This document shows, in pieces, positions 1 through 64,000 of a stretch of 64,000 nt of DNA. Location of the stretch: positions 768,001 to 832,000 of the forward strand of contig CAWETI010000002.1 in the NCBI GenBank assembly GCA_963812015.1. The letters are read 5' to 3'. Source of the stretch: an uncultured delta proteobacterium (GTDB taxonomy: Bacteria > Desulfobacterota > Desulfobaccia > Desulfobaccales > 0-14-0-80-60-11). The translations under genes were made by a program, and so were the position numbers. Below the pieces are notes generated by a model. It was not told the DNA's origin, did no database searches, and was given only the letters and a program-made list of their open reading frames with translations. The first letter of the stretch is position 1. Every line of letters begins with the position of its first letter.

Positions 1-247
1 CTCACTCCCTTCATCCCGGTGGGGATCGCCCTGAAGCCTGATGCGCTGCCTTTAAACATAATTAGACTCACCTTCGCTAGGTTTTATTAAGGCAGTGAGG
101 CAAAAATTTCCCGCCGGAGAGGCAAGAGATTGGAAATTCTCCAGATAAATTCCTCAAGCAAGTTCTCGGTCATGAAGCCCCGTCAGTTTTCCGGCCCACG
201 GTTCTGGCCTGGTCAGGGGGTCTCGTCATGTTGCCGCCCCCATGCCG

Positions 248-1405
248 TTATCCCAGGATCGCCTCGACAAAGGCCTCGGCGTCAAAAGGCCGCAGGTCTT
301 CCATGGCCTCCCCCACCCCGATGTATTTGAGGGGTATCCCGGTCTCGTGGACCACCGCCAGGGCCACGCCGCCCTTGGCGGTGCCGTCCATCTTGGTGAG
401 GATCAGCCCCGTCACCCCCACGGCCTCATGAAATAGCCGGGCCTGGTTCAGGGCGTTTTGTCCCGTGGTGGCGTCCAGGATGAGGAGCACCTCATGGGGC
501 GCCCCGGGTATTTTTTTGGCCGCGGTGCGGTGAATCTTTTTCAACTCCTCCATCAGGTTGACCTTGGTGTGGAGCCGCCCCGCGGTGTCCACGTACACCG
601 TATCAACGTCCCGGGCCAGGGCCGCGGCCAGGCCGTCGAAGACCACTGCGGCCGGGTCGGCCCCGGTCTTTTGTTTGACCACCGCCGCGCCGACGCGCTC
701 CCCCCAAATCTCCAACTGCTCCACCGCCGCGGCCCGGAAGGTGTCCCCGGCCACCAACAGGGTCGTCAATCCCTGGGTCCGGTCCCGGTGGGCCAGCTTG
801 GCGAGGGTGGTGGTTTTGCCCACGCCGTTGACCCCCACCAGCAGCACCACTCGGGGACGGGGGCTCAGCGCCTGGGGGGCGGGGCCAGTCAGCAGGGCGA
901 CCATCTCCGCCTTGAGCGCGGCCTTGAGCCTTTCTACGTCCCCCAACTCCCGGCGTTTCAATTTTTCCTGCAGGGCCTGGATCAGAAAGAGGCTGGTTTC
1001 CACCCCCAGATCGGCCGTAATCAACAATTCCTCGAGGTCTTCCAGGAGTTCGGCATCAACGACTTTCCGCCCCTTGAAGACCCGCTCCAAACCTCCGCTC
1101 AAGGCCTCCCGGGTCCGCTGTAAGCGTTCCCGCAGACGCCGAAACCGCTTCCGGCGAACCACTTCGCTCACTTCCCCGGGGAGCTCCAGATCCTCAGCCT
1201 CTTGCAACCCTTCCCCGGCGGCCTCCGCCGGGGAAGAATCCGGGGCCGAGGCCAGGGGAACCACTTCCTCCCCGGCAGTTTCTCCGACCTCGGCAGCAGA
1301 AACCTCCCCGGATGCCGTTTCCAGGTCGGCCTCTGGCGGGGAAAGAGACTCTGCCTCCTCCCCCTTTTCCTGTTCCTTGCCCTTGCGGCGAAACCAGCGG
1401 CGCAT
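248..1405 (-). CDS. ftsY: Signal recognition particle receptor FtsY
   Basis: Acidic N-terminus; SRP GTPase motifs GVNGVGKTTT, DTFRAAA, DTAGR, TKMDGTAKGG. ATG at 1405 (in-frame GTG at 1408 overlaps the glyS stop). Confidence 0.97.
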   Translation of the reverse strand: MRRWFRRKGKEQEKGEEAESLSPPEADLETASGEVSAAEVGETAGEEVVPLASAPDSSPAEAAGEGLQEAEDLELPGEVSEVVRRKRFRRLRERLQRTREALSGGLERVFKGRKVVDAELLEDLEELLITADLGVETSLFLIQALQEKLKRRELGDVERLKAALKAEMVALLTGPAPQALSPRPRVVLLVGVNGVGKTTTLAKLAHRDRTQGLTTLLVAGDTFRAAAVEQLEIWGERVGAAVVKQKTGADPAAVVFDGLAAALARDVDTVYVDTAGRLHTKVNLMEELKKIHRTAAKKIPGAPHEVLLILDATTGQNALNQARLFHEAVGVTGLILTKMDGTAKGGVALAVVHETGIPLKYIGVGEAMEDLRPFDAEAFVEAILG

Positions 1406-1407
1406 CA

Positions 1408-3477
1408 CTATGACGTCGTAATTTTAGAGAAATCGGCCATGAGGAGGAAGGTCCGGCTGATACGGACCAGCAGGGCCAGACGGTTACGGCGCAAATCGGC
1501 ATCCTCAGCCATTACCATGACCTTATCGAAAAAGGCGTCCACCGGACCTCTAAGGCCGGCCAAGGCCCGGCACACCCCGGGATAATCCCGCTGCTCCAGG
1601 GTCCGGGATACCTCCAACTCCATCAATGCCGTTGCCTCGAACAACAAATTTTCCTCGGGATATTCGAAGAGCAAGGGAGTCACTTCGGCAGCCTCGGTCC
1701 CCTGAGCGATATTGATGACCCTTTTAAAGGCCGTTGCCAGGGCCGGAAATTCCGGGCTCTGGCGGACCGCGGCCAGGGCCCTCACCTTGTCCGCCGCGTC
1801 CACCACGTCTCGGCAGCCCGCAGCCAGGACCGCGGTGATGGTCTCGTGATCAAAGCCTTCCACCAGGAGAAGATGATGGAACCGGGTCTGGAAGAAATCC
1901 AGCACCTCCAGGGCCGTTTCCTCCCTGGTCCGGCTGATCTTGCCCTGTAAAAGCTCGAGGGCGGCCGCCACGGTGGCCACCAAATCCAGGTGCAGGCCCT
2001 GGCTGCGCAAGATGCGGATGACGGCCAGGGCATGGCGTCTCAGACCGTAGGGGTCGGCGGTGCCCGTGGGGCTCAGGCCCACCCCGAAGCAGCCGCAGAT
2101 GGTGTCCAGACGGTCCGCCAGACCCACCAGGGCGCCCACCCGGTCCGGGGGCAGTTCATCATCGGCATGCCGGGGAAAGTAGTGGGTGAAGAGGGCCTCA
2201 GCCACCTCGGCGGGCTCGCCGGAGAGTTTGGCGTACTGGCGGCCCATCACCCCCTGGAGGCTGGGGAATTCCCCCACCATTTCGGTGACGATGTCGGCCT
2301 TGCACAACGTGGCGGCACGTTTAACCTGTTCCGTAAGTTCCGGGGCCAGTTGCCCGGCCAGCCGCGCCGCCAGTTCCCGGAAGCGCTCCATCTTCTCGTA
2401 GGAAGTGCCCAACAGGGAGTGAAACATCACGCCCTTCAAGGCCTCCACCCGATTTTCCAGGGGGGTCTTGGCATCCTCCTTATAAAAAAACATGGCGTCG
2501 CTGAGCCGGGCGCGGATCACCCGCTCATGGCCCTTACGGACCACATCCGGGTTCCGGGTCAGGGTGTTGTTCACCGCAATGAAATGGGGCAGCAGGCGGC
2601 CGTCGGCGCCTCTTAAGGAGAAGTACCGCTGATGCTCCCGCATGGAGGTGATGAGCACCTCGTCGGGGAGGGCCAGAAATCTGTCTTCGAAGTTCCCCAC
2701 CACCACTGAAGGATATTCCACCAGGAAGGTGTTCTCTTCCAGCAGCCCTGGGTTGGGCACCACTTCACCATGCACTCCGGCCGCGGCCCGGGCTAACTCC
2801 TGCTCCAGCAAGGCCCGGCGCGCGGCCGGGTCCACGATGACCCTGGCCGTCTTGAGGGTCGCCACATAGGCCTGGGCGTCCTTAACCTCAACGGCCCCGG
2901 GGGCCAGAAAGCGGTGGCCCCGGGTGGTCCCGCCGCTCACCACATCGCCCACCGCGAAGGTGATCACCGCCCCCCCGTAACGGGCCAAAATCCAGTGGAT
3001 GGGCCGGGCAAAGGTGATGGTCTCTGAACCCCAGCGCATGGATTTGGGGAAGCTCAATCCCAGGATAAACCCCGGCAGCAACTCCGGCAGGCGCTCGGTG
3101 GTGGGCCGCCCGGTGGTGGACTTGCTCACCGCCAGATAGACGCCCCGGGGGGTGTCCACTTCGATGAGGTCCGAGACCGCCACGCCTTGCTTCTTGGCAA
3201 AACCCAGGGCCGCGGGGGTGGGCTGGCCAGCCGCATCAAAGGCCACGGCTTTGGGGGGGCCAAGTTCCTCAGTTTTCGTATTAGCCTGAGCCGCCGCCAG
3301 GTCACGAGCCACCAGGGCCAGGCGACGGGGAGTCCCCCAGGTATCAATATCCCCCACCGCAATCAGTTCTTGCTTCATCAGCTCCCGGAACGAAGCAGCC
3401 ATCTCCTCCAGTGCCTTCGGGATAAAACGGGCCGGAATCTCTTCAGTGCCAATCTCCAATAACAATTCTTTCGCCAT
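1408..3477 (-). CDS. glyS: Glycine--tRNA ligase beta subunit
   Basis: LLLEIGTEEIPA start, TPRRL, KSMRWG, DPYGLRR, DALR-type C-terminus; downstream of glyQ. Confidence 0.97.
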   Translation of the reverse strand: MAKELLLEIGTEEIPARFIPKALEEMAASFRELMKQELIAVGDIDTWGTPRRLALVARDLAAAQANTKTEELGPPKAVAFDAAGQPTPAALGFAKKQGVAVSDLIEVDTPRGVYLAVSKSTTGRPTTERLPELLPGFILGLSFPKSMRWGSETITFARPIHWILARYGGAVITFAVGDVVSGGTTRGHRFLAPGAVEVKDAQAYVATLKTARVIVDPAARRALLEQELARAAAGVHGEVVPNPGLLEENTFLVEYPSVVVGNFEDRFLALPDEVLITSMREHQRYFSLRGADGRLLPHFIAVNNTLTRNPDVVRKGHERVIRARLSDAMFFYKEDAKTPLENRVEALKGVMFHSLLGTSYEKMERFRELAARLAGQLAPELTEQVKRAATLCKADIVTEMVGEFPSLQGVMGRQYAKLSGEPAEVAEALFTHYFPRHADDELPPDRVGALVGLADRLDTICGCFGVGLSPTGTADPYGLRRHALAVIRILRSQGLHLDLVATVAAALELLQGKISRTREETALEVLDFFQTRFHHLLLVEGFDHETITAVLAAGCRDVVDAADKVRALAAVRQSPEFPALATAFKRVINIAQGTEAAEVTPLLFEYPEENLLFEATALMELEVSRTLEQRDYPGVCRALAGLRGPVDAFFDKVMVMAEDADLRRNRLALLVRISRTFLLMADFSKITTS

Positions 3478-3507
3478 GGTGATCCTCGTGTGACTGCAGC
3501 GATAAAG

Positions 3508-4377
3508 TTACTTTTTCAGCAAGGGAAAGCCCATCTCTTCCCGTTGTTTCAGGTAGCCTTCGGCGCACAGGCGGGCCAGTTGTCGCACCCGGCCGATGAG
3601 GCTGCTGCGCTCCGCCACGCTGATGGCCCCCCGGGCATTCAGGAGGTTAAAGGTATGGGAGCATTTCAGGCAGTAATCGTAAGCCGGGAGCACCAGTTTC
3701 AGGCCGATGATGCGCAAGGCTTCCGCCTCATACATGTCGAAGAGGCGGAAGAGCATGTCCACGTCGGCCTGCTCGAAATTATAGATGGAGTGCTCCACTT
3801 CGCCCCGGTGGTGCACGTCCCCGTATGTCACGCCCTTGGTCCATTCCAGGTCATAGACGCTCTCCACCCCCTGGATATACATGGCGATGCGCTCCGGACC
3901 ATAGGTCAATTCCACGCTCACCGGGGCAAGGTCGATGGAGCCGGCCTGCTGAAAATAGGTGAACTGGGTGATTTCCATGCCGTCCAGCCAGACCTCCCAG
4001 CCCAGGCCCCAGGCCCCCAGGGTGGGGGATTCCCAGTCGTCTTCCACGAAGCGGATATCATGGTCCAGGGGATCGAGCCCCAGGGTTCTCAAGCTGTCGA
4101 GATAGAGTTCCTGGACATTTTTGGGAGAGGGCTTGAGGATCACCTGGTATTGGTAATAGTGCTGCAGGCGGTTGGGGTTCTCGCCGTAGCGCCCGTCGGT
4201 GGGCCGCCGGGAAGGCTCCACATAGGCCACGTTCCAGGGTTCCGGCCCCAGGACCCGGAGCAGGGTGGCGGGGTTGAAAGTGCCAGCCCCCACCTCGATG
4301 TCGTAAGGTTGTTGGATGACGCAGCCCCGCTCAGCCCAGAAGCGCTGCAGGGTCATCAACAGTTCCTGAAAAGTCAT
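3508..4377 (-). CDS. glyQ: Glycine--tRNA ligase alpha subunit
   Basis: MTFQELL..., [45 protein letters not shown]. Confidence 0.98.
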
Positions 4378-4646
4378 CCCGCCTCTCCTTTAAGAAAAAT
4401 ATCTGATTATATTAACCGGTTAGGTGCCACGTTGTCAAGGTCCGCCCCGGCCTCTCCCGCCGCCGCCGCTACTTTTCCGGCCCCTCCCATCGGGTTTTCC
4501 ACACCTTCAGTCGGCTGAGCCGGTTAATACGCAAGGTGGCCAGGGTGCGAACTAAAGGGGACACCGGGCAGCTCTTTTTACGATGGGACCTTTTTCCTCT
4601 CTTGACGCCGCTTTGATCCCAGGTTATATGAATCCTATCACCCTAC

Positions 4647-4721
<75 letters not shown>

Positions 4722-4730
4722 GTAATTTCA

Positions 4731-4762
4731 GGGGGTTACGGTTGAGGCCGTAGCCCCTTTTT
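4731..4762 (+). terminator. Intrinsic terminator after tRNA-Val
   Basis: GGGGTTACGG-TTGAGG-CCGTAGCCCC hairpin followed by a T run. Confidence 0.75.
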
Positions 4763-4842
4763 CTTGTCTGTGGCCATTTTGCTCCCATCTTCTCCAAAAA
4801 TCGCAGGTTTCGGCCCACAGGCTAGCTCCTGGTGTACTGGGG

Positions 4843-4918
4843 AGGATCTATTATTCACATTAGTTGAGATCCTACGTGGCGCTCAGGATGACAAAAGAGC
4901 CAGTTTTTCAACAGTCTG
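4843..4918. repeat. Degenerate REP/MITE-like remnant
   Basis: AGGATCT...AGATCCT...CGCTCAGGATGAC resembles the GTCATCCTGAGCG REP-like family; it is followed by TTTTTCAACAGTCTG, which resembles an IS terminal repeat. Confidence 0.45.
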
Positions 4919-5158
4919 ATAGAGAAGATGCAGGGGCGGAAAGGTGCGAGCCGATATGATAAGGAAGCACCTTATGGGGCGGAGAGAGGAGCAGGGATTT
5001 AGACCAAACCCATGACGGGCGGGAAAAGTTTTCTGACCGAATCTATCAGAACGGCATCAATTGATAACCGCAATAAAGGGCAGGAGAAAGTAAGTTTTGC
5101 GGGGAATACTAATCTTGAAATCGTCTTTTGCTCGGAGGCGCGGCGATGCTACCGGGTT

Positions 5159-6046
5159 TTACCGAAACCACGCCGGCAAAAACGCCGGTTCGGGGTAGGG
5201 GAGGGCCAGTTGGCTCAGGGACTCTTCGGTGTCCTGGCCCAGGAGGAGGCTCAGGAGAGAGAAGCCTTCCTTCTTGGGATAGACGGCTTCCACCTTGCCC
5301 TTGATGCCTCCCAGGCGCCCGGCCTTCTCGATGGCGTCGGGGAGGTTGCCGAACTCATCCACCAGGCCAATCTGCTTAGCTTCCTCGCCGGAATAGACCC
5401 GGCCTTCCGCCAGGGTTTTCAGCTTGGCCAGGGGAATCTTGCGGTTGCGGGCCACGTCGCTTAAGAACTGCTGGTAGATGTTGTCGAGCAGACCCTGGAG
5501 ATAGGCCTTGTCTTCGGGGCTCATGGGACGGAAGGGCGAGCCTGCGTCTTTGTAGCGCCCGGCCTTCAGGTTGAAGAAATCCAGCCCGAGCTTCTTGGTC
5601 AGGCCCTCCACGTTGGTGAACTGCATGATCACGCCGATACTGCCGGTGGCGGTGCCCCGGTTGGCCATGATGAGGTTGGCCCCGGAGGCGATGTAGTAGC
5701 CCCCGGAGGCGGCCACGGTCCCCAGGGAAGCCACGATCTTTTTCTTGGCGCGGACCTTCTCCACCTCCCGAAGGATCTCCTGGGCGGGCCCCACGGCGCC
5801 GCCCGGAGAGTTGATTCGGAGCACGATGGCCTTGATACTGCTATCGTCCCGGTAGCGGTCCAGTTGCTTGATGGTGGTTCGGGAGTCGGTGAGCAAGCCC
5901 TTGATCTCCACCACCCCCACCTGCTCCCGGGAGGTAAACAAACTGCCTTTCCCCAGGAGGGCCAGGACCACCCCGGAGAGCCCCAGAAAGAAGAGGACCA
6001 CCAGGGTGGTGATGAGGCAACCGGTCCACAGAGTCCGAGTTTGCAT
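5159..6046 (-). CDS. sppA: Signal peptide peptidase SppA (S49, short form)
   Basis: N-terminal TM helix, RINSPGG, AASGGYYIA, TGSIGV, KAGRYKD. Confidence 0.95.
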   Translation of the reverse strand: MQTRTLWTGCLITTLVVLFFLGLSGVVLALLGKGSLFTSREQVGVVEIKGLLTDSRTTIKQLDRYRDDSSIKAIVLRINSPGGAVGPAQEILREVEKVRAKKKIVASLGTVAASGGYYIASGANLIMANRGTATGSIGVIMQFTNVEGLTKKLGLDFFNLKAGRYKDAGSPFRPMSPEDKAYLQGLLDNIYQQFLSDVARNRKIPLAKLKTLAEGRVYSGEEAKQIGLVDEFGNLPDAIEKAGRLGGIKGKVEAVYPKKEGFSLLSLLLGQDTEESLSQLALPYPEPAFLPAWFR

Positions 6047-6052
6047 GGCGCC

Positions 6053-7867
6053 TTAGTTGTTGTCCTTGCCCTGTTTTTCTTCCAGGGTCTCCCGGAGGAT
6101 ATCCCCCAGGTTGGAGGTGGCTTCGGTGCGGGAATGGAGATAATCCCGGTAATGGGATTGCTCCTCGTCAGTCTCCAGTTTCCGAATGCTCAAGCCGATG
6201 CGGCGTTCCGTGGGCGAGGCGTGGATCACCTTGGCCCGGATCAGGTCCCCCACCTTGAGTTCCGCCATCTTCTGCTTATCACGGCTCTGCTCGGAAATGT
6301 GGATGAGGCCCTCAATGCCTTCCTCCACCTCCACGAAGAGGCCGAAATCGGTGATGTTGGTGATGGGGCCGGAGATTATGGAGCCCATGGGGAAACGCTG
6401 GTCGATGCTCTGCCACGGGTTGTCGGCCAGGTCCTTAATGCTCAGGGAGAAGCGCTCGTTGTCTTTATCGATATAGAGGACCTTGGCCTGGATCACCTGG
6501 CCCTTCTTGAAGATCTCGGAAGGGTGCTTGAAGCGTTTGGTCCAGGAGATGTCGGAGATGTGCACCAGGCCGTCGATGCCTTCGTCGATGCCGATGAAGA
6601 TGCCGAAGTCGGTGATATTCTTGATTTTGCCTTCGATCACCGAACCAACCGGGTATTTTTCCCCGATGACTTCCCAGGGATTGGGCTCCACCTGTTTCAG
6701 GCTCAAAGAGATGCGTTTCCGCTGGGGCTCCACTTCGAGGACGGTGGCTTCCACCACGTCGCCCACGCTCAGCACCTGGGAGGGATGGCGCACCTTCCGG
6801 GTCCAGGACATCTCGGAGATGTGGATGAGCCCTTCCACGCCCGGCTCCAGTTCCACGAAGGCCCCGTAGTCGGTGAGGCTGACCACTTTGCCGCTAACCC
6901 GGCTGCCCAGGGGGAATCTCTCCTCCACCACGCTCCAGGGGTCCGCGATGAGCTGCTTCAGACCCAGGGAGATGCGTTCTTTTTCCGGATCGAAGCTCAG
7001 GACCTTGACCGTAATGGTGTCCCCGACCTTGAAGAGGTCCGCCGGGTGGCGCACCCGGCCGTAGGAGAGGTCGGTGATGTGGAGCAGCCCGTCCAGGCCG
7101 CCCAGATCGACGAAGATCCCGTAATCGGTGATATTTTTGACCACCCCTTCCACGATTTTGCCCTCTTCCAGAGAGGACAGGAGGGTGGTTTTGGCTTCAT
7201 TTTTCTCTTTTTCCAGGAGCACACGCCGGGAAAGGACGACGTTGCGCCGTTTGCGGTTGAATTTCAACACCTTGAATAAATAGCGCTGGCCGATGAGATG
7301 GTCGGTATGCCGCATGGGCGCCAGGTCAACCTGGGAACCGGGCAGGAAGGCGATGATACCTCCCAGGTCCACGGAGAGGCCCCCCTTGACCTTGGCCACG
7401 ATGGTGCCCTCTACTTCCCCATCGTTGTTGTACGCCGAACTGACTTCTTCCCACACCTTGATCTTTGAGGCCTTGTTTTTGGAGAGCATGAGGGCGCCTT
7501 CTTCATCCTCCCGGCTCTCCATCAGGGCTTCGACTTCCTCACCCACCTGGGCGGTGACTTCTCCCTCGGGGGTGGTGAATTCGTGGATGGGGATCTGGCC
7601 TTCGGATTTGTAGCCGATGTCCACCATGACATAATCCTTGGTGATGGACACGATGTGGCCCTTGACGACTTCCCCTTCCTGGACCCGCCTCAAGCTCTCT
7701 TCATAGAGGTCGCTCATGGACTCCATATCCGGCATCTCGGCCATGGGTTCCTCCTGGGATTCCGGAGCTGGCGCCGAAGTCGCGACCTCTTCCTGCTGGG
7801 GCCGGTCTTCTGCAACTTCCTCCGGCCGAGTGTGGTTGGTCAGTTCATTTTTTTCCATACCGTCCAT
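6053..7867 (-). CDS. rpsA: 30S ribosomal protein S1
   Basis: Repeated S1 domains (VDIGYKSEG, GLLHITDLS, GLIHISEMSW, GLVHISDISW). Own SD AAGGGGG before ATG 7867; in frame with upstream cmk. Confidence 0.95.
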   Translation of the reverse strand: MDGMEKNELTNHTRPEEVAEDRPQQEEVATSAPAPESQEEPMAEMPDMESMSDLYEESLRRVQEGEVVKGHIVSITKDYVMVDIGYKSEGQIPIHEFTTPEGEVTAQVGEEVEALMESREDEEGALMLSKNKASKIKVWEEVSSAYNNDGEVEGTIVAKVKGGLSVDLGGIIAFLPGSQVDLAPMRHTDHLIGQRYLFKVLKFNRKRRNVVLSRRVLLEKEKNEAKTTLLSSLEEGKIVEGVVKNITDYGIFVDLGGLDGLLHITDLSYGRVRHPADLFKVGDTITVKVLSFDPEKERISLGLKQLIADPWSVVEERFPLGSRVSGKVVSLTDYGAFVELEPGVEGLIHISEMSWTRKVRHPSQVLSVGDVVEATVLEVEPQRKRISLSLKQVEPNPWEVIGEKYPVGSVIEGKIKNITDFGIFIGIDEGIDGLVHISDISWTKRFKHPSEIFKKGQVIQAKVLYIDKDNERFSLSIKDLADNPWQSIDQRFPMGSIISGPITNITDFGLFVEVEEGIEGLIHISEQSRDKQKMAELKVGDLIRAKVIHASPTERRIGLSIRKLETDEEQSHYRDYLHSRTEATSNLGDILRETLEEKQGKDNN

Positions 7868-8584
7868 GTTAGCCCCCTTTGACAAGTTTACTGGGTTTAT
7901 TTTCCAACCTGCCGGGCCAATGCTCCTGATCCCGGCCAGGCACTGCTGCACTACTGCTTCGATGCTCAAATCCGTGGTATCGATGACCCTGGCGTCCTCC
8001 GGGACGCGCAGCGGCGCTTCGGCCCGGGTTTCGTCCCGCAGGTCCCGGGCAGCGATGTCCGCCATGGTGTTGGTCAAAGATGGCGGCTCGCCCTCCCCCC
8101 GCCATTCCCGGCGCCGGCGTTCCGCCCGGGTGGCCAGGGCCGCAGAGAGATAAAATTTATGGGTGGCCCCGGGAAAGACCACAGTGCCCTGGTCCCGACC
8201 TTCGGCCACCACGCCGCCGTTTTTGGCCAGATGGCGCAGCCGGCTTTTGACCCACTGGCGCACCGCGGGGAGTGCCGCCACCCGGGAAGAGTCCTGGGTC
8301 ACCGCCGGGGACCTGAGGGCCTCGGTGACTTCGACGCCGTCGATCAGCAGGTGGAAGCCCCGAGAATCGGCCGTCACCTCCGGGCCAAAATCCGCCAGGA
8401 AATCCTCCAGGGTCTCGGGCCGGCCCAGGTCCAAACCCAGCTGCAGGGCCTGGTAGGCCACGGCCCGGTAGAGGGCGCCGCTGTCCAAGTAGAGGTAACC
8501 CAGGGATTGGGCCAAAAGGCGGCCCACCGTGCTCTTGCCGGCCCCGGCCGGACCGTCGATGGTGATGATTCCCCGGGGGCCCAC
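7868..8584 (-). CDS. cmk: Cytidylate kinase (no stop codon before rpsA)
   Basis: ITIDGPAGAGKST, YLDSGALYRA, VAEGRDQGTVVFP; the frame continues into rpsA. Confidence 0.93.
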
Positions 8585-9700
8585 TCAGTTGCCCGACCCC
8601 AGCACCTTTTCTAAAGCCTCGAGGAACCGCCGATTTTCCTCAGGCAGTCCCATATTGACGCGGATATAGTCGGGAAAACCGTAGGCATCCATGGCCCGGA
8701 TAATGACCCCCTGATGCAACATCGCCTGGTAGACTTCCTGACCTGGCCGGGGGACCCGGATGAGGACGAAATTGGTCTGGCTGGGCACCACGGTCAGGCC
8801 GAGGCGCGCCAGTTCCCGGAAGAGCAGGTCTTTGCCGGCGAGCACCACCTCCCGGGTTCGGGCCAGAAAGCCGGCGTCTTGCAAGGCCGCCCGGGCGGCC
8901 ACCTGGGCCAGACGGTTGACGTTGAACGGCATCCGGAGGCGGTTGAGGTAGTCCATCAGTTCGCTGGGGCCGAAGCCGTAGCCGATGCGGAGGCCCGCCA
9001 GCCCGTAGGCCTTGGAAAAGGTGCGCAGCCCCACCAGGGGCCGGTCTTCGGCCAGGTAGTCCAGGCAGGACGGCACTCGGGGGTCGTCGGCAAAATCGAT
9101 GTAGGCCTCATCCAGAACCACGGTGAGGTTGGCGGGGATGGCGGCCAGAAACTCCTCCCACTCCTCCTTGAAAAAGGCGGTGCCGGTGGGATTGTTGGGG
9201 TTGTTCAGGATGATCAGCCGGGTTTGGGGCGTGACCGCCTGGGCCACGGCCGTCAGGTCCACCCGCAGGTCCCGTAAGGGCACCGGCCGGAACATCCCGC
9301 CCACGGCTTGAGTCAGGAGGTCGTACATCAAGAAGGTGTGGGTGGTGCTCAGCACCTCGCCCCCCGGCGGCACCAGGGCCCGGACCAGCAGGTCCAGGAC
9401 TTCATCGGAGCCGTTCCCCAGGATTAGCTGCTGGGGGGCCAGACCGAGATGGCGGGCCAGGTCGTCCTTGAGGTAATAGGCGTGGCTGTCAGGATAGCGA
9501 TGCAAGGTCCCGAGGCTGTCCCGGATGGCGGCCAGGGCCAAGGGAGAAGGACCCAGGGGATTTTCATTGGAGGCCAGCTTGATGGCATCGGTGAGTCCCA
9601 GTTCTCTTTCCAGCTCTTCCAGAGGTTTGCCGGCCTGATAAGGCGTCAGTTGGGTGAGGTGAGGCGCAATGAGAGAGGTGAAGGGGACGCTGGCTGCCAT
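8585..9700 (-). CDS. hisC: Histidinol-phosphate aminotransferase
   Basis: KLASNENPLGPS, GNGSDE, NPNNPTG, DEAY, RTFSKAYGLAGLRIGY. Confidence 0.95.
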   Translation of the reverse strand: MAASVPFTSLIAPHLTQLTPYQAGKPLEELERELGLTDAIKLASNENPLGPSPLALAAIRDSLGTLHRYPDSHAYYLKDDLARHLGLAPQQLILGNGSDEVLDLLVRALVPPGGEVLSTTHTFLMYDLLTQAVGGMFRPVPLRDLRVDLTAVAQAVTPQTRLIILNNPNNPTGTAFFKEEWEEFLAAIPANLTVVLDEAYIDFADDPRVPSCLDYLAEDRPLVGLRTFSKAYGLAGLRIGYGFGPSELMDYLNRLRMPFNVNRLAQVAARAALQDAGFLARTREVVLAGKDLLFRELARLGLTVVPSQTNFVLIRVPRPGQEVYQAMLHQGVIIRAMDAYGFPDYIRVNMGLPEENRRFLEALEKVLGSGN

Positions 9701-10216
9701 ATAAAGTGATTACCAAGTGTTTCCGGAGCCCAGGGAGGCTTGGGTAAAGGGGAAAAGAGAAAAGAGGACTGCTGCAGCAGGTGCTAGGTTGATGGAAAAC
9801 TCAGACCAGATTCCCTTGCCGAGACTGCCCGGGTCTCGGGCGGGTATGCTCCTTTACCCTGTTATCTCTTTAATTCAAACCGGTTACTCTTGGACCAAAC
9901 TCCTTTGTCAACGTGAGGGTATCAGACTTATGAATTAACGTTACTTTTTTAACCCAAGTTGCTAAAAAAATCAAGCAATTTCGGCAAGGACGGCAAAGAA
10001 GGGTCCAAATTTGCCCCCTGGCGAAAATATCCCGAAGAATTTCACCCGGCTGGGGCCCGCCAGGGTCCTCCTGACCTTGATGAAATCGTTCCCATCGGCT
10101 TTCCTTCCAGGTAAACCCAAGCCCGGCTGGTTTTTCCCCCTGCGGGTCCTTCAGGCGTTGACCTCAGACGCCATAATTGTTAGGGTAGCTAAAGGCCGAC
10201 CCAGGCGGGAGTGACC

Positions 10217-10849
10217 ATGCTGAAAGCGAATCTCTATGTGGACCGAATCGACCTCGCCCCTTACCTGACCCCGGAGGAATGCCGGGGGCTGGGGGGGCCC
10301 GATTGCGCCCAGGTGGCGGCCCGGCTCAAGGATGGCAGCTTGAAGCCCGAAGACTGCCTGACTCTCACCCCCGCCAAACGCCAGGCCCTGGCGGTGGCGG
10401 TGCGGGCCCTGGAAGTCCTGCCGGTGGTGCAGTCCCTGGAACTGCCCCGGCCGGTGCCGCCGGACCTGTTCGAAATCAACGAGCCCGGGCCCGACTCGCC
10501 GGTTTTGGTCACCGGCAACAGCGAATTCACCCTGGCGGTGGTCACCGGGCTCCTGGCCCTCACGGTCAGCCCTTTTTACCTGCTGCTGGTGGACACCCGA
10601 GGGGATACGGTGGACATGTCCATGATCTACCGCAGCTTCACCCCTCAGCGCCTGGACCAGGGCCTGGAGGCCCACCGCCTGGCCGAGAAGGTCAGGCGTC
10701 GGCAGCTCATCATCCCCGGGGTGGTCGGTCCCCTGAAAGAGGAACTGGCCAGCTACACCGGCTGGGACATCCGGGTGGGGCCCATCTGCGTGGCGGAGTT
10801 GCCCCTGTTCCTGGGGGAGGCTGACTGGCAGCCCCCGGCAGGCTCCTGA
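10217..10849 (+). CDS. Small corrinoid Fe-S protein (AcsC/CdhE-like) fragment fusion: N-terminal Cys domain plus corrinoid-binding-like domain
   Basis: PDSPVLVTGN...LLLVDTRG...LIIPG...GWDIRVGP resembles the AcsC/HgcA cobalamin domain; N-terminal C-x7-C-x16-C. Confidence 0.7.
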   Translation: MLKANLYVDRIDLAPYLTPEECRGLGGPDCAQVAARLKDGSLKPEDCLTLTPAKRQALAVAVRALEVLPVVQSLELPRPVPPDLFEINEPGPDSPVLVTGNSEFTLAVVTGLLALTVSPFYLLLVDTRGDTVDMSMIYRSFTPQRLDQGLEAHRLAEKVRRRQLIIPGVVGPLKEELASYTGWDIRVGPICVAELPLFLGEADWQPPAGS

Positions 10850-10939
10850 CGGGGCCCGGGAATATTTTGGGTCCGCCGTTGCCCCGATTCGCCGGAAGAC
10901 TTACTATGAAACATAATTGGTTGTGCAGAGAGGCGGTAG

Positions 10940-11293
10940 ATGAAGACTATCCTGGTGGTGGATGACGATGAGGCGATCCGGACGCTTTTGCAGGAAGAGC
11001 TGGAGGACGAAGGCTATAAGATCCTGATCGCCACTGATGCCCGGGATGCCTTGAAAATAGTGGAAGCCGAACCCCTGGACCTGGTCATTTTAGACATTCG
11101 CATGCCCGGCATGGACGGCCTGGAGGCCCTGCCCCGCATCCTGGGCCTCAAGGAAGGCCTGCCGGTGATTCTGAATACCGCCTACAGCCAGTACCAGGAA
11201 AGCTTCATGAGTTGGGCGGCGGACGCCTACGTGGTGAAGTCTTCGGACCTCACCGAACTTAAAGCGAAAGTCAAAGAGCTCATCAATAAATAA
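10940..11293 (+). CDS. Single-domain response regulator (CheY-like)
   Basis: ILVVDDD, LVILDIRMPGMDG, conserved T and K of a receiver domain. Confidence 0.93.
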   Translation: MKTILVVDDDEAIRTLLQEELEDEGYKILIATDARDALKIVEAEPLDLVILDIRMPGMDGLEALPRILGLKEGLPVILNTAYSQYQESFMSWAADAYVVKSSDLTELKAKVKELINK

Positions 11294-12507
11294 TGGACAC
11301 GTTGAAAAAACTCACCACCATCATCATGGCCGGGGGCAAGGGCGAACGCCTCTTTCCCCTGACCCGGGACAAGGCCAAGCCGGTGATCACCTTCGGGAGC
11401 CTTTACCGGATCATCGATTTCACCCTGTCCAACTGCCTCAATTCGGGGGTCCGCCGCATCTACGTCCTCACCCAGTACGGCAGTTTTTCCCTGGACCAGC
11501 ACCTGCGCCAGGCCTGGGACATTATGCACCCCGACCTGGGGGAGTTCATCTTCTCCATGCCGCCCCAGCAGATCATGACGAACCGCTGGTACCGGGGCAC
11601 GGCCGACTCCATCTTCCAGAATCTCAACCTCCTGGAGGCCGAGCGTCCCCGGCATGTCTTGATCCTGTCCGGCGACCACGTCTACAAGATGAATTACCGG
11701 GAGATGCTGGACTTTCACCTGAGCCGGGGGGCGGACCTCACCGTGGCCGCAGTCATGGTGCCCCGGGTGGAGGGCAGCTCCTTCGGCATTCTCAAGGTAA
11801 ACGAAGCCGGCGAGGTGGAGAATTTCCTGGAAAAACCCCAGGACCCGCCGGGATTGCCCGACAACCCCGATTTCTCCCTGGTGTCCATGGGGGTCTACAT
11901 CTTCAACGCCGAGACCCTGGTGGGGGAGGTCATCAAGGACGCCAAGCACAAGACCAGCAGGCACGATTTCGGCGGGGACATCATCCCCCAGATGGTGGGG
12001 AGCAAAAAGGTCTATGCCTACAACTTCCAGGACCCGGCCACCGGTGCGCCCCGCTACTGGCGGGATATCGGTCTCTTGGACGCCTACTACAAAGCCCACC
12101 AGGACCTTTTGGGGGCCAGCCCCGTGTTTGAGCTGTTCGACCCCGACTGGCCGGTGCGGGGCCGCCCCCAACTCTATCCCCCCAGCAAGTACATCAGCTC
12201 CGGGTCGCCGGTGATCGTGGACGACTCCCTCATCGCCTCGGGCTGTATCATCGAGGGGACCGTGTCGGGCTCGATTCTCTCCCCCGGGGTCAGGGTGGGG
12301 CCGGACGCAGTGGTGGAAGACTCGGTCCTGTGGGATGGGGTGGTCATCGGCCCCCGGGCCAAGGTGAGGAAGGCGATTATCGAAGACAAGGTGCGGGTGC
12401 CGTCCGGCTTTTCCATCGGCTACGACCGCCAATGGGACGCGGCCCGCTTCCACCTCACCGAAAACGGCGTGGTGGTGGTGCCCAACAACGCCGTCCTGGA
12501 AGGCTGA
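11293..12507 (+). CDS. glgC: Glucose-1-phosphate adenylyltransferase
   Basis: MAGGKGERLFPLTRDKAKP, WYRGTAD, ILSGDHVYKM, FLEKP, SMGVYIF, YWRDIG, C-terminal left-handed beta-helix. Confidence 0.96.
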   Translation: MDTLKKLTTIIMAGGKGERLFPLTRDKAKPVITFGSLYRIIDFTLSNCLNSGVRRIYVLTQYGSFSLDQHLRQAWDIMHPDLGEFIFSMPPQQIMTNRWYRGTADSIFQNLNLLEAERPRHVLILSGDHVYKMNYREMLDFHLSRGADLTVAAVMVPRVEGSSFGILKVNEAGEVENFLEKPQDPPGLPDNPDFSLVSMGVYIFNAETLVGEVIKDAKHKTSRHDFGGDIIPQMVGSKKVYAYNFQDPATGAPRYWRDIGLLDAYYKAHQDLLGASPVFELFDPDWPVRGRPQLYPPSKYISSGSPVIVDDSLIASGCIIEGTVSGSILSPGVRVGPDAVVEDSVLWDGVVIGPRAKVRKAIIEDKVRVPSGFSIGYDRQWDAARFHLTENGVVVVPNNAVLEG

Positions 12508-12597
12508 GCCACCGTCTAAGTCCCAGCCAATTCCTTGATTTTTCTCTCTTTGCGTGCTTGAATTGTATAAAGTTTAAAATTCTCTCAGGGACGAGTC

Positions 12598-13155
12598 ATG
12601 GATGAAGACCTGATCTCGGTTATTGACGCTGCACTCCAACTGCGAAAGCGGAAGCAGACGATTTTCAAAATCCTTAAGCGTCTTGGAATCGAAACTCAAA
12701 AACGTCGGAGCGGCAAAAGGGGCCAGCTTGTGGCGTATATTACTCAGGACGAATTCCGACTCTTGAGCCATGAGTTGCCCTCCTCTGGTGACGAAGGTGA
12801 TACCGAGCGAAACCAAGGAAACCCCGCCACGGAAGCTACTTATGCAGAACAAGGAGTGTTCTATTTAGTTCAGCTTGAGCCCGATCATGATCCTATGCGG
12901 ATCAAGGTTGGATTTGCGTTGAGAATTTCTGAACGGCTTCGGACCTTGCGATGCTCAGCGCCTTTCACGAATGTCATAAAAACATGGCCTTGTAAGATGC
13001 TCTGGGAAAAGACCGCCATAGAGTGCGTGACCGATGGCTGTGAGCGGTTGCACACCGAAGTATTTCGTACCGACTCGATAGATACGGTTATTGGTAAATG
13101 CGATAAATTCTTCGGTTTGATGCCAAGGCTATCGGGTGAAAATGTGGATTCATAA
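12598..13155 (+). CDS. Hypothetical protein with C-terminal GIY-YIG/T5orf172-like domain
   Basis: GVFYLVQ...RIKVGFA...ERLRTLRCSAP pattern; visibly lower GC than neighbours. Confidence 0.55.
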   Translation: MDEDLISVIDAALQLRKRKQTIFKILKRLGIETQKRRSGKRGQLVAYITQDEFRLLSHELPSSGDEGDTERNQGNPATEATYAEQGVFYLVQLEPDHDPMRIKVGFALRISERLRTLRCSAPFTNVIKTWPCKMLWEKTAIECVTDGCERLHTEVFRTDSIDTVIGKCDKFFGLMPRLSGENVDS

Positions 13156-13271
13156 GCTATCAGCCGAATTTTTCCCCTCGTCCCCGATCTGAGCTTTGGA
13201 AAGCCCTTTTACCCGCCAAGTTAAACTTGGCAACGAGATGACAGTAACGCCATTATGGAGGCATAGTGCGC

Positions 13272-13925
13272 ATGAGTTCCATGGCCGCAGCCGCCAAAGG
13301 CTCCCTGACCCCCACCCGACTCTACCTGGTGCGCCACGGCCAGGTGGCCGAGGGCCATACCGACCGGTATCACGGCAACAACGATATCGGCCTGTCGCCC
13401 CTGGGAGTGCGGCAACTGGAAGAGTTGGCGGCGCAACTCCAAACCGTGGCCCTGGCGGGGGTCTATGCCTCAAACCTCAGCCGGGCCTGGACGGGGGCGG
13501 AAATCATCAGCCGGGGGCGTCAGGTGGCGGCCCAGGTCATCCCGGAGTTCCGGGAGATCCACTTCGGGGTCTGGGAAGGGTTGAGCTTCACGGAAATCGC
13601 CGCACGCTACCCCGCCGAACTCCAGGCCCGCTTCCGGGACCTGCCCAACTTCCGCATCCCGGAGGGTGAAAGCCTCATGGACGTCAGGGCCCGGGCCTTG
13701 CCCCGGCTCAATGACCTGATCCAGACCCACCACGGCCAGGCCTTCATCATCGTGGCCCACGCCGGGGTCAACCGGGTCATCCTCAGCGAGGCCCTGGGCC
13801 TGCCCCCGGACAACCTCTTCCGCCTGGACCAGAACTACGGCTGCCTCAACGTCATCGACTACTTTCCCGACATGGCCGTGGTGCGCCTGATCAACGGCGG
13901 CGTCAACGGTGTGACTGTCGGATAG
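13272..13925 (+). CDS. Histidine phosphatase (alpha-ribazole phosphatase CobC-like)
   Basis: LYLVRHG, REIHFGVWEG, PEGES, VAHAGVNR. Confidence 0.88.
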   Translation: MSSMAAAAKGSLTPTRLYLVRHGQVAEGHTDRYHGNNDIGLSPLGVRQLEELAAQLQTVALAGVYASNLSRAWTGAEIISRGRQVAAQVIPEFREIHFGVWEGLSFTEIAARYPAELQARFRDLPNFRIPEGESLMDVRARALPRLNDLIQTHHGQAFIIVAHAGVNRVILSEALGLPPDNLFRLDQNYGCLNVIDYFPDMAVVRLINGGVNGVTVG

Positions 13926-13961
13926 CGGGTCTTGGCCGCGTTATCCCCGGTCGGGGAATCC

Positions 13962-14783
13962 TCAATCCATCTGGAAAAATTTGGTTGAACTGCGGATAAT
14001 TGCGGTCAACACGCGGACCCCCTCCGACGACAGGACGGATTGCAGCACCCGGTAACTCAACTTGAGCAGGGCCAGGTCATCCGTCTGCAGGTAGGTCACG
14101 GCCCGGGCATCCACCTCGTAGGCCTGAAGAAAAGCCGGCTCCAACAGCAAGGTGCGGAATCGGTCGAGATCGTAGGCCAGGGTGGCAAAGAGGTCTTGCG
14201 CCTGCGCGTTGACCGCGCCAGATTCCTCCAGCCCGGCTTTGAGGAGGATTTCCAGCCATTCCCGGCGCCCCTGGTCATACTCGACAAATCCCTGATTGGC
14301 CTGCCAGGACTCCACCGTCCATTCGGTATCAGCAAGGAACCCCCGGCAATAATCAAGTTTGCGGCAAAAGTAATAGTCTTCGACGCCCCGGGGCGTGAGC
14401 CGGCTGCCCATGGTGATGGGAAAGAGGCGGCAGGCCGCCGGCCGATGGGCGTAAACCGTGCAGCCGCCGGCGCCCAGGAAGGGACAGCCGCCCGCCGCAG
14501 TGCGGTGAGGGTCGATGAAGACCAGGGGGAGATGGGACTCCTGGTCAATTTCCTGCCGGGTATAGCGCTGGAGCAATTTCCCGGACGTGATCCCCAGACA
14601 CTCTTTCAGACGCAGGAGGTCATACGGGCTCAAAATGATGGTGGGGGTGCGGCAACACTGGTTGAAGCAGGGCAAATCGGCATGGCACTGGAAGGTAAAG
14701 CGGCTGTCCAGGGCAAGGCCGTCCTGGTCTGATGGCACTAATGGCATATAGAGCGACACCGTTTCCGATCTATCGGGAGCCAT
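13962..14783 (-). CDS. YkgJ-family cysteine-cluster protein
   Basis: C-x4-CFNQCC, LSPYDLLRL, CPFL...CTVYAHRPAACRLFP. Confidence 0.85.
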   Translation of the reverse strand: MAPDRSETVSLYMPLVPSDQDGLALDSRFTFQCHADLPCFNQCCRTPTIILSPYDLLRLKECLGITSGKLLQRYTRQEIDQESHLPLVFIDPHRTAAGGCPFLGAGGCTVYAHRPAACRLFPITMGSRLTPRGVEDYYFCRKLDYCRGFLADTEWTVESWQANQGFVEYDQGRREWLEILLKAGLEESGAVNAQAQDLFATLAYDLDRFRTLLLEPAFLQAYEVDARAVTYLQTDDLALLKLSYRVLQSVLSSEGVRVLTAIIRSSTKFFQMD

Positions 14784-15208
14784 GGCGTATGATGCCTCCG
14801 GCGGGGGATTTTCAGGAACCTGCCTGATAGTTTGTCAACAACCCGGGGAAATAGCAAGGGGTCCGTTCGGGGGCTCTTCGGCACGGACTCGAACTGAGTG
14901 TAAAGAAGAAATTGCCTTGAGATGCCGTCAGGTGGAAAAGAACACCTCTTTATGGACACCATCTTACGGCCCAAGACCCTAGGCCGAGGCAGGGTGCGGG
15001 CGCGATATGCTGACCGCGACCGGAGGGGGTCCGCAGGTGAACCAATTCCCCATATTGGGTTTAGGCTATGTGTACCAGCCTATGTTCAGGACCTGTGGCA
15101 TATCCCCCAAAACACATCAAGCCCGCACCCCATGGCAGGGTGGTGCCCTGTCAGGGCGACCCAGACAGGGATGGGGATTGCAGGCGAACATTTCTGGCGG
15201 ATCGTCTG

Positions 15209-15267
15209 ATATGGGGATCATAGCTGCAACTTTTCCGGGTGAGGGGATAATTGCCTGGTTTGGCAAG
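15209..15267 (+). repeat. Cassette-site copy 1: core plus right arm
   Basis: ATAT-GGGGATC-ATAG-CTGCAACTTTTCCGGGTGAGGGGATAATTGCCTGGTTTGGCAAG; nearly identical to the right arm at 18241-18290. Confidence 0.8.
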
Positions 15268-15733
15268 GTATATGGCATTTAGCGTAGCTTTTCTTGATTG
15301 GTCGAGAGGGTCCTTAAGCTTTGAGGGGAATGAGATTCTCCCACGCTGCTCGACTCTGGCAGCTAGTAAAGTGCAGGAGGTCTCAGACTACAAACCGATG
15401 GGGTATTTGGCCACTGGCAGTTCGATAGACTCTGGGAAAAGATTGCTGCTTGACAAAAAATTGTGCTAACATAATCGGCTGGCTGCGCTTAAGAGGTAGT
15501 TATGCGAGATCTTAGCATTATTTTACCCCGCTTAAATAGGGGGTTTCCCTTCTATTCCCCGCTGTGCCGCACGCTGTCAGAGTGGTTGCCTGGAGGTCCA
15601 CCTTTGGGTCCGATGGGAAAATGGCAGCGGCTGACAGCCAGGGCGCTCTATCAACTATATCGATATAACTGGCCCGGGCGAGGAGACGTTTTGCACGCTC
15701 GGGCCAGGGTCCGAGGACCTGAGGCCGAGGGAA

Positions 15734-17398
15734 ATGGCCCTAAACCCGAGTAACCGCAAGAATGTCCCGGAAGCCCTTAGAATCGCCCTTAACCTGGCGA
15801 TGACCATCTTTGGTCTGGGCTTACTCTTTGCCCTTTTGGTGTGGCATTCTGGTCTATCGAGCCTCGACCTCTATGTCAACTCTTTCTACGTTCTCTATGT
15901 CAGGAATGAGCCGGTGGTATTTCTGCTGCTGTTCCTGGCTTTGTGGCTGGTGCGACCATATCTCTTGGGGGATGGGGTGCTGGCTGACTGGCCATCTCCC
16001 CTCAGCAGCGAAAGGCTGGCCAAAATTCCCTGGTTGTGGGTCATTGTCCCGGCGGCGGTACTCGTCGCCTGGCAGGGAGGCTCCCTGGTGTTGCACTGCT
16101 TTCCCTTGAGCAATGACGAATACCTGCCCCGTTTTCAGGCGCAAATCTTTGCGGCCGGCAAGATCAAGGCCTTTCTGCCCCCCGAGTTGAGAGAGTTCGG
16201 CAAGGCCCTGACGCCGATTTACGCAACTTTTGATCCCCAGGAAGGCACCTGGGTCAGCTCCTACCTGCCTATCTATGCCGGCCTACGGGCCGGGTTCCTG
16301 GCACTGGGAGTTGAGTCCTTGACCAGTCCAGCCCTGGCGGGGTTAAGCTTGGCGCTTATTGCTGGCGTGGCCCGCAGGCTCTGGCCCCAAGAGCCCCTGG
16401 CCCCCTTGGTAGCGGTCGTTCTCCTGGCCTCCTCCACCCAGTTTCTTATCACCTCCATGACCTCTTACGCCTATCCGGCGCATCTCTGCTTCAACCTGGC
16501 CTGGCTTTATTTCTATTGTCGCGGCGATGGGCTGGGAAATCTGGTGACTCCCTGGATCGGTTTTTTTGCCCTGGGTCTCCACAACCCATTTCCCCATGCC
16601 TTGTTTGTCACGCCATTCCTCCTGACCCTGGTTTTGCGGAGGAATTGGGGGCTCACCCTCTACTTCGGTTTGGTCTATGGCGCGGGTTGTATCCTGTGGT
16701 ATCTCTGGTGGACCCGCTTGGTTGTCCTTAACTTTTCCGACCTGAGCGCTATCCAGGTTCCCGGCCTTTATCAGTTGATAATCCAGCCCATGAATCTCTC
16801 CATGCTCTTTGCCTGGCAATCACTTGCCCTTACCGTCCTGACCTTCTTGTCTTTCATTTATTGGAAGGATCTTATGCCGTTTTTGAAGACTCTGGCCTTA
16901 GGCTGTCTGCTTACCCTCGGTTTTTTCTTTTTCGTTCCTGATCAGGTGTTGGGTTGGGGATATCGTTTCTTTTATGGGGTCCTGGGGAATCTTGTCTTGT
17001 TGGCAGTGGCCGGCTGGTTTTATCTCAAGGAAAGCCTGGGATTCAGAAAAGCCTGGGGGTTCTTCTTGCTCGGCACGGCTCTGGCGGTGCTGGTCCAGTT
17101 CCCCCTCCGGTGCCTGCAAGTGGAAAGCTTTATTAGGCCTTTTGCCAGATCGGCGCAATTTATTCAATCCCAGCCTTACTCCTTCGCCATCATTGATCAC
17201 ACGCAGGTGTGGTTTTCTCAGTTGCTGGTGCGTAATGACCCTTTTCTGCGCAATCATCCGAAGATCCTGTTCGCTCACTATTTAAACGAGGATCAATTGG
17301 CCAATTTAAGAACGCTGGGAACAGTCCATACCGTTAAGCCCGAAGAACTGGCCCACTTTGGCCTTCACCCCATCAAGCCTCGCCATGACTCCCCTTAA
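15734..17398 (+). CDS. Polytopic membrane protein, probable GT-C-fold glycosyltransferase
   Basis: 554 aa with many TM segments and an SNDE acidic motif in an early loop. Confidence 0.6.
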   Translation: MALNPSNRKNVPEALRIALNLAMTIFGLGLLFALLVWHSGLSSLDLYVNSFYVLYVRNEPVVFLLLFLALWLVRPYLLGDGVLADWPSPLSSERLAKIPWLWVIVPAAVLVAWQGGSLVLHCFPLSNDEYLPRFQAQIFAAGKIKAFLPPELREFGKALTPIYATFDPQEGTWVSSYLPIYAGLRAGFLALGVESLTSPALAGLSLALIAGVARRLWPQEPLAPLVAVVLLASSTQFLITSMTSYAYPAHLCFNLAWLYFYCRGDGLGNLVTPWIGFFALGLHNPFPHALFVTPFLLTLVLRRNWGLTLYFGLVYGAGCILWYLWWTRLVVLNFSDLSAIQVPGLYQLIIQPMNLSMLFAWQSLALTVLTFLSFIYWKDLMPFLKTLALGCLLTLGFFFFVPDQVLGWGYRFFYGVLGNLVLLAVAGWFYLKESLGFRKAWGFFLLGTALAVLVQFPLRCLQVESFIRPFARSAQFIQSQPYSFAIIDHTQVWFSQLLVRNDPFLRNHPKILFAHYLNEDQLANLRTLGTVHTVKPEELAHFGLHPIKPRHDSP

Positions 17399-17597
17399 GG
17401 CATTACTTGACTGAACAAGGATGAGTTTCAATAGATCCTGGAAGGTCTATCAACTAGAAAATCGACTAACCAAACCGGATATAAAAATCAAAGGGAATAT
17501 CCTGGCGAGTGCAAAATGAAGAGAAAACGCCTCCAGAAGGAAGTTTATTTACCTAACGGAGGCCCTCAAATTGATAACGACCGTAAATCATCATGTA

Positions 17598-17897
17598 TTA
17601 TTCGAGCAATTCAAATTCTTCGACGATATAACAATCATTCTTTCCAGGTTTTTCTTGGCGAACTCGCACCGCCGCCTGCCGTTCTTCTAAGGAATCGAGC
17701 TCTTGCTGATTGAAGCCCCCAGGAGCCGACCATTCGTAAATCCCATATTTGATTGCCGTGTCACTGAACACTTTAAAATAAATGCTCTTGTATTCTTTAA
17801 ATGCGAGGTCGAGATATTGTACATCCTGGGGCCCACCAAGGCAAAAGACGTTGATGGATTCGATGATGCCGATAAGGGAATCAATTGTCCATTTCAT
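17598..17897 (-). CDS. Hypothetical protein
   Basis: 99-aa AT-rich ORF starting ~30 nt beyond an IS1380-type right end. Confidence 0.4.
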   Translation of the reverse strand: MKWTIDSLIGIIESINVFCLGGPQDVQYLDLAFKEYKSIYFKVFSDTAIKYGIYEWSAPGGFNQQELDSLEERQAAVRVRQEKPGKNDCYIVEEFELLE

Positions 17898-17928
17898 ATG
17901 AAGCGGGAACTATAAAACAAAGGATCAA

Positions 17929-18165
17929 CCGAGATTATGCGGCTACCTTAGCCACTGCAGTAAAATATGGTTTTGAGGATACCTCTTCCCGGGTATAAAC
18001 CCGGAAAATTTCCTCTTTCCTATCCAAATTGTCTTTTTGAAGGCATGATAGCATAAATTTCGCTGAAAAGTAATTTGCCCGAAAATTTTAAGTATACCTA
18101 ACCCTTAGAAACCCAGATACTTCTTCAAGCCTGGCTCGGTAACCTCGAAGCGCTGGCAACTCTCC
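17929..18165 (-). mobile_element. IS1380-family right-end remnant
   Basis: Minus strand: AGTTGCCAGCGCTTCGAGG (transposase SCQxFE trace), AAATTTATGCTATCATGCC block, end CCGCATAATCTCGG; homologous to 24165-24518 and 58098-58372. Confidence 0.7.
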
Positions 18166-18191
18166 CAAGCGACTCTCGGGAAGTGTAAGTT

Positions 18192-18290
18192 CTGCTATTA
18201 AAGCGCTCATCAAGAGGGTCTGGAAGTATTTCACTATCCAGATCATAGCTGCAACTTTTCCGGGAGGGGATAATTGCCTGGTTTGGCAAG
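18192..18290 (+). repeat. Cassette-site copy 2: short one-core form (99 bp)
   Basis: CTGCTAT...CTCATCAAG...CTAT-CCAGATC-ATAG...CTTTT...GATAAT...TTTGGCAAG. Confidence 0.8.
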
Positions 18291-18324
18291 ATAGTTGGCA
18301 GAATCGTTTTATAGCCGAGCTCCT

Positions 18325-18405
18325 TCACTGCCCGGCGGTGGCGGGTGCATAGCGCTTCGGCCTTTCCCCTGGGCCACCATTATCAGGCGGTGCACTTCGC
18401 CTGCA
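18325..18405 (+). pseudogene. IS1380 transposase C-terminal trace
   Basis: Translates ARRWRVHSASAFPLGHHYQAV, matching the traces WHVHVTSAFRLAHRYRAVLA (~24240-24300) and VHATSAFPLANHLRAVLA (~58320-58370). Confidence 0.6.
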
Positions 18406-18524
18406 AAAACTTTCCCAGGTCGCGCCGGTTTATTAAATCTTTAGGGTTAACTAGAAAAGGGCCGGCGATGCAGAGGTCTAAAAAGATATTAGGCGTCAAA
18501 ACAATTTTCCAAGGGAGAGTAATC

Positions 18525-18983
18525 ATGACAGGCAAATTCAATCTCAGGTTCAGAGCGCTCTGGATAATTTTGGGAGCGTTGTTCCTGCTGACATCTCTGC
18601 ATCTGGCCCAAGCCAAAGAAGGGCCCTGGGAGCGCATGAAGGAAAAGATAAAAATAACAAAGGAATTACATGACTTGAAGCTTACGCCAGATAAAGAAGC
18701 GGCATTGCTGGCCGTGGACCAAAAGTATGCCAAGGAGCGCAAAGATCTCGTGGCCGCCTTGAAAAAATATCGTGAAGATTTAACAACCGCCTTAGGTGAG
18801 GCCAACCCGGATGAGGCGAAGATTAAAGACCTGGTAAAGGCTAGCAACGCTGCTCAGGATAAACTTTTAATCTCTTTAAAAATGGAACGGGACGAGGCTA
18901 TGGCCCTGATGACCCCAATTCAGCAAGGGCAGCTTATTATGGTCATGGGTAATTGGTTCCAGGAAATGATTAAAAAGTCATAA
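18525..18983 (+). CDS. Periplasmic Spy/CpxP-like (heavy-metal-sensor-like) protein
   Basis: Signal peptide ending AQA; LKLTPDK and MTPIQQ LTxxQ-like motifs; SD GGGAG. Confidence 0.7.
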   Translation: MTGKFNLRFRALWIILGALFLLTSLHLAQAKEGPWERMKEKIKITKELHDLKLTPDKEAALLAVDQKYAKERKDLVAALKKYREDLTTALGEANPDEAKIKDLVKASNAAQDKLLISLKMERDEAMALMTPIQQGQLIMVMGNWFQEMIKKS

Positions 18984-19239
18984 GACGCAAAAAAAGCCAA
19001 AAATAGCATCGTTATCGGGAAGGCTCAGCCTATTGGTTAAAAGTTCTGGATGCGGAGGGGTGCATCAAGGATGTTGGGGAAAAGGGAACCCTTGGTCTTG
19101 CTGTCTTGATGAGGTAGGCTTCCAGGGCCCAAACCAGGGGCAGTGACCAGCATAATAAACGGGACCCGCCATTAAATCAAATCTTGCGGGGAACCTGGCT
19201 CTCACTCCGGTTCCGATCTTTTACACAAGGAAGGATTTA

Positions 19240-19308
19240 ATGATGCCAAAATTAATTTATGTCGTACTGGCCGTGCTGAGCTATGTCATGCTCATTCTGC
19301 TGAGATGA
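19240..19308 (+). CDS. Putative 22-aa hydrophobic peptide MMPKLIYVVLAVLSYVMLILLR
   Basis: AAGGAAGGA SD upstream; single TM-like helix; below the ORF-track cutoff. Confidence 0.35.
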   Translation: MMPKLIYVVLAVLSYVMLILLR

Positions 19309-19500
19309 TGGGGGTAGTGTAAAATCGATTGCATGAATTTCTGAGGGTATAAGGAAAGACATATTTCCCATAGACTGGCGGTTGGCCAAAGCATACTATG
19401 GGTATACGCGGACGGCTTCCTTGACGTCAGGATCTCTGATAACTCCTTAAAAGCCAGGTGTACAGGGAAAGTGCAGCACCATGAAGGATCATAACGCTTC

Positions 19501-20466
19501 GTGAAGGTGTTCGGCATGTGGGGACGCAAAGGCCTGATCGTTGCGGGGTTTTTTGGTCTGCTTCTCGTGGGAGCTATCACGCTGGCTTTTTGGGCGTACG
19601 CACGCGATCCGCTCTTGTCCCTCCCCCCGCCAGAACACGGGTTGAAGGCAGAGCGGACGACTCTTTCTGCGCCCGATCACCGTCATTTTGAGCGCATCAC
19701 GCTGCACGGGAACACGCTTGGCAATATCGCCTTCACCCTCAGCCTGCCCGATCCGCTTCCCCCCCAAAAAATACCGGTCGTTCTGGTGATGGGCGGCCTT
19801 GTCACGGGTGAAGACAGCATCCGCTATATAAAGGACGCCGGAGATAACGCCATCGTTGGCTACGCCTGGCCGATACCGGTTCGCCTTCACGGAATTAGCG
19901 CCTTTATGCTGCAAGCGCCTGGTCTCTACCACAACGTTATGGCGATACCAGGACAGGTGGCCTCAGCCCTACATTGGCTGATTGAACAACCTTGGGCCGA
20001 TGCGGGACGTATTAGTCTGCTTGGCTTTTCCCAGGGAGCCTTGGCCGTCCCTTCCGTGCAGGACATCGCCGTGAATAATGGAACCCGCGTCGGCTGGACT
20101 ATCATCGCCTATGGCGGTGCGCCTCTCGGTGCGCTCCTCGCCGCTAACCCGCACATGAAACCGACCTGGCTGCGCGTAGCCATGGCACCTTTGGTGGATC
20201 TTGTGTTTCATTCCCTGGAACCCACCGTCCATCTTCCACGTCTATCCGGCAAATTTCTGGTGCTTGAAGGGCGGGACGACAATCTGATCCCCGAAGCGGC
20301 TCGCAACCTCTTGCGGGAGGCAGTACCGGAGCCGAAAACCGTCGTCACTTTTGAGGGCAATCACATGGGCGTAGGGCCGGACAAGATGGCTCTGCTCCAG
20401 AAAATTATTGAAACCAGCAAAAAGTGGCTGATCGAAAACGGCGCCATCAACCACGGCCCTGATTAA
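19501..20466 (+). CDS. Membrane-anchored alpha/beta hydrolase
   Basis: N-terminal TM, GFSQG nucleophile elbow, later Asp (GRDD) and His (GNH). Confidence 0.75.
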   Translation: MKVFGMWGRKGLIVAGFFGLLLVGAITLAFWAYARDPLLSLPPPEHGLKAERTTLSAPDHRHFERITLHGNTLGNIAFTLSLPDPLPPQKIPVVLVMGGLVTGEDSIRYIKDAGDNAIVGYAWPIPVRLHGISAFMLQAPGLYHNVMAIPGQVASALHWLIEQPWADAGRISLLGFSQGALAVPSVQDIAVNNGTRVGWTIIAYGGAPLGALLAANPHMKPTWLRVAMAPLVDLVFHSLEPTVHLPRLSGKFLVLEGRDDNLIPEAARNLLREAVPEPKTVVTFEGNHMGVGPDKMALLQKIIETSKKWLIENGAINHGPD

Positions 20467-20549
20467 GCCCCACTTTCCCCCTCCCTCGGGGATGCAAAGC
20501 GGGTCTCCTCCCAGTGCTCAATCACATAGCTATCTCAAAGTGTTGCTAA

Positions 20550-20768
20550 CTGCTATAAAAGGAAACTTATCAACTTCCGGAAAATTCAAACTATCCTGAT
20601 CATATCTTCACTTTTTGGCATGCAGAATCTCTTTAGTTCACCCCCAGTGTCCTGGCTTCCTCTTCCCGCCGGCAGCTGACATCATCCTCCCCACAAATGC
20701 CCTTGGAAGATATGCAGATCATATCCGTAGTTTTTGCCGGATAGTTGATAAGTGAAGGTTTTGGCGAG
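20550..20768 (+). repeat. Cassette-site copy 3: long two-core form (219 bp)
   Basis: CTGCTAT..AACTTATCA; cores CTAT-CCTGATC-ATAT (20591) and ATAT-GCAGATC-ATAT (20710); ATCCTCCCCACAA; GATAAGTG..TTGGCGAG. Confidence 0.85.
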
Positions 20769-20885
20769 TTATAGAAACTTTCGTATCATAGATTTTCGCT
20801 TTCCCTTTGGCAAACCATCTTTGGCTTGACTTGACCCCCATCCTAACTTAAAACTTGGTACAACTACTGGGCGCAGGTCAATACC

Positions 20886-21110
20886 GTGACGCACGCCTTC
20901 CATGAAACTGCCACCAGGGCGGGCCTGAAGTGCCGGCTGCATGATCTGAGGCATACCTACGCCTCACATAAGGCCATGGCCGGCGTTGACCTCTATACGC
21001 TCAAGGAGCTGCTCGGGCACAAGGACATAAAGGCCACGCAGATATATGCTCACCTGTCGGCCAAGCATCTCAAAAAGGCCGCCGGCGAGGGCGTGGCGGG
21101 AGGGGATTGA
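20886..21110 (+). pseudogene. Tyrosine recombinase C-terminal fragment
   Basis: HDLRHTYAS...LKELLGH...TQIYAH catalytic boxes; N-terminal part absent. Confidence 0.85.
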
Positions 21111-21138
21111 TGGAAAAATTAGTGGGAGGAAAAAAGCC

Positions 21139-21960
21139 ATGATTAATTTTCAGCCGGTTGATGTTTGTGGAAAAACCATAGACCACGTTTGGTTTCAACT
21201 TCTCAAGCAAGTTTTAATTTATGGACGCCCTTATAAGAAAGACGAAGGCTCTTTTGCTGGTGAGGAAATGCTTGAACTTGACAGGGTGAGCGGAACAATT
21301 TTTGAGCCTCTGCAATATAATGTGTCTGGAATTCGTAAGCCTCTGGCTGTAACTGTTCCTGGTGGGGTTGATGCCCCCACTACGGATGAGTACATTGAGA
21401 AGTATTTTGTGGAATATTTGATGGACTCAAACCTGCCCCAAACTGAGCATTATCGTTATTCAACCTTTATTACCGGAGGCCGTTATACTCTGCCCAAATT
21501 GGATTTTTTTATTCCAGACCGGCCTTCTTGGTATTCATTGGATGAGGTTATTGTGAGAGTGCCTAATCAAATTCAATGGTGCATTGACCACTATAAGACC
21601 AAGGGATTTCACAACAATCATTGCCTCATTCAGCTGGGCTATCCAGAATCAAACCTGGCCTATGATAAGCCGTTTGAAGATGAAACTGAACGTGGAACCA
21701 GCCCATGTTTGCGTCTTATCGACACCAAGATAGTGAAGGATTCAGACGGAGAGTTTTACCTTTGTTTTTATGTAACTTTCCGGTCTTGGAATTTGTGGGG
21801 TGGATGGCCAACCAATATTGGCGGTTTAGCCCTTCTCATGGAGTATATGGCCCACGAACTTGCAGTTAATCCTGGGCCATTGAGTTTCAATTCCAAAGCC
21901 ATGAACATTTATAAATTTCAACTCACTTCTTTAATGAATCGGGTGGGAACTGTGGAGTAG
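21139..21960 (+). CDS. Divergent thymidylate synthase (ThyA-fold, archaeal/delta type)
   Basis: SPCLRLID catalytic Cys, FRSWNLWGGWPTN; SD GGGAGG; low GC. Confidence 0.75.
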   Translation: MINFQPVDVCGKTIDHVWFQLLKQVLIYGRPYKKDEGSFAGEEMLELDRVSGTIFEPLQYNVSGIRKPLAVTVPGGVDAPTTDEYIEKYFVEYLMDSNLPQTEHYRYSTFITGGRYTLPKLDFFIPDRPSWYSLDEVIVRVPNQIQWCIDHYKTKGFHNNHCLIQLGYPESNLAYDKPFEDETERGTSPCLRLIDTKIVKDSDGEFYLCFYVTFRSWNLWGGWPTNIGGLALLMEYMAHELAVNPGPLSFNSKAMNIYKFQLTSLMNRVGTVE

Positions 21961-21992
21961 GGAGGGACAATAAACCGGCTTTTGCGCCCAAA

Positions 21993-22325
21993 ATGCGCCC
22001 AGGCAGCCTGAAGACCCCGCAGCAAGAAGTCTACTACCGGAAAGCTGCGAGGCTCTATAAGCACGGGGTCACAATTCCGCTGATTCTGGTGGGCGGCATC
22101 CGCTCCTATGGGGTGGCAAAGAAGTTAGTCCGGGATGGAAAGGCTGACTACATTTCCATGAGCCGCCCCCTCATTTGCGAGCCAGGGCTCGTCAAGCGCT
22201 GGCGGGAGGGTGACCGCCGCAAAGCGGAATGTGTTTCAGACAATGCATGCTTTGCACCTGCATTGGACGGTAGGGGCATTTACTGCGTGACGATGGCCAA
22301 GAAGCCGAGCAGGACCAGCCAATAG
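21993..22325 (+). pseudogene. C-terminal fragment of NADH:flavin oxidoreductase (Old Yellow Enzyme family)
   Basis: PLILVGGIRS, ADYISMSRPLICEP, CVSDNAC; no N-terminal part. Confidence 0.8.
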
Positions 22326-22393
22326 TGGGGCATTGACAGCGGTGGCAGAAGCTGCCGCATAATCTCGCATATCACTATCGAGGATATCATACC

Positions 22394-23020
22394 ATGGACC
22401 AAAACGATGGATTCATCCTGGAGGTTTTCTCCGATTACGTCTGACCCTGGTGCTACTTCATCACCGGGCGTGTTGAAAGGCTAAAGGAAGAGCACGAGAT
22501 AGAGATCAGGTGGATTGCCTTCCCCCTTCATCCGGAAACACCGGAAGAGGGCTTGAGCCTCGAGGAGCTTTTCAAGGGACGGGGAATAGATCTCCCTTCG
22601 TCCATGGAGCATCTGAAGAAAGTCGCTGCCGAGTTGGGACTTCCCTGGGGTATGCGCACGAGAACCTACAATAGCCGCCGGGCGCAAGAACTCGGGAAAT
22701 GGGCTGAGGCATTGGGCAAAGGGGTTGAGTTTCACATGGCTGTATTTCAGGCATACTTCGCTGATGGAAGGAACATCGCCGATATTTCGGTCTTGAAAGA
22801 GATCGCCGGGGCAATTGGCCTTGATGGCCGAATGGCGGAACAGGCCTTGACTGAGAGGACTTTCAAGGAAGCAGTAGACCGTGACTGGGATTATTCCCGC
22901 ACCTGCGGCATTACAGCAGTTCCAACTTTCATGGTTGATGGGCGGAAAGTGGTCGGCGCCCAGCCTTACCAGGCTCTTGAAGACCTTGTAAGAGCCGCGG
23001 GGGGGAATATGCGGAAATGA
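22394..23020 (+). CDS. DsbA/FrnE-like selenoprotein (UxxC)
   Basis: MDQNDGFILEVFSDYV-TGA(22442)-PWCYF continues in frame into the 22553 ORF (GITAVPTF...GAQP). Confidence 0.85.
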
Positions 23021-23242
23021 TGGGCGCAGTATAGTATCTCGGGTTCTCTCCGACAAGCTTCACTTGGATGTGGTCTTTAGCCATGTGCCCTTCGATGATG
23101 CTAAACATATTGTAGATAAGCTGAGGTTAGCTGCAATCCATACACAACCCGGTTTCGGCGCAGGAGATGGCCGCCTCTTGCCACCTCCGGCTCAGATAAC
23201 CTGGCTCACAAAAGAGGAAAACTTCTTAGAGAGATAGTCATC

Positions 23243-23788
23243 ATGAACGAGCTCCCTTTATCTAAGGCATACTGCTTCATTGAGCCAGGTCCGGTCGTGC
23301 TGGTGACGACCGCGAATGAGGAACGCGCTAACATCATGACGATGAGCTGGCACATGGTGATGGATTTTACCCCATTGATCGGCTGCATCATTGGCCCCTG
23401 GGATTACAGCTTCACGGCGTTGAGTACAACTAGAGAATGCGTGATCGCAATTCCTACGGTTGATCTTGCATCCAAGGTGGTCGAAATCGGCAACTGTTCG
23501 GGTGATGAGATCGATAAGTTTAATGCCTTTGGCCTGACCCCGATGCCAGCCCAAAAGGTCAAGCCGCCGCTCGTGGCCGAGTGTCTCGTCAATCTCGAAT
23601 GCCAGGTAGCAGATACCAGCATGGTTGATAAGTACAATCTCTTCATCCTGGAAGTGGTCAAGGCCTGGACCGATCCAGAGCGCGAGGAACGCCGGACGAT
23701 CCACCACAATGGGGATGGTACCTTCGTTGTCGATGGCAGGACCATCAATCTAAAGGAGAAGATGGTAAAATGGCAGGTTCACCTCTAA
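23243..23788 (+). CDS. Flavin reductase-like family protein
   Basis: EPGPVVLVTT, NIMTMSW, GNCSG..DKF, PPLVAEC..NLEC, HHNGDG. Confidence 0.85.
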   Translation: MNELPLSKAYCFIEPGPVVLVTTANEERANIMTMSWHMVMDFTPLIGCIIGPWDYSFTALSTTRECVIAIPTVDLASKVVEIGNCSGDEIDKFNAFGLTPMPAQKVKPPLVAECLVNLECQVADTSMVDKYNLFILEVVKAWTDPEREERRTIHHNGDGTFVVDGRTINLKEKMVKWQVHL

Positions 23789-23839
23789 CCAAGCAGGCTA
23801 TCGAGGACCAGATTCCGGATCATGGGACGTGCGATGTTG

Positions 23840-24058
23840 CTGCTATGACTATGAACTTATTACCGAACAAATAAACACTTAATCTCCAAAGCATATCGAC
23901 TCTTTTCGACCTGATGGCTCCATAGCTTTCCCGCCCATAATCGACCCTCTTTCAAACGTGAGCACTTGAAATCTTCCTCCCCACAAATGCCAGGACAAGA
24001 TATTCAGATCATATATGTAATTTTTGACTGCCTGATGATAAGTGAGAGGTTTGGCAAG
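23840..24058 (+). repeat. Cassette-site copy 4: long two-core form (219 bp)
   Basis: CTGCTATG..AACTTAT; cores ATCT-CCAAAGC-ATAT (23882) and ATAT-TCAGATC-ATAT (24000); TCTTCCTCCCCACAA; GATAAGTG..TTTGGCAAG. Confidence 0.85.
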
Positions 24059-24081
24059 TTATTCACCATATCATAGTTGAT

Positions 24082-24158
24082 AAAACCCGGATGGGTTGAG
24101 AGGCTGACGTCCGGAACTGTGAGGGCGTTGGGGTGAGATTCCCCCACGCTACTTGACT
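24082..24158 (+). ncRNA. Group II intron 3' remnant (domains V-VI)
   Basis: CCCGGATGGGTTGAGAGGCTGACGTCCGGAACTGTGAGGGCG-TTGGGGTGAGATTCCCCCA-CGCTACTTGAC matches the bacterial DV/DVI pattern; no RT ORF nearby. Confidence 0.7.
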
Positions 24159-24164
24159 CGAAAA

Positions 24165-24518
24165 TTCCTACAGTTGGAATTACTGATAAGTCGGCTGATA
24201 AAGACTGAGGTCAGAGTCTCTTATCATTATTCTGCAGTGGCATGTCCATGTGACCTCTGCCTTTCGCCTGGCTCACCGCTACAGGGCGGTGCTTGCCTGG
24301 GGTCCTTAGGCTTATCAGCCAGATGGCATCTGGTCGCCGAGGGATTTTTATGCCCGAACTCTGTGGAAAATTGACTTTTCGCTTAAATTTGCGCTATCAT
24401 GCCCTCTACGAGAAAATTTGGCTTCGAGAAGAGGACCGTTTGGGGGATTTTCCCCGGGCCAAGAGGCCCTAAAAACCATTTTTAGACTGCGGTGACCCAG
24501 ATTGCCGCATAATCTCGG
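24165..24518 (+). mobile_element. IS1380-family right-end remnant with outward promoter
   Basis: LISRLIK..RVSYH / WHVHVTSAFRLAHRYRAVLAWGP*; TTGACT-N18-TATCAT; end CCGCATAATCTCGG 5 nt before the autotransporter ORF ATG. Confidence 0.72.
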
Positions 24519-24523
24519 TTAAT

Positions 24524-27500
24524 ATGCCTGCGATGTCCTGGAAAGGTGTTCAGTCCTGTAAGATTGGGCGTATTATTTTTAGAGCTGTCACTTATCTGTT
24601 GATAATCACTCTCGGTGTCAGCTATTCATCTGCCCACGCCCAAACCCTGACTCCGGCTCTGGTTTTCTCCACCTATCTGGGAGGAACGGCTGGCTCCAAT
24701 CCGCTTACTTTCGCCCAAAACGTCGCTTGCGACGCACTGGGGAATATCTACGTGACCGGCGCCACCCAGGCCACGAACCTTCCCGTCCTGAACGCCTACC
24801 AACCGACCCCGGCGGCAGGCAGCACGGAGTCGGCGTTCGTGGCGAAGTACAATTCGGCCGGCCAGCTGCTTTGGTGCACCTACCTGGGTGGCAATAATCA
24901 AAGCATGGGCATTGGGGTGGCGGCCATGCCGGACGGCGGCGTGGCGGTCGTCGGCCTTACCACTTCGAATGCGTCGTTCCCCATCACTTCGAACGCTTTT
25001 CAGTCGAAGAACAACGGACAGTCGGATTACTTCGTGACCGTATTTAATGCGCAGGGCAAACTCGAATACTCGACGTACCTGGGTGGGAGCGGCGTGGAGG
25101 GCGCGGTGGGGGCAACAGGTTTTACCGACGATAGCAACCCCGGCAACTGTATTGCGGTGGATGCAAGCGGTCGGATCTATGTTGGCGGCATAACCACTTC
25201 CGGTGGCGGCAGCGGACAGACTAAATTCCCGCTGACGTCCAATGCCTATCAGAAAAATCTTGCCGGCTCGACCAACGCCTCCCTGAGCATCATCGACCCT
25301 AACCAGAGCGGCGGCGCCTCGTTGGTTTACTCCAGCTTTCTGGGCGGGGACCACGATAGCCAAGGGCACAGCGTCGCGGTGGACCCCTCCGGCCAGTACA
25401 TTGCCGTGGGCGGCTTTACCACCTCTTTGAACTTCCCCACCACCAGCAACGCCTACCGGAGTACTGCCCCGCCTGGTGGCTTTGGCCCCAATTCAAGCAA
25501 CGGCTTTATCACCGAATTCCAATCAACCCAGCCCGGTTCCCCGTCCTCCACATACAGCATGCGCTACTCCACCTACCTGGGGGCAAACTCGAGCACCGCC
25601 CGAGATGACGTCTACGGCATGACCATGACGCCATCGGGGCTCATCGTGGCCACGGGCCGGACGCAGTCGGCGGGCTTTCCCATGACCACGGGAGGCCCCA
25701 CCATCTTCAATTCCGCCCCCTATCTCCAGGAGGGAGTGTCTGGAGATGAGCCCTACGTCGTGAAGATCAACCCTGCCTTGAATGGCACCGCCTCCCTCGT
25801 CTACTCCACCTTCCTGGGAGGCGGATGTAAAAGCGGCAAGTGGGGCAGTTGGTCCACCAGCGTGGCCGTCGATGCCCGGGGCGCGGTCTATGTAGCCGGG
25901 GAGACCGGGCCCAACACCCAAGGCGCCCCATATGTGCCTTCCAACCTGACGGCGCCCCAGAAGTTTCCTTTCACCCCCAACGCCTTCCAAAAGGCGCCCC
26001 AGGGGAGCGAAGACGCCTTGCTCATGCAAATCAACCCAAGCGGCGACTCCCTGGGCTACTCTACCTACCTCGGCGGGACACTCAGTGACCGCACCTACGG
26101 ACTGGCCGTCGATCCCGACGGCAACGTCGTCATGACAGGTCTCACCTTTTCCAGCGATTTTCCGTTACAAAATGCGGCGCAAAACTATCCGGGCAACAAC
26201 GGGTATCAAAACGCCTTTGTGACCGAATTCTCGCCGTTATACACTCCTAATAATTTGATAACAGACTACGGCGCCACCTATACGGTGACCGGAGACATCA
26301 CCTATGATAATGACTATATTGGCCAGAACAGCACCGGCGCGCTGATCCAGGGGGATTTCACCAACACGGTGAACAATAATCTTGAATTAGGCCAAAACGC
26401 CGGGGCCAGCGGCAGCTATAACTTGAGCGGCGGCAGCCTGTCGGTGGCCGGAAATGAGTACGTCGGCTACTCCGGCACCGGCGCCTTCACCCAAACCGGC
26501 GGTACTCACACGGTGACCGGCATCCTGATGCTGGGGGCCAATGCCGGCAGCAGCGGCACCTACTCGCTGAGCGGCGGCAGCCTCACGGTGGGAGACTATG
26601 AAGCCGTGGGCTTCTGCGGCACCGGCTCCTTCACCCAGAGCGGCGGCACCCATACGGTGACCGCCCTGTATCTGGGCACCGAAGCCGGGGCCAGCGGTTC
26701 CTATACCCTGAGCGACTCCGGTAGCGGCAGCCTTCTCTCGGTGACCGGAAATGAGTTTATCGGCTACTCCGGCGCCGGCACCTTCACCCAGACGGGCGGC
26801 AGCAATACCGTGGGCAGTAACTTCTTTGTCGGCACCCAGGGCGGCACCGGCTCCTATAGCCTGAGCGGCGGCAGCCTCACGGTATCCGGCGACCTCTACC
26901 TGGGTAACAGCGCCGGGGCCAGCGGCAGCTATAACCTCAGCGGCGGCAGCCTATCGGTGGGAGGCAATGAATATGTCGGCAACTCCGGCACCGGCACCTT
27001 CACCCAGACCGGAGGCAGCCATACGGTGACCGGCACTTTGTCCATCGCTGATCAGTCAGGTAGCAGCGGCACCTACAACCTCCAGGGGGGCAGCTTGACC
27101 GCCCCAACCTTCCAGGTGAACTCGAGCGGCATCTTCAATTATAGCGGCGGCACCTTTACGGGTCGATTAGTCAATTACGGCACGGTAAACTTTAACGCCG
27201 ACTTCACCGCCAGCGACGGGCTGGCTAACTACTCTGCCACTCCTCTCAGCATCAACGCCGGCCGCACCGTCACCTTGAACGGCTCGGGACTGGACAACGA
27301 AGCGACCCTGGTAGTAAACGGCACCCTGGCAGGCATTGGCCCCCTGGTCAACAACACCACCGGTACGCTGAGCGGTACTGGCACCATCCAGGGGAACCTC
27401 ACCAACCAGGGTACGCTCTCACCCGGGAACTCCCCCGGCACCTTGACCATCAATGGCAACTACACCCAGACCGCCGCCGGCACCCTGTTGGAGCAGATCG

Positions 27501-28975
27501 CCTCGGCCAGCAGCTACAGCAAGCTGGCGGTCAGCGGCACCGCCAGCCTGGCCGGTGCCGTGGCTCCGGTGTTGTTGGGTGGCTATCGCCCGAAAGCCTT
27601 CACGGTGTTCCCCGATATTATCACCACCACTGGCGGACTGACAGGAACATTCAGCAGCGTGACTCAGCCTGCGGGCCCCACCTTGATCTGGCAACCCTAC
27701 TATGACAACTCCAGCTTCGGCCTGACGGTCCAGCGGGATTATGCCAACCAGTGGTTGGGGCTCAATTCGAACCAGCAGCAGGTTGGCCTTATGCTCAATA
27801 GCGTGGCAGCCACCACTACCGGCGACTTGGGCGCCGTCCTGACCGCCATCGATGCCCTGCCGGCCAATTCTGACGTGCAAAATGCCTACAAGCAGATTTC
27901 CCCGGAGAAGGCCGGGGCCCTGGCTAACTTGGGTTTTGTCGCCGCCACCTTCCAGATGCGCAATCTGGCCACCCGGACCACTAACCTCCGGTTGGTTCAG
28001 GGGGAGAGCGGTGGGGGCGGCGGTCTCGCCTCCGGGGGCCTTAGTTGCAACTACTCCAAGCTGGATGGTGTGATGCTGGCTTATAACGGCGCCTCCCTCT
28101 CCAATCTCTTCAGCGCCCGCAAGGAGTTGCAGGCCCCGGAGGGCCACTGGGGGCTCTATATGGACGGAGGAGCTGCCTTCGGCAGCCAGACCTCTTCGCT
28201 CAATCAGACGGGTTATAATTTTACCCTGGGCGGCTTTACTGCCGGAGCCGATTACCGGCTGCGGGACAATCTCCTGGTGGGCCTGGCCACGGGCTACAGT
28301 AACACCAGTGCCGGTTTCTACGGCTCCGGGGGCAGTGTTAACACGAATACCATACCCTTTAACGCCTATGCGGCCTATTTCCCCGGATCCCTCTATGCCT
28401 ATGGTTCCCTGGGCTATGCCCTCAACCTCTTTGACCTGAAACGGGGCATAAGTTTTGGCGATATTTCCCGCACCGCCTCAAGTTCCTCTACCGGGAACCA
28501 GTTCAACCTCTATGGCGAGACAGGGTATGACGTCAGAATGAGCCGGTTTATCCTGACCCCTTCCGCCACCTTAGCTTATTCCGCCCTGTGGCTGGGTGGA
28601 TTTACGGAACAGGACGCCGGGTCCCTCAATTTGAAGATAGCCTCCCAGACCGCGGATTCTCTGCAAACCGGCATAGGTGGCCGGCTGACTGTCCCTCTCC
28701 AGGCGGGCTCGGTTAAGGTCGTGCCCCAGGGCTATGCCTTCTATCAGCACGAGTTCGCCAACGGCAGCCGGAACCTGAACGCCAGCCTGAGCCAGGGGAG
28801 CAGCACCTTCAATTTCCAGACCGACGCGACCAAGCGGAACTATGCCTTGGTGGGAGCCAGCATCACTGCAGGGCTCAGGAAAAACCTCTACGCCCAGGTC
28901 AACTTCAACGCCGAAGTGGGCCGCACCGGCTCCACCGGCCAAGCCATCAACGCCGGCTTACGCTGGGAATTTTAG
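24524..28975 (+). CDS. Autotransporter with SBBP beta-propeller repeats and Gly/Ser/Thr-rich passenger repeats
   Basis: Signal peptide (AHA); repeated YSTYLGG...AVD..G.VYVTG; repeated GSYNLSGGSL/GTGTFTQTGG; SPGNSPG; beta-barrel ending LRWEF. Confidence 0.9.
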   Translation: MPAMSWKGVQSCKIGRIIFRAVTYLLIITLGVSYSSAHAQTLTPALVFSTYLGGTAGSNPLTFAQNVACDALGNIYVTGATQATNLPVLNAYQPTPAAGSTESAFVAKYNSAGQLLWCTYLGGNNQSMGIGVAAMPDGGVAVVGLTTSNASFPITSNAFQSKNNGQSDYFVTVFNAQGKLEYSTYLGGSGVEGAVGATGFTDDSNPGNCIAVDASGRIYVGGITTSGGGSGQTKFPLTSNAYQKNLAGSTNASLSIIDPNQSGGASLVYSSFLGGDHDSQGHSVAVDPSGQYIAVGGFTTSLNFPTTSNAYRSTAPPGGFGPNSSNGFITEFQSTQPGSPSSTYSMRYSTYLGANSSTARDDVYGMTMTPSGLIVATGRTQSAGFPMTTGGPTIFNSAPYLQEGVSGDEPYVVKINPALNGTASLVYSTFLGGGCKSGKWGSWSTSVAVDARGAVYVAGETGPNTQGAPYVPSNLTAPQKFPFTPNAFQKAPQGSEDALLMQINPSGDSLGYSTYLGGTLSDRTYGLAVDPDGNVVMTGLTFSSDFPLQNAAQNYPGNNGYQNAFVTEFSPLYTPNNLITDYGATYTVTGDITYDNDYIGQNSTGALIQGDFTNTVNNNLELGQNAGASGSYNLSGGSLSVAGNEYVGYSGTGAFTQTGGTHTVTGILMLGANAGSSGTYSLSGGSLTVGDYEAVGFCGTGSFTQSGGTHTVTALYLGTEAGASGSYTLSDSGSGSLLSVTGNEFIGYSGAGTFTQTGGSNTVGSNFFVGTQGGTGSYSLSGGSLTVSGDLYLGNSAGASGSYNLSGGSLSVGGNEYVGNSGTGTFTQTGGSHTVTGTLSIADQSGSSGTYNLQGGSLTAPTFQVNSSGIFNYSGGTFTGRLVNYGTVNFNADFTASDGLANYSATPLSINAGRTVTLNGSGLDNEATLVVNGTLAGIGPLVNNTTGTLSGTGTIQGNLTNQGTLSPGNSPGTLTINGNYTQTAAGTLLEQIASASSYSKLAVSGTASLAGAVAPVLLGGYRPKAFTVFPDIITTTGGLTGTFSSVTQPAGPTLIWQPYYDNSSFGLTVQRDYANQWLGLNSNQQQVGLMLNSVAATTTGDLGAVLTAIDALPANSDVQNAYKQISPEKAGALANLGFVAATFQMRNLATRTTNLRLVQGESGGGGGLASGGLSCNYSKLDGVMLAYNGASLSNLFSARKELQAPEGHWGLYMDGGAAFGSQTSSLNQTGYNFTLGGFTAGADYRLRDNLLVGLATGYSNTSAGFYGSGGSVNTNTIPFNAYAAYFPGSLYAYGSLGYALNLFDLKRGISFGDISRTASSSSTGNQFNLYGETGYDVRMSRFILTPSATLAYSALWLGGFTEQDAGSLNLKIASQTADSLQTGIGGRLTVPLQAGSVKVVPQGYAFYQHEFANGSRNLNASLSQGSSTFNFQTDATKRNYALVGASITAGLRKNLYAQVNFNAEVGRTGSTGQAINAGLRWEF

Positions 28976-29010
28976 GTCCGGGATAGCGTCGCAAGATAAA
29001 TTGGCTGACT

Positions 29011-29043
29011 AAAGGCCCTTTGGCTCCGGCCAAGGGGCCTTTT
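29011..29043 (+). terminator. Intrinsic terminator (potentially bidirectional)
   Basis: AAAGGCCCTTTGG-CTCCGG-CCAAGGGGCCTTTT. Confidence 0.7.
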
Positions 29044-29092
29044 GCCTGAGATAGTCCCAATTGTTAAACTCCGCTGTGTAGGTACAACTTCC

Positions 29093-29266
29093 ATGATCAA
29101 GCTCCTCCGTACTCAAAGCAGCTTACGATTGCTCATTTGTCTACTGTTGGCGGGAGCAACCTTGTTGCCTTATATCCAAGTCAAGGACCATGGCTTCAAC
29201 ACTTTTGATGACGACGTGTACGTCACTGAGAATCCCATGGTCCGGGCCGGGCTTATCTGGTATTAA
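29093..29266 (+). pseudogene. N-terminal fragment of a TMTC-like/TPR membrane protein
   Basis: LLICLLLAGATLLPY..VKDHGFNTFDDDVYVTENPMVRAGL, then stop. Confidence 0.6.
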
Positions 29267-29473
29267 TACATTCACATCCCCACCATAACCAGAATGTCTC
29301 CATTTAACCTCCCAGAGTCAATACCTGTATATCTCCATCATCCATTTCCGATTAAGATGGCTTCAACCCGATTTTTGGCCGGGGATAAGCCAAAGGGGCA
29401 GGCTCACCCAACGGGACGAGGACGAAAAATCACGGTCTAAGGGCGGAGTATCGTGAAATAGAATAGCAAGTCA

Positions 29474-29573
29474 CTGCTATGGTCCGACACTTATCACGGC
29501 TCCAAAAACTTCCTATATCCGGAACATATCCGCAATTTTTCCGGGCGAGGGGATAATTGTCGTAGCTGGCAAG
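29474..29573 (+). repeat. Cassette-site copy 5: short one-core form (100 bp)
   Basis: CTGCTATG..ACTTATCA..CCAAAAACTT..ATAT-CCGGAAC-ATAT-CCGCAATTTTT..GATAAT..TGGCAAG. Confidence 0.88.
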
Positions 29574-29677
29574 TAACTCGCTATAAGCTGGAAATAAAAA
29601 AGGCAGGGCCATGGTGACCTGCCCCCATTTCGATCCACTACTCTAAATAATTCGTGGATCAGTTTTTGGGGGGCAGG

Positions 29678-30535
29678 TCACTTTTTGATCACCAACACCG
29701 GACAGGTAGCCTGACCGATGACTCGCTCCGTTACCGAGCCCATGAGAAGTTTTTTTACCCCGGTTCGGCCGTGGCTGCCCATGATGATTATATTCACCTT
29801 ATATCGAAGGGCCTCTTGGACGATGGCGTCATCGGGTTGCATTCCCTGGGGCACCAGACCCTGGACTGGCATCCCCTGCTGGTTGGCGGCGCTTAAGAGC
29901 CGATGCATGATTTCTTTGGCCTGAACTATTTCTCCCTCCCCCCGAGCTACGGAAATAGCATACAGTTCAGCCTGCGTTTCCCGGGCAAGCGCCAGCGCCT
30001 CCCCCCAGGCCGCATCACTGAAAGGGGAGCCGTCGCTGGCCACCAGGAGGGTTCGAAAGGCCATCGTGGCGTTTTGGGGCACCACCAGGACATTAAAGGG
30101 GCTGTAGCCAATGACCTGGGCGGTGGTGCTGCCCATAAACAGCTGGGACAGGCCCGCGTGGCCGAAGCGTCCCATGACGATCAGGTCCGGCTGGATGACC
30201 TCGGCCTCTTCCAGAATGGTGGCATGGGGCCAGCGGCCATAGCGCACCCGAGTCTCTACTGAGACCCCGGCCTTGGCCGAGGCAGCTTTAATCGTCTCCA
30301 GGTAGGAAGAGACTTCTCTCGCCAGCATGGCCCTGGCATCGGGCGCCACGGCCTCAACCTCCGCTCTAACCCTCAGGACATTGACCACGTAAACCTTTTG
30401 CCCGCAGACTTGGGCCAGGGCCAGAGTGGCCTTGATCGCCCCCTGGCTACGCGGGGAGCCATCGGTGCAGAGCAGGAGTTTCTGCCAGCTCGAGGGGCAA
30501 ATAAACGGCTGGGAAGGCCGAGAAAGGTTCACCAT
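29678..30535 (-). CDS. Tandem universal stress protein
   Basis: Two USP domains: TDGS...DLIVMGRFG...MGSTT and SDGS...IMGSHGRTG...MGSVTERV..CPVLV. Confidence 0.93.
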   Translation of the reverse strand: MVNLSRPSQPFICPSSWQKLLLCTDGSPRSQGAIKATLALAQVCGQKVYVVNVLRVRAEVEAVAPDARAMLAREVSSYLETIKAASAKAGVSVETRVRYGRWPHATILEEAEVIQPDLIVMGRFGHAGLSQLFMGSTTAQVIGYSPFNVLVVPQNATMAFRTLLVASDGSPFSDAAWGEALALARETQAELYAISVARGEGEIVQAKEIMHRLLSAANQQGMPVQGLVPQGMQPDDAIVQEALRYKVNIIIMGSHGRTGVKKLLMGSVTERVIGQATCPVLVIKK

Positions 30536-30602
30536 ACTCTATTTTCCTCCATACAAAATACAAAAAAGGCAAAGATCAGGCCCCAAAACAATCCAGGTCT
30601 CA

Positions 30603-31568
30603 TTAAAAATGGTCGAATGGTATCCCCAACAGAAGCCTAACATGGTCCTCCACGCAATCTTCCAGCACCTCTAAGTTGTACCCACCTTCCAGCACTGTGA
30701 TAAGCCGACCTGAGGCTGTCTCCTGTGCCAAGTCCAAGATCAACTGCGCCATGTCCCGGTATCCCTGCCTTGTCACCCTCATTTCGGATAGTGGATCTTT
30801 CTCATGGGCGTCAAACCCCGCAGAGATAAAGACGAGCTGGGGCGCAAACTGCCGCAGCCGGGGCAGTGCCTCGCTCCTCAGGACCTCCAGGTACCCGGAA
30901 TCGCCACTCCGGATCGGAAGAGGTAGGTTCAGGGTAAAACCCTTACCCGCACCTTTGCCCTCTTCTTGGCGGTAGCCGGTGCCCGGGTAGCAATACCGCG
31001 GGTCTCCGTGCAGCGACACGAAAAACACCCGGGGGTCTTCCTCGAACAAGTGCTGGGTGCCGTTGCCGTGATGGACATCCCAATCGATGATGGCCACCCG
31101 CTTCAGACCGTATTTCTCCAGGGCGTATACCGCACCGATGGCCACGTTATTGAAGAAGCAGAACCCCATGGCCCGATTCCTTTCGGCATGGTGCCCTGGG
31201 GGCCTCACGGCACAGAAGGCGTTGTCCACCTGGCCGCCCATCACCGCGTCCACGGCCAACATCACTCCACCAACGGCCAGCAAGGCAGTCTCATACGAGT
31301 CTTTGCTGATGCCGCAGTCCTGCTCCATAAAGATTTGTTTGCCCTGTTCACAGGCCTCTTTAAACTGCTGGATATAGACTCGGTCGTGGAGCCGTTCCAC
31401 CCAGTCCAGCGGGGCGTAGTCGGGTCTGAGGCGTACCAATAGCTCAAGCACGTCGTCCATATCCAGATCGCTCTGGATTGCCTTCAGCCGGGCGAGACGT
31501 TCCGGATGCCCTGAGCCTGGATCATGCAATAGGTAGCGCAGGGCAAAAACGTAGCCAGTACGACGCAT
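30603..31568 (-). CDS. Histone deacetylase-family amidohydrolase
   Basis: HPERLARL, RPPGHHA, GFCFFNN, DWDVHHGNGTQ, SAGFDAH, LEGGY; ATG 31568 with SD. Confidence 0.94.
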   Translation of the reverse strand: MRRTGYVFALRYLLHDPGSGHPERLARLKAIQSDLDMDDVLELLVRLRPDYAPLDWVERLHDRVYIQQFKEACEQGKQIFMEQDCGISKDSYETALLAVGGVMLAVDAVMGGQVDNAFCAVRPPGHHAERNRAMGFCFFNNVAIGAVYALEKYGLKRVAIIDWDVHHGNGTQHLFEEDPRVFFVSLHGDPRYCYPGTGYRQEEGKGAGKGFTLNLPLPIRSGDSGYLEVLRSEALPRLRQFAPQLVFISAGFDAHEKDPLSEMRVTRQGYRDMAQLILDLAQETASGRLITVLEGGYNLEVLEDCVEDHVRLLLGIPFDHF

Positions 31569-31837
31569 AGCTATCTCCTGGTTTCCTTGCGTGTCAATAA
31601 TTAAGGCCCGTTTCAGCATAACCCGAAGAGCCAGGTCAGGCAAACCATAGGTATGGCCGAGGATTCTGCAATATTATTCTATCTCTCGCAGCACGAGTGG
31701 GAGCCAAGTCAAGCCAGAGATCGTGGCGTAGTCGTGGCATCACAATGGTAGGATGACCATCACCTCGGCTGGGCTATCGACAGTAGCATACTTCAAGACT
31801 ATTCATGGTTTCGGGTGAGCTGAAGGCTCATGAATGA

Positions 31838-32055
31838 CTGCTATGGCTGAGAACCTATCAAGACCCTAAAAACTTCCCATATCCAGAGCATATCAACACC
31901 TTTTACCCTGAGGGATTTCTGCCATTCTCGCCGGTAACCTGGCATTCCCCCAGCACCGACATCTGAAATAATCCTCTCCACAAAGGCCCCCGGAAGATAT
32001 CGAGATCATATCTGCAGTTTTTACTGGCTCGTGGATAAGTGAGGAGTGTGGCAAG
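31838..32055 (+). repeat. Cassette-site copy 6: long two-core form (218 bp)
   Basis: Cores ATAT-CCAGAGC-ATAT (31879) and ATAT-CGAGATC-ATAT (31997); ends GATAAGTG..GTGGCAAG directly at the IS110 left end. Confidence 0.87.
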
Positions 32056-32150
32056 TAACTATGATGCAAAGGAGAGCTCTGCCCGTCCTATCAGTTGGTG
32101 GTATCCTGGGATTCCAGACCAGTCTAACCACATCAAGATAGGAGGCTGCG

Positions 32151-33209
32151 ATGAGACGACCCAAGGGGCAGGTGAAAGGCGGAGAAGATTTATTTGTCGG
32201 GATCGACCTACATAAGAACAGGTGGCACATAACCGTTCGGACTTTTGACGTAGAGGTGTTCAGCGCCAGCATTCCAGGGACCTGGGAGTCTTTGCCCCGA
32301 GTTTTAGCTCGCTATCCCGGCCATCCCCTGCAGGCGGTCTATGAAGCCGGATATTTTGGATTTCGGCTTCATGACCGCCTGGTGGATCATGGCATCCCCT
32401 GCCTGGTTACTCCCCCCAGTCTGCTTCCCCAAGAATACGGCAACCGGGTCAAAACCGATCGGCGGGACAGCAGTAAGCTGGCGCATCTGTTGGCCAAAGG
32501 GATGCTGAAGCGGGTGTGGGTGCCCAGTGAAGAGGAACTTTATCACCGCCAGGTCATCCGTCGCCGCCGGCAGTTAGTCAGGGATCGGGTGCGGACCCAG
32601 AGTCGCATCAAGGCAGAGCTGAGGTTTTACGGAATTCGCCTAGAAGAACCACGAGGCAGATGGACCCAACTATACTGCGAGACTCTGCGGAGTATCAGGT
32701 TTGGGAACCGCTGGATGCAGGAGAGCTTCAACCGCCTGCTGGAGCAGTATAAATTTTTAAGTGCGCAGATCGATAAACAGACCCAACTGCTGCGGGAATT
32801 ATCCGAGACTGCTCTGTACCAGGAGCGAGTGGAGATTTTACAGAGCATCCCCGGTATCGGGATAATCTCTGCGATGGAACTGCTGCTGGAACTGCAGGAC
32901 GTGTCCCGTTTTCGACGGGCGGAACAACTGGCGGCTTACGTGGGTTTAACCCCGTCCCAATACTCCAGTGCGGATAAGGTGCGCATGGGCCGTATCACCG
33001 GCATCGGCAAGAATACCCTCCGGGCCATATTGGTGGAAGCCTCATGGAAACTGATCACCAAGGATCAGGTGATGCGCCAAAAGTACGAAAGGATCAAGAT
33101 CCGTTCGGGAGGGAAGCGTGCCATTGTCGCCATTGCCCGCACCCTGCTGCTGCGCATGAGGCGCATGTCGCTTGATGGTCAGGCATACGCCTTTCAACTG
33201 GCAGCTTAA
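32151..33209 (+). CDS. IS110 transposase/recombinase
   Basis: VGIDLHK, YEAG, KTDRRDS (DEDD domain); SIPGIG, AYVGLTP...SS. Confidence 0.95.
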   Translation: MRRPKGQVKGGEDLFVGIDLHKNRWHITVRTFDVEVFSASIPGTWESLPRVLARYPGHPLQAVYEAGYFGFRLHDRLVDHGIPCLVTPPSLLPQEYGNRVKTDRRDSSKLAHLLAKGMLKRVWVPSEEELYHRQVIRRRRQLVRDRVRTQSRIKAELRFYGIRLEEPRGRWTQLYCETLRSIRFGNRWMQESFNRLLEQYKFLSAQIDKQTQLLRELSETALYQERVEILQSIPGIGIISAMELLLELQDVSRFRRAEQLAAYVGLTPSQYSSADKVRMGRITGIGKNTLRAILVEASWKLITKDQVMRQKYERIKIRSGGKRAIVAIARTLLLRMRRMSLDGQAYAFQLAA

Positions 33210-33242
33210 GCATGCAAGTCCAACAAAAACCGGTTTAGGGTA

Positions 33243-33372
33243 TGGCGACTGATAACTGTGAGTGCCTTCCAATCGGCAACCACGTTGGCAAGTATGTCAG
33301 CCCTGATTGAATACCCCGGATTACTTACTTGCGGTCCCACCTGAGAGGGGAACCACGAATAGGAGACTGGCT
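33243..33372 (+). ncRNA. Putative bridge/seek RNA of the IS110 element
   Basis: Two stem-bounded internal loops carrying CTGATAACT/TTGGCAAGT (target-like) and TACTTACT/ATAGGAG (donor-junction-like). Confidence 0.7.
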
Positions 33373-33503
33373 TGGATTCTAACCGGATACTGCACCACCT
33401 CGGCTCTCTTGACTTTGCACATAGGAGTTAACAGAAGCAGTCACATGGTCTTCTGAACCTCTTCTGAGGGCATGAAGGGCTGGTTTATAGGAAGGGAATT
33501 CTT

Positions 33504-34004
33504 TCAAGGGGCGATCTTAGGGGCGGGGCAGGGAGCAGGGAGACCCCAATCCTGTAATTTGGCGAGGATGCAGGCCAGCAGCAGGGGCAGTATTGCTTGC
33601 AAGAGCTCAGAGAGCTCCAGGCCGGTTTCGATGATGTGGGGCTGGATACCGATGAGGCAGATTTCCCGGGGGGCGACGTCGAGGAGTTGGGCCGCGGCCA
33701 GCACGTCTATCAGGCCCAGATGATGCAGGGAATCTTTGCTGGTGAACAAGGCCGGAATCTCCTGATTTTCCAGGACGCCGATGCAGCCGGGCTCCTTGCG
33801 GAAATTTACCGCGTCGACAAAAATGACCCGGTCCCGGCCCTCGATGTAAGGGAGCAGGTCCAGACCGGCGGTGCCCCCATCCACGATTTCGAGGCCGGGG
33901 GGCATCAGGTAACGCGCCTCCAGGGCCCGAATGGCGTGGATACCTATGCCTTCGTCCCGGAGCAGGAGGTTGCCGAGACCTATTAAGGTTAGTTTTATTT
34001 CCAA
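33504..34004 (-). CDS. hybD: Hydrogenase maturation protease
   Basis: IGLGNLLLRDEGIG, DGGTAG, FVDAV, SLHH, GIQP. Confidence 0.88.
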   Translation of the reverse strand: MEIKLTLIGLGNLLLRDEGIGIHAIRALEARYLMPPGLEIVDGGTAGLDLLPYIEGRDRVIFVDAVNFRKEPGCIGVLENQEIPALFTSKDSLHHLGLIDVLAAAQLLDVAPREICLIGIQPHIIETGLELSELLQAILPLLLACILAKLQDWGLPAPCPAPKIAP

Positions 34005-34098
34005 ATGATCGGCCTCACGTCAAGCCGCCAAGGCGCCCAGTTAAAAAGGCGCGAGGCGCATTTGCATAAGCGCATCGGGATGAGCGTGCCTCCCAAAG

Positions 34099-34126
34099 AA
34101 GGGGCGGACCGCATGGTCCGCCCCTT
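34099..34126 (-). terminator. Strong hairpin between large-subunit and protease genes
   Basis: Perfect AAGGGGCGGACC-GCAT-GGTCCGCCCCTT. Confidence 0.6.
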
Positions 34127-34129
34127 GAA

Positions 34130-35830
34130 TTACAGAGCTTTGACCTCAACCATGGACTGGCCTTTGGGGTCCACCAAATGGATGGCGCAGGCCAGGCAGG
34201 GGTCAAAGGAGTGGACGGTGCGGACCACCTCCAGGGGTCGGTTGGGGTCGGCCACCGGGTTGCCCACCAGGGAGGCCTCGTAGGGGCCCAGAGCGTCGTT
34301 CTGGTTGCGGGGCCCGGAGTTCCAGGTGGAGGGCACCACGCACTGGTAGTTCTTGATCTTATTATCTTCGATGATCACCCAATGGGACAGGACGCCCCTA
34401 GGCGCCTCATGGAAGCCGAAGCCCCGGCTTTCGCCCGGCTTCATGGGGTATTTGTTGCAGATGGCGAGATCGCCCCTGGCGATGTTGTCCACCAAGGCCT
34501 GCCACTGGGTGTTGAGCTCATCATAAAGCACGGCGCAGCGGATGGCCCGGGCGGCGTGGCGGCCGATGGTGGAGTGGAGCGCCTCGAGCCCCACCTTGGC
34601 GCCAGCCAGCTTGCTAACGGTATCCAGGGCCAGAGTGGCGTACTTCTTGGTGGGCTCGTGGCCGGCGACGAACATGCAGAGGACGTTGGCCAGGGGGCCC
34701 ACCTGGGCCGGCTTGTCATAGAAGGACGGGGCCTTGACCCAGGAGTACTTGCCGTTGTCCTTGAAGCCGGTGTAATTGGGATCAGTGGATTCGTCATAGG
34801 GATGCTTGGTCCAATCACCCTTGTACCAGGAGTGCTTAATGGACTCCTTGACGCCCTCCCGGAAGTAGTCGTCGTGGTAGGAGGTGATGGGTTTGAAGCT
34901 CTTGAGGTCGGCGTTGGCGATGTAGCCGCCGGGCATGTTGAAGACCGTGCCCTTGGTGTCCATGGGCATGTCGGGCACCGACAGGTAATTGGTGACGCCG
35001 GCGCCGTACTTGGTCCAGTCGGCGTACATGGCGCCCACGGCGCAAACGTCCGGCAGGTAAACGTTCTTGACGAAGCCGCCCACTTCGTCGATGAGGGTCT
35101 TGATGTAATAGAGCCGCTCCATGTTGAGGGCGGAGGGGGAGTCCAGATTGATGGCGGTGGAGACGCCGCCGGGCACCAGGTTGGCGACGTGGGGCGTCTT
35201 GCTGCCCAGGATGGAGACGATCATGTTGGCCTTACGCTGGTAGTCCAGGGCCTGGAGGTAGTGGGCCACGGCCATAAGGTTGACCTCCGGGGGCAGCTTC
35301 ATGGCGGGATGGCCCCAATAGCCGTTGGCGAAGATGCCGAGCTGGCCCGAGGCCACAATGGCCTTGAGCTTGTCCTGGACGGCCTTCATCTCCTGGTAAC
35401 TGTTCCGGGGCCAGGAGGACAGACTGTCGGCCAGTTGGGCCGCTTTCTTCGGGTCGGCCTTGAGGGCGGAGGTGATGTCCACCCAGTCCAGGGCCGAGAG
35501 ATGGTAAAAATGCACCATATGGTCATGCACGGCGTGGGCGGCGATGATCAGGTTGCGAACGTACTGGGCGTTGAGGGGCACTTCCATCTTCAGGGCGTTC
35601 TCTATCGCCCGCACCGAAGCCAGGGCGTGGACCGTGGTGCAGACGCCGCAGATGCGCTGGGTGAAGGTGGGAGCATCCCGAGGGTCGCGGCCCTGGAGGA
35701 TGACCTCGATGCCGCGCCACATCTGGCCCGAGGACCAGGCGTTGGTGACTTTGCCGCCATCAACTTCACATTCTATGCGTAGATGCCCTTCGATCCTGGT
35801 TATGGGGTCGACGACAATTCTTTTAGCCAT
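34130..35830 (-). CDS. hybC: [NiFe]-hydrogenase large subunit (Hyb/group 1 type; Cys form, not NiFeSe)
   Basis: DPITRIEGH, RICGVC, DPCLACAIH with a cleavable C-terminal tail. Confidence 0.95.
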   Translation of the reverse strand: MAKRIVVDPITRIEGHLRIECEVDGGKVTNAWSSGQMWRGIEVILQGRDPRDAPTFTQRICGVCTTVHALASVRAIENALKMEVPLNAQYVRNLIIAAHAVHDHMVHFYHLSALDWVDITSALKADPKKAAQLADSLSSWPRNSYQEMKAVQDKLKAIVASGQLGIFANGYWGHPAMKLPPEVNLMAVAHYLQALDYQRKANMIVSILGSKTPHVANLVPGGVSTAINLDSPSALNMERLYYIKTLIDEVGGFVKNVYLPDVCAVGAMYADWTKYGAGVTNYLSVPDMPMDTKGTVFNMPGGYIANADLKSFKPITSYHDDYFREGVKESIKHSWYKGDWTKHPYDESTDPNYTGFKDNGKYSWVKAPSFYDKPAQVGPLANVLCMFVAGHEPTKKYATLALDTVSKLAGAKVGLEALHSTIGRHAARAIRCAVLYDELNTQWQALVDNIARGDLAICNKYPMKPGESRGFGFHEAPRGVLSHWVIIEDNKIKNYQCVVPSTWNSGPRNQNDALGPYEASLVGNPVADPNRPLEVVRTVHSFDPCLACAIHLVDPKGQSMVEVKAL

Positions 35831-35854
35831 ATTCACATTCTCCTTGACGCAAGG

Positions 35855-37000
35855 TTAGGCGTGCTCAGCCTCGGGCAGCACCGGGAATTTTTTGACGAAA
35901 TAGAGGTAGGCCATGAGTTCGATGGCCACGATTCCCAGGGTGATCAAAATTTCCGGGACGGCCGGGAAATAGTGCCACCCGGGCCCGGGGTTAAAGCCGA
36001 TGAGAAAGGTGTCGAACCGATAGAGGGAGCCTGCCAGGAGCAGGGAGCAGGACCCCAGGAACAGGAAGCGGAGGTCGCTCCTGAGCGAGGGGCTGACCGC
36101 GATCAGGACGGGCACCAGGTAAAAGAGATTCTCCAGGATGAACATGAAGCTCAGGAAGCCGCTGGTGAAGACCGGGGCGCCCCGGAACAGGAGGTCGACA
36201 AAACGGAGCACCAGGTAAGCTGCCACAACCCAGGCCATGACCCCGGTAAGCTTGGAGAGCATGGGAGTCTCAAAGGGTCGCTTGAAGGCGACCGAGGAGA
36301 GGATGGATTCGAAGGCCGTCACCCCAAAGCCCATGGCAATCGCCGAAAGCAGGAAGAACAGGGGCAGAAGGCTGGTCTGCCAGAGGGGCGAAAGCTTGTA
36401 GCCGGCAAGGACCATCAGGGTCCCCAGGGAAGACTGGTGCATGGTGGGCAGCAGGATGCCCACCGCGGCGATGACCGGCAGCCAGCGCTCCAAGCGCCGG
36501 CGGGTCTCCACGGCTTTGGCGTTGCCGGGGTAGCCCTCCAGAATGGTGGGCAGGAGTTCGATCCACAGGACCACCACGTAGGCGGCGATGCAGAGGGCTA
36601 CTTCCACCAGGACGGAGCTGAAGTTGGCCTGCCAGGGTAGGAAGAGCTTATAGCCGTTCCAATAGCGCCCGATGTCGAGGAAGATGGCCAGGCCCGCCAA
36701 ACTGTAACCGAAGACGCTGGTGAGTACGGCGGAGCGCACTACGGGGTGATACTCCCAGCGGTTAAAGACATAGATCAGGATGGCCGTGGCGTAGCCGCCG
36801 CAACCCAGGGCCGTGCCCACCAGGACATCGTATGTGATCCAGAGGCCCCAGGGATAGCCGTCGCTCAGGTTGGTGACTGCGCCCAGGCCGGCCATGAAGC
36901 GGTAGAGGATGAGGATGACCGCCACCACGGCCAGGGCCGCCAGGACCAGGAAGGGCTTGGTTACGATTTTGGGATGCAGATTAAGGGATTCGTCAGCCAT
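35855..37000 (-). CDS. hybB: Hydrogenase membrane subunit (NrfD/HybB family)
   Basis: TNLSDGYPWGLWI, LPTMHQSSLG, multiple TM helices. Confidence 0.92.
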   Translation of the reverse strand: MADESLNLHPKIVTKPFLVLAALAVVAVILILYRFMAGLGAVTNLSDGYPWGLWITYDVLVGTALGCGGYATAILIYVFNRWEYHPVVRSAVLTSVFGYSLAGLAIFLDIGRYWNGYKLFLPWQANFSSVLVEVALCIAAYVVVLWIELLPTILEGYPGNAKAVETRRRLERWLPVIAAVGILLPTMHQSSLGTLMVLAGYKLSPLWQTSLLPLFFLLSAIAMGFGVTAFESILSSVAFKRPFETPMLSKLTGVMAWVVAAYLVLRFVDLLFRGAPVFTSGFLSFMFILENLFYLVPVLIAVSPSLRSDLRFLFLGSCSLLLAGSLYRFDTFLIGFNPGPGWHYFPAVPEILITLGIVAIELMAYLYFVKKFPVLPEAEHA

Positions 37001-37012
37001 AGTGCCCTCCGT

Positions 37013-37978
37013 TCAAGGTAAATCCTGGTTGGTGGTATTTTTGTAGATCAGGTAAAAGAGGCCGCCGAGCAGGACGTAGGGGACGATCATGCCCTTATAG
37101 AGGGTATGATAGAGGGTCTCGGACTGGCTGGCGGTGGATGTAGGTGGCAACTGTGGTAGGTCCAATTTGTTGAAGGGGACGTTGGCCAACATGAGGACCT
37201 GGGTGCCGCCGCCTTCCCGGGCGCCATAGATGTGATTGATATACGGCGTCACCTTACGCTGGGTTTTGTCGGGCGAATCCACCAAGCGTAAGGGGTAATC
37301 GGCCATCTGCCCCGTGGTCAAAGACAACCGCCGTTTGGCTTCCTTCAGGAGATCCTGAACGTTGCCGTAGATCGAGGCGCCGGTGGGGCAGAACTCGCAG
37401 CAGGCCGAATAGCTGCCCTGGGCGATGCGATGGGAGCAAAGCTGGCACTTTTTGATCTGGGGAAAGGCTTTGTCCCACTCAAACTTGGGCACATTGTATG
37501 GGCAGGCTACCTGGCAGTATCGACAACCGATACAGACGTCCTTGTTATACGTAACGGCTCCGGTGTTGAGATCTTTGCTGAGGGCTCCCACCGGGCAGGC
37601 GGAGGTGCAGGAAGGATCGACGCAGTGCATGCAGAAGCGCCGGACGAAGGAGTAGCCGTTAATCGTCCGGTCTTTGACTTGGCCGGTGCCGTTGGTGTAA
37701 AGTTTAACGATGTTGTAGGTCTTGGCGGACAGGTCTATGGGATCGTCCCAGACGTTGTTGGGGTGGTAGTGGTCAGGGGGCAGATGGTTGTATTCTTTAC
37801 AGGCCGCCATGCAAGCCTTGCAGCCAATGCAGAGCGTGGCGTCGTAAAGAATACCCACGGCCTCGGGGAGGCGGGGTATGGGCTCTCGGGCTGCGGCCGG
37901 TACCGGGCTGAGACTGGACGCCAGCACCAGGCTCCCACTCGCGGAAACCTTGAGGAAATCTCGTCGGCTGAGTCCCAT
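37013..37978 (-). CDS. hybA: Hydrogenase 4Fe-4S subunit HybA
   Basis: Tat signal SRRDFLK; four ferredoxin Cys motifs; C-terminal TM. Confidence 0.92.
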   Translation of the reverse strand: MGLSRRDFLKVSASGSLVLASSLSPVPAAAREPIPRLPEAVGILYDATLCIGCKACMAACKEYNHLPPDHYHPNNVWDDPIDLSAKTYNIVKLYTNGTGQVKDRTINGYSFVRRFCMHCVDPSCTSACPVGALSKDLNTGAVTYNKDVCIGCRYCQVACPYNVPKFEWDKAFPQIKKCQLCSHRIAQGSYSACCEFCPTGASIYGNVQDLLKEAKRRLSLTTGQMADYPLRLVDSPDKTQRKVTPYINHIYGAREGGGTQVLMLANVPFNKLDLPQLPPTSTASQSETLYHTLYKGMIVPYVLLGGLFYLIYKNTTNQDLP

Positions 37979-37981
37979 AGT

Positions 37982-39178
37982 TTAGTCCTTCTTGGTCTCG
38001 GCGCCGGGGTCCGATTTTTCTTTGCCCAGCTTCATGGCGGCAACCGCGCCGGCGCCCACAGCCAGGCCGGCCAAACCGGCCGCCAGGCCCACGGCCGCGG
38101 TAGTAACGCCATGCCCCTCGGGGGCCTGAATGGGCGCAAAGGCGGTGGGCGGAGTCAGGCGCAGCTCCCCGCCCCCTACCCGGACTTTACCCTCCTCCAA
38201 GGGTAAACCCGCCGGGGTGAAATACGCCAGGCTGGCCTGTTCAGGTATGGGCTTGGTAAAGCCCACGCCCTTCTCGGAGCAGCCGAAGCAGGGGCAGCCG
38301 GTGCCCACCGGCCAGCTCCGGGGACCGACGTCGCCGAAGAGTTGCTCGGGGCAGTTGTTATAGGTCTCAGGCCCCTTGCACCCCAGTTTGTAGAGACACC
38401 AACCCCGACGATGGCCGTCGTCGCCGAACTCCAGGGCAAAGCGACCGGCGTCGAAATGCGCCCGCCGCTCGCAGCCCTCGTGGATGAGGCGGCGATAGGC
38501 AAATTTGGGCCGGGCCTTATCGTCCAGCTCGGGCAGTTTTTTGAAGGTCAGGACATAGAGCACGGTGGACAGGAAGTTATAAGGGTTGGGCGGGCAGCCC
38601 GGGATATTGATCACGGTAAATTTGCCGCCCAGGGCCTCGGCGGTGGACACGGCGCCGGTGGGGTTGGGAGAGGCCGAGGGGATGCCGCCCCAAGAGGCAC
38701 AGGAGCCGATGGCGATCACGGCCATGGCCTGGGGGGCGGTCTCTCTCAAGATGTCCAGCACCGGCCGGCCGCCGATCTGGCAGTAGATACCGCCGTCCTT
38801 GGTGGGAATAGAGCCGTCCGTCACCAGGATGAACTTACCCTGGTTTTCCGCAATGGATTTCGCCCTGGCTTCTTCCGCCAGGTGGCCCGAAGGCGTGCTC
38901 AGCGTTTCGTGATAATCGAGGGAGATGAGATCGAGGATCAGCTGCTCCACCGTGGGGTGGGTGGAGCGTAGCAGGGTTTCAGTACAGCCGGTGCACTCCT
39001 GGCCGGAGAGCCAAATGACCGGCGGACGCTTGAGGTTGGCAACTGCTTCGGCGATTTTGGCTCCCATGCCCAGGGGCAGCCCCATGCCCACCGCCGCAAT
39101 GGTGCAGAACTTCAAAAAATCTCGCCGCGATACCATTCCTAAATGCCTGGGGACCAGATCTGATTCGTGATCCTTCAT
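37982..39178 (-). CDS. hybO: [NiFe]-hydrogenase small subunit
   Basis: Tat SRRDFLKFC; ECTGC, GSCASWGG, PGCPPNP, CLYKLGCKGP; C-terminal TM. Confidence 0.93.
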   Translation of the reverse strand: MKDHESDLVPRHLGMVSRRDFLKFCTIAAVGMGLPLGMGAKIAEAVANLKRPPVIWLSGQECTGCTETLLRSTHPTVEQLILDLISLDYHETLSTPSGHLAEEARAKSIAENQGKFILVTDGSIPTKDGGIYCQIGGRPVLDILRETAPQAMAVIAIGSCASWGGIPSASPNPTGAVSTAEALGGKFTVINIPGCPPNPYNFLSTVLYVLTFKKLPELDDKARPKFAYRRLIHEGCERRAHFDAGRFALEFGDDGHRRGWCLYKLGCKGPETYNNCPEQLFGDVGPRSWPVGTGCPCFGCSEKGVGFTKPIPEQASLAYFTPAGLPLEEGKVRVGGGELRLTPPTAFAPIQAPEGHGVTTAAVGLAAGLAGLAVGAGAVAAMKLGKEKSDPGAETKKD

Positions 39179-39509
39179 AGATCCTCCATTGTAATAGGTG
39201 AGGTCGGGAGTTTTTCCCTCCTTGACGCCTTGTTAGCGCGGATGCACCGGTTGAACCTTATGAATTTTTCTCTCCTAAGATCCTCCTCAAGTTGAGGTTG
39301 GTCATACCTTAAAACCCACGGGCAAACAAATTTCAACGATCTGTGCTTGGCGCTTCCGGTGGTCTACAGATTTTGGCAGTTGCCAGATACCCCGCCCTAC
39401 AGAAAGCGGCGCTCGTCTGACTTAGGCCCAAGGTTGGAATCTGCCGTTCTGAGAAGGGCAGGGAATGGCGGCGAGGTTAAAGAAGGGAATGAAACGGGGA
39501 AAACCGTAC

Positions 39510-39699
39510 TTAGATTTCTTTACTCCCAGGCGCCCCTGCGGTTCTCAGTCGGGCTGATGGCGAGAGCCTTACCAAGGCCTCTCGGTAAACCTGGGTTCAG
39601 GATCTGCCGGAACCGGGGAAGAGCAAACGTAGCACCTGGGAATCACCTCCTTTGTTGAGGATGGGAAGCATTATAAAACCGAGTGCCAAACAAATGCAA
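39510..39699 (-). promoter_or_regulatory. Leader module A: sigma70 promoter, SD, 12-codon ORF, TGA and SECIS-like hairpin
   Basis: TTGCAT-N18-TATAAT; AAGGAGGTG; GTG 39635; TGA 39599-39597; CGAGAGGCCTT-GGT-AAGGCTCTCG. Confidence 0.6.
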
Positions 39700-39845
39700 T
39701 AGTTATTTCACAAAGGGTTATAGGCTTCCCCCTGCCATCGGGTTTTGGGACAGTTATGCAACCAGCCTGAGGGTGGCTGTTCAAATGCCTTCCTTTTCAC
39801 GGGGAGGGAGGAACCAGGTTGGCTGATGAGCAGACAAGAAAATTG

Positions 39846-40044
39846 TTGAATGGCATATCCTATCACCCTACAATGAAGCGAACTTTAGAAAAGGAGGTGG
39901 TTCCGGGTGTATCGGCCGTTTATTCCCATTAAGGTGAAATCCTGAAGCTCAGGCGACCGCAGAGCCTTGGTAAGGCTCTTGCTAGTATCCAGACTGGTAA
40001 GGGGTGGGGCGGATCACCTGGGATCGAGGTTTCCTTCGGATTAG
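39846..40044 (+). promoter_or_regulatory. Leader module B: sigma70 promoter, SD, 12-codon ORF, TGA and SECIS-like hairpin
   Basis: TTGAAT-N17-TACAAT; AAGGAGGTG; GTG 39907; TGA 39943-39945; GCAGAGCCTT-GGT-AAGGCTCTTGC. Confidence 0.6.
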
Positions 40045-40403
40045 CTGCACAAGTCCGGCGTTTCCTTCTGTAAGGTAAGACCTCCCCAAGTTACTATCCC
40101 TGTTAATCCCATCCAACCTGTGGTCTCTAATTCAATAACTACCTGATTAATTTTGATATTTCTGCGTTGCGGCGCGCTTGCCTAGTGCTGCGCCACGATG
40201 GAAGAAGACTGCCCGCAATGGTCGGCCCATCGCCCAGATGGACAAAACCTTCGTGGTTTCCTTGAACGGGCCATCGACATGGTCCATTTCCGGGATCAGC
40301 AGGTCACGTCTTCCCTTGCTTTGGCTTGTTAAGGTGAGGCTACACTAAACCACAAAGGAGTATTAATGGCAGTGATTGTCAGACAACCAAGCAAGGAGAA
40401 GGA

Positions 40404-40670
40404 ATGAAACAACATCAGGATTATCCCGGCAGACGAGACTTTATTAAAACTGCGGCCATGACGGTGGTCGGGGCGGCGTTGCCCTTGAACCTGGCCCAGG
40501 CGCAGAAGTTTGCCGTGGATCATTTGCAGGTCTGGTCCTGCGGGGGCCTGGCCGAAGCCATGATGCCCGCCAATCAACTCTATGAGCAGAAAACCGGGGT
40601 CAAAATCAGTTATACGGGGGCCTTTGCCGCGGCCTTGGGGAAGTCCCTCCTGGGCAGCGCCCAGACCGAG
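40404..40670 (+). pseudogene. Truncated Tat-exported ModA-like substrate-binding protein
   Basis: GRRDFIK Tat motif; LQVWSCGGLAEA...YTGAFAAALGKSLL; apparent similarity ends near 40670. Confidence 0.7.
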
Positions 40671-40683
40671 GGGCCGCGACCAC

Positions 40684-40965
40684 ATTTCCGCCATGGAAGT
40701 GGGGGGGTGGTTTGAAGGTGCAATTTATTTTATTGTGGGGTGCGGCAGGCGGCGTAATTCGCCATCGGCCATATCCCTGGCGTGGTTAATTTTTCATTGC
40801 GTCCAACCTGGCAAGGTGGTCTTTTAATGAGCTGGCCTTGCCTGAGTCCGGAGCGACTCCGCAGCCCGGGTGGCTGTCAAGCTTGGCTATCAGAACGTTT
40901 ACCGTGATCCCCACGGCTTTCCGGAATGGCAGAAAAGAGGGTTGCCGGAGGCCAAAGGCTCCTGA
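40684..40965 (+). pseudogene. Decayed rhodanese with two in-frame TGA codons at active-site Cys positions
   Basis: FAIGHIPGVVN (frameshifted), then KVVF-TAA-TGA-AGLA-TGA-VRSDSAARVAVKLGYQNVYRDPHGFPEWQKRGLP. Confidence 0.72.
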
Positions 40966-40999
40966 TCACAAGGGGAGAAAATGCTGAGGAGGAATAACG

Positions 41000-41752
41000 A
41001 TGTTCGGATATCGGAGAAAATTCAATTGGACCATGGCAGCAGTATTATTATTTCTACTTTGTCTGCTTGTGCCTGCACCAGCGCCGGCGCAAATGCCACA
41101 GACAGTTGCGCCGAAGGAACCTGCCGGGGTCGGCGTAGAGATTTCCACGGAGGAATTGAAGCAGATTCTGGCCAACAAATCCGAACCCGTGGTTGACGTG
41201 CGCACATCCAAAGAGTATGCCATCGCCCATATCCCCGGCAGCATCCATATCTATGAAAAGGATATGGATAAACTGATGCAGCTCCTCCCCGACAAGAAGG
41301 CGGGCATGGTAATTTACTGCAATGGGCCGTATTGCCACAAAGTCAAGCGAGTGGCCGAACAACTGTTCACGAAGGGCTACACTAACATCAAACGCTACCA
41401 GATGGGCATGCCGGTTTGGAGGGCGTACGGCAATTCCGTGCAGACGGATATGGCAGGTTGTAAATACATCTTTCCAAAGGACAAAACCGCCGTATGGGTT
41501 GATGCCCGCCCCAAGGAGGAATTCGCCAAAGGGACTGTCCCCGGGGCGGTGAACGTCCAGGCGGGAGAGGTTAAGGTGGCGAATGAAGATGGGCGTCTGC
41601 CTTACACCGACAAGGGGACGCGGATCGTGGTCTTTGCCGACAATCCGGAGATGGCCCGGAAAGTCGCGGAGGAGATCGCCCACACGGCTTTCTGGAACTG
41701 CAGCTACTTCGGGGGCCCATTCGCAGACCTGAGGCAGGCCGGCCTGTGGTAA
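41000..41752 (+). CDS. Exported tandem rhodanese-domain protein
   Basis: Signal peptide; VDVRTSKEYAIAHIPG, IYCNGPYC; second domain VDARP..GTVPGA lacks the Cys. Confidence 0.88.
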   Translation: MFGYRRKFNWTMAAVLLFLLCLLVPAPAPAQMPQTVAPKEPAGVGVEISTEELKQILANKSEPVVDVRTSKEYAIAHIPGSIHIYEKDMDKLMQLLPDKKAGMVIYCNGPYCHKVKRVAEQLFTKGYTNIKRYQMGMPVWRAYGNSVQTDMAGCKYIFPKDKTAVWVDARPKEEFAKGTVPGAVNVQAGEVKVANEDGRLPYTDKGTRIVVFADNPEMARKVAEEIAHTAFWNCSYFGGPFADLRQAGLW

Positions 41753-42782
41753 AGGGACGTACAACGCACTCCCCACGCAGCCGACATGGCGCTATCTATC
41801 CCATCATTCCAGGGAGGCAGCCGTATCGATGTTTTTAATATTCGTTTTAAATCCATGCTCGATAGACACAATTCAGAATGCGATTGGCCCGGTCTGCCTG
41901 AAGGTTTATGCTTTCCGCCTCCTTGAAGCAATTTCTTGATTTTTCGGGCTGGGCCATTCCGCACCCAATATTGCCTTATACCGAAACTAATCTGATTTTT
42001 ATTTCTGACAGAGTCGACATTTTGCCTACAAGCTACAGTGTCGATCACTGCTATATTTCCGCACTTCTCCTCCCGGCATTTGGCTTGCTGATATGCTCAC
42101 CATATATTGACCTCTGACCCAACCTCGCTCTCTATCTCCCTCAACCTAATAACCCATGGGTCGAAGCGTTTAGGGGCTCCAGAAGCATGTACACGCTTTT
42201 TAGGGGCATTTTAAGAGGCAGGATGTTTGTCTTCTATAGATCCCAGGGCCAGCTAAATTTTGCGCTTGAAAATTATGGGGTGGGTCCCTTGAGCAGGGGG
42301 GATTGGCGCCATCCCGATCCGGTCTGGAGCCAAGTTTTTTGATGTCGTGATGAGATCATCATGGGCCCCCGGGGAGGTCTCCCCTCATCACCAGGTTTCA
42401 GAGTACCAACAGCTCCATGGGGTGTCTGAAAGTCGGCCACCAATTCCCCCCCAAAAAAGATTTTTGGGTTTGAAATTTCTGGGAGGTGGGGGTATAGGGG
42501 GGGGTCTTTTTCTCACAGCCACCCCCAATTATCACGAAAAACATTTTTGGGGATTTTGTCCGTGCCACCCTTTAGAAGACAATGGGGGCTATGGGACCCA
42601 ATCCCGGGGTTTGCCTCTCGAGGCAGAAAATCCTCCAGAATGGCTGCGGCGCCGGGTGAGGGGAACCGCACCGAGCAGTTTGTGCATGGTGCACGCCGGG
42701 GGGCGGGCAAGGTTATGGTACCCCATTTGGTACCCATGAACAATAATGGGGTTAGCCTTATTAGTTAACCCCTTGTTTTCCT

Positions 42783-42827
42783 TGGAGCCGGCACGGGGGG
42801 TCGAACCCCGGGCCTGCTGATTACGAA
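42783..42827 (-). mobile_element. 3' half of tRNA-Thr(CGT): att site of an integrative element
   Basis: Minus strand TTCGTAATCAGCAGGCCCGGGGTTCGACCCCCCGTGCCGGCTCCA; the 5' half is absent and homology stops in the anticodon loop. Confidence 0.8.
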
Positions 42828-42972
42828 ACGGGAGAAGGCAAAATCAGGATAAGCAAAAAAGACAGTAACTTATCAAATTTACTCTGAAAGTTGGTGTATA
42901 ACCAATATAAAGGAAAACACCATTTAGGGAGACTATCAATGGATACATGGTAAATATTTGGTAAACGATTTT

Positions 42973-43006
42973 AGCCCCGGTGCTCGCCTAAACCGGGGCT
43001 TTTTTT
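42973..43006 (+). terminator. Intrinsic terminator
   Basis: AGCCCCGGT...ACCGGGGCT followed by a T run. Confidence 0.65.
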
Positions 43007-43529
43007 ATAAGGGGCCGCTGCTTTCGCTATTCATTTAATATCGCAAGATTCTGGAAGCTGCGGATAATGGCAAGTTATATTGCAATGCCACTATGCCAAA
43101 AAAAGGCAGGGCCACCACGGGCCCTGCCTGGAGTATATGCGGGCGAAGAGTTAGTCTAAATCAGGCTTATTTTTCGGAATCTCAGCAGTCCCAAACCCAG
43201 CAGTCATTTAAACAATCATTAACAAGCCGGGGAAGACCTGGTGATCAAGAAAAGGAGCAGATTATGCGGCATAGAATTATCATCAGTCTATAAGAGGGCA
43301 AAAATGATGACGCACAGGGAAAACGGGGTGGCAGCTTCGGCGTTGGTTAAATAGACCCAACCTTCATTCAACTGGGGCGACAAAGGCCCTCGAATCTTTG
43401 GCCAATCGTGCTGGTATTTCAACAGATACGGCGAGCGTTGAAAGATGCTAAGCCCTGGAGCGTGTCTTTCTGCTCGTCGGTTACCCCACATTTTCACTTT
43501 GGCCCTTTGGGGACAAAGATAGCACCAGG

Positions 43530-43688
43530 TTAAAGTTTTTTTCTGCCTGCCAAATTAATCGCCCCTCTATGGCAATTTCCTCTGGCCACCTGAGACCCGC
43601 CATTAGACTTATCAGTTAATTTGGCGGCAAGAATCATCCCTGCAATAAATATTACAATGCTACCAAGGCCCAATAAGGTCCACATCAT
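43530..43688 (-). CDS. Small single-TM protein (52 aa)
   Basis: MMWTLLGLGSIVIFIAGMILAAK...; SD GGGAGA; sigma54-like site upstream. Confidence 0.5.
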   Translation of the reverse strand: MMWTLLGLGSIVIFIAGMILAAKLTDKSNGGSQVARGNCHRGAINLAGRKKL

Positions 43689-43742
43689 ATTCTCCCTATT
43701 CTCAGGTCAACGTTTCCTGTCCATTATTTTTTATGGGATAGA

Positions 43743-43759
43743 AGCAATGACTATGCCAG
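43743..43759 (-). promoter_or_regulatory. Sigma54 -24/-12 promoter
   Basis: Minus strand CTGGCAT-AGTCA-TTGCT. Confidence 0.6.
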
Positions 43760-44084
43760 AGCAGGGAGTGATCAGGTTAACTATTGATAATTATTAACTT
43801 ATAATCTTAAAAGGGGCATTCCTGGTCTGTAGTGAACCACCCAAGCGACCTTAGATTTAGCAAATAAGTTCAATTGGCATGTCTTTAATGTACGATTATG
43901 TATGGTGATCTATGGCCTTAATTACAAATAAGTCACAAAACTATTCACCGCTTCTCCTTGATCAATGCCGTTAACTGGTCAGGACTGTCCCCCCTTGAAC
44001 CTAGTGCTATCCGGTAGACAACGCTTGGATTTAAAATAAAAAGCCCTGGGTATTGGCAGAGTTGATCAGAAAAATATTTAGTTA

Positions 44085-44303
44085 CTGCTATGACTGGGAA
44101 CTTATCAAGCCTCCAAAAACTTTCCATATCCAGAGGATATCCATCCTTCTTGACCTGGAAAAACTCCATATGTTCCCGCCGGTAATCTGGGGTTCCCTTA
44201 TCACCGACGGCTGAAATCTTCCTCCCCACAAGTGCCCGCACAAGATAAGGAGTTCATATCCGCAATTTTTCATGCCTCGTCGATAAGTGCCGAGTTTGGC
44301 AAG
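44085..44303 (+). repeat. Cassette-site copy 7: long two-core form (219 bp)
   Basis: Cores ATAT-CCAGAGG-ATAT (44126) and ATAA-GGAGTTC-ATAT (44245); TCTTCCTCCCCACAA; GATAAGTG..TTTGGCAAG. Confidence 0.88.
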
Positions 44304-44467
44304 ATATCTGCAATTTTTGCTTCCCATTCCGGGGGGGAAATTTTATGGTAACGCACGCCCTGGGAATAATCTTTTTAATCCTATAAGGATAAGGGCAAGA
44401 GGGGGGCACGGCTCGGTGCCCAGCGGAGCAGAAGACATTTAGCTGCACCTATCCAGTGGATCAGTCA

Positions 44468-45981
44468 ATGCGGGTTCTCTTAATTAACAGCAATCTGAAG
44501 GATGATATATTAGCAGCCCCCCTATCGGCCTGTGCTATGTGGCCAGCGCAGCTGCGGAGGCCGGTCATGAAGTGCTGGTCTTAGATCTCTGCTTTAAGCG
44601 GCGGATCAGACAGGAACTGAAAAGAGCCATCATCGGCTTCTCGCCGCAGATAATCGGCGTTTCATTGAGGAATCTTGACAACGCCAACATGCTCCGTCCA
44701 GTTGTTTACCTCCCATCGGCGCTTGAGATTGTTCAGGTGATTCGAGAATTAACCGCCGCTCCCTTAGTGCTGGGAGGCTCGGGAGCCAGTCTTGATCCCC
44801 AAGGGGTCTTGGAATTTCTGCACGGGGATTACATTATCGTTTCAGATGGGGAGAAGAGTTTTGTGGAACTTCTTAAAGCCCTGAGCCGGGATGAATCTCC
44901 TGCCGATATACCGGGAGTGGGAATGTGGTATCAGGGTAAGTTCCATGTAACTCCGCCCCAATTAACCTGCTTCCCCTTGGGAAATCCACGCCTCGGGAGA
45001 TGGGTTGACCTCACTCCCTATGAAAAGATGGGGAGTAGTTATACAGTTCAGACCAAGAGGGGCTGCAGGATGCGGTGCATCTATTGCACCTATAATCAAG
45101 TGCTGGAAGGAAACCGTCTCCGGTTACGTTCTCCGGTGGAGGTGGTGGATGAGATAGAGGAGGCGTTTTATAAATTTAAGCCGGAAACCTTTGAATTCGT
45201 GGACTCAGTCTTTAATGACCCTTTGGGCCATTGCCAGGAAATTTTAGAAGAAATCGTCCGGCGCCCCTGGAAAGCCCGTTTTACCACCATGGGGGTAAGC
45301 CCCAAGCATCTGGATACCCAACTGCTTCACCTCATGCAGCGGGCTGGGTTCAGTTCTTTTATGATCACACCCGAATCGGCCTCCGAGGCCATGCTCACCA
45401 ATTATCAGAAGGGCTTCGGTATAGAGGATTTGCATAGGGCTGCCGAGGCCATTAACAAGTTTTCTTTTCCCGTGTTCTGGTATTTTCTCGTCGGCGGCCC
45501 GGGCGAGACCACTCGCACCCTTCAGGAAACCCTGGAATTCATTGGGCGCCATTTGATCCGGAAGGAAAGTCCTCCTTATAACCTGGCCCATATCTTTTTA
45601 GGGGTGAGAATCTATCCAGGCACCAAGCTCTGGCGTATAGCCCTGGAGGAGGGCTTTATCCACGATCGAAGCGACCCACTCAGGCCTCTCTGGTATCTGT
45701 CCCGGGAACTTGACCTGGATGTGACGATGCGTCAATTGTATGAGGCCGCCTGCCGCTGGCCCGAGATTGCCTTGGGGGATGTGGAAAAGTTTTTCCCGCT
45801 CACAAAGATATTGGGGGTCAGCGGGAAAGTCTTCTCCTTACCCAAGCCCTACTGGCAACATTTACCCTCGGTCAATCGCATTCTCATCAAGTTAGGTCTA
45901 CTCTCCCTGTTCCAGCCCACTGGCATTCCAGCCCGGCTGCGTGAGTCCTTGGCACTCCAAAGGCTGCCCTTTAAGCAATAG
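44468..45981 (+). CDS. Cobalamin-binding radical SAM protein (one base missing in a C6 run at 44517-44522)
   Basis: MRVLLINSN..AP then PIGLCYVAS after the shift; QTKRGCRMRCIYC; FVDSVFN; GGPGET. Confidence 0.88.
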
Positions 45982-46071
45982 GCCGGCCTCGCCGCCTGCA
46001 GCAGATAAGGAGTAGACATTCATCATAGGAGTGTCAGATATCAGGAAAGGCCGAATACAGAACAACCGAGT

Positions 46072-47049
46072 CTATAGCCACCCCATCTTCTTATACCAGG
46101 CAGCGGTGGTGGCCAAGCCGGTCAACAGGTCGATAGCCGGTTGGAAGCCGATTTCGGCCTTGGCCCTTTCATTACTGCACAGCCAGTTGGACTGCCGAAT
46201 ATCGCGCAGCTTGTCCAGACTCAGCAAGGTGGGTATGCGGGTGAACTGGGAGGCCAGGGAGCCCCCGAGAGCCACCAAGCGCATCACACCCCAGGGGACG
46301 CGAAGGGTCCCGAACCGCTGCTCCAGCGCCCGGCCCAGATATTCGCCTACCGTCTGCCAGTCGTAGTGCCCTTCGCCGCAGATATAATACACCCGCCCAG
46401 GGGCCTGCTCCGACCGCATGGCCAGCAAGATCCCCGTCACCAGATCGTGCACATGCACCAGGCTTACCTTTTGGGCGCTCAGGCCCGGAATGACGTGGAG
46501 GCCCCGGCGCACACTCTTGAAAAGCATAAAGGTGCCCCGGTCCCGAGGGCCATAGACTGCGGGCGGGCGGATGACGATGGCGGGGCGCGTCCGGCCGAAT
46601 TCCAGGACGGCCCTCTCGGCCGCCAGCTTGGATTCACCGTAAGCCGATACGGGATGCGGTTCTAGGTCTTCGGTCAGTGGGTAGCCGGGACTGGGACCGG
46701 CCGCGGCCAGGCTGGAAACGAACAGCACTTTCTGATCCTCAGGCCCATACTCCTGACAGGCCTGGAGCAGATTGCAGGTTGCCTCCAGATTCCCGCGGAA
46801 GTATCCAGTTCGCCGGGCCGCCCGGGTAGCCCCGGCCACGTGGAACACCACGTCCACGTCCACCACGGCTGGGGCCAAAGAGGCGGGGGCATGGAAATCG
46901 CCGGAGACCAGAGTTAGGTGTTGGCTGCTGAGCCAGGTGAGGTTGCTGTGGGGACGAACCAGGCACTTGACCTGCGCCCCTTCGGCCAGCAACCGGTCCA
47001 CCAGGTTGCTGCCGATGAAGCCGCTGGCCCCTGTTACCAAAGCACGCAT
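46072..47049 (-). CDS. NAD-dependent epimerase/dehydratase (extended SDR; ceramide reductase CerR-like)
   Basis: TGASGFIG, VSSLAA, YGESK, RPPAVYGPRD. Confidence 0.88.
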   Translation of the reverse strand: MRALVTGASGFIGSNLVDRLLAEGAQVKCLVRPHSNLTWLSSQHLTLVSGDFHAPASLAPAVVDVDVVFHVAGATRAARRTGYFRGNLEATCNLLQACQEYGPEDQKVLFVSSLAAAGPSPGYPLTEDLEPHPVSAYGESKLAAERAVLEFGRTRPAIVIRPPAVYGPRDRGTFMLFKSVRRGLHVIPGLSAQKVSLVHVHDLVTGILLAMRSEQAPGRVYYICGEGHYDWQTVGEYLGRALEQRFGTLRVPWGVMRLVALGGSLASQFTRIPTLLSLDKLRDIRQSNWLCSNERAKAEIGFQPAIDLLTGLATTAAWYKKMGWL

Positions 47050-47081
47050 GAGAAAATCCTATCGAAGGGGAGGCTGGCCGC

Positions 47082-47816
47082 TCACCGGCCCCAGGCCACT
47101 GAAAGCCAGGCTTCTTTTAGGCGGACCGAGACCGCCGGACAGGTTTCTCGGCCCCCCGGAAAAGTCCCGTCCGGGTCTGGATTTCCCAGGCATCCGTGCC
47201 AGAGATAGCCGTGCTCTCCTGGGCCGGCAAATTGGACCTCCACCTGCCGGGGGCTCAGAAAGTGAAAACCACAGCCCCAAGCCTTCACCACCGCCTCTTT
47301 AACCGACCACAATAGGGCTGCGGCCTCTTCCCGGTTCCCCGCGGTCAGGGTAACCGCTGCCTGCCACTCCGATTCCATGAAGACCCGCTGGTGCGGATAG
47401 GACCCGGCGAATTCCCCGGGGGCGGCTGCATCCAATCCGAGACCCCTCTCAGACCTGCCTACAGCCGCCCACAGCCGTCCGGCGCTCCAACTAAAGGAAA
47501 GGGCCGGGCCGACGACAGCGGCGTCCAGCCAAATCTGGGGCTTGCCCAGGGGGTCCCGCCTCAGGGTCAAGTCCGGCAGCTTCCGCTCCAGCAAGTGCTG
47601 CGCCAGAAAGCGGGCCAGGGACTCCTTTGCCGCCTGCCGGTGACAGCGGCCTTCCCATCCCGGCGCGCAGGAGCGCAAAGCCGCGGGCGTTGAAGCCACC
47701 AGGGCCGGTTCGCCCCGGGGAGAAAAAAATACCGGCGCCACCAGCGTGGGTCTTTGGTTTGGACCGGCACTGAGGCCTCCGGCCTGGGCCGGGATTCTGT
47801 TCTGAAGCGGTCTCAT
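47082..47816 (-). CDS. 4'-phosphopantetheinyl transferase
   Basis: RDPLGKP, LSFS, GLGLD, LWSVKEAVVKA; ATGA overlap with the PKS stop. Confidence 0.85.
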   Translation of the reverse strand: MRPLQNRIPAQAGGLSAGPNQRPTLVAPVFFSPRGEPALVASTPAALRSCAPGWEGRCHRQAAKESLARFLAQHLLERKLPDLTLRRDPLGKPQIWLDAAVVGPALSFSWSAGRLWAAVGRSERGLGLDAAAPGEFAGSYPHQRVFMESEWQAAVTLTAGNREEAAALLWSVKEAVVKAWGCGFHFLSPRQVEVQFAGPGEHGYLWHGCLGNPDPDGTFPGGRETCPAVSVRLKEAWLSVAWGR

Positions 47817-50800
47817 TCCGAAAAGGAGTGCAGCCTGAGCCCCCGCACCTTCATGAGGGGCTGGCCGTCGGCGTCCAGGGCCTGGGCATCCCAGGTAAAT
47901 CCATTGGAGTCCTCGTCCTGCAAGCGGGCCTCCAGGATCACCCGCTCTTGATTCCGGCAACGGCGGGTGAAGGACATGGCCTCGATACGCACCGGGATGA
48001 AGGTGCGCTCATCCTCCTCATTCCGCATGACAATGTAAAAATTGGTCATCTGCATGAGGGCCTCCATCACGTAAGGGGAATACTGGAGACTGGGAGCCTG
48101 CAGGTGGGAAAAATCCATCTCGGTCCGGTACGCAGCCGCGCCCCGCACTAGGCCCGGCCCGGAGCCGTCCAAATGCTCTATTACCCGATATCTCCCCTGC
48201 ATAGCGGTCCGTTGGTCATACCAACCGATAATTTTCTCCAACTCCTCCGTCCTGGTGTCCAGGTCCTCGAGCTTCAGTGGAAATCCCGGCAGATTGGGCC
48301 AGGCAGGCGGCGCCGCCCCGCTTAAAACCACTTGGGCCCGATAGTTGATGTCCTTCTTGTCCAGCACTTTCCCGGTGGGGGAGAGGAGGGGGGACTCCAT
48401 GGTGAGTTGGCACACCACCTCACCTCCAGGCTCCCGGAGGCGGTGGCAAGTGATGATGGAATTGATCGCTACCTCCGGCGGCACTTCGATGGCCTCCAGA
48501 AACTCCACCTCCCTGACCTCCCTGACCTCCAGGTAAGGGTAAAGCAGGCGGGCGGCCTCCATGAAGGTTTCCAGGGCCATGATGGCGGACACCAAGGGGT
48601 GTTTCAGAAACTTGAAAGGCTTATGGTCGGCGATCCACAGGTCCCGCTCCCGGGAGAACACCCGGGAAGCCTGCAGCACGCCCGCCTGGAGATCCAGATA
48701 GGAGATGGCGTCAATTAGGGGGAATTGTTCCGGCGCAAAGACCATGGCGCCGTCCTGGAGGCCCGGTGGGGCTGGTTTCGGGTCGGCGGTATCCAGCCGG
48801 AGATGCTTGATCTCTGGGAGCCGGGACATAAACATGACCCACACGTCCTGGGGACCGGTCAAAAAAAGCTCCCGGCAAAAGAGTTCCTTTAGTTCCTGGG
48901 GTTCCAGATATCCGACCCCCATCTTCTCCAGCAGGCGACGGAGGTCCGGGTTATCGGCCATGCCGCCGCCGCTGATAGGCGGCAGGCTCAGGGCCTTGCA
49001 CAGGATAGCCGGGTGTTGCGCCTTAATCTGACTCAACAGGGCCGACATCATCCGGTTGGCGGCGGTGTAATTGGTCTGGCCGCGGTTCCCCTGGATGGCC
49101 GCAACCGAAGACAGGGCCACCACGAACCGCAACCCGGCTTCGGAAGCGGCGTTGAACAGGTTCCAGGCGCCTTTGAATTTGACATCCAGGACTGCGGCCA
49201 CCTCCTCGGGATTAAGGTGGGCCAGCAGCTTGTCCCGCAACACCCCGGCCCCATGGACCAGGCCATCGATTCGGCCGTAACGCCGGATAATTTCGTTGAC
49301 TGTCTCCTGCACCTGGTCCGGATACGTCACATCACAGGAGAGATAAGCCACCTCCATGCCGGCGGCCCGCAACTCTTCCAGGCTCTGCATAACCTGCCGG
49401 GCCTGAAACAGGCGGGCCAACTCCTGCTGCAGAGCCTCCTGGGAAATATCTGGTCTTTGCTGCATGATCTGCCAGCGCAAGGCCTTTTCCGAGGGTTCCT
49501 CAGCCAGCAGCAGTTTGCTGATTTCTTCGTCCAGGTCGATGGCGGTCCGTCCCAGTAAGACTACCTGGGGATTGAAAGTCGCCAAACATTCCACCAGATG
49601 GGTGGTGATGCCGTAGCCGCCCCCGGAGAACACCAATACGTCACCACGGTTCAATGCCAGCGTGGGTTCGCTCATTCCTTCCACCAGGACCACCCGCCCT
49701 GCGGTGGTCATGACCTGCCCCTGGCGGTACCAGGTATCGATGACCGGCTGCTGCGGGTCCAGCGCCTGGCGCAAGGCCGGCAGCAGTTTGGTCTCCCGGT
49801 CCAGCCGCACCGTGCGGAAGAGCAAGTCGGGGTACTCCAGGGCGGCGCTCAGGAAGAGTCCCAAAAGGCCCTGGGATAACAAGTGTTCCTCTCCGGCCTC
49901 GTCCGGGGAACGATGCAAGGCCAGGGCAAATTTTTTCCGAGACGCGGCCCCCAGGGATTGCAGCAGCGGGAAGCAACCTGCGAGCAAACAGGGCAGGTCA
50001 TCCATTCCCTGGAGCCTGCAGGTGAAGCTATCATCCAGGAGTATTACCAATCCGGCCAGGGAGGGGTCTGCGCTCAGCTTGAGGGCCGCCTGGCGAGCCC
50101 CTTCCGGCTGGCGCAGGTCAAACCCCGTGCCTTCGGGCCCGGCCTCCAGAAAAGCCAGGGACTGGACGGCGCACCCCCACTCCCGGCGGAATAGTTCGCT
50201 GACCTCTTCCAGCCACGCCGAACTGCCGCCGGGGTAAAGGATAGCCACTGTATCCGACGACGTCAGTTCAAGCGGCTGGGGGCTGAAATCGGGCAAAGGC
50301 ACCGGCCCAAAGACCACCCGCTTGAGGGGCTTCACCTGGCCCAAAGGCGCGTCCACGGCTGCTCCGGAGGCTGCCGGGGCCGCCTGGGCCCCGGCCGGCG
50401 GCGTTTCCCTGCCTTCACCTCGGGCCACCACCTCGGAGATGCGGGAAGCCAGCTCCCGGACGGTGCGGACATCCAGAAAGTCCTCCAGTCGAATTTCGAT
50501 GCCAAAACGGCTCTCCGCGGCGTCTATGATCACGGGAAAACGGCTGGAGCGAATGGCCAGGTCGGATCGCAGGTCCATATCCGGCTCAATCTCATCCCTC
50601 TCGTACCCGGTGGCCTCCATGATGAGGCCGATCACCTCTTCGAGATAGTCGGCGCCCGCTTCCGGTAAGGCCCGGGGTGGCGAGGGAGAAGGTTCAACGG
50701 CTGGCAATGGGGCTGCCGCCAGCGTCGTCGCCGGGTTATTGGATGGAACCACCGGGGGGGTCCAAGCAGCCTGCCGTGATTGCAAGAGCTGCTCCAGGTT

Positions 50801-53800
50801 TTCTTCAGAGAAATTGGGGGCATATTCCCGGCGGATAGCGGCCAATAGGGACGGTTTTAAGAATCGTCCAAAGGACTCCAGGACAAAGGCGCTGACCTCC
50901 CGCTGAATGATTCTTTCCAACGGGTCAACAGGGCCAAAAGAGGCCATTGCCGCCGGTTTCACTACCGTTGTCGCCGGTGCGGCGGGCCACTGTGCCGTCC
51001 GGACCCCAGGGAGAGAAATGAACTTGAGCGGGCCCGTGACTTTGAGATGACCCCGGGCAAACAACTGGCCCATAGCCGACTGCAAGGTCGTCTTCTCCGC
51101 ATCCGGGAGGCAGGTGGCAATACAATCGGGTGATTCCAAGATTTGGGTGACGAGGTTGCTCATGGTGTCTCCCGGCCCCACTTCCATGAAAACCCTGATG
51201 CCGTAATCTTGCCGAAGGGTGCGGACGTTGCTCATCCATTGCACCGGGGACTCCAGGTGCGCCATGATGATCTTCTTGATTTCCACCGGATCCGCCGGAA
51301 AAGACGTCTTAGTCGTGTTGGAAATCACCGGGATGCGGGGGGCGTGGAAGGGAATGTGGCTAAGGAACTCTTCCATTTCATCATGGATGACCCGCATGAG
51401 GGGAGAATGAAAGGCCATGCTAACCTTGAGCTGGGTGGCCCGGTACCCCTCGGCCTTGATCTCCTCCCGCAAGGCCTGGATCGTGGCGGTATCGCCGCCT
51501 ACCACCACTTGGCTGGGGGAGTTGTAATTAGTGATGTAGGCCTGTTCCAGCCCCTTGATCTTCGCTTGCACCAATTCCAGAGGGGCGTCGGTGGCGATCA
51601 TGATGCCGGGGTCCAGGTTCAGCTCGCAAGCTTTGTCCATGCAGCTCGCCCGCATGTTCACCAGGCGGAAGCCGTCCTCAAAGGAAAAGACTCCTGACGT
51701 GGCCAAGGCCGTGAGCTCTCCCAGGCTGTGGCCCGCCATGGCCCTGGGCTCGATCCCCAGGGACCGGAGATACTGCATAATGGCAAATTCGAGGCAAAAG
51801 GTGGCGGGCTGTTGCCAGCGGGTTTTCTGCAAGTCCTCCTCCCGGTCCTGGAACAGCAGGTCCAGCAGGTCGAACTCGGCTAGGGCCGCCGCCCGGTCCA
51901 GCCAGTGGCGGATCACCGGGAAGGTTTCGTAAAGCTCGTAGCCCATACCGGCGTATTGGGCTCCCTGCCCGGGGAAGACCAGGGCGAGGGGTTGGGGCGC
52001 GACGCCCTCCTCCCCCAGAAAGAAGCCCTTGCGCCCCAGGACCCGCAGCATCTTCTCCGAAAGGGGGACTTCCGGCGCCAGGGGCTGCAATTCCTGAACC
52101 CGGCTGCGAGCCTCCGCCTCAGAGGTGGCCACCACCGCCAGGCGGTATGCCTGCCCGGCCACCTCGGTCCGGCCACAGAACACCCCTTCCGGCAGGTCCT
52201 GGTTGCCGCCGGCGGTCGCCGCCGGGGGCGCCTCGCCGGGGAGCGATACCAGCACGGCGTCATTCCCTTTCCTGGATTCCTCCAGGTGCATGACATAGTT
52301 GGAGCCGCCAAATCCGAAGGAGTTAACCTGGAGTCGCCGGGGACGGTCATTGGCGGATTTCCACTCCGAAGGTTCGGTTGGCACCACGAGGCCCGAACCC
52401 TCGATGGCCATTTCAGGATCAGGGGTCCGGTAGTTGAGGGTGGCTGGGAAGACTCCCGTTTGCATGGCCTTGACGCCTCGGATGAGGCTGTTGAGGCCGG
52501 AGGCCCCTAGGGTGTGGCCGATCTGGGACTTAAAAGAGGTGCACATGGTGCGGCCGTTGCCCCGATAAAAGGTCTGCAGGGCCTTCACCTCCTCCACGTC
52601 CCCTTGAAAGGTCGAGGTGGCGTGGCACTCCACCAGATCCACGGCCTCCGGCCCATAAGGCGCGTCCCGGAAGGAGGCCCGGATGGCGATCTCCTGGGTC
52701 TCCCGGGAAGACTCCACCAGCCCCAAATGATTGTTACTGGCGCCGGTGCCGGTGAGATAGGCGTGCACCCGGGCCCCCCGGCGACTGGCGACCCGCTCCG
52801 ACTCGATGACAATCATGGCGCCGCCTTCGCCGAGCACCATGCCGTCCCGCTTGAGGTCAAAGGGCCGGCTGCTTTCCGCCGGTGGATAATCCTCGCCGGA
52901 CATTCCCGCCAGGGCCCCCAGGGCGGAAAATTCCTGGAAGTGGATGGGGGTTAGAGCCTCTTCGCCGCCTCCCACGATGGCCGCATCGATGATGCCGTTG
53001 CGGATCAACTGCATGGCGCTGTAGAGCGCCACCAGGGAAGTGGCGCAGGCCGCTGACACTGCGAAGCTGGGGCCCATGAAGCCGTATTTGTTGGAGATAT
53101 AGCCGCCGGCGGTACAATTGAGCCGCCCCAGCAGGGTGGTGTCGTCAATGGCCAGGCGCCCGGAGATAACCTCCCGGGTGAGAGCCTCCTGGCCTTCCGG
53201 GGTCAGAGGCACCACTCGCTGGATGGAGTTCAGGATTCCCCCCCAGGCTCCCCGCACCAGGATGTCCATCAAGGTCCCCGCGGCCTCGCCGGAGTTTTGG
53301 GAGATCAACACGGCAATACGATCTCTGGGGATGTCGGCGGCGAGGATTCCCGAATCCTGGATGGCCTGGCTCGCCAGCCACAGGGTGACCTTGGTGGCGT
53401 GAGTCATGGTGCGGAAGTCCTGGGGTGGAATGTTTAGATCTTTGCGGGAGATGTCCAGATTCTGAAAGGCTCCCACTTTGCAATAGATTTTTTCCGGCAT
53501 CCGGGGACGCGGGTGGTAGAAGAGCCGGTAGTCCCACCGTTCCGGGGGCACATAAGTGATGCCGGATTTCATGGCCAGGCTGGCGGCCCAGACCTCAGCC
53601 GGAGAGTTCCCCAAGGCGTTGACCACACTCATGCCGGTGATGGCGATGCGTTCTCGCCCGGGCTCCCGGAAGGCGGTGCCCCGGGGCGGCCGCCCCGGCA
53701 TCGCCGCGGCAGCCCCCCGGACCGGGCCGATCTCGGGCTGCGTCAGGTGGAGCGGCCCTTCGGCCAGATCCTGATGGAGCTTTGCGACCGACTTAACCCC

Positions 53801-55798
53801 CGTGATCGCCCCAGCGCAGGCGCCGCTCATAAACTGGCCCTTATCCAGGCAGGTGGCCGGGGACAGCGGCGGCCCCTGGGGCCCTGCGGTGCCCCTGGCC
53901 GCCACAAGCAGGCTTCCGGCCGTCAGGGTCTCCATCTCCCGGCGAAAGGAGGCCTCCTCCTGGCGACCGCCCTGGAAATCCCGCTCCAGGGCCGCCAGGC
54001 GATCCATCGCCGGAGTTTTCAGCGACCGTACCCGCAACCCGGTGGCTTCGCCGCTCACCACGGTGCTCCCGGGGGTGGCTTCCAGGATCAGCCTTTGATA
54101 GAGGGCGGTCAAGGCCCCGGTGCTAACTATCTCCTCGGTCGCCAAGTAGGCAGTCCCCACTTGAATGGCGTCGGCTCCCAGCATGACAGCCATAAAGGCC
54201 GTCTCCCGCTGATAGATGCCCCCCGCCAGAACAATCCGGCGCCCTTCAAGGAGGTGCGGTTCGCGGTGCTTCAATTCCAGGGCGATTTGGGCCAGGGTGA
54301 GAGTAGTATGTTGCCCCACGTGGCCGCCGGCTTCATTGCCCTCCAGGATGAGATAGCGTACCCCGACACTGCAAGCCAGACGCAAGAGGTCTTCATTGGG
54401 GGCGAGATACATCACCTCGAGGCCCCGATGCCGCAAGTCCTGGGCAAAAGATGGTTCCCCTGCGGCGATTACTGTAAATCGGGGGCGTTTACGGGTGATC
54501 CATTCCAACTGGGCGTCCCGGTGGGGATTTTCTGCCAGGGCGATGATATTCACAGCGTAGGGCCGGTCCTCCATGACCTCCGACAACCGTTGCAGCTTCC
54601 CGGTCAGGGCATCCTGATCCATGAGGCCCAAGGCCACCGTGGGCAGCCCCCCGGCGTCCGCCACCGCCCGCGCGAATTCCGGGACGTCGGTGATCCAGGA
54701 CATAGCCCCCTGAATAATGGGGTAACGGGTGCCCATTTCCCGGGCCACGGGGGTCTGGGCCAGGAGGTCCGCCTGTTCCCGGGCCCGGGCGCACTGTGCG
54801 GCCACGTCGGCCAGAAAGCCATCCAGGGCCTCCTGGGTGCCGGAGCCATAACGCGCCGCAAAGGAGGCGGCAAAGGCCGCCTCTATTCCCAGGGGGATGA
54901 GCTCTTCCCGGCGAAAACTGCTCTCCTGGGGCGCCTGGGCCGCCCGGACGGCCTCCCGGGCAAAGGTCCGGCTTTCCTCCTCGGTCACCGTCTCCGTTCC
55001 GGTGGGCACCGCCTCAAGTAGCCGCTTGACCGCCTGGGAATTTCCCTTGTTGAAGACTCGAAAAGGTGCGTTAAGATTAAGCCCCACCAACTGGGTATGA
55101 TCGGGACGCAATTTCGCCAGACCCTGCCGGGAGGATTCTCCCAGCCCGGCTAGGTCGGTCAGCCAATGGAGGCTCTCCAGCACGATTCCCTTGGCGCCGG
55201 TAGTGAGAAAAGCCGCGGCCGCTTCCGGGGTGGCCACGCCTCCCCAAATTACCAGCCCCAGCGCCGACTCCCGATGACGGAGACGGTCGCACAGAGCGGC
55301 GTACAAGGTAAAGGTGGATTCACTGCTCACCAAGCCACCCGCCTCACTGCCCTTGAGCACCACCTGGGGCAGGTCGGCATGCTGATCCAGCACTTCCAGG
55401 ATAAGAGACACATCGCTGAGGATAGGAAAGATATCCACGCCAGGGCTTAAAGCGGTCAAGCGTTTCAAAGCGGGGTGCGCAGAATCGTCCAGCAACAGGG
55501 GATGGAACTCCACCCAAAGGCCCTTTATGGCCAGAGATTCCAGCAACTCCGGAAGCGCCTGATCCCAAATCGCCTCAGGAGCCACCTTGAAGTGGACGGC
55601 CTCTCCCTGGGCGCCGATCCGGTTAAGGACCGGGGCCGCGGCCGTAAGAGGCAGGTGTGACAGATCAACCAGGCCGATAGTACCGGAATTCACCGCCATC
55701 TTGGCCACTGCCGGAGAGAACTCCTCCGGTCGCCAGACCGTGGCAATTATCGGACGAGTGTTCGCAACCACCCTGATTCTTCCGCAAGACTCACCCAT
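47813..55798 (-). CDS. Iterative type I PKS/FAS (Pfa-like): ER0-ER-KS-AT-ACP-KR-DH
   Basis: FabK/NMO-type PIIQGAM..EAGGH; KS SAACATS/HATST/KSQIGH; AT GHSLG/AFHS; ACP DLAIRSS; KR GGGYGIT/YTAAN; DH DHKPF..HP. Confidence 0.92.
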   Translation of the reverse strand: MGESCGRIRVVANTRPIIATVWRPEEFSPAVAKMAVNSGTIGLVDLSHLPLTAAAPVLNRIGAQGEAVHFKVAPEAIWDQALPELLESLAIKGLWVEFHPLLLDDSAHPALKRLTALSPGVDIFPILSDVSLILEVLDQHADLPQVVLKGSEAGGLVSSESTFTLYAALCDRLRHRESALGLVIWGGVATPEAAAAFLTTGAKGIVLESLHWLTDLAGLGESSRQGLAKLRPDHTQLVGLNLNAPFRVFNKGNSQAVKRLLEAVPTGTETVTEEESRTFAREAVRAAQAPQESSFRREELIPLGIEAAFAASFAARYGSGTQEALDGFLADVAAQCARAREQADLLAQTPVAREMGTRYPIIQGAMSWITDVPEFARAVADAGGLPTVALGLMDQDALTGKLQRLSEVMEDRPYAVNIIALAENPHRDAQLEWITRKRPRFTVIAAGEPSFAQDLRHRGLEVMYLAPNEDLLRLACSVGVRYLILEGNEAGGHVGQHTTLTLAQIALELKHREPHLLEGRRIVLAGGIYQRETAFMAVMLGADAIQVGTAYLATEEIVSTGALTALYQRLILEATPGSTVVSGEATGLRVRSLKTPAMDRLAALERDFQGGRQEEASFRREMETLTAGSLLVAARGTAGPQGPPLSPATCLDKGQFMSGACAGAITGVKSVAKLHQDLAEGPLHLTQPEIGPVRGAAAAMPGRPPRGTAFREPGRERIAITGMSVVNALGNSPAEVWAASLAMKSGITYVPPERWDYRLFYHPRPRMPEKIYCKVGAFQNLDISRKDLNIPPQDFRTMTHATKVTLWLASQAIQDSGILAADIPRDRIAVLISQNSGEAAGTLMDILVRGAWGGILNSIQRVVPLTPEGQEALTREVISGRLAIDDTTLLGRLNCTAGGYISNKYGFMGPSFAVSAACATSLVALYSAMQLIRNGIIDAAIVGGGEEALTPIHFQEFSALGALAGMSGEDYPPAESSRPFDLKRDGMVLGEGGAMIVIESERVASRRGARVHAYLTGTGASNNHLGLVESSRETQEIAIRASFRDAPYGPEAVDLVECHATSTFQGDVEEVKALQTFYRGNGRTMCTSFKSQIGHTLGASGLNSLIRGVKAMQTGVFPATLNYRTPDPEMAIEGSGLVVPTEPSEWKSANDRPRRLQVNSFGFGGSNYVMHLEESRKGNDAVLVSLPGEAPPAATAGGNQDLPEGVFCGRTEVAGQAYRLAVVATSEAEARSRVQELQPLAPEVPLSEKMLRVLGRKGFFLGEEGVAPQPLALVFPGQGAQYAGMGYELYETFPVIRHWLDRAAALAEFDLLDLLFQDREEDLQKTRWQQPATFCLEFAIMQYLRSLGIEPRAMAGHSLGELTALATSGVFSFEDGFRLVNMRASCMDKACELNLDPGIMIATDAPLELVQAKIKGLEQAYITNYNSPSQVVVGGDTATIQALREEIKAEGYRATQLKVSMAFHSPLMRVIHDEMEEFLSHIPFHAPRIPVISNTTKTSFPADPVEIKKIIMAHLESPVQWMSNVRTLRQDYGIRVFMEVGPGDTMSNLVTQILESPDCIATCLPDAEKTTLQSAMGQLFARGHLKVTGPLKFISLPGVRTAQWPAAPATTVVKPAAMASFGPVDPLERIIQREVSAFVLESFGRFLKPSLLAAIRREYAPNFSEENLEQLLQSRQAAWTPPVVPSNNPATTLAAAPLPAVEPSPSPPRALPEAGADYLEEVIGLIMEATGYERDEIEPDMDLRSDLAIRSSRFPVIIDAAESRFGIEIRLEDFLDVRTVRELASRISEVVARGEGRETPPAGAQAAPAASGAAVDAPLGQVKPLKRVVFGPVPLPDFSPQPLELTSSDTVAILYPGGSSAWLEEVSELFRREWGCAVQSLAFLEAGPEGTGFDLRQPEGARQAALKLSADPSLAGLVILLDDSFTCRLQGMDDLPCLLAGCFPLLQSLGAASRKKFALALHRSPDEAGEEHLLSQGLLGLFLSAALEYPDLLFRTVRLDRETKLLPALRQALDPQQPVIDTWYRQGQVMTTAGRVVLVEGMSEPTLALNRGDVLVFSGGGYGITTHLVECLATFNPQVVLLGRTAIDLDEEISKLLLAEEPSEKALRWQIMQQRPDISQEALQQELARLFQARQVMQSLEELRAAGMEVAYLSCDVTYPDQVQETVNEIIRRYGRIDGLVHGAGVLRDKLLAHLNPEEVAAVLDVKFKGAWNLFNAASEAGLRFVVALSSVAAIQGNRGQTNYTAANRMMSALLSQIKAQHPAILCKALSLPPISGGGMADNPDLRRLLEKMGVGYLEPQELKELFCRELFLTGPQDVWVMFMSRLPEIKHLRLDTADPKPAPPGLQDGAMVFAPEQFPLIDAISYLDLQAGVLQASRVFSRERDLWIADHKPFKFLKHPLVSAIMALETFMEAARLLYPYLEVREVREVEFLEAIEVPPEVAINSIITCHRLREPGGEVVCQLTMESPLLSPTGKVLDKKDINYRAQVVLSGAAPPAWPNLPGFPLKLEDLDTRTEELEKIIGWYDQRTAMQGRYRVIEHLDGSGPGLVRGAAAYRTEMDFSHLQAPSLQYSPYVMEALMQMTNFYIVMRNEEDERTFIPVRIEAMSFTRRCRNQERVILEARLQDEDSNGFTWDAQALDADGQPLMKVRGLRLHSFSE

Positions 55799-55954
55799 TG
55801 ATCATCTGCTCCTCATAATGGAGAGAGAAATAGACCGTTTCGGCCTTAGGTCAAGACATCGCCAGATCGTGCGCAGGTTGGCCCCCTGCGTTGACGTATC
55901 CTCTCCTTGGTCTCGTCGTCCAGAACCTGCAATGAGAGATGCAATCACCCAATA

Positions 55955-57094
55955 CTATGGCGTCAATTCTTTCCGGTATATCCTAAATCTCTTATTCACT
56001 TTGGCGCCCCCATCCATATACCACTGGTTGATCAGGTCATTGTCTTCAAGATTCCAGCCTAACTCAATATACTGGTATCCCTTATATTTAGGATTTTCAA
56101 TAATCGTCCGGAAAAGGTAGTCGAAGGCTAATAGGGGTAGCCCCATTTGGCGGTACTTTTTTCTAATCCCAAAAATCAACCCCCGATGCCCATTGATTTC
56201 CCGCCGGTAGAGGAGAAACTTGAGCCATCCCAGCATTCCTATTTTACCATTGAGCCGTTTTAACAAGGGATTGATATCCGGAATGACGACTCCCACCCCG
56301 ATCGGCTCCTGGCCATCTAGCATAAAAAAACCCAAGTCAGGATCCATGATGCGCGCCAAGCTGTGGCCGATCTCTTCCCACTCGGCATCGGTCATGGGGA
56401 CAAACCCCCAGTTGTCAAACCAGGCTTCGTGATAGATCTCCTTCACATACTTCAATTCGTTGTGGAAATCTTCTCGAACTCGGATAGGCCGTATTTGGAT
56501 GTTGGCCTTTTTGGAGATGCGCCGGGCAAGACGCCCCACCCAGGGTGGCGGTTGCCAGTGGCGATCCACCCAAAACGACAGCAGGTCCTTTTCTTTGCTG
56601 TAACCGCAGGATTCCACCAATCCTGGATAGTAGGGGGGATTATACGTCATCATTACCACCGGGCGTTGTTGGTAGCCCTCCACCAGCAAGCCTGCCTCAT
56701 AGTTGCTGGAAGGATTTAAGGGGCCCCGCACAAAAGTCATTCCCTGACCCCGGAGCCATTCTTCCACCGCGCCCATGAGGGCTGCCGCGGCTTCTAAGTC
56801 TTTAGAGCACTCGAAAAATCCCCATATTCCCATGCGCTCATCGTGGAACCGGTTGTAATTATGGTCCACGATGCCAGCGATGCGGCCCACCGTCTCGGTA
56901 CCCCGCTGGGCCAGAAACAGCCTTTGCTCGGCAAATCGCCAGAAGGGATGCGTTTTAAGGTCAATTAGCTTAGCCACCTCCTTTTTCAAAGGGGGGACCC
57001 AGTTGGGGTCATGGGCGTAAATCTTCCATGGCAGTTCTAAAAAGGCCTTCATCTCCGAAGGTCGCGTGACGGTAATCAATTTCACCGGTGCCAT
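55955..57094 (-). CDS. YghO-type GNAT protein (bacterial ceramide synthase bCerS-like)
   Basis: LPWKIYAHDPNWVPPL, HPF, VGRIAG, GFFEC, RGPLNPS, YNPPYY, NWGFVPMT, ELGWNLEDN. Confidence 0.8.
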   Translation of the reverse strand: MAPVKLITVTRPSEMKAFLELPWKIYAHDPNWVPPLKKEVAKLIDLKTHPFWRFAEQRLFLAQRGTETVGRIAGIVDHNYNRFHDERMGIWGFFECSKDLEAAAALMGAVEEWLRGQGMTFVRGPLNPSSNYEAGLLVEGYQQRPVVMMTYNPPYYPGLVESCGYSKEKDLLSFWVDRHWQPPPWVGRLARRISKKANIQIRPIRVREDFHNELKYVKEIYHEAWFDNWGFVPMTDAEWEEIGHSLARIMDPDLGFFMLDGQEPIGVGVVIPDINPLLKRLNGKIGMLGWLKFLLYRREINGHRGLIFGIRKKYRQMGLPLLAFDYLFRTIIENPKYKGYQYIELGWNLEDNDLINQWYMDGGAKVNKRFRIYRKELTP

Positions 57095-57164
57095 GAAAAT
57101 TCCTTTATTATGGATTTACCGCACAGAAGCGATTCATGAGCACGCGGAAATGGTAGCCCGCGGC

Positions 57165-57365
57165 GGCCATGGACATACCATCTCCGGGCATGATAGGAAA
57201 CCATGGCGCCCATCTTGATCAGGCGCTTAATCAGCCAATCCATGGATCGTTTAACTACTTCGCCCCAGACATAGAACTGCCGGATCATGTTGAGGAGGTG
57301 GTAAGCCAGAAGCCCCATCTTCAACCGGGCTTGGTTGGCCTCGAAGCTCTGGCAACTGGTCTTAT
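57165..57365 (-). pseudogene. IS1380 transposase C-terminal fragment
   Basis: TSCQSFEANQARLKMGLLAYHLLNMIRQF...RLIKMGAMVSYHARRWYVH. Confidence 0.75.
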
Positions 57366-57924
57366 AGTTATGCTTATTTCAGGCAATTCTTGCGGCATAA
57401 TCAAGGATATGAATACTCTCCTCACCTACCTACCAACCATCAAAAATAATCAGGGATTAGGCCTGACACTTGGCACAAAAACTTTAAATGTCGCCAGGGT
57501 CTTAGATAACGCTATGATATCCATGTCAACCTGGATTATGCAGCAAAAATTGAGAGAAAATAGTATAATATATTGATATAATTAGATATATTAGTAAATT
57601 AGGGGTGTTCCAAGATGCTCGTCAATGCTGAAAGCCAGAATGGATTGATTCAGCCGGATTTAAACCAAAATATCATAACAGATTTTCAAGGGCAAAGATC
57701 ACTTCAGGCGTTAATTTTCTTCTGGTGCGAGAGATTGATGACCTTTCAGGATCATTAACCAAAGGAAAGATTGCCTGGAAGACTTTGGGCCACATATTCG
57801 AAGCATTCCTTAGTCCAGATGGTGCATGAATGGAGGCCCGCCTGGTTTCCATCTTTGTCAAGGAGGCGGTGGCTCTTGCACTTGGACCTCGCCAAAGAGA
57901 GAGAAAGGTAAACAAGAAATAAGA

Positions 57925-58068
57925 TTACCGACTTCTCTTTTGATCTCTCGAAATAATCTCAATTATAAACAAAATGCCAATCAATACACTTAATATTGAT
58001 CCCGCAAGAATCGCGATTGGCAATTCTTTCCAACCTATTTCCATAATATTTTCTTCGGTCGTGGTCAT
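57925..58068 (-). CDS. Small single-TM protein
   Basis: 47-aa ORF with hydrophobic helix and basic tail, starting 30 nt beyond an IS1380 right end. Confidence 0.45.
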   Translation of the reverse strand: MTTTEENIMEIGWKELPIAILAGSILSVLIGILFIIEIISRDQKRSR

Positions 58069-58097
58069 GGTTTGTTCCTTGTGGACAAGGCAATCCT

Positions 58098-58372
58098 CCG
58101 AGATTTTGCAGCAACCCGGGCCACCGAATTCCAAAAACGGTTTTGGCGACCTCTCTTTCCGGGTTTAACCCCGGAAAGCTTCTTCTTTTACAGCCAAATT
58201 ATCTCGTGGGAGGCATGATAGCACAAATTTCGCTGAAAGAGTAATTTCCCCAAAAATCTGAGCAGACCAAACCCTTAGAATCAAAATGCTTCACTGCTGT
58301 GGAGCTTAAGGAGTCCATGCCAGCACCGCCCGTAAATGGTTAGCCAGTGGAAAAGCTGAGGTCGCATGCACA
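58098..58372 (-). mobile_element. IS1380-family right-end remnant
   Basis: VHATSAFPLANHLRAVLAWTP*, AAATTTGTGCTATCATGCC block, end CTGCAAAATCTCGG. Confidence 0.72.
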
Positions 58373-58406
58373 TTAGACCTCCGGGCTGGATCAGAGGTGT
58401 CGATAG

Positions 58407-58463
58407 CTGCTATGATCCGAAACTTATCACAGAGCCAAAAACTTCCCCATATCCAGAAGATAT
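58407..58463 (+). repeat. Cassette-site copy 8: left arm plus core
   Basis: CTGCTATGATCCGAAACTTATCACAGAGCCAAAAACTTCCCC-ATAT-CCAGAAG-ATAT. Confidence 0.85.
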
Positions 58464-58914
58464 GTGCTCTTTGGTGGCCGGCCCCGCCGCTGTCTCTGTC
58501 TCTTTTTCGGCTTCCGTTCTCCCTACGCCCCTTGGGGGCTAAAGGTTTCACGGTTATCGGGCCCAGAGCGCAGGCGTACCCTCAGGGTCAACGGCCCTGG
58601 GGGATGGGTTCGTCTCCCTCGGTCAGTCGCGGCCATGTGGGAATCGGCGCCTCCTGCACCGATGGCCCGGCCACCCATCGACTCCGAATCCCCGACACAA
58701 GCCGGCAGGGAGTGTTCACGACCTGGCTAAAGGCCTGGTTGAAGCAATGAGAGCCCCCCCTGAGGCGATCATCCTATCCCTGGACCCGTCCCGCCGGCCA
58801 CTGGTGCACCGCAGGTCCGGCCTTGCCCCTACCTACGACGGCCCCTTTACCCCTCCTCATTCCTGTGAACTCTGCCCAGGGTACGGCAAACTTGGCCCAC
58901 CGTCTCCTCCTGTC

Positions 58915-60076
58915 CGGGGCCACCTCCGGCGATCTGAACACGGTCCTGGACGCCATCGATGGCTTACCGGCCAACCCCAATGTCCGGGACGCCTTCAAGC
59001 AGATCTCCCCGGATAAGGCCGGGGCCCTGTCCACCCTGGCCTTTGCCGGGGCAGCCTCCCAGATGCGCAACCAGGCCCAGCGGATCACCGATCTGAGCTT
59101 CGGTGGCCGGGAGGCCGGAGTCCTGGGTGGGCTCCCCGGGTCCTTTGACCTCAATTACTCACGGACGGGGGGGCTGATGTTGGCCTATAACTCCGCCAGC
59201 CTGGCCGGGCTGATCACGGAAAAGCCCAAGGCAGCCCCCGAGAGCCGCTGGGGTCTCTACCTTGACCCGTCCCTCATCTTGGGGTCTCAGCAATCCTCGG
59301 TGAACCAGACGGGATTTAACTTCACCATGGCGGGCTTCACTGCCGGGGCCGACTACCGGGTTCGGGACAACCTCCTGGTGGGCCTGGCTACGGGCTACAG
59401 CCACACCAATTCCAGTTTCTTCGGCTCCGGGGGCGGGGTCCAGACCAACACGTGGCCCCTGACGGCCTACGCAGCCTACCTGCCCCAGTCCTTTTACGCT
59501 TACGGCTCCCTGGGCTATGCCCTGAACCTCTTCAACCTGCAGCGGCAGATCGGCTTTGGGGGCCTCAACCGCACCGCCACCAGCTCCACTACGGGCAATC
59601 AGCTCAACGCTTACGGGGAGGCGGGGTACGACCTGAAGGCCAGTTCCCTGGTAATAACCCCCGTGGTTTCCCTGGCCTACTCCGGCCTCTGGGTGGACAG
59701 CCTGACGGAGAACGGCGCCGGGGCCCTGAACCTCAAGGTCTCTCCTCAAAACGCCACCTCTCTGCAAACGGGGGTAGGCGCTAAGGTGGCCGCGCCTTTG
59801 AAGAGGGGCCCGGTGACGGTGGTGTCTCAGGCCTACGCCACCTACCAGCACGAGTTCGCCAACGACAGCCGGGGCCTCAACGCCAGCCTCAGCCAGAGCG
59901 GTAGCACCTTCAATTTTCAGACGGACGCCGCCCCCAAGAACTATGCCTTGGTGGGGGCCAACGTGACCATCTTGACCGACAAAAACTTCCGGGTTGAACT
60001 CAACTACAATACCGAAGTGGGCCGATCCAACTACACCGCCCATTCCGCCTACGCCGGGGTGCGCTGGGAATTTTAA
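58915..60076 (+). pseudogene. 5'-truncated autotransporter (linker plus beta-barrel only), paralogue of 24524-28975
   Basis: TSGDLNTVLDAIDGLPAN..KQISPDKAGAL..VRWEF closely matches the earlier gene; no signal peptide or passenger. Confidence 0.8.
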
Positions 60077-60087
60077 TGTGCAGACAC

Positions 60088-60143
60088 CTGCCCTGATCCG
60101 AAACTTATCACTGAGCCAAAAACCTTCCATATCCAGAACACAG
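60088..60143 (+). repeat. Cassette-site copy 9: left arm plus partial core
   Basis: TGATCCGAAACTTATCACTGAGCCAAAAACCTTCC-ATAT-CCAGAAC; near-identical direct repeat of copy 8. Confidence 0.83.
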
Positions 60144-60456
60144 CAAAACGAAAAGCAGGAGGGCGCCGAGGTATCCGTAACGGCCTAATGCCGTTAAGAA
60201 TATGCTTCTCCCCCCCATCCCGCTGGCCTGGGTTTCATTAGGTTGCCCGGCAAGGTTGCCTCTGTTCACTTCTTCGGCGGGAACTTATTGAAAATAAAAA
60301 AAACCCGATAAAATAGTGGGGATATTTTTATCGGGGCCTAGGCAGGTATCTGACGAGAGCGATGGCCGGCACCCCGTTTTCCGCCCATGAGGGAGGATTG
60401 CGGATTGGGAGTTAATCGCTGACGTATCGGAAGCGGCGGGGAAATCGAGGGCGTCG

Positions 60457-61290
60457 ATGAGCAAAGTCTGGCTGGATACGGTGCTGGAAGAACTGCGGCG
60501 GGTCCGGGGATTGGACCTGAGCGATTACCGCCGGCCCACCCTGGAGCGCCGCCTGGCCGCCCGGATGGCCAATCTACGCCTAAACGACCCCGGGGAGTAT
60601 CTGCAGCGGCTGCGGTCCGACCCCTCTGAGTGCGACCGGCTCATTGAGACCATCGATATCAAGGTCTCGTCATTTTTCCGGGACCCCCTGGTCTTTGAAT
60701 TCTTAGCCCACCGGGTCCTGCCCTTGATAATGGAGCGCCACCGGCGGCAGCACACCCGCCAGATTCGCGTCTGGAGCGCCGGATGCGCCGCCGGGGAAGA
60801 ACCCTATTCCGTGGCCATCCTCCTGGCCCAAGCTTTGGAGGACGAGGACTTTCCGTGGCTTCCTTATATCTGCGCCACGGATATCAGTCCCGAGGCCCTG
60901 GCCGCGGCCCAAACCCGCAGCTATCGCCGGGAGAGCTTGGAGACCACCCAACTGGGAATCCTGGACCGCTTCTTCCGGCCCACGGCAGACGGCTTCGAAG
61001 TCATCCCGGAGATTCGCCGGATGGTCCAGTTCTCCCGGGATGACCTGACCTCCCGGCACAGTCTCGCCCCGGCGGACAGCGTCTTCGGGTCCTTCGACCT
61101 GGTGCTCTGCCGCAATGTGCTCATTTACTTCACCCTGGACCTGCAAAAAAGGGTCCAGGATAAACTGTACGGCGCTTTGAACCCCGGGGGGTACCTGGTC
61201 CTGGGGATGTCCGAATCCCTGCCGCCGAAGACGGCGTCCCGGTTAATCGCGGTTGACCAGCCGTGCCGGATCTTTCAAAAGTCCGGTTAA
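60457..61290 (+). CDS. cheR: CheR-type methyltransferase
   Basis: SSFFRD, RVWSAGCAAGEEPYSVA, ATDIS, DLVLCRNVLIYF, GGYLVLG. Confidence 0.92.
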   Translation: MSKVWLDTVLEELRRVRGLDLSDYRRPTLERRLAARMANLRLNDPGEYLQRLRSDPSECDRLIETIDIKVSSFFRDPLVFEFLAHRVLPLIMERHRRQHTRQIRVWSAGCAAGEEPYSVAILLAQALEDEDFPWLPYICATDISPEALAAAQTRSYRRESLETTQLGILDRFFRPTADGFEVIPEIRRMVQFSRDDLTSRHSLAPADSVFGSFDLVLCRNVLIYFTLDLQKRVQDKLYGALNPGGYLVLGMSESLPPKTASRLIAVDQPCRIFQKSG

Positions 61291-61336
61291 GGGGCATCTC
61301 CGTCTTAGGCGGATGAAGCCGCAAGGAGTCTTGACC

Positions 61337-64000
61337 ATGAACCTGCTGAACCGGATTACCATCAGGAGCCGGGTGTGGGGCGCTGCGGCCCTGCTGCTGC
61401 TGCTTTTCCTGGCCTTCGGGCTGTTCTCCCTCCACGAAATGCGCGCCTTGGACCACTTCACCTGGGAGCTGTACAACCACCCCTTCCAGGTCTCCAATGC
61501 GGCCCTGCGGGCCGGCACAGGGGTGAGCCAGATGCAGAGCAGCATGCGCCAAGCCATTCTGGCCCGCTCTGAGTCCGAGTTAGCCATGGCCGTCCAGGAG
61601 GTTCGGGAGGCCGAGCGGGCGACCCATGACAACCTCAATGTGGTCCGGGACAAGATCCTGGGGGCCGAGGGACAGGCGCTGGAACGGAAAACCCGGGAAC
61701 AGTTGGATGCCTGGGGCAAGGTCAGAAATGAGGTGCTGGCACTAATCCGGAGGGGAGATAAAGCCGCGGCCATCGCCTTGACCCTGGGCCAGGAAGATGA
61801 ACTTTTTGAACGCCTGGTACAAGCTCTGCTGAACCTGCGGAATTACGCCCGCAACAAAGCCGGCGATTTTATGGAAAACGCCCGGGAGCAGCAGCAGCAA
61901 ATTTATCAGCGCACCATCATATTCTTGGCCATTGCGGCGCTGCTGGCTTTTCTCATCGGCGTTTTCCTGATCAGGAGCGCCCTGGCCGATCTGGCGGCCC
62001 TCCGGAGGACCATGACGGCCATCACCCGCACCGGCCGCCTGGAAAAATCCATGGTGACAGGGGCCAACGAAATCGCCGACATGGCCGCGCACTTCAACGG
62101 CTTGGTGGACCGGCTGCAATCCCAGTTCTGGCTGAAAGACGGCCTGGCCGCCCTGAACAGAAAGCTGGCCGGGGATCTGCCCGCCGGCGATTTGTCCGCC
62201 GGCGGCCTCAACTTTATCTCCCGGTATGTGGGGGCCTGCGCCGGGGCATTTTATGCCTATGATCAACCGGCCTCCCGTTGGGAGCTGAAAGCCCCTTATG
62301 CCCTGGGGGAGGGCACCTATCTGGCCCCGCAGTTCAAGGAGGGGGAAGGGATTGTGGGCCAGGTGGCGGCAGAGAGGAAGCCCATCTTTCTGGAAGGCAT
62401 CACCCGGGAAGAAGCCGTGGCCGCCAGCGCCACCGTCAGCGAACCTCCCCGAAGCCTTTACGCCGTTCCCCTGTTGTATCAAGGGGAATTAGCCGGCGTT
62501 ATGGAAGTGGCTTCTTTCACCGGGATTGACGCCAGCCAACGGGAATTTCTCAATGCTGCGGCCCACATCCTGGCCATGTCCCTGTATGCCGCAGTCCAGA
62601 AAGACCGCATCCGGGGGCTGCTGAAAGCCTCCCAGGAGGCCAACGAAGAGCTCGCGGGGATGAACGAGGAACTCCAGGCCCAGTCGGAGGAGTTGCAAGC
62701 CCAGACCGAGGAACTGCGGGCCCAGACCGAGGAGTTGGAAAGACAGCGCCTCCGGGTGGAGGAGGCGGACCGCCTCAAGTCCGAGTTTCTCTCCAACATG
62801 AGCCACGAACTGCGCACCCCCCTGAACAGCGTCCTGGCCTTGACCCAGTTGATGATGGCCCGGGGCACGGGGAAGGATGCGGCCCAAGAGGCGGAATATT
62901 TGCAGGTCATCGAGCGCAACGGCCGGCACCTGCTGCACCTGATCAACGACATCCTGGATATTGCCCGCATCGAATCCGGCCGGGTGCAGTTGACCCTGAC
63001 GGAGATCGATCCCCGCGCAACCTGCGACCGGGCCCTGGAGACGGTGCGGCCCCTGGTGGCTGAACGTGGCCTGGAACTCAAGGCCGATTACGGCGACCTG
63101 CCCCGGATATCCACCGACGAAGACAAGCTCCAGCAGATCCTCATCAACCTGCTGTCCAACGCGGTGAAGTTCACCGACCAGGGACAGATCGACCTTGCGG
63201 TGGATACGGCGGGAGACCGGGTGCGCTTTGTCGTCCGGGATACCGGCGTGGGCATCGCTCCGGAGGTCCTGCCCTATATCTTTGACAAGTTTCGGCAAGC
63301 GGACGGTTCCTCCACCCGCCGGTTCGAAGGCACCGGCTTGGGCCTGGCCATTTGCCAGTCCCTGGCCAAAATTCTGGGCGGGGAAATCGCGGTGGCCAGC
63401 GAGCTGGGCCGGGGCAGCACCTTTACCCTGTGCCTACCGCGGCGTTGCCCGGAACCCCAGGAGGTCGCCGACGCGGCGCTGGTTACCCGGTCGTCTCCTG
63501 ACACCGCCCCGGTCCAGCCACCGCCGGCACCGTCCGCGGCCCGGGGGGAACCGCCCCTAATCATGGTGGTGGAGGACAATCCGGTGGCGGAGCTGCAGAT
63601 CCGCACCGTCTTGGAGGAACAGGGGTACGCGGTCCAGGTGGCCCCAGGCGGCGCCGAGGCCCTGGCAGGTCTTTCCCAGGTCAGGCCGGACGCCATCATT
63701 CTGGATCTGATGATGCCGGAGGTGGACGGGTTCCAGGTCCTGGAGCAGATCCGGGCCATTCCTGCCACCGCCGCCATCCCGGTGCTGTTGCTGACGGCCA
63801 AGGGGCTCACCCGGGAAGACCAGGCCCGCCTGGCGCCCCACCATATCCGGCAGCTCGTCTTGAAGGGGAGCCTGAGCCGGGAGGAGTTGGCGGCCTGCGT
63901 CCGCCGGCTTCTCAGGATTCCGGCCCCGCCCGTTCTCCCACCGCAGGCAACCGCCCCGCGGCCCCCGGTTGCCCGGCGGCCGGGCCGCCCCATCCTGGTG
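61337..64000 (+). CDS. Hybrid sensor histidine kinase (TM, periplasmic domain, HAMP, GAF, HisKA, HATPase, REC); runs off the window end
   Basis: SD AAGGAG, ATG 61337; KSEFLSNMSHELRTPLN, NLLSNAVKFT, DTGVGI, GTGLGLAI, VVEDN..LDLMMP. Absent from the ORF track because it has no stop in the window. Confidence 0.92.
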   Translation, partial: MNLLNRITIRSRVWGAAALLLLLFLAFGLFSLHEMRALDHFTWELYNHPFQVSNAALRAGTGVSQMQSSMRQAILARSESELAMAVQEVREAERATHDNLNVVRDKILGAEGQALERKTREQLDAWGKVRNEVLALIRRGDKAAAIALTLGQEDELFERLVQALLNLRNYARNKAGDFMENAREQQQQIYQRTIIFLAIAALLAFLIGVFLIRSALADLAALRRTMTAITRTGRLEKSMVTGANEIADMAAHFNGLVDRLQSQFWLKDGLAALNRKLAGDLPAGDLSAGGLNFISRYVGACAGAFYAYDQPASRWELKAPYALGEGTYLAPQFKEGEGIVGQVAAERKPIFLEGITREEAVAASATVSEPPRSLYAVPLLYQGELAGVMEVASFTGIDASQREFLNAAAHILAMSLYAAVQKDRIRGLLKASQEANEELAGMNEELQAQSEELQAQTEELRAQTEELERQRLRVEEADRLKSEFLSNMSHELRTPLNSVLALTQLMMARGTGKDAAQEAEYLQVIERNGRHLLHLINDILDIARIESGRVQLTLTEIDPRATCDRALETVRPLVAERGLELKADYGDLPRISTDEDKLQQILINLLSNAVKFTDQGQIDLAVDTAGDRVRFVVRDTGVGIAPEVLPYIFDKFRQADGSSTRRFEGTGLGLAICQSLAKILGGEIAVASELGRGSTFTLCLPRRCPEPQEVADAALVTRSSPDTAPVQPPPAPSAARGEPPLIMVVEDNPVAELQIRTVLEEQGYAVQVAPGGAEALAGLSQVRPDAIILDLMMPEVDGFQVLEQIRAIPATAAIPVLLLTAKGLTREDQARLAPHHIRQLVLKGSLSREELAACVRRLLRIPAPPVLPPQATAPRPPVARRPGRPILV

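Follow-up and report, generated by a model that had tools for sequence, protein, structure and literature searches.

We report that nine related sites in a 64,000-nucleotide stretch of DNA (the whole of which was analysed and is referred to as the window) are probably non-autonomous copies of a small mobile element family carrying an Xer-like tyrosine recombinase, a reading to which we assign a probability of roughly 0.6. An earlier reading, made from the sequence only, had taken them for the sites of a module-shuffling system; that claim fails in its strong form, since genome-wide the family lies on both strands and is MITE-like in form. The copies resemble MITEs in being short, non-coding and numerous (76 loci of 50-225 nt in the source genome) and in having ends common to an autonomous element, a unit in which left and right ends flank the recombinase gene.

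Anatomy and distribution of the repeat family

Hidden Markov models of three modules, a left arm (L), a right arm (R) and an insert (M), were built from the window copies and run with nhmmer. They recovered the family at all nine starts given by the sequence-only reading, every copy on the + strand, with per-module E-values of 1e-8 to 1e-19, and found no module match in window 1-15207 or 60141-64000, in keeping with the reported lack of copies in the housekeeping 1-14.8 kb. The proposed consensus of arms and core was likewise borne out in a 20-copy alignment, as CTGCTAT..ACTTATCA..AAAAA, ATAT-N7-ATAT and TTTTT..GATAAGT..TGGCAAG. The simple shape of left arm, core and right arm that had been described stands at two of the nine sites and not at the others, of which four are long copies with M and three are half copies.

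The long form, of ~225 nt, consists of L, a core, the 119-nt insert M with a second core, and R, and its two cores are 25-nt direct repeats lying 118-119 nt apart in the window copies. It is found at 20550..20772 (L 20550-20616, M 20618-20705, R 20707-20772, E 7e-13 to 2e-16), 23840..24062 (L 23840-23906, M 23908-23994, R 23997-24062), 31838..32055 and 44085..44307 (L 44085-44151, M 44153-44240, R 44242-44307). The short L-core-R form, of ~105 nt and with a single core, occurs in the window only at 29474..29576, where the L (29474-29540) and R (29515-29576) matches overlap by 25 nt, and at 18192..18293, which has a variant left arm (R module E 5e-11). One copy, at 15208..15280, is a solo right end, made up of a core (GATATGGGGATCATAGC) and an R arm ending TTTGGCAAG without a left arm; it matches R module positions 3-66 (E 6e-13, nhmmer) and is 92-93% identical to the R part at 18235-18300. 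Two are solo left ends: 58407..58472, with L arm and core (L module E 1e-11), and 60088..60140 (L module E 1e-8), which begins 12 nt past the stop of an autotransporter gene (58823-60076), just as an L arm in the relative G015 lies 6 nt past its autotransporter stop.

In the source genome (G000), 63 R, 37 L and 18 M matches merge into 76 loci, 48 on the + and 28 on the - strand, in ~15 clusters. By type these are 35 R, 13 LMR, 12 LR, 11 L, 3 MR, 1 LM and 1 M, and each of the 12 LR loci has L and R matches overlapping by 14-25 nt, that is, by one common core. The copies are clustered, and the family is not restricted to the island in the window. It was found in 15 of the 17 genomes searched within the genus. 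The description of the copies as intergenic holds for 75 of the 76 genome copies, as judged against crude codon-usage gene calls. Open reading frames overlapping the window copies have no Pfam match, and a minus-strand mini-ORF in M is kept in only ~9 of 20 long copies.

Inward from its terminus, each end consists of ~14 unique nucleotides, a CACTTATCAC box, a CAAAAAC box and the ATAT-N7-ATAT core. The inverted boxes and the core are subterminal; the 14 nt at either extremity differ and are not inverted repeats of one another, a point against a mobile-element reading. A per-copy search found no target-site duplication, a further point against it, only nTAn on both sides in most copies, and a search for an empty (unoccupied) site found none.

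At 105 nt, the short form makes an imperfect palindrome, and RNAalifold on only four sequences paired the arms, as might be expected of a structured non-coding RNA or a palindromic transcript element of the ERIC or REP kind, affecting mRNA stability or termination. On 20 long copies, however, RNAalifold predicts 0 pairs, the arm variants lack compensation as judged by reading, and Rfam returned no family at gathering score in the window and none at E <= 5 around 31700-33600; we hold this to be the least probable of the readings considered.

An element with the same ends and one recombinase gene

Comparison among genomes indicates that a discrete element of ~1,050 bp, with one Xer-like tyrosine recombinase gene and the termini 5'-ACTGCTATGA ... 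TTTGGCAAG-3', has L and R as its ends. The source genome holds a single recombinase-bearing copy, outside the window at C2:302473-303520, which runs from reverse-complemented R through a ribosome-binding site, the recombinase gene and a terminator hairpin to reverse-complemented L. A link to one clade of tyrosine recombinases, which the sequence-only reading had suggested looking for, is seen here and in relatives as a single recombinase gene between the arms. Arms were detected at 12 of 18 fetched recombinase loci (two pairs of which overlap), with L ~48 nt past the stop and/or R just before the start, and at all 12 the gene is antisense to L>R. BLAST homology among these loci is limited to positions 998-2045 of locus L103, the flanks being unrelated. 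The C-terminus of the protein is 85-94% identical at 10 places in 9 genomes, and its distribution is patchy (25 of 83 genomes of the class, with 1-3 copies each). As L and R are ends of this element, the window copies would be its non-autonomous derivatives; M is not recombinase-derived, having no match within the 18 loci.

The recombinase is of the 'simple' type, with ~285 amino acids and a Pfam Phage_integrase domain (E 1.6e-21); the closest named models are XerA, XerC and XerD, each scoring under its cutoff, and among solved structures archaeal XerA-type proteins and XerD come closest. Among 11 copies of the gene a homopolymer reads A8 in eight (with the downstream frame at +1), A7 in one (in frame) and A9 in one, and is interrupted in one. 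Translation of the whole protein would need a one-base slip on the A8 run after about codon 20; in a class-wide search the open frame is 262 amino acids in 16 of 29 matches. The source-genome copy carries an in-frame TAA besides the A8 run.

Insertion sequences have MITE and cargo-carrying (MIC) derivatives, and some of their transposases are expressed via slippage on A-runs. The present family is like them in combining an autonomous element of low copy number with many short copies that keep the same ends but have lost internal parts, in that some copies hold passenger genes between the ends, and in an enzyme gene interrupted by a conserved slippery homopolymer. It differs in that its enzyme is an Xer-like tyrosine recombinase and not a DDE, HUH or DEDD transposase, its extreme bases do not form inverted repeats, no duplicated target was seen, and its copies are strongly co-oriented locally. 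The recombinase-in-trio (RIT) elements are mobile, have long imperfect inverted repeats and encode only tyrosine recombinases, three in tandem; the unit described here is similarly bounded by imperfect inverted repeats and encodes only a tyrosine recombinase, but has one recombinase, is much smaller and has many non-autonomous copies.

Arms that are imperfect inverted repeats around a short segment, the position of most copies upstream of genes and the small, simple tyrosine recombinase would also suit a set of invertible switches, in which the arms flank a flip-flop segment, either M or the recombinase gene, that toggles neighbouring genes, with one recombinase for many switches. Against this, M keeps one orientation relative to the outer arms in every one of the 20 long copies compared, drawn from 9 genomes, a flipped M being seen in 0 of 20 (in assemblies only), and the recombinase is antisense to L>R at every one of the 12 loci, of 18, with a detected arm. 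The core spacers, moreover, are direct and not inverted repeats and short copies hold nothing to invert, so that we regard such switches as very improbable.

The outer terminus as an insertion target

Directly after the terminal TGGCAAG of the 31838-32055 copy, which ends at 32055, lies a 1372-bp insertion sequence, IS-A (32056..33427, + strand). It is a new member of the IS110 family and not a new kind: the transposase (32151-33209) has the DEDD transposase domains DEDD_Tnp_IS110 (PF01548, E 9e-13) and Transposase_20 (PF02371, E 6e-26). The 3' non-coding part (33210-33427) is a predicted bridge/seek-RNA region, with a target guide TTGGCAAG at 33285-33292 and a donor guide ATAGGAG at 33359-33365. 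The junctions TGGCAAG/TAACTATGATG and CATAGGAG/nTAn recur in independent copies, and the element's own end repeats the donor guide, ATAG[G/C/T]AG, in 19 of 19 copies, which fall into three variants. Of 11 relatives whose target guides differ, seven match their own left flank by 7-8 nt and four by 4-5 nt, and covariation of guide with target and of guide with donor is seen. From these guides, IS-A appears to be RNA-guided and targets exactly the R terminus; two IS110-family elements carry guides for the two outer termini. The 3' module of IS-A has nine matches, six of them away from any transposase gene.

IS621 and IS1111 use bridge or seek RNAs, and IS-A is like them, and like ISPpu9, in having a DEDD transposase with a conserved non-coding RNA region downstream. 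ISPpu9, an IS110-family element of Pseudomonas putida, is reported to sit in REP sequences and to have a small RNA, Ssr9 (PMC12288879). IS-A shares with ISPpu9 the extra solo copies of the RNA region and a precise insertion point within a dispersed repeat, but it inserts at the outer terminus of a tyrosine-recombinase element and not in REP.

A second repeat abuts an R terminus at 20762..20880 (+ strand). Its last 64 nt (..GGGGGCAGGTCA) are the right end of a multi-copy insertion sequence and have ~18 genome copies, while the whole 119 nt has five, each directly after TGGCAAG; read contigs from 3 of 4 runs end at 20880. The integrase C-terminal fragment that had been noted at 20886..21110 (+ strand) is real (PF00589 Phage_integrase, E 1.1e-12, profile positions 111-171 of 172), and it is not related to the recombinase of the family: tblastn against the genome (E <= 1e-3) gave no match at C2:302-303 kb.

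The same R end might alternatively be a sigma-54 promoter or regulon module, with TGGCAAG-N4-yyGC as -24/-12 and the upstream palindrome GATATG-N5-CATATC as activator site. A correctly spaced GG-N10-GC is found in 21 of 58 R copies, above a rough chance estimate of ~8%, and 48 of 76 loci have their downstream gene on their own strand. Yet the -12 GC is absent from 37 of the 58, conservation ends at TGGCAAGnTAt, exactly the IS110 target and element terminus, the antisense recombinase gene has this same R arm as its upstream region, and the similarity spans 100-230 nt, exceeding what a regulatory motif needs; we judge this more improbable still than the switches.

Co-oriented arrays and the cassette reading

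Copies pile up in low-GC mosaic regions and attract other mobile DNA. Adjacent elements less than 20 kb apart have the same orientation in 49 of 54 cases, against 34.8 +/- 3.4 in a distance-matched gene control in which 49 was reached in 0 of 2000 draws, so that the co-orientation remarked on in the window extends genome-wide, far in excess of chance. A randomly inserting MITE would not yield such pairs.

This co-orientation, seen also in clusters of the relative G014, whose recombinase is intact, favours a reading by cassette accretion, in which L-core-R would be an att-type site and a circle of R arm, genes and L arm would integrate at any other core, building co-oriented arrays; the recombinase would exchange strands in the core, its own gene being a cassette inside one site. 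The window array, itself in low-GC mosaic DNA, opens with a solo R and closes with a solo L, as if an L-core-R circle had inserted into a bare core, and the cluster at C3:722-764 kb is shaped alike; however, over the 15 clusters, starting with R (10) and ending with L (4) are explained by the abundance of solo R and solo L, with no excess. Left- and right-arm subtypes combine in mixed fashion, by reading of the copies. Some homology breakpoints also sit at the core and not at the outer terminus, a further observation against the element reading: the recombinase units of G010, G033 and G006 have a common alternative left arm beginning directly after core1, and at C2:1634743 and C3:1004741 the upstream flank, L and core are ~90% alike and then diverge (partly by reading of copies). 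A conserved gene preceded by L-recombinase-R in G000 is preceded in G008 by a short L-core-R.

Other breakpoints fall at outer ends. The DsbA-like and flavin-reductase module at 22333..23848 (+ strand) is freshly duplicated at C3:1010659-1012174 of the source genome (100% identity by BLAST; by eye, four mismatches in the first 60 nt), and at both loci identity ends 9 nt into the left arm (CTGCTATGA/), at its outer edge and not 58 nt further at the core; beyond it one locus continues into a long copy and the other into a short one. The unit kept between genomes is L-gene-R with unrelated outer DNA, not R-cargo-L. Nor are the cargo modules bounded by sites as had been supposed, relatives' versions not being bounded alike: no site lies within 3 kb of the Spy-like and hydrolase module in G016, and in G008 this module is followed by a solo R, not L, while HDAC adjoins hydrogenase genes in G004 with no site between. 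From 1 to 10 genes, on both strands, occupy the inter-site spaces, among them a hydrogenase operon. Movement of a module was not observed, and the excised circles that the sequence-only reading had proposed to look for left no excision joint among the assembled contigs (short contigs only).

Like integrons, the family has a tyrosine recombinase, imperfectly palindromic ~100-nt sites, co-oriented arrays between unrelated genes and a possible strand bias. It differs in that its recombinase scores 44.4 bits against the IntI model TIGR02249 (cutoff 265, residues 10-160) and 31.2 against NF011946 (cutoff 435), its gene is nested in one site and does not head one array, there are ~15 clusters per genome with several genes on both strands in the inter-site spaces where integron cassettes are mostly single, co-oriented genes lacking promoters, and the termini, ACTGCTATGA and TTTGGCAAG in the 20-copy consensus, show no GTTRRRY box as judged by reading. 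A crossover would here fall mid-palindrome, whereas attC sites have R/L boxes and their crossover box at the site edge. The XerC/D pdif modules of Acinetobacter plasmids have 28-bp sites (11-6-11) in alternating orientation and use host XerCD; they likewise set Xer-type recombinase sites around unrelated gene modules, but the present sites are 105-225 nt, co-oriented and with their own recombinase. With a central palindromic core and these lengths they match neither attC nor dif, as first proposed. Taken whole, cassette accretion seems to us unlikely, and local co-orientation with the two core-located breakpoints leaves a weaker form of it open, as does the deletion-like look of the short form described below.

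The mobile-element reading draws on the copying of a whole unit: 18192-18293 and C2:1102979-1103080 agree at 99% identity over 102 nt, and neither flank of the one is related to that of the other, which also speaks against cassettes. We infer that whole units spread and that the recombinase moves or cuts the sites, acting on the two directly repeated cores; the ATAT-N7-ATAT sequences are plausible core-type sites and would contain the cut position. Recombination of core1 with core2 would remove the internal segment and give the short form, which looks like such a core-by-core deletion product. Long copies with M, and copies holding other genes, would be internal variants, for example that at C2:1185951-1187619, where an antisense radical-SAM gene lies between L and R with the halves of M on either side; a 1.1-kb internal segment occurs twice, at 94% identity. 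Solo L and solo R copies would stem from truncation or from recombination with other sites. Since the only recombinase copy in the source genome is dead, the copies in the window would be fossils of this element family.

Modules of the repeat family

The nine positions singled out by a sequence-only reading of the window, between 15209 and 60143, do belong to one repeat family and all lie on the + strand, as judged by inspection of the sequence and with a repeat finder. We built profile HMMs for three modules: L, the left arm with the core (ATAT-N7-ATAT); R, the core with the right arm; and M, an insert of about 119 nt in the longer copies. Every copy in the window is matched at E values of 1e-8 to 1e-19 per module, and window positions 1-15207 yield no match to the module HMMs, in keeping with the earlier remark that the housekeeping region at 1-14.8 kb is free of sites. 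The consensus first proposed, a left arm, one core and a right arm, is accurate for the simple form but is not the only form, as the copies fall into four kinds, all on the + strand: long L-core1-M-core2-R copies of about 225 nt (20550, 23840, 31838 and 44085), short L-core-R copies of about 105 nt (18192, whose left arm is a variant, and 29474), R only (15208) and L only (58407 and 60088).

Each long copy has two occurrences of a 25-nt core-containing stretch, in direct repeat 118-119 nt apart (family D8 of the repeat finder). All 12 short-form loci of the source genome have one core, with their L and R matches overlapping by 14-25 nt, and this shared core looks like a join of core1's left half with core2's right half, as would be expected after recombination between two directly repeated cores. 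Whole short units are also copied: 18192-18293 is 99% identical to positions 1102979-1103080 of the same contig, C2, with unrelated flanks on both sides; an empty version of the 18192-18293 site, sought in two scans of metagenome contigs with its flanks, gave no matches in either.

Across the source genome (3.96 Mb, 6 contigs) there are 63 matches to R, 37 to L and 18 to M (E ≤ 0.01), which merge into 76 loci: 35 R, 13 LMR, 12 LR, 11 L, 3 MR, 1 LM and 1 M. All but one of the 76 are clear of any called gene, as judged by a crude gene caller (about 75% coding density) that also makes figures for the orientation of copies relative to genes rough. Used as a DNA query, a long copy finds matches in 15 of the 17 other genomes of the genus searched, in one of seven genomes of the family's other genera and in two of nine genomes from one genus of a second family.

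Several other readings of the repeats were considered and rejected. As a structured RNA the long copies give 0 consensus pairs in 20 copies, and Rfam returned no match to the repeats at the gathering score and none at E ≤ 5 around 31700-33600. A small peptide encoded on the minus strand of M is represented by a similar ORF in only about 9 of 20 copies, the rest being frameshifted or stopped, and a sigma-54 promoter fits 21 of 58 copies.

Two further repeats lie close to the family. One, of about 150 nt (17963-18110 and 58133-58280, 76% identical), is found 80-130 nt upstream of two left arms and has relatives downstream of the R arm at 24071 and at the autotransporter locus of a relative. The other, of 119 nt (20762-20880), abuts an R terminus and closes with 64 nt that form the right end of a multi-copy insertion sequence with an IS3/IS481-like look to its transposase C-terminus, and sequencing contigs from three runs stop at 20880.

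A recombinase unit with the same ends

The sites had been attributed to a recombinase encoded elsewhere, and a linkage of this kind is found. At C2:302473-303520 of the source genome a tyrosine-recombinase gene lies between L and R on the opposite strand, in the order reverse-complemented R, ribosome-binding site, ATG, about 285 codons, terminator hairpin and reverse-complemented L. The C-terminal 143 amino acids of its product are 85-94% identical in 10 places in 9 further genomes, with shorter or more divergent matches in other genomes. At 12 of 18 loci, among which two pairs overlap, the Xer-like recombinase gene adjoins L, about 48 nt past the stop, and/or R, just before the start, in a constant relative orientation. 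In BLAST comparisons of these loci, homology is confined to the span bounded by the outer ends of R and L (998-2045 in the numbering of one locus, L103), the rest being unrelated, and the termini of the span read ACTGCTATGA... and ...TTTGGCAAG. Because the recombinase is linked to the arms and homology is limited to the R-to-L span, L and R are the ends of one discrete unit, about 1,050 bp long and found at different places in different genomes. The window copies, which possess the ends of this autonomous unit without its gene, are its non-autonomous derivatives.

A Phage_integrase domain is recognised in the recombinase (E 1.6e-21). Among named models XerA, XerC and XerD fit it best, each scoring far short of its cutoff, and integron-integrase models fit less well still. 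Of the proteins with solved structures, archaeal XerA-type proteins and XerD are closest to it. Its distribution across the class is patchy (25 of 83 genomes, one to three copies each), with identities of 63-94%, or 81-94% among full-length uninterrupted matches. The integrase fragment at 20886-21110 was rejected as the recombinase of the family.

After about codon 20 the gene carries CCCAAAAAAAATACG. Among 11 copies of the gene the run is A8 in eight, with the remainder of the protein in the +1 frame; in the others it is A7 (in frame), A9 or, at the same length, interrupted. In 16 of 29 class-wide matches the open frame at the query spans 262 amino acids, as would fit if the shifted arrangement were the gene's normal state, and we read the A run as a site of programmed slippage, either transcriptional or as a +1 ribosomal shift. 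Many insertion-sequence transposases depend on programmed slippage, and the Xer-like recombinase would be expressed likewise. In the source genome itself the recombinase is dead, since its sole copy has an in-frame TAA where relatives have GAA.

At C2:1185951-1187619, outside the window, a radical-SAM/B12-binding gene is enclosed by a left and a right arm where the autonomous unit has its recombinase gene; like that gene it is antisense, and one of the two halves of M lies on each side of it. A 1.1-kb segment between arms is present in two copies, 94% identical.

Among small bacterial transposable elements, DDE, HUH, serine and DEDD enzymes are known. An element of 1 kb that encodes nothing but an Xer-like tyrosine recombinase, has short derivatives by the dozen and keeps a conserved slippery A run is to our knowledge unusual, and a literature search of sources outside the subscription journals found, in the portions of the articles available, neither a tyrosine-recombinase element with MITE-like derivatives nor a slippage-dependent tyrosine recombinase.

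Intervening DNA and the orientation of the copies

The DNA between the sites is varied. GC content is 46-53% at 15000-25000, 41000-46000 and 56000-59000, stretches with several gene fragments, and 58-66% elsewhere. Incomplete genes in the window include the C-terminal end of a flavin oxidoreductase (Oxidored_FMN; 21993-22325), a truncated gene (29090-29260) and the beginning of one for a solute-binding protein (40404-40715). A module of DsbA-like and flavin-reductase genes (22333-23848) has its own TTGACA...CATAAT promoter-like start and a near-identical duplicate on another contig, and in several relatives of the genus it is 87-93% identical, higher than the housekeeping genes (76-85%). The passenger domain of a 1483-aa autotransporter contains tandem repeats of 69-75 nt and 144 nt (26329-27161), with length variants in metagenome contigs. 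An autotransporter beta domain at 28193-28975 has a paralogue at 59294-60076 (71-75% identical), within a gene for a short, mostly beta-domain protein (58823-60076).

Over the whole genome 48 loci lie on the + and 28 on the - strand, and the co-orientation noted in the window is a local feature that far exceeds chance. In 49 of the 54 pairs of adjacent copies separated by less than 20 kb, both members are on one strand, against 34.8 +/- 3.4 in a distance-matched gene control in which 0 of 2000 draws reach 49. As to a replication-strand bias, GC skew is weak, and about 50 of the 76 copies agree with its sign, the exceptions occurring in blocks.

The local excess of same-strand neighbours speaks for a version of the undescribed gene-cassette system that was first proposed. 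Here L-core-R units would be the attachment sites of a non-integron gene-accretion system with a recoded Xer-like recombinase; gene-carrying circles with one site would integrate at cores, building co-oriented arrays, and the recombinase gene would itself be such a cassette, switched on only when it is in a site and polymerase or ribosome slips on A8. The same co-oriented clusters occur in a relative with an intact recombinase, the window region is compositionally mosaic, and there are breakpoints at the core: three recombinase units have a common, different left arm that begins right after core1, and two loci are about 90% alike over the upstream flank, L and the core and then diverge. We nevertheless consider this scheme unlikely. 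The conserved unit is L-gene-R and not R-cargo-L, the fresh duplicate of 22333-23848 stops at the outer edge of L rather than at the core, modules in relatives are bounded differently by sites, and the spaces between sites hold up to ten genes on both strands. Nor did the excised circles predicted for a cassette system appear as any convincing joint in the short Logan contigs available, the parts that no contig covers being uninformative.

Three contig joints (18236 to 23967, 20703 to 31992 and 23916 to 31963), with sides of 25-32 nt, connect equivalent parts of different repeat copies and were read as cross-mapping of other copies rather than as circles. A pattern in which arrays start with R and end with L was likewise discarded: 10 of 15 clusters start with R and 4 of 15 end with L, which does not exceed what the abundance of those types would give. 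The 17 relatives of the genus are only about 75-88% identical, with the island scattered over many contigs, and no orthologous pair of filled and empty sites could be aligned among them; one relative, G008, has a short copy near the place of the source genome's recombinase unit, with intervening DNA that does not align.

The sites are real, recombinase-linked and oddly co-oriented, and the best-supported reading is that they belong to small tyrosine-recombinase elements, a family with numerous fossil derivatives, rather than to a demonstrated cassette system.

IS110-family elements at the termini

Some termini of these tyrosine-recombinase elements are in turn occupied by other mobile DNA. A complete IS110-family insertion sequence, with its transposase gene at 32151-33209 followed by a non-coding RNA region, occupies 32056-33427, exactly on an R terminus. 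These bounds follow from recurring junctions: eight of ten foreign copies have the left junction TGGCAAG/TAACTATGATG, where '/' is the junction (of the other two, one carries a deleted left end and the other none), and the right junction CATAGGAG/nTAn is found in six further copies.

The 3' non-coding region lies beside the transposase in 26 of 70 related loci, other phyla included. It carries two motifs, TTGGCAAG, which is the target, and ATAGGAG, which is the element's own end. The second (donor) motif is identical to the element's end in all 19 copies compared, which come from several phyla and include three variants. Of 11 relatives whose first motif differs, seven show a match of 7-8 nt to the flank on their own left side and four a match of 4-5 nt. 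In the IS110 bridge/seek-RNA mechanism, guides pair with the target and with the element's own end, and the motifs here follow that logic. ISPpu9, with its Ssr9 RNA, in REP sequences offers a parallel (PMC12288879).

The idea that a long copy itself supplies the bridge RNA for the neighbouring IS110 element was rejected, because R or a long copy lies directly upstream in only 3 of the 10 closest foreign copies and because the element's 3' RNA region always travels with it. If the ends of 32056-33427 were joined they would give TTGACT-N17-TATGAT, a sigma-70-like promoter. A decayed second copy, outside the window at positions 886879-888173 of contig C3, lies just after an M-R copy, and its 3' RNA module is present as a tandem duplication. 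Another IS110-family element, of 1717 bp, is present in two identical copies outside the window (C3:449833-451549 and C3 near 891-892 kb), both inserted some 4 nt in from a left arm's outer terminus, with the target GGATCAT-AG-CAGTTA on the opposite strand.

The locus offers a naturally occurring case of RNA-guided IS110-family elements whose guides are aimed at the ends of a second kind of mobile element, with covariation of guide and target that can be read straight from genomes. For the repeat family, local co-orientation in mosaic, low-GC DNA is either a clue to strand- or site-directed spread or the footprint of an integron-like accretion.

Follow-up and report, generated by a model that had tools for sequence, protein, structure and literature searches.

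An IS1111-type insertion sequence with a putative two-loop bridge RNA directed at a dispersed intergenic repeat

Some IS1111-type elements, among them IS4321/IS5075 in Tn21-family inverted repeats and the members of the IS1111-attC group, parasitise a repeated element at a single defined position close to its end. The closest described systems are the IS1111 elements with a seekRNA (ISEc11, ISKpn4, ISPst6 and ISPa11; Siddiquee et al. 2024, PMC11187229) and IS621 with its bridge RNA (Durrant et al. 2024, PMC11208160; structures such as 8wt6). In the first account the seekRNA elements have a DEDD transposase of ~340-350 aa, subterminal inverted repeats and a long non-coding region downstream of tnp. 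In their RNA the complement of the top strand comes first, 5' of the bottom-strand segment, the two overlapping at the crossover, and a repeated target is used without target duplication; the locus described here is alike in these respects. The same text gives the C-terminal motif of the group as GL-P----S(t)G, with SG, TG and occasionally TA allowed, and reports junction promoters for ISEc11 and ISEc21 (PMC11187229). Our locus also resembles IS621 (PMC11208160) in having two internal loops that would each read both DNA strands, a dinucleotide core common to target and donor, a 14-bp programmed target and predicted recombination via a circle.

Positions 32056-33427 of the window (the whole 64,000-nt stretch of DNA that was analysed) are an IS110-family insertion sequence of the IS1111 type, and its right non-coding end very probably encodes a two-loop bridge RNA (seekRNA) that would read the target and the joined ends. 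We place the probability of this reading as a whole at about 0.9. The anatomy of the element is as follows:

32056-33427, + strand: insertion sequence, 1372 bp including one copy of the AG core, delimited by its junctions and by ends common to a second genomic copy and to relatives
32054-32055, + strand: left copy of the core dinucleotide AG, which is found at both junctions
32059-32071, + strand: left subterminal inverted repeat CTATGATGCAAAG, which apart from an extra A is the reverse complement of 33413-33424 and which is kept in relatives
33413-33424, + strand: right subterminal inverted repeat CTTTGCACATAG, from the sequence and relatives
32151-33209, + strand: intact transposase gene (352 aa, DEDD by domain match), from the open reading frame, PF01548, PF02371, NF033542 and weak matches to ISCro4 and IS621 chains

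The left junction reads GTGGCAAGT/AACTATG (32048-32063) and the right junction CATAGGAGT/TAACAG (33420-33434). AG is present at both junctions here, in the second genomic copy and in relatives, and uninterrupted sites read TGGCA-AG-NTA; insertion is thus at a short core common to target and donor with no target duplication, as in the IS110 family. The original prediction, whose coordinates and strings all agree with the sequence, had proposed a core of AGT. The shared core is AG, because the T that follows belongs to the IS at the left and to the target at the right, and among relatives the base after AG is a constant T at left junctions and variable at right junctions. The core of IS621, in contrast to the AG found here, is CT. 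The subterminal repeats are 12 nt long with a one-base bulge and lie 3 nt in from either tip, within the 7-17 bp of the IS1111 group, and the longer of the two non-coding ends (218 nt at the right, 95 nt at the left) is downstream of tnp, as that group also has it.

Assignment of the transposase to the IS110 family comes from matches to PF01548 (DEDD_Tnp_IS110, E 8.9e-13) and PF02371 (Transposase_20, E 5.8e-26), both above cut-offs, and from a score of 224.7 bits, against a cut-off of 140, with NF033542, 'IS110 family RNA-guided transposase'. Together with the IS1111 layout, these matches bear out the identity first proposed for the element. The motifs GIDLHK, YEAG, KTDRRD and YSSA align with their ISCro4 counterparts, with just 4 bits for the N-terminal alignment, and we take them to hold the D-E-D-D and serine catalytic residues. 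The C-terminal motif, GLTPSQYSSA, keeps the serine and has A in place of G. IS621 is matched weakly, in the C-terminal domain (E 2.4e-9), and the best match in a plasmid collection has 36.8% identity; many intact relatives are 88-93% identical.

For the comparison of the RNA, about 150 related loci supplied 71 unique right ends (77 before duplicates were removed). Flank counts leave out three of the 71, which have short or N-containing flanks; one further locus (L040) is absent from alignment A1 because its target loop could not be aligned, and the best 80 of 431 matches were kept from the metagenome scan. The right end would encode a bridge RNA of ~135 nt with two internal loops, arranged in two modules:

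33236-33305, + strand: target-binding module, with an outer stem (33236-33247 with 33295-33305), an inner hairpin (33258-33283) and the guides in the internal loop (RNAalifold)
33316-33370, + strand: donor-binding module, with an outer stem (CCGG, 33316-33319, with CTGG, 33367-33370) and an inner hairpin (33330-33357; RNAalifold)

Covariation across the relatives establishes this structure. In the target module the outer helix is 97.0% paired, with 8/11 pairs changed on both sides, and the inner helix 97.3% paired, with 4/5 so changed; in the donor module the outer helix is 97.8% paired and the inner helix 98.3%, with 6/8 pairs changed on both sides. RNAalifold, given 67 right ends, returns 32 pairs, 20 of them with compensatory changes. 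In the comparative structure named here, 95.7% of cells are paired, compared with 83.8% in shuffles (none of 500 reaches the observed value) and with 32-44% when the partners are slid by 1-3 columns; 24 of its 34 pairs have changed on both sides. A conserved structure with internal loops between stems is what a bridge RNA has. That both loops are stem-bounded had been proposed from the one sequence, and the compensatory changes in the stems confirm it. Folded as a single sequence, the right end gains no stability over shuffles (z -0.20; 75/200 shuffles fold at least as well), and the minimum-energy form pairs the two target guides with each other; this fold was dropped in favour of the comparative structure, which therefore rests on comparative data only.

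Rfam has no family over the element region at E up to 1, and at gathering scores over the whole window it returns only a tRNA at 4647-4718. A scan of 31900-33600 found no sigma-70-like promoter before the RNA (two sites versus 1.1 expected, both inside tnp). Contigs of relatives, at 85% likeness, cover parts of tnp and 33268-33438 in three wetland metatranscriptome libraries, contigs being unable to show transcription, ends or level; the gap between them at 33154-33267 is uninformative because the relatives differ there. These contigs are given no weight here. We infer that the bridge RNA is made.

The internal loop of the target module holds two guides, which are set out here with the halves of the target that they would specify:

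33249-33257, + strand: right (5') target guide CTGATAACT, the reverse complement of AG+TTATCAG, predicted to pair with the right target half on its top strand
33286-33292, + strand: left (3') target guide TGGCAAG, contained in TTGGCAAGT at 33285-33293 and identical to the left target half plus core, which would pair with the bottom strand
32049-32053, + strand: left target half TGGCA, guide-specified according to the per-position agreement of guide and flank
33428-33434, + strand: right target half TTAACAG, 6/7 to the guide-predicted TTATCAG

The guide complementary to the top strand is 5' of the other, which is the order of the IS1111 group. The right guide matches its flank at 8/9 positions at this locus. 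Among the 68 right ends counted, guide and right flank agree at positions 1-9 in 64, 57, 50, 54, 60, 53, 50, 43 and 39 cases and beyond them in 28, 18 and 15; treated as a helix, guide and flank are 87.1% paired, with 4/6 pairs changed on both sides. Over positions 3-12 there are 410/680 matches, where shuffling gives a mean of 227.5 (sd 11.5, max 273, 2000 shuffles; n=68). The close clade alone has 180/252 against 119.4 (sd 7.4, max 147, 5000 shuffles) and the distant group 169/224 against 78.0, and the right-half match is just 4-5/7 at many relatives' sites. For the left guide the agreement with the left flank is 287/385, compared with 180.3 in shuffles (sd 9.1, max 213; n=55); by position it is 50-54/55 over the five nucleotides TGGCA and drops to 16 and 11 of 55 at the next positions leftward. 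In distant relatives the left guide and the left flank alike read ATTGCAG, ACGTTAG, CAGTTAG, GTACAG or TTTATAG, and one locus (L101) has GTGCAAG in both. The target loop thus covaries with both halves of the target, as expected of a bridge RNA. When the 191-nt right-end body was shuffled by mononucleotide 20,000 times, only four shuffles gave matches of at least 8/9 for both 9-mers.

Agreement between guide and flank ends 5 nt to the left of AG and 7 nt to its right, and the predicted target is accordingly delimited by those counts as 14 bp, 5+2+7, TGGCA-AG-TTATCAG. The occupied site matches it at 13/14 positions. The target first predicted from this locus, TTGGCAAGTTATCAG, was right except for its first T, which is outside the guide-specified stretch. 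Among close relatives (>=82% aa identity), 39 of the 44 unique left junctions are exactly TGGCAAG, so that collecting the flanks of homologous copies, which might have refuted a specialised element by revealing insertions at unrelated sequences, instead spoke for it. The close clade has 22 distinct right-guide 7-mers in 36 elements, and these guides, at a mostly constant TGGCAAG, are by comparison a natural retargeting series; carried by transposases 82-93% identical, the 22 variants offer material for studies of retargeting and of mismatch tolerance.

The second loop holds what appear to be guides for the ends of the element itself:

33359-33365, + strand: left (3') donor guide ATAGGAG, made up of the 5 terminal nt of the right end followed by the AG core
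33325-33329, + strand: putative right (5') donor guide TTACT, the reverse complement of AG+TAA (the core and the bases that open the left end), kept within the close clade

The left donor guide equals the element's own right tip in 68/71 right ends, and the two change together in three classes, ATAGGAG (52), ATAGCAG (11) and ATAGTAG (5), with tips GG, GC and GT. Loops programmed for both target and donor, as had been proposed, are borne out by covariation with the flanks and, for the left donor guide, with the right tip. For the right donor guide, covariation with the left tip was sought across the relatives and none was found; there is little variation in the left tip, and in other clades an unchanged tip is accompanied by TTACA or TTGCA. 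An 8-nt guide, TACTTACT (33322-33329), had been suggested here: its TTACT is the sole part conserved among relatives, and the full 8 nt are not supported.

In the mechanism that we propose, the 5' side of the target loop (33249-33257) would pair with the top strand of AG+TTATCAG and the 3' side (33286-33292) with the bottom strand of TGGCA+AG. The donor loop would read the joined ends of an excised circle, with 33359-33365 set against the right tip plus AG and the 5' side probably reading AG+TAA of the left tip. The DEDD/serine recombinase would then exchange strands at the common AG, such that target bases are not duplicated. The joined ends are predicted to create a promoter, TTGACT-17 nt-TATGAT, which would drive the transposase and, by read-through, the RNA:

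33409-33414, + strand: TTGACT, -35 hexamer of the predicted junction promoter, its TTGA block invariant or nearly so and its alignment to the tip gap-free in 67/67
32060-32065, + strand: TATGAT, -10 hexamer of the predicted junction promoter, which on abutment of the ends would follow TTGACT after 17 nt (13 from the right end, then TAAC)

The element occupies one copy of a repeat family, and the predicted target is the last conserved stretch of this dispersed intergenic repeat:

31828-32055, + strand: copy 6 of the repeat (target site unit) up to the crossover, from repeat families D5, D8, D9 and D10, the copies set side by side and the nhmmer family

Searched by nhmmer with a profile built from the seven window copies, the genome yields 46 copies, in co-oriented arrays, and TGGCAAG is invariant in all 43 that can be anchored; the site family is real. 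The original prediction had argued from the targeting by an IS that the family is abundant and functional; its abundance stands, and the step from targeting to function is not supported. Because it is abundant and common to related genomes, the TGGCAAG repeat deserves a study of its own.

By sequence the repeat is partly like a sigma-54 promoter. It is possible, and we hold this only tentatively, that it is a regulatory region with a sigma-54-type -24/-12 promoter, in which TGGCA would be the -24 box and the IS would split -24 from -12. The invariance of TGGCAAG (43/43) is consistent with such a box. The exact GG-N10-GC spacing occurs in 13/43 sites (2/43 are occupied by the IS), and GC is found at that offset in 8/36 of the relatives' right flanks, compared with 0-3 at twelve other offsets; nevertheless the -12 GC is missing from two thirds of the copies, copy 6 among them. 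Nearly all sites (43/44) are intergenic, and 32/44 have ahead of them a gene that runs in the same direction (median distance 273 bp), versus 2644/5000 random intergenic points. The genome has rpoN and 21-22 enhancer-binding ATPases, and a like upstream architecture occurs in other MAGs. Enhancers of sigma-54 promoters typically lie farther off, but the conserved block here is immediately upstream. A narrow literature search found no printed link between IS1111 and sigma-54. Building on this reading, the clade may be a dedicated parasite of a conserved intergenic element that forms arrays in uncultured Syntrophobacterales-like bacteria, with TGGCAAG as a sigma-54-type -24 box, the left guide fixed and the right guide rewritten to follow the variable -24/-12 spacer. 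We consider this unlikely. Insertion would split -24 from -12 and therefore switch off one promoter of the family, and the element, if all this were true, would be an RNA-guided IS aimed at a class of promoters.

A somewhat unlikely reading is that the guide system of the clade is real but that the copy studied here has become an immobile resident relic, silent or weakly active. The 3.96-Mb genome holds a single intact copy, one decayed full-length copy (87% identity, a 349-bp deletion and a broken frame) and several fragments, despite six empty TGGCAAG sites whose match to the right guide (6/7) equals that of the occupied site, and current activity is therefore uncertain. In a possible source DNA run no contig joins the right end to the left (33427 to 32056), contigs being unable to show absence. 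The transposase frame is nevertheless intact and resembles that of many intact relatives at the 88-93% given above. Nor is there damage to any stem, to either target guide, to the left donor guide or to the two junction-promoter hexamers. This copy may still be mobile.

Fragments of the right end also occur alone in the genome. These solo modules, most of them decayed, combine the right tip with the bridge RNA's donor-loop half and start just after the left-target-guide DNA. This DNA, which copies the left target half, may act as a built-in false left junction that spawns them. A deletion model for the short modules, with recombination between the left flank and the left-target-guide DNA, fits a tandem module (C3:888041) and a module at 804378; it was rejected as a general account, since the modules at 448606, 839845 and 837930 start ~37 nt further in. 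That the modules are mobile on their own is a guess.

The repeat had been labelled a cassette site, and the reading in which it is a recombination site bounding mobile gene cassettes is quite improbable. Its sites do lie in co-oriented arrays, and an 18-kb array is not syntenic in 17 same-genus genomes, where its pieces are scattered; a 2-kb piece with the following site recurs in two genomes beside unrelated neighbours, and another array contains a copy, at 100% identity, of a 1.5-kb stretch. Yet none of the 16 ORFs scanned at 12.6-46 kb of the window, a scan confined to the larger ORFs of that interval, matches a recombinase family; no site-specific recombinase of the integron type was found beside the array there. 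The label is not supported. Two contigs carry the sites, at many loci, the ~230-bp unit is in our judgement unlike attC, and the intervals hold several genes on both strands.

That targeting is protein-directed, the matches between right end and flanks being captured target copies or protein-binding sites, is very improbable: the left-target-guide DNA does itself copy the left target half, but of the two matches only one is direct, the other being a reverse complement, and they occupy the opposite strands of a single internal loop flanked by stems with many compensatory changes. The second loop likewise matches the element's own tip, and the same arrangement has been demonstrated experimentally for IS1111 and IS110 elements (PMC11187229; PMC11208160).

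Compared with the known systems, the probably RNA-guided element described here differs in several ways. Relative to the seekRNA elements, the target is new, the C-terminal motif has S-A rather than SG, TG or occasionally TA, and target and donor loops are both resolved by covariation (PMC11187229). Relative to IS621, the RNA is in the right end and not the left, and the order of the two target guides is reversed; a right-end location agrees with what Durrant et al. state (PMC11208160). In ISPpu9/MITEPpu9 of Pseudomonas putida, according to Pares-Guillen et al. (2025, PMC12288879), recombination is likewise at AG, the target is likewise an intergenic repeat and a right-hand module is found at other genomic places too, singly and in tandem; the solo modules here differ in comprising the donor-loop half plus the right tip and in being mostly decayed. 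The element is well supported as a further member of the class of RNA-guided insertion sequences described in 2024, and it leaves the known picture of IS110/IS1111 biology unchanged. By comparison alone it demonstrates bridge-RNA logic in an IS1111-type clade distant from those studied, defining a 5+2+7 target, an AG core and a donor guide that tracks three tip variants. Like IS4321/IS5075 and the IS1111-attC group it parasitises one position, and it does so in a different, uncharacterised target family and in uncultured deltaproteobacterial genomes.

The element in the window is an IS1111-type insertion sequence of the IS110 family and belongs to an already known kind, with a predicted bridge RNA and putative mobility of the window copy. 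The original prediction of such an element with target-matching guide loops is supported with small corrections, and every string and coordinate that it gave was correct on re-reading. The parts of the element are as follows.

32056-33427, insertion sequence, 1372 bp
32059-32071 versus 33413-33424, subterminal inverted repeat of 12 nt with one bulged A, 3 nt inside each tip
32151-33209, transposase ORF, 352 aa, from the ORF listing over 31700-33800
33236-33247 with 33295-33305, outer stem of the target module predicted by RNAalifold; inner hairpin 33258-33283; the internal loop holds both target guides
33316-33319 with 33367-33370, outer stem of the donor module predicted by RNAalifold; inner hairpin 33330-33357; the loop holds both donor guides

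The ORF matches PF01548 (DEDD_Tnp_IS110) and PF02371 (Transposase_20), and scores 224.7 bits against NF033542, "IS110 family RNA-guided transposase" (cut-off 140). Among solved structures, the transposases of ISCro4 (E 5e-10) and IS621 (E 2.4e-9) are matched weakly, in the C-terminal domain, with alignment of the GIDLHK, YEAG, KTDRRD and YSSA motifs. The nearest protein in a plasmid collection shares 36.8% identity, so the transposase is distant from well-known elements. A weak match to NF052498, the TIGR-Tas RNA-guided endonuclease model, falls below its cut-off of 100 (29.1 bits; residues 135-269, window 32151-33206).

The genome of the window holds a second, decayed copy at 87% identity and several fragments. 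Genomes of the same genus or family hold few further copies: with E limited to 1e-60, 61 were searched and 6, that of the window among them, had a match. Collection scans contributed 70 genomic loci and, out of 431 metagenomic matches, the best 80; the gene was placed by script in 152 loci, and 77 right ends, 71 of them unique, were recognised by the conserved tip.

The sequence across the junctions is TGGCA-AG-TAACTATGATGCAAAG on the left and CTTTGCACATAGG-AG-TTAACAG on the right, and the non-coding ends measure 95 nt (left) and 218 nt (right). In the relatives, the base 3' of AG is a constant T at the left junction but varies at the right junction, as it does in uninterrupted sites. Therefore, the core common to both junctions is AG, rather than the AGT first proposed, and the element spans 32056-33427. 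Crossover at AG has also been reported for ISPpu9 (PMC12288879). Abutted ends would give TTGACT (33409-33414), 13 nt of right end, TAAC and TATGAT (32060-32065), which may form a promoter with a 17-nt spacer between -35 and -10. Junction promoters of this type are reported for ISEc11 and ISEc21 (PMC11187229), and one is discussed for ISPpu10 (PMC12288879).

The programming of the target loop, for which covariation in homologous copies had been proposed as a check, is supported by both target guides. At the positions aligned with 33249-33257, each element carries the reverse complement of its own right flank: guide ACGTACAGCT pairs with flank AGCTGTACGT at the related loci L018, L097, L095 and L102, GACTATCT with AGATAGTC at L025, and GATTCATCT and GATCCATCT with AGATGAAT and AGATGGAT at L130 and L134. 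Over positions 3-12 of 68 usable elements, 410 of 680 bases agree, versus 227.5 with shuffled flanks (sd 11.5, max 273). Agreement at positions 1-9 is 64, 57, 50, 54, 60, 53, 50, 43 and 39 of 68 and then drops to 28, 18 and 15, so the right guide comprises AG plus seven bases. The signal persists within the close clade (at least 82% aa identity; 36 elements with 22 different right-guide 7-mers), at 180/252 versus 119.4 shuffled (sd 7.4, max 147 in 5000 shuffles), and in a distant group, at 169/224 versus 78.0. At the seven positions TGGCA-AG, 50-55 of 55 elements have the same base in the left flank as in the segment aligned to 33286-33292; further left, agreement falls to 16/55 and then 11/55. 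Distant relatives carry different words that match in left guide and left flank, and one member of the close clade, L101, has GTGCAAG at both places.

The claim of a donor loop matching the circle junction held for one of its two sides. In 68 of 71 cases, the bases at 33359-33365 are identical to the five that close that element's right end, followed by AG, and guide and tip vary jointly in three classes (ATAGGAG, 52; ATAGCAG, 11; ATAGTAG, 5). On the 5' side, the conserved portion is TTACT alone (33325-33329, the reverse complement of AG+TAA). Given that the left tip is near-invariant and that other clades have TTACA or TTGCA opposite the same tip, TTACT as a 5'-side donor guide is plausible but unproven.

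The two modules were predicted by RNAalifold from an alignment (A1) of 67 right ends, each extended by 14 nt into the flank. For scoring, guide-to-guide pairs were taken out and the right guide and flank were put in as a pseudo-helix. In this structure, 95.7% of cells pair, versus 83.8% in shuffles (0/500), and sliding the partners lowers pairing to 32-44%. Both sides changed in 24 of 34 pairs; the pseudo-helix is 87.1% paired, with both-side changes in 4 of 6 pairs. A single-sequence fold of the right end alone was not significant, and Rfam had no family matching the bridge-RNA region.

The view of the element as a specialist on one site agrees with a check for relatives at unrelated sequences: among close relatives, 39 of 44 unique left junctions are exactly TGGCAAG, and the remaining ones are off by one or two bases. 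None of the 520 occurrences of TGGCAAG in this genome is followed by a 7/7 right-guide match; six empty sites match at 6/7, as does the occupied site.

The occupied site is copy 6 (31828-32055) of a repeat whose seven copies in the window are part of a 46-copy genomic family, in which a block of some 70 nt is conserved and terminates in TGGCAAG-NTA. Relatives in other MAGs and metagenomes have the same architecture on their left side. The leading reading is that the target is a promoter-like regulatory repeat. Unoccupied copies are intergenic in 43 of 44 cases, and 32/44 face a co-directional gene, versus 53% of random intergenic points. A sigma-54-like GG-N10-GC is present in 13/43 copies and in 8/36 right flanks elsewhere (0-3 at other offsets), and the genome encodes rpoN and 21-22 activator ATPases, although the -12 GC is absent from most copies. 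The sites do lie in arrays of one orientation, and these arrays are mosaic from one species to another, but a cassette boundary, as in the original prediction, is an improbable identity for the target, with no match to recombinase families among the 16 neighbouring ORFs scanned.

The arrays hold 3-7 co-oriented TGGCAAG units, 1-12 kb apart, in the window, which is part of contig C2, and on contig C3 of the same genome.

window 15209-44313 (C2:783-812k), array
C3:1000-1012k, array
C3:755-765k, array
C3:1477-1491k, array
C3:1660-1679k, array
window 29590-29625, GC-rich hairpin; also at several genomic sites, e.g. C3:1012268, C3:122375, C3:882259, C2:465615

The window's 18-kb array has no synteny in 17 same-genus genomes, where its parts are spread over different contigs and show 74-93% identity. 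Two arrays share 1516 bp at 100% identity (22334-23849; C3:1010659-1012174), including a flavin-reductase-like gene, and both copies stop immediately ahead of a site unit; recent duplication, gene conversion or an assembly effect could each account for the identity. The ~230-bp unit (31828-32055 and other copies) has an imperfect terminal inverted repeat (left CTGCTAT..ACTTATCA, right TGATAAGT..ATAGC), and its conserved block a palindrome, GATAT-N7-ATATC. The hairpin, GGCAGGGCCATGG..GACCCTGCC, follows sites facing a convergent gene, at a distance of 25-60 nt on their downstream side, and could be a terminator or short transcript. Elsewhere in the window, a 1483-aa autotransporter (24524-28975) has internal repeats of ~70-150 nt (26329-27161) and a paralogue of its C-terminal region 31.1 kb downstream (59294-60075).

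A profile search of the genome found eight donor-loop/right-tip modules, of which five are solo beside TGGCAAG sites and one is in tandem behind the decayed copy; there is one left-end scrap. Those beside TGGCAAG sites comprise the last 90-135 nt of the element.

C3:804378, solo or tandem module
C3:448606, minus strand, solo or tandem module
C3:839845, solo or tandem module
C3:837930, solo or tandem module
C3:883731, solo or tandem module
C3:888054, solo or tandem module

The extra module behind the decayed copy (C3:887024-888041) begins exactly past the AG in TTGGCA-AG, the guide-encoding sequence, and extends as far as the usual tip, which AG-TTATCCGCTAT follows. Three of these modules begin ~37 nt deeper in the element than expected under a simple deletion model. 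A variant module starting AG-CTAGTGCGCAT(C/G)GACCTCC occurs at C3:804359, C3:883700 and the right flank of the metagenomic relative L098, and at loose contig ends in two RNA libraries; the right guide of another related locus, L124, is programmed for exactly this variant. The modules recall MITEPpu9 as described in PMC12288879, and most of those here are decayed.

In guide order, inverted repeats and the right-end position of the predicted RNA, the element agrees with descriptions of IS1111-type elements (PMC11187229; PMC11208160). The donor loop is predicted here as a simple internal loop, whereas many IS1111 members have multi-loops according to Durrant et al. (PMC11208160).

Follow-up and report, generated by a model that had tools for sequence, protein, structure and literature searches.

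The window analysed here, a stretch of DNA of 64 kb, carries two homologous modules that lie back to back, module A on the minus strand and module B on the plus strand, with a mean column identity of 75% when aligned. Each is made up of a promoter, a ribosome-binding site, a GTG-initiated reading frame of 12 codons ending TCC-TGA and a hairpin shortly beyond the TGA, with the same frame continuing open past the stop codon (Table 1). All the module elements that an initial annotation of the locus had listed (ribosome-binding site, GTG start, 12 codons, TCC-TGA, hairpin and a spacing of 23 nt) are present in the sequence, as are the further open frames of 28 and 32 codons, which end with TAA in leader A and TAG in leader B. 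Of the two sigma-70 promoters that it had assigned, that of leader B is the only one reported by a stricter sigma-70 scan, and that of leader A is recognised by eye and with a looser pattern only. In both modules 23 bases separate UGA and loop, which places the first G of the loop at nucleotide 27 when numbering starts with the U of UGA.

Leader A points into an operon for a [NiFe] hydrogenase, which is of the Cys type, as had been annotated, since its large subunit ends DPCLAC; no close selenocysteine (Sec) paralogue of this hydrogenase was found in the genome to which the window belongs. The region beyond leader B had been described as a decayed selenoprotein locus. It is indeed decayed, with a truncated gene for a binding protein and fragments of a rhodanese, but no selenoprotein origin was found for it.

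Table 1. Positions in the 64-kb window of the two modules and of the genes downstream of them
Feature	Position	Strand	Sequence, detail or basis
Promoter, leader A	39670..39699	-	-35 TTGCAT (39699 to 39694), 18-nt spacer, -10 TATAAT (39675 to 39670)
Ribosome-binding site, leader A	39644..39653	-	AAAGGAGGTG; kept across the family alignments
P1 5' strand, leader A	39633..39642	-	UUCCCAGGUG, start codon inside; covariation and minimum-energy fold of whole leader
Reading frame, leader A	39600..39635	-	GTG (39635 to 39633) and 11 codons, ends TCC; peptide MLRLLFPGSGRS
UGA at codon 13, leader A	39597..39599	-	proposed Sec sensing codon; TGA is the first in-frame stop in all leaders
SECIS-like hairpin, leader A	39562..39583	-	DNA GAGAGGCCTT-GGT-AAGGCTCTC; RNA GAGAGGCCUU-GGU-AAGGCUCUC; loop nucleotides 27-29
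Read-through frame, leader A	39510..39596	-	28 codons, then TAA (39512 to 39510)
H2 5' arm, leader A	39534..39558	-	in read-through frame, just 3' of SECIS-like hairpin; inverted repeat and comparative support
P1 3' strand, leader A	39523..39532	-	CGCCUGGGAG; within read-through frame, shared with H2 5' side
H2 3' arm, leader A	39439..39463	-	inside C-rich, G-poor tract after read-through stop (tract ~39430-39509)
[NiFe] hydrogenase operon below leader A	33504..39178	-
Hydrogenase small subunit	37982..39178	-	leader A operon
4Fe-4S protein	37013..37978	-	leader A operon
NrfD-type membrane subunit	35855..37000	-	leader A operon
Hydrogenase large subunit	34130..35836	-	leader A operon; Cys-type
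Maturation protease	33504..34004	-	leader A operon
Promoter, leader B	39846..39874	+	TTGAAT, 17-nt spacer, TACAAT; sigma-70 scan
Ribosome-binding site, leader B	39890..39899	+	AAAGGAGGTG
P1 5' strand, leader B	39902..39909	+	UCCGGGUG; partner CACCUGGGA at 40015-40023
Reading frame, leader B	39907..39942	+	GTG (39907-39909) and 11 codons; peptide MYRPFIPIKVKS
UGA, leader B	39943..39945	+	UGA invariant across leaders
SECIS-like hairpin, leader B	39961..39979	+	DNA AGAGCCTT-GGT-AAGGCTCT; RNA AGAGCCUU-GGU-AAGGCUCU
Read-through frame, leader B	39946..40044	+	32 codons, then TAG (40042-40044); holds P1 3' strand (40015-40023)
C/U-rich tract after leader B read-through stop	40045..40125	+	H2 basal helix poor, longest Watson-Crick run 4 bp
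Region downstream of leader B	40404..41752	+
Truncated Tat-signal solute-binding protein	40404..40715	+	103 aa
Frameshifted rhodanese fragments	~40716..40960	+
Secreted double-rhodanese protein	41000..41752	+	intact

A search for homologues with covariance models, which the initial annotation had called for, showed that the two modules belong to a family of leaders. The first model was built from three leader copies; 116 model matches were aligned, and four were dropped (two weak ones without the architecture and two antisense echoes), which left 112 distinct leaders with the same architecture, one of them (L196) with its register corrected by hand. The family numbers at least 112 distinct copies, a count that overstates independent support because the sequences are related; in one uncultured family of Desulfobaccales, 60 of 69 genomes carry it, our own genome counted, as does one genome outside. 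With the covariance models the leader is found in 59 of the 68 other genomes of the family and in our own genome (seven copies, five of them distinct), in none of the 14 genomes of the sister family and, as a single strong case, among 146 genomes from other families of the phylum. All genomes compared are metagenome bins of an uncultured family, and our own bin has an estimated contamination of 5.7%; a look through sequencing runs yielded no RNA run with this DNA. The recurrence of the same architecture 112 times in the covariance search is far beyond chance. An Rfam scan of positions 38800-40800, with E values up to 10, gave chance-level matches only; in the control, eight regions with genuine Sec sites of our own genome, none matched either.

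All 112 leaders have a start codon with a strong ribosome-binding site in front of it. The start codon is GTG in 109 leaders, ATG in two and TTG in one, the ribosome-binding site is of the GGAGG type with few variants across the alignments, and the frame has 12 codons in 106 of the 112 leaders, 10 in four, 9 in one and 11 in one. A TTGnnn-N16-18-TAnnnT pattern lies upstream of 103 leaders, with a -10 element that is exactly TATAAT in 60 of these.

The first in-frame stop is UGA in 112 of 112 leaders; neither UAA nor UAG, whose appearance in homologues had been named in advance as evidence against a role for selenium, takes its place in any copy. The second, read-through stop varies (TAA 55, TAG 31, TGA 26). 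Beyond the UGA stands a hairpin with the consensus GCCUU-GGY-AAGGC, whose loop is GGC in 55 leaders, GGU in 50 and GGA in one, with the pattern unmatched in six; the first loop G is nucleotide 27 in 97 leaders and falls at 24-28 in nine, the other six being those unmatched. In bacterial SECIS elements the apical loop lies about 16-37 nt from the UGA. The genuine Sec sites of our own genome, recognised through homology with an in-frame TGA, have loops at nucleotides 24-35, and three of them have GGN triloops at 24-26 or 27-29: the HdrA site, GUCG-AGGU-CGGC, with GGU at 27-29, and two MvhD sites, ACCU-GGA-AGGU at 27-29 and ACCU-GGC-AGGU at 24-26. The leader hairpins share with SECIS elements the distance of the loop from the UGA, the exposed loop G and the frame that continues past the UGA, and the position of their loop coincides with that of the genuine sites, in agreement with the SECIS-like geometry first proposed for the two modules. 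Within the apical stem, four of the five pairs are unchanged in 75-79 of 81 rows and the fifth in 72 of 81. The stem GCCUU/AAGGC is almost invariant, unlike that of an ordinary SECIS, a difference that may reflect some other, or some further, partner of the hairpin. The small CCUG..CAGG hairpin that had been noted around the UGA is present in some subfamilies but missing from others, such as the MauE group. A loose genome-wide pattern of a UGA followed by a CCU-GGN-AGG hairpin was also tried and rejected, since its matches were mostly due to chance.

Our own genome encodes selA, selB, selD with Sec, and tRNA-Sec, and selB scores above the cut-off in 57 of 61 relatives; each of the four exceptions (G003, G014, G028 and G057) is either incomplete or has a selB match that is fragmentary or just below the threshold. 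Occurrence of the leader in Sec-negative genomes, a further observation that the initial annotation would have held against its reading, was not encountered, and our own genome is Sec-competent. All genomes of the clade, with or without leaders, have the Sec machinery, so co-occurrence with selB does not discriminate within it.

By sequence comparison, only the 12-codon part of the leader varies in the manner of a coding sequence. Within subfamilies, variation in codons 2-12 is distributed over the three codon positions as 104/86/154, with the third position in excess, and codon 4 encodes Pro by all four codons (CCG 27, CCC 24, CCA 11, CCT 9). The peptide consensus is M-[YHN]-R-P-hydrophobic...K-S, and the residue context of the UGA is K-S-U-[ST]-[SP]-G. 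Conservation had at first been placed at the level of the nucleotides rather than the peptide, a view that we have to revise, as many homologues show the 12-residue peptide to be conserved as a peptide too. The read-through part, in contrast, shows no bias among codon positions (345/345/356). In every one of the 112 leaders its frame nevertheless runs for 26 codons or more before a stop, a length that the other two frames reach in only 34 and 66 of the 112. The lengths of the read-through part range from 26 to 65 codons, and in four of the first 35 leaders aligned (L022, L030, L036 and L039) an indel of other than a multiple of three nucleotides precedes the hairpin, so that it is read as GLGKAL instead of ALARL. 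Taken together, these patterns indicate that the 12-codon peptide is under selection, and that past the UGA only the transit of a ribosome is selected.

Every leader precedes its genes on the same strand, with a recognised gene within 1.3 kb in 104 of 112 cases. When the first recognisable gene on the same strand is tallied for each of the 112 leaders, MauE with a rhodanese is the most frequent (29 leaders), followed by MvhD (23), a double-cubane reductase (11), YedF with YedE or SelD (11), HdrA (8), YedE (8; TIGR04112, 485 bits), a TIM barrel with a Sec-containing SelD (7), the hydrogenase small subunit (2) and HdrC/D-like proteins (2); three leaders precede another gene and eight precede none that was recognised. 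The link with hydrogenase seen in the window is therefore rare, at 2 of 112. The initial annotation had proposed looking for leaders upstream of Cys homologues of selenoproteins, and such homologues were found, together with genes of selenium metabolism. The MvhD proteins linked to leaders have Cys at two positions where the paralogues of our own genome have Sec, in 23 of 23 and 21 of 21 alignments that cover the site, and in HdrA linked to leaders the residue is Cys in all 7 cases, the paralogue in our own genome carrying Sec. None of the Sec-type hdr/mvh clusters of our own genome has a leader.

Two helices, P1 and H2, which have the strand CACCUGG in common, could offer alternative pairings within the leader. 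P1 covaries, one of its pairs in a single alignment (A4) being AU in 34 sequences, GU in 10, CG in 9, GC in 7 and UG in 6. For H2, whose arms in leader A form an inverted repeat of 25 nt with 76% complementarity, 94 of 111 leaders have a basal helix of at least six Watson-Crick pairs; the share is 47% after an exchange of 5' arms among subfamilies and 31% with 3' arms shuffled. A helix of at least seven pairs is found in 50 of 111 leaders, against 18% and 9% in these two controls. These counts admit Watson-Crick pairs only, and the longest helix with G-U pairs allowed barely separates the sets (8.13 for the leaders' own arms, 7.74 swapped, 7.38 shuffled). In predicted folds of leader A, the full RNA adopts P1 and the RNA without its 5' part adopts H2; leader L031 is predicted to form H2 in both folds, with non-significant z-scores. 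The folds thus suggest an alternation of P1 and H2 in leader A, and not clearly in L031. When whole leaders were aligned by subfamily with MAFFT and folded with RNAalifold, the variable 3' parts aligned poorly, and nothing was recovered beyond P1 and the hairpin, joined by H2 in some groups; minimum-energy folds of 325-nt leaders with ribosome footprints masked were uninformative.

The 60 nt that follow the read-through stop are rich in C (0.31-0.41) and poor in G (0.14-0.15) across the 112 leaders, and rho is encoded in our own genome (712.6 bits, above the cut-off). A conserved intrinsic terminator was not found; loose candidates occur at scattered positions in 34 of 112 leaders, and none lies near A or B. 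Together, P1, H2 and the C-rich tract suggest Rho-dependent control, in which the part assigned to Rho is drawn from base composition only.

We propose that modules A and B are each the 5' leader of an operon and that they probably act as sensors of selenocysteine decoding within a selenium-starvation regulon. Sequence comparison underlies this proposal: from it come the architecture and its conservation, the coding signature seen in the 12 codons, a read-through frame that is open without being under selection, helices P1 and H2, and the contexts of the genes. The sigma-70-type promoter would start the transcript about 25 nt upstream of the very strong ribosome-binding site, and a ribosome would translate 12 codons up to a UGA that is followed by a SECIS-like hairpin at the spacing of a genuine Sec site. 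With SelB and Sec-tRNA(Sec) present, Sec would be inserted and the ribosome would continue for about 31 codons, moving over the hairpin as well as the H2 5' arm and the P1 3' strand, and would halt just before the C-rich, G-poor tract. With Sec-tRNA(Sec) scarce, the ribosome would terminate or stall at the UGA and leave the stretch beyond it untranslated. The position of the ribosome would then choose between P1, formed by the start-codon region and CACCUGGGA (as named in leader B), and H2, in which the segment after the hairpin and CACCUGG pair with the C-rich tract. Without Sec the operon would be ON, as H2 would bury the C-rich tract and let transcription or translation enter the operon; with Sec it would be OFF, as the translating ribosome would hold H2 open and expose the tract for the loading of Rho. 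That Sec is inserted at the leader UGA, that regulation runs in this direction and that Rho takes part are our inferences.

The regulon so defined would comprise genes for the uptake and activation of selenium (yedE, yedF, selD), Cys-containing stand-ins for selenoproteins (HdrA, MvhD) and further redox genes ([NiFe] hydrogenase, MauE with rhodanese, double-cubane reductase), and the hydrogenase, the MauE/rhodanese pair and the double-cubane reductase may themselves replace selenoenzymes. One of the genes under leader control, selD, itself encodes Sec, which complicates a simple logic of being ON only without Sec. Sec-dependent read-through or stalling as an attenuator had been suggested from the two modules alone, and the invariant UGA, the Sec machinery, the target genes and the position of the hairpin now argue for it at the level of sequence. 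On balance, we lean towards a natural attenuator that reads the selenium status at the ribosome, in which read-through dependent on Sec-tRNA flips an RNA switch and shuts the selenium-starvation regulon.

The same Sec read-through sensor might instead have a translational output: CCUCC-like motifs in the tract would mask the ribosome-binding site that serves the first structural gene, except when they are paired with the G-rich segment of the read-through part. A variant of this scheme has the opposite polarity, ON with selenium. Of 111 tracts, 63 contain CCUCC at least once, the mean per tract being 0.89 against 0.42 in shuffles, and the duplexes that the G-rich segment can form with the C-rich tract average -42 kcal/mol, only a modest gain over shuffled tracts (mean z -1.2; -1.06); the failure to find a conserved intrinsic terminator also agrees with an output of this kind. 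However, shuffling the tract does not weaken its pairing with the leader's own ribosome-binding site (mean z per group from -2.3 to +1.1, near zero in the larger groups, with the energies of one group invalid because of a sequence cut by a contig end), and the ribosome-binding sites of the structural genes lie 130-570 nt downstream, at variable distances. The opposite polarity, moreover, fits poorly with Cys isoforms as targets. We regard a translational output as unlikely.

Decidedly less probable is that the hairpin serves as a site for SelB or another protein that acts without any decoding of the UGA, the frame simply ending there, as would be the case for the leader of selAB in Escherichia coli, from which a 5' element of this kind, SECIS-like and bound by SelB, is reported. 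The near invariance of the apical stem and loop does suggest sequence-specific recognition, but such a site would leave unexplained why the frame is open past the UGA in every leader, why the hairpin keeps the exact SECIS distance from the UGA and why the frame has a fixed length of 12 codons.

If the frame encoded a true small selenoprotein with its own function, some 45 residues long (12, Sec and about 31), this would account for the UGA, the SECIS-like hairpin and the open downstream frame in all copies. We nevertheless consider this reading very improbable, as the read-through part lacks the third-position bias of the first 12 codons and is far from constant in length, the hairpin is read in another frame in the four leaders named above, and no conserved partner Cys or redox motif (CxxU or UxxC) was found around the Sec in the leader alignments. 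Equally hard to credit is a general sensor of translation or termination without a link to selenium (of RF2 activity, for example, or of ribosome stalling caused by the nascent peptide at the UGA), or a trans-acting small RNA, the latter close to the family of small RNAs or small peptides that the initial annotation had offered as its alternative: the conserved peptide, the fact that RF2 is the only release factor to read UGA and the strong promoter of each leader speak for them, but the targets are specific to selenium (selD, yedE/yedF, Cys isoforms of selenoproteins), the geometry is SECIS-like, the leaders keep their same-strand place upstream of genes, and there is no conserved terminator at which a small RNA could end.

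If the preferred reading of a Sec-decoding attenuator is true, it has several consequences. A Sec-decoding leader would answer, for one bacterial clade, the question of how prokaryotes sense selenium; it would be the first selenium sensor described in bacteria, the first natural attenuator built on the recoding of a stop codon and a natural counterpart to engineered attenuators for rare amino acids. It would add MauE/DoxX with rhodanese, the double-cubane reductase and the TIM-barrel protein beside selD to the genes linked to selenium, provide a compact genetic switch that responds to selenium, and serve as an annotation marker for Cys isoenzymes and for unlinked genes in the response to selenium limitation. 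In the literature covered, from which subscription journals are largely missing, we found no description of such a leader, and the strings 'leader' and 'attenuat' do not occur in a 2026 review of prokaryotic selenoproteomes.

Among known systems, the attenuators of the trpL type (trpL, hisL, leuL, pheL) likewise have a translated leader with codons for the amino acid that is sensed, a ribosome whose position selects the RNA fold and an output that governs the supply of that amino acid, for which selD and yedE/yedF would stand in the case of Sec. They differ in that the sensing codon proposed here is a recoded stop that needs a SECIS hairpin and SelB, so that a shortage of the aminoacyl-tRNA would make the ribosome terminate or pause at a stop codon and not stall at a sense codon; in addition, no intrinsic terminator is conserved in our leaders, and their regulon includes Cys substitutes for selenoenzymes. 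In tnaC of the E. coli tryptophanase operon, which has a UGA stop, and in mgtA and corA, the fate of the ribosome near the leader stop governs the loading of Rho on a C-rich site. Our leaders resemble them in the C-rich, G-poor tract that begins at the read-through stop and in the presence of rho, but the proposed signal is Sec-tRNA and not free tryptophan, Mg2+ or proline, and Rho dependence is our conjecture here. At the RF2 site of prfB, an in-frame UGA senses the release factor by a +1 frameshift within the gene; as in our proposal, the sensor is the efficiency with which one in-frame UGA is decoded, but prfB senses RF2 by frameshifting in its own coding sequence. Thanbichler and Bock are said to have described, in 2002, a SECIS-like hairpin in the untranslated leader of selAB in E. 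coli that binds SelB and blocks initiation, at a single locus; this element is not known to have an upstream reading frame with an in-frame UGA. It is similar to the leaders in that a SECIS-like hairpin ties SelB to the expression of selenium genes, and different in that it concerns one locus instead of a regulon.

Further systems concern selenium itself. In fdhF(Sec) of Treponema primitia, selenium acts through UGA and SECIS decoding, whose failure uncouples translation from transcription and shortens the transcript (PMC3892789); according to that paper, no attenuator that occurs in nature and relies on a rare amino acid had been reported. There, UGA and SECIS lie inside the selenoprotein gene, which is ON with selenium (PMC3892789), unlike the leaders, which are dedicated frames of 12 codons placed before genes that are mostly without Sec. 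For sulfate reducers, PMC4215793 cites only the phenomenon of selenium-dependent switching between hydrogenases (Valente et al. 2006). Methanococcus maripaludis responds to selenium starvation by inducing Cys isoforms, yedE and a binding protein of the molybdate type, and PMC11097638 states that the sensing of selenium is unknown in this organism. HrsM of Methanococcus, a repressor of the LysR type that acts on genes for Cys isoforms, is associated with the same rise of Cys isoforms and yedE under selenium starvation as would be expected from our regulon, but it is an archaeal protein transcription factor (PMC11097638), in place of which the Desulfobaccales leaders would use a cis-acting RNA together with the leader peptide that it encodes.

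On inspection of the sequence, the two divergent modules lie at 39510-40044 exactly as the initial annotation had them, with leader A on the minus and leader B on the plus strand, and in both the hairpin loop starts at nucleotide 27, counting the U of UGA as 1 (see table). The promoter of leader B (TTGAAT-17-TACAAT) was reported by a promoter scan, and that of leader A (TTGCAT-18-TATAAT) was recognised only by eye and with a looser pattern. Part of the leader A promoter region (ATTTGTTTGGCACTCGGTTTTA, minus strand) recurs in a direct repeat, some 130 nt ahead of the point where the hydrogenase small-subunit gene starts, where it could provide a second promoter or shared operator bypassing leader A.

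Coordinates of leader features and associated loci (positions without a contig name are those of the window; C2 and C3 are contigs of the same assembly; L-numbers denote leader loci of related genomes)
Feature	Position	Strand	Remark
Leader A ribosome-binding site AAAGGAGGTG	39653->39644	minus	sequence
Leader A GTG start	39635->39633	minus	sequence
Leader A peptide MLRLLFPGSGRS		minus	12 codons; translation
Leader A TGA	39599->39597	minus	sequence
Leader A hairpin GAGAGGCCUU-GGU-AAGGCUCUC	39583->39562	minus	
Leader A frame end, TAA	39512->39510	minus	28 open codons after TGA
Leader A helix H2	39534-39558 / 39439-39463		25-nt inverted repeat
Leader B ribosome-binding site AAAGGAGGTG	39890-39899	plus	sequence
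Leader B GTG start	39907-39909	plus	sequence
Leader B peptide MYRPFIPIKVKS		plus	12 codons; translation
Leader B TGA	39943-39945	plus	sequence
Leader B hairpin AGAGCCUU-GGU-AAGGCUCU	39961-39979	plus	
Leader B frame end, TAG	40042-40044	plus	32 open codons after TGA
Leader B motif CGCCUGAAUCUUCAGG	about 40150-40180		
Direct repeat	39310-39331 / 39674-39695		22 nt, 82% identity
Rhodanese remnants	40716-40960		frameshifted
Inverted repeat copy	38004-42066		C2:292294-296356, 4,063 bases, 99.9% identity
Repeat beside that segment	42048-42612		C2:1665358-1665920, 92%
Repeat around ORF 32151-33209	31963-33428		C3:886935-888041, 85%; ORF a 352-aa transposase-like protein (by eye)
Repeat	22333-23848		C3:1010659-1012174, 99.7%
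2,661-residue ORF	47813-55798	minus	polyketide or fatty-acid synthase-type multidomain look (by eye, from translation)
Sec-type hdrA/mvhD clusters	C3:702075-708832; C3:2010010-2018215; C2:3019-7805; C2:991609-996494		in-frame TGA at conserved Cys
Divergent pair, L034	1501-1653; 1804-1950	minus; plus	another genome
Divergent pair, L169	1301-1451; 1646-1797	minus; plus	another genome

The genes behind leader A form a five-gene [NiFe] hydrogenase operon; its large subunit has DPCLAC at the C-terminal end, in agreement with its earlier description as Cys-type, and no close Sec-type paralogue of this hydrogenase was found in the same genome. The locus past leader B is indeed decayed, with a truncated binding-protein gene, rhodanese remnants (..FYCG.., ..VKLGYQNVYRDPHGFPEWQKRGLPEAK) and then an intact double rhodanese. 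The window occupies C2:768001-832000 of a 3.96-Mb genome bin with 5.7% estimated contamination. Both leaders fall within the segment repeated in inverted orientation, together with the truncated binding-protein gene, the rhodanese gene and almost the whole small-subunit gene. In its second copy the small-subunit gene runs to residue 393 only, with no adjoining large subunit, and the repeat may have arisen by genuine duplication or by misassembly.

The covariance-model search for homologues proposed in the initial annotation revealed a leader family that extends beyond the pair. A third, diverged copy in the same genome is followed by a TIM-barrel gene and a selD that itself contains an in-frame UGA (..RAAGUAAKIPPG..). 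A first model built from these three copies detected two further copies in this genome and others in 32 of the 36 genomes searched from its taxonomic family, with a single weak match among 14 genomes of the sister family; with a second model, from 35 aligned copies, 59 of 68 family members and none of the 14 sister-family genomes proved to carry the leader. Within an even sample of the phylum, the second model recovered the leader in 4/4 family members, and the 146 genomes from other families contributed one strong case; one further weak match was judged spurious. The strong case (L209; genome G218, contig C183:689-837, minus strand) conforms fully in architecture (GTG, 12 codons, TGA, hairpin), lies on a contig of 2.3 kb, and may have been acquired horizontally or stem from mis-binning of that contig. 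When one genome per species was scanned for the exact pattern, 72 loci came up, 71 of them in metagenome bins labelled Desulfobaccales, Syntrophobacterales, Syntrophales, Desulfobacterales, Desulfobacca, Deltaproteobacteria, Proteobacteria or Thermodesulfobacteriota; the remaining one, in a Bacteroidaceae bin, is probably a chance match. The twin arrangement recurs in 3 of 109 loci examined, and in one divergent pair one leader faces hdrA and the other a TIM-barrel/selD operon. The genomes carrying leaders are bins of an uncultured family, and support is purely comparative.

We aligned 116 model matches and removed four (L206 and L207, weak matches without the architecture, and two matches in L142 and L150 that are antisense echoes of true leaders), moving the register of L196 by one base; the 112 remaining sequences are all distinct but mutually related, so the counts that follow overstate independence. 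The start codon is GTG in 109, ATG in 2 and TTG in 1, and the frame has 12 codons in 106, 10 in 4, and 9 and 11 in 1 each. Replacement of UGA by UAA or UAG, which the initial annotation had named as evidence against selenium sensing, occurs in no homologue: the first stop is TGA in 112/112, followed by A (95), G (14), C (2) or T (1). Beyond it the frame stays open for at least 26 codons in 112/112, against 34/112 and 66/112 for the other two frames, most commonly for 31-32 codons, and ends in TAA (55), TAG (31) or TGA (26). The hairpin loop is GGC in 55, GGU in 50, GGA in 1 and unmatched by the pattern in 6, starting at nucleotide 27 in 97/112, and a promoter-like TTGnnn-N16-18-TAnnnT precedes 103/112, its end some 32 nt from the start codon.

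Within subfamilies, codons 2-12 vary 104/86/154 times at codon positions 1/2/3; codon 4 is proline with all four Pro codons in use, codon 11 is Lys or Arg and codon 12 is Ser or Thr. Given this third-position excess and codon usage, selection acts at the peptide level on the 12 residues (M-[YHN]-R-P-hydrophobic-...-K-S), so that the original view of conservation at the nucleotide rather than the peptide level has to be corrected, and we infer that the leader frame, with its coding-type variation, is translated. The read-through part varies 345/345/356, which argues against a small selenoprotein: past the UGA only the openness of the frame is kept, as would be expected if transit of the ribosome matters and its product does not.

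The genome encodes selA, selB, tRNA-Sec and a Sec-type selD, and several of its HdrA and MvhD paralogues have an in-frame TGA where Cys is conserved. In loop type and position the leader hairpin agrees with these genuine Sec sites (HdrA, GUCG-AGGU-CGGC with GGU at nucleotides 27-29; MvhD, ACCU-GGA-AGGU with the loop at 27-29 and ACCU-GGC-AGGU with the loop at 24-26), and neither the leader nor the genuine sites matched Rfam. The covariance-model search of this genome found no leader at any of its Sec-type hdr/mvh clusters, one of which adjoins an Mvh-type hydrogenase large-subunit homologue (C3:708476).

Taking as target the first recognisable same-strand gene downstream, named through Pfam and NCBIfam, we found MauE/DoxX then rhodanese behind 29 leaders, MvhD (FlpD), frequently with an HdrC/D-like protein after it, behind 23, a double-cubane-cluster reductase behind 11, YedF with YedE or SelD behind 11, HdrA behind 8, YedE (putative selenium transporter, 485 bits) behind 8, TIM barrel plus SelD behind 7, hydrogenase small subunit and HdrC/D-like behind 2 each, a binding protein, a transglutaminase-like protein and an FdhA fragment behind 1 each, and no recognised gene behind 8. 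At the two positions that are Sec in MvhD paralogues of this genome, leader-linked MvhD carries Cys (23/23 and 21/21), and leader-linked HdrA likewise has Cys in 7/7, placing leaders upstream of Cys homologues of selenoproteins, as the initial annotation had suggested checking. In-frame stops in a few downstream alignments were rejected as Sec sites, being alignment overhangs or likely frameshifts. The TGA codons inside leader-linked rhodanese genes of two genomes (L179, L184) lie at non-conserved positions and are probably frameshifts or assembly errors, not Sec.

The start-codon region (UCCCAGGUG) pairs with CACCUGGGA, about 110 nt downstream, in a helix, P1, that covaries (one pair is AU 34, GU 10, CG 9, GC 7 and UG 6 in the alignment). 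Right after the read-through stop lies a 60-nt C-rich tract (C 0.31-0.41, G 0.14-0.15), preceded by a G-rich segment (G 0.43), and its far end pairs with the segment immediately 3' of the hairpin in a second helix, H2, whose sequences vary by subfamily (CAGGCUGG/CCAGCCUG, GCGCUGGA/UCCAGCGU, CUGAGAA/UUCUCAG, GGUUAGCAAGG/UUUUGCUAGCC). A basal H2 helix of at least 6 Watson-Crick pairs forms in 94/111 leaders with their own arms, compared with 47% when 5' arms are swapped between subfamilies and 31% with shuffled 3' arms; for at least 7 pairs the values are 50/111, 18% and 9%. The tract also offers a CAGGUA-like motif as an alternative partner for the P1 3' strand, so that P1 and H2 would compete. 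In predicted folds, complete leader A adopts P1 (-77.9 kcal/mol, z -2.6) and leader A minus its 5' part adopts H2 (-57.4 kcal/mol, z -3.1); the HdrA-type leader L031 has H2 in both folds, with z-scores that are not significant. No conserved intrinsic terminator was found across the leaders, and rho is present in the genome. About 110 nt past the read-through stop, L031 and other HdrA-type leaders carry a conserved motif, CGCCUGAAUCUUCAGG, then a U-rich stretch; the motif resembles the leader UGA region (AUCCUGAAGCUCAGG) and is complementary to the bases right after the UGA (CUCAGGCG), with which it may form an outer helix, H3; a ribosome waiting at the UGA would cover the 5' strand of this helix.

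The comparison supports a frame with an invariant UGA at its end, followed by a SECIS-like hairpin, a frame beyond it that is open yet unselected, putative competing helices with a 5' partner in that frame, a C-rich tract, and selenium-related targets. In our model, with ample Sec-tRNA the ribosome would read through the UGA and hold H2 open, and the exposed C-rich tract would lead to Rho loading, or to masking of the next ribosome-binding site, turning the operon off; with no Sec-tRNA, translation would end at the UGA, H2 would form and the operon would be expressed. The outcome would be feedback on Sec supply (selD, yedE/yedF) and a switch to Cys enzymes. We propose this polarity because of the nature of the targets, and it could be reversed.

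The targets parallel the genes that selenium starvation induces in Methanococcus maripaludis (Cys isoforms, yedE and a molybdate-type binding protein), an organism for which the way selenium is sensed is stated to be unknown (PMC11097638). Among selenium-related systems, the closest precedent is the coupling of transcription to translation within fdhF(Sec) of Treponema primitia; the authors of that study describe natural attenuators that rely on a rare amino acid as unreported (PMC3892789). The literature searched, largely outside subscription journals and including a 2026 review, gave no description of such a leader. In its way of working the element would resemble the leader-peptide attenuators, and perhaps also the Rho-dependent tnaC leader, except that recoding of a stop codon is its sensing step.
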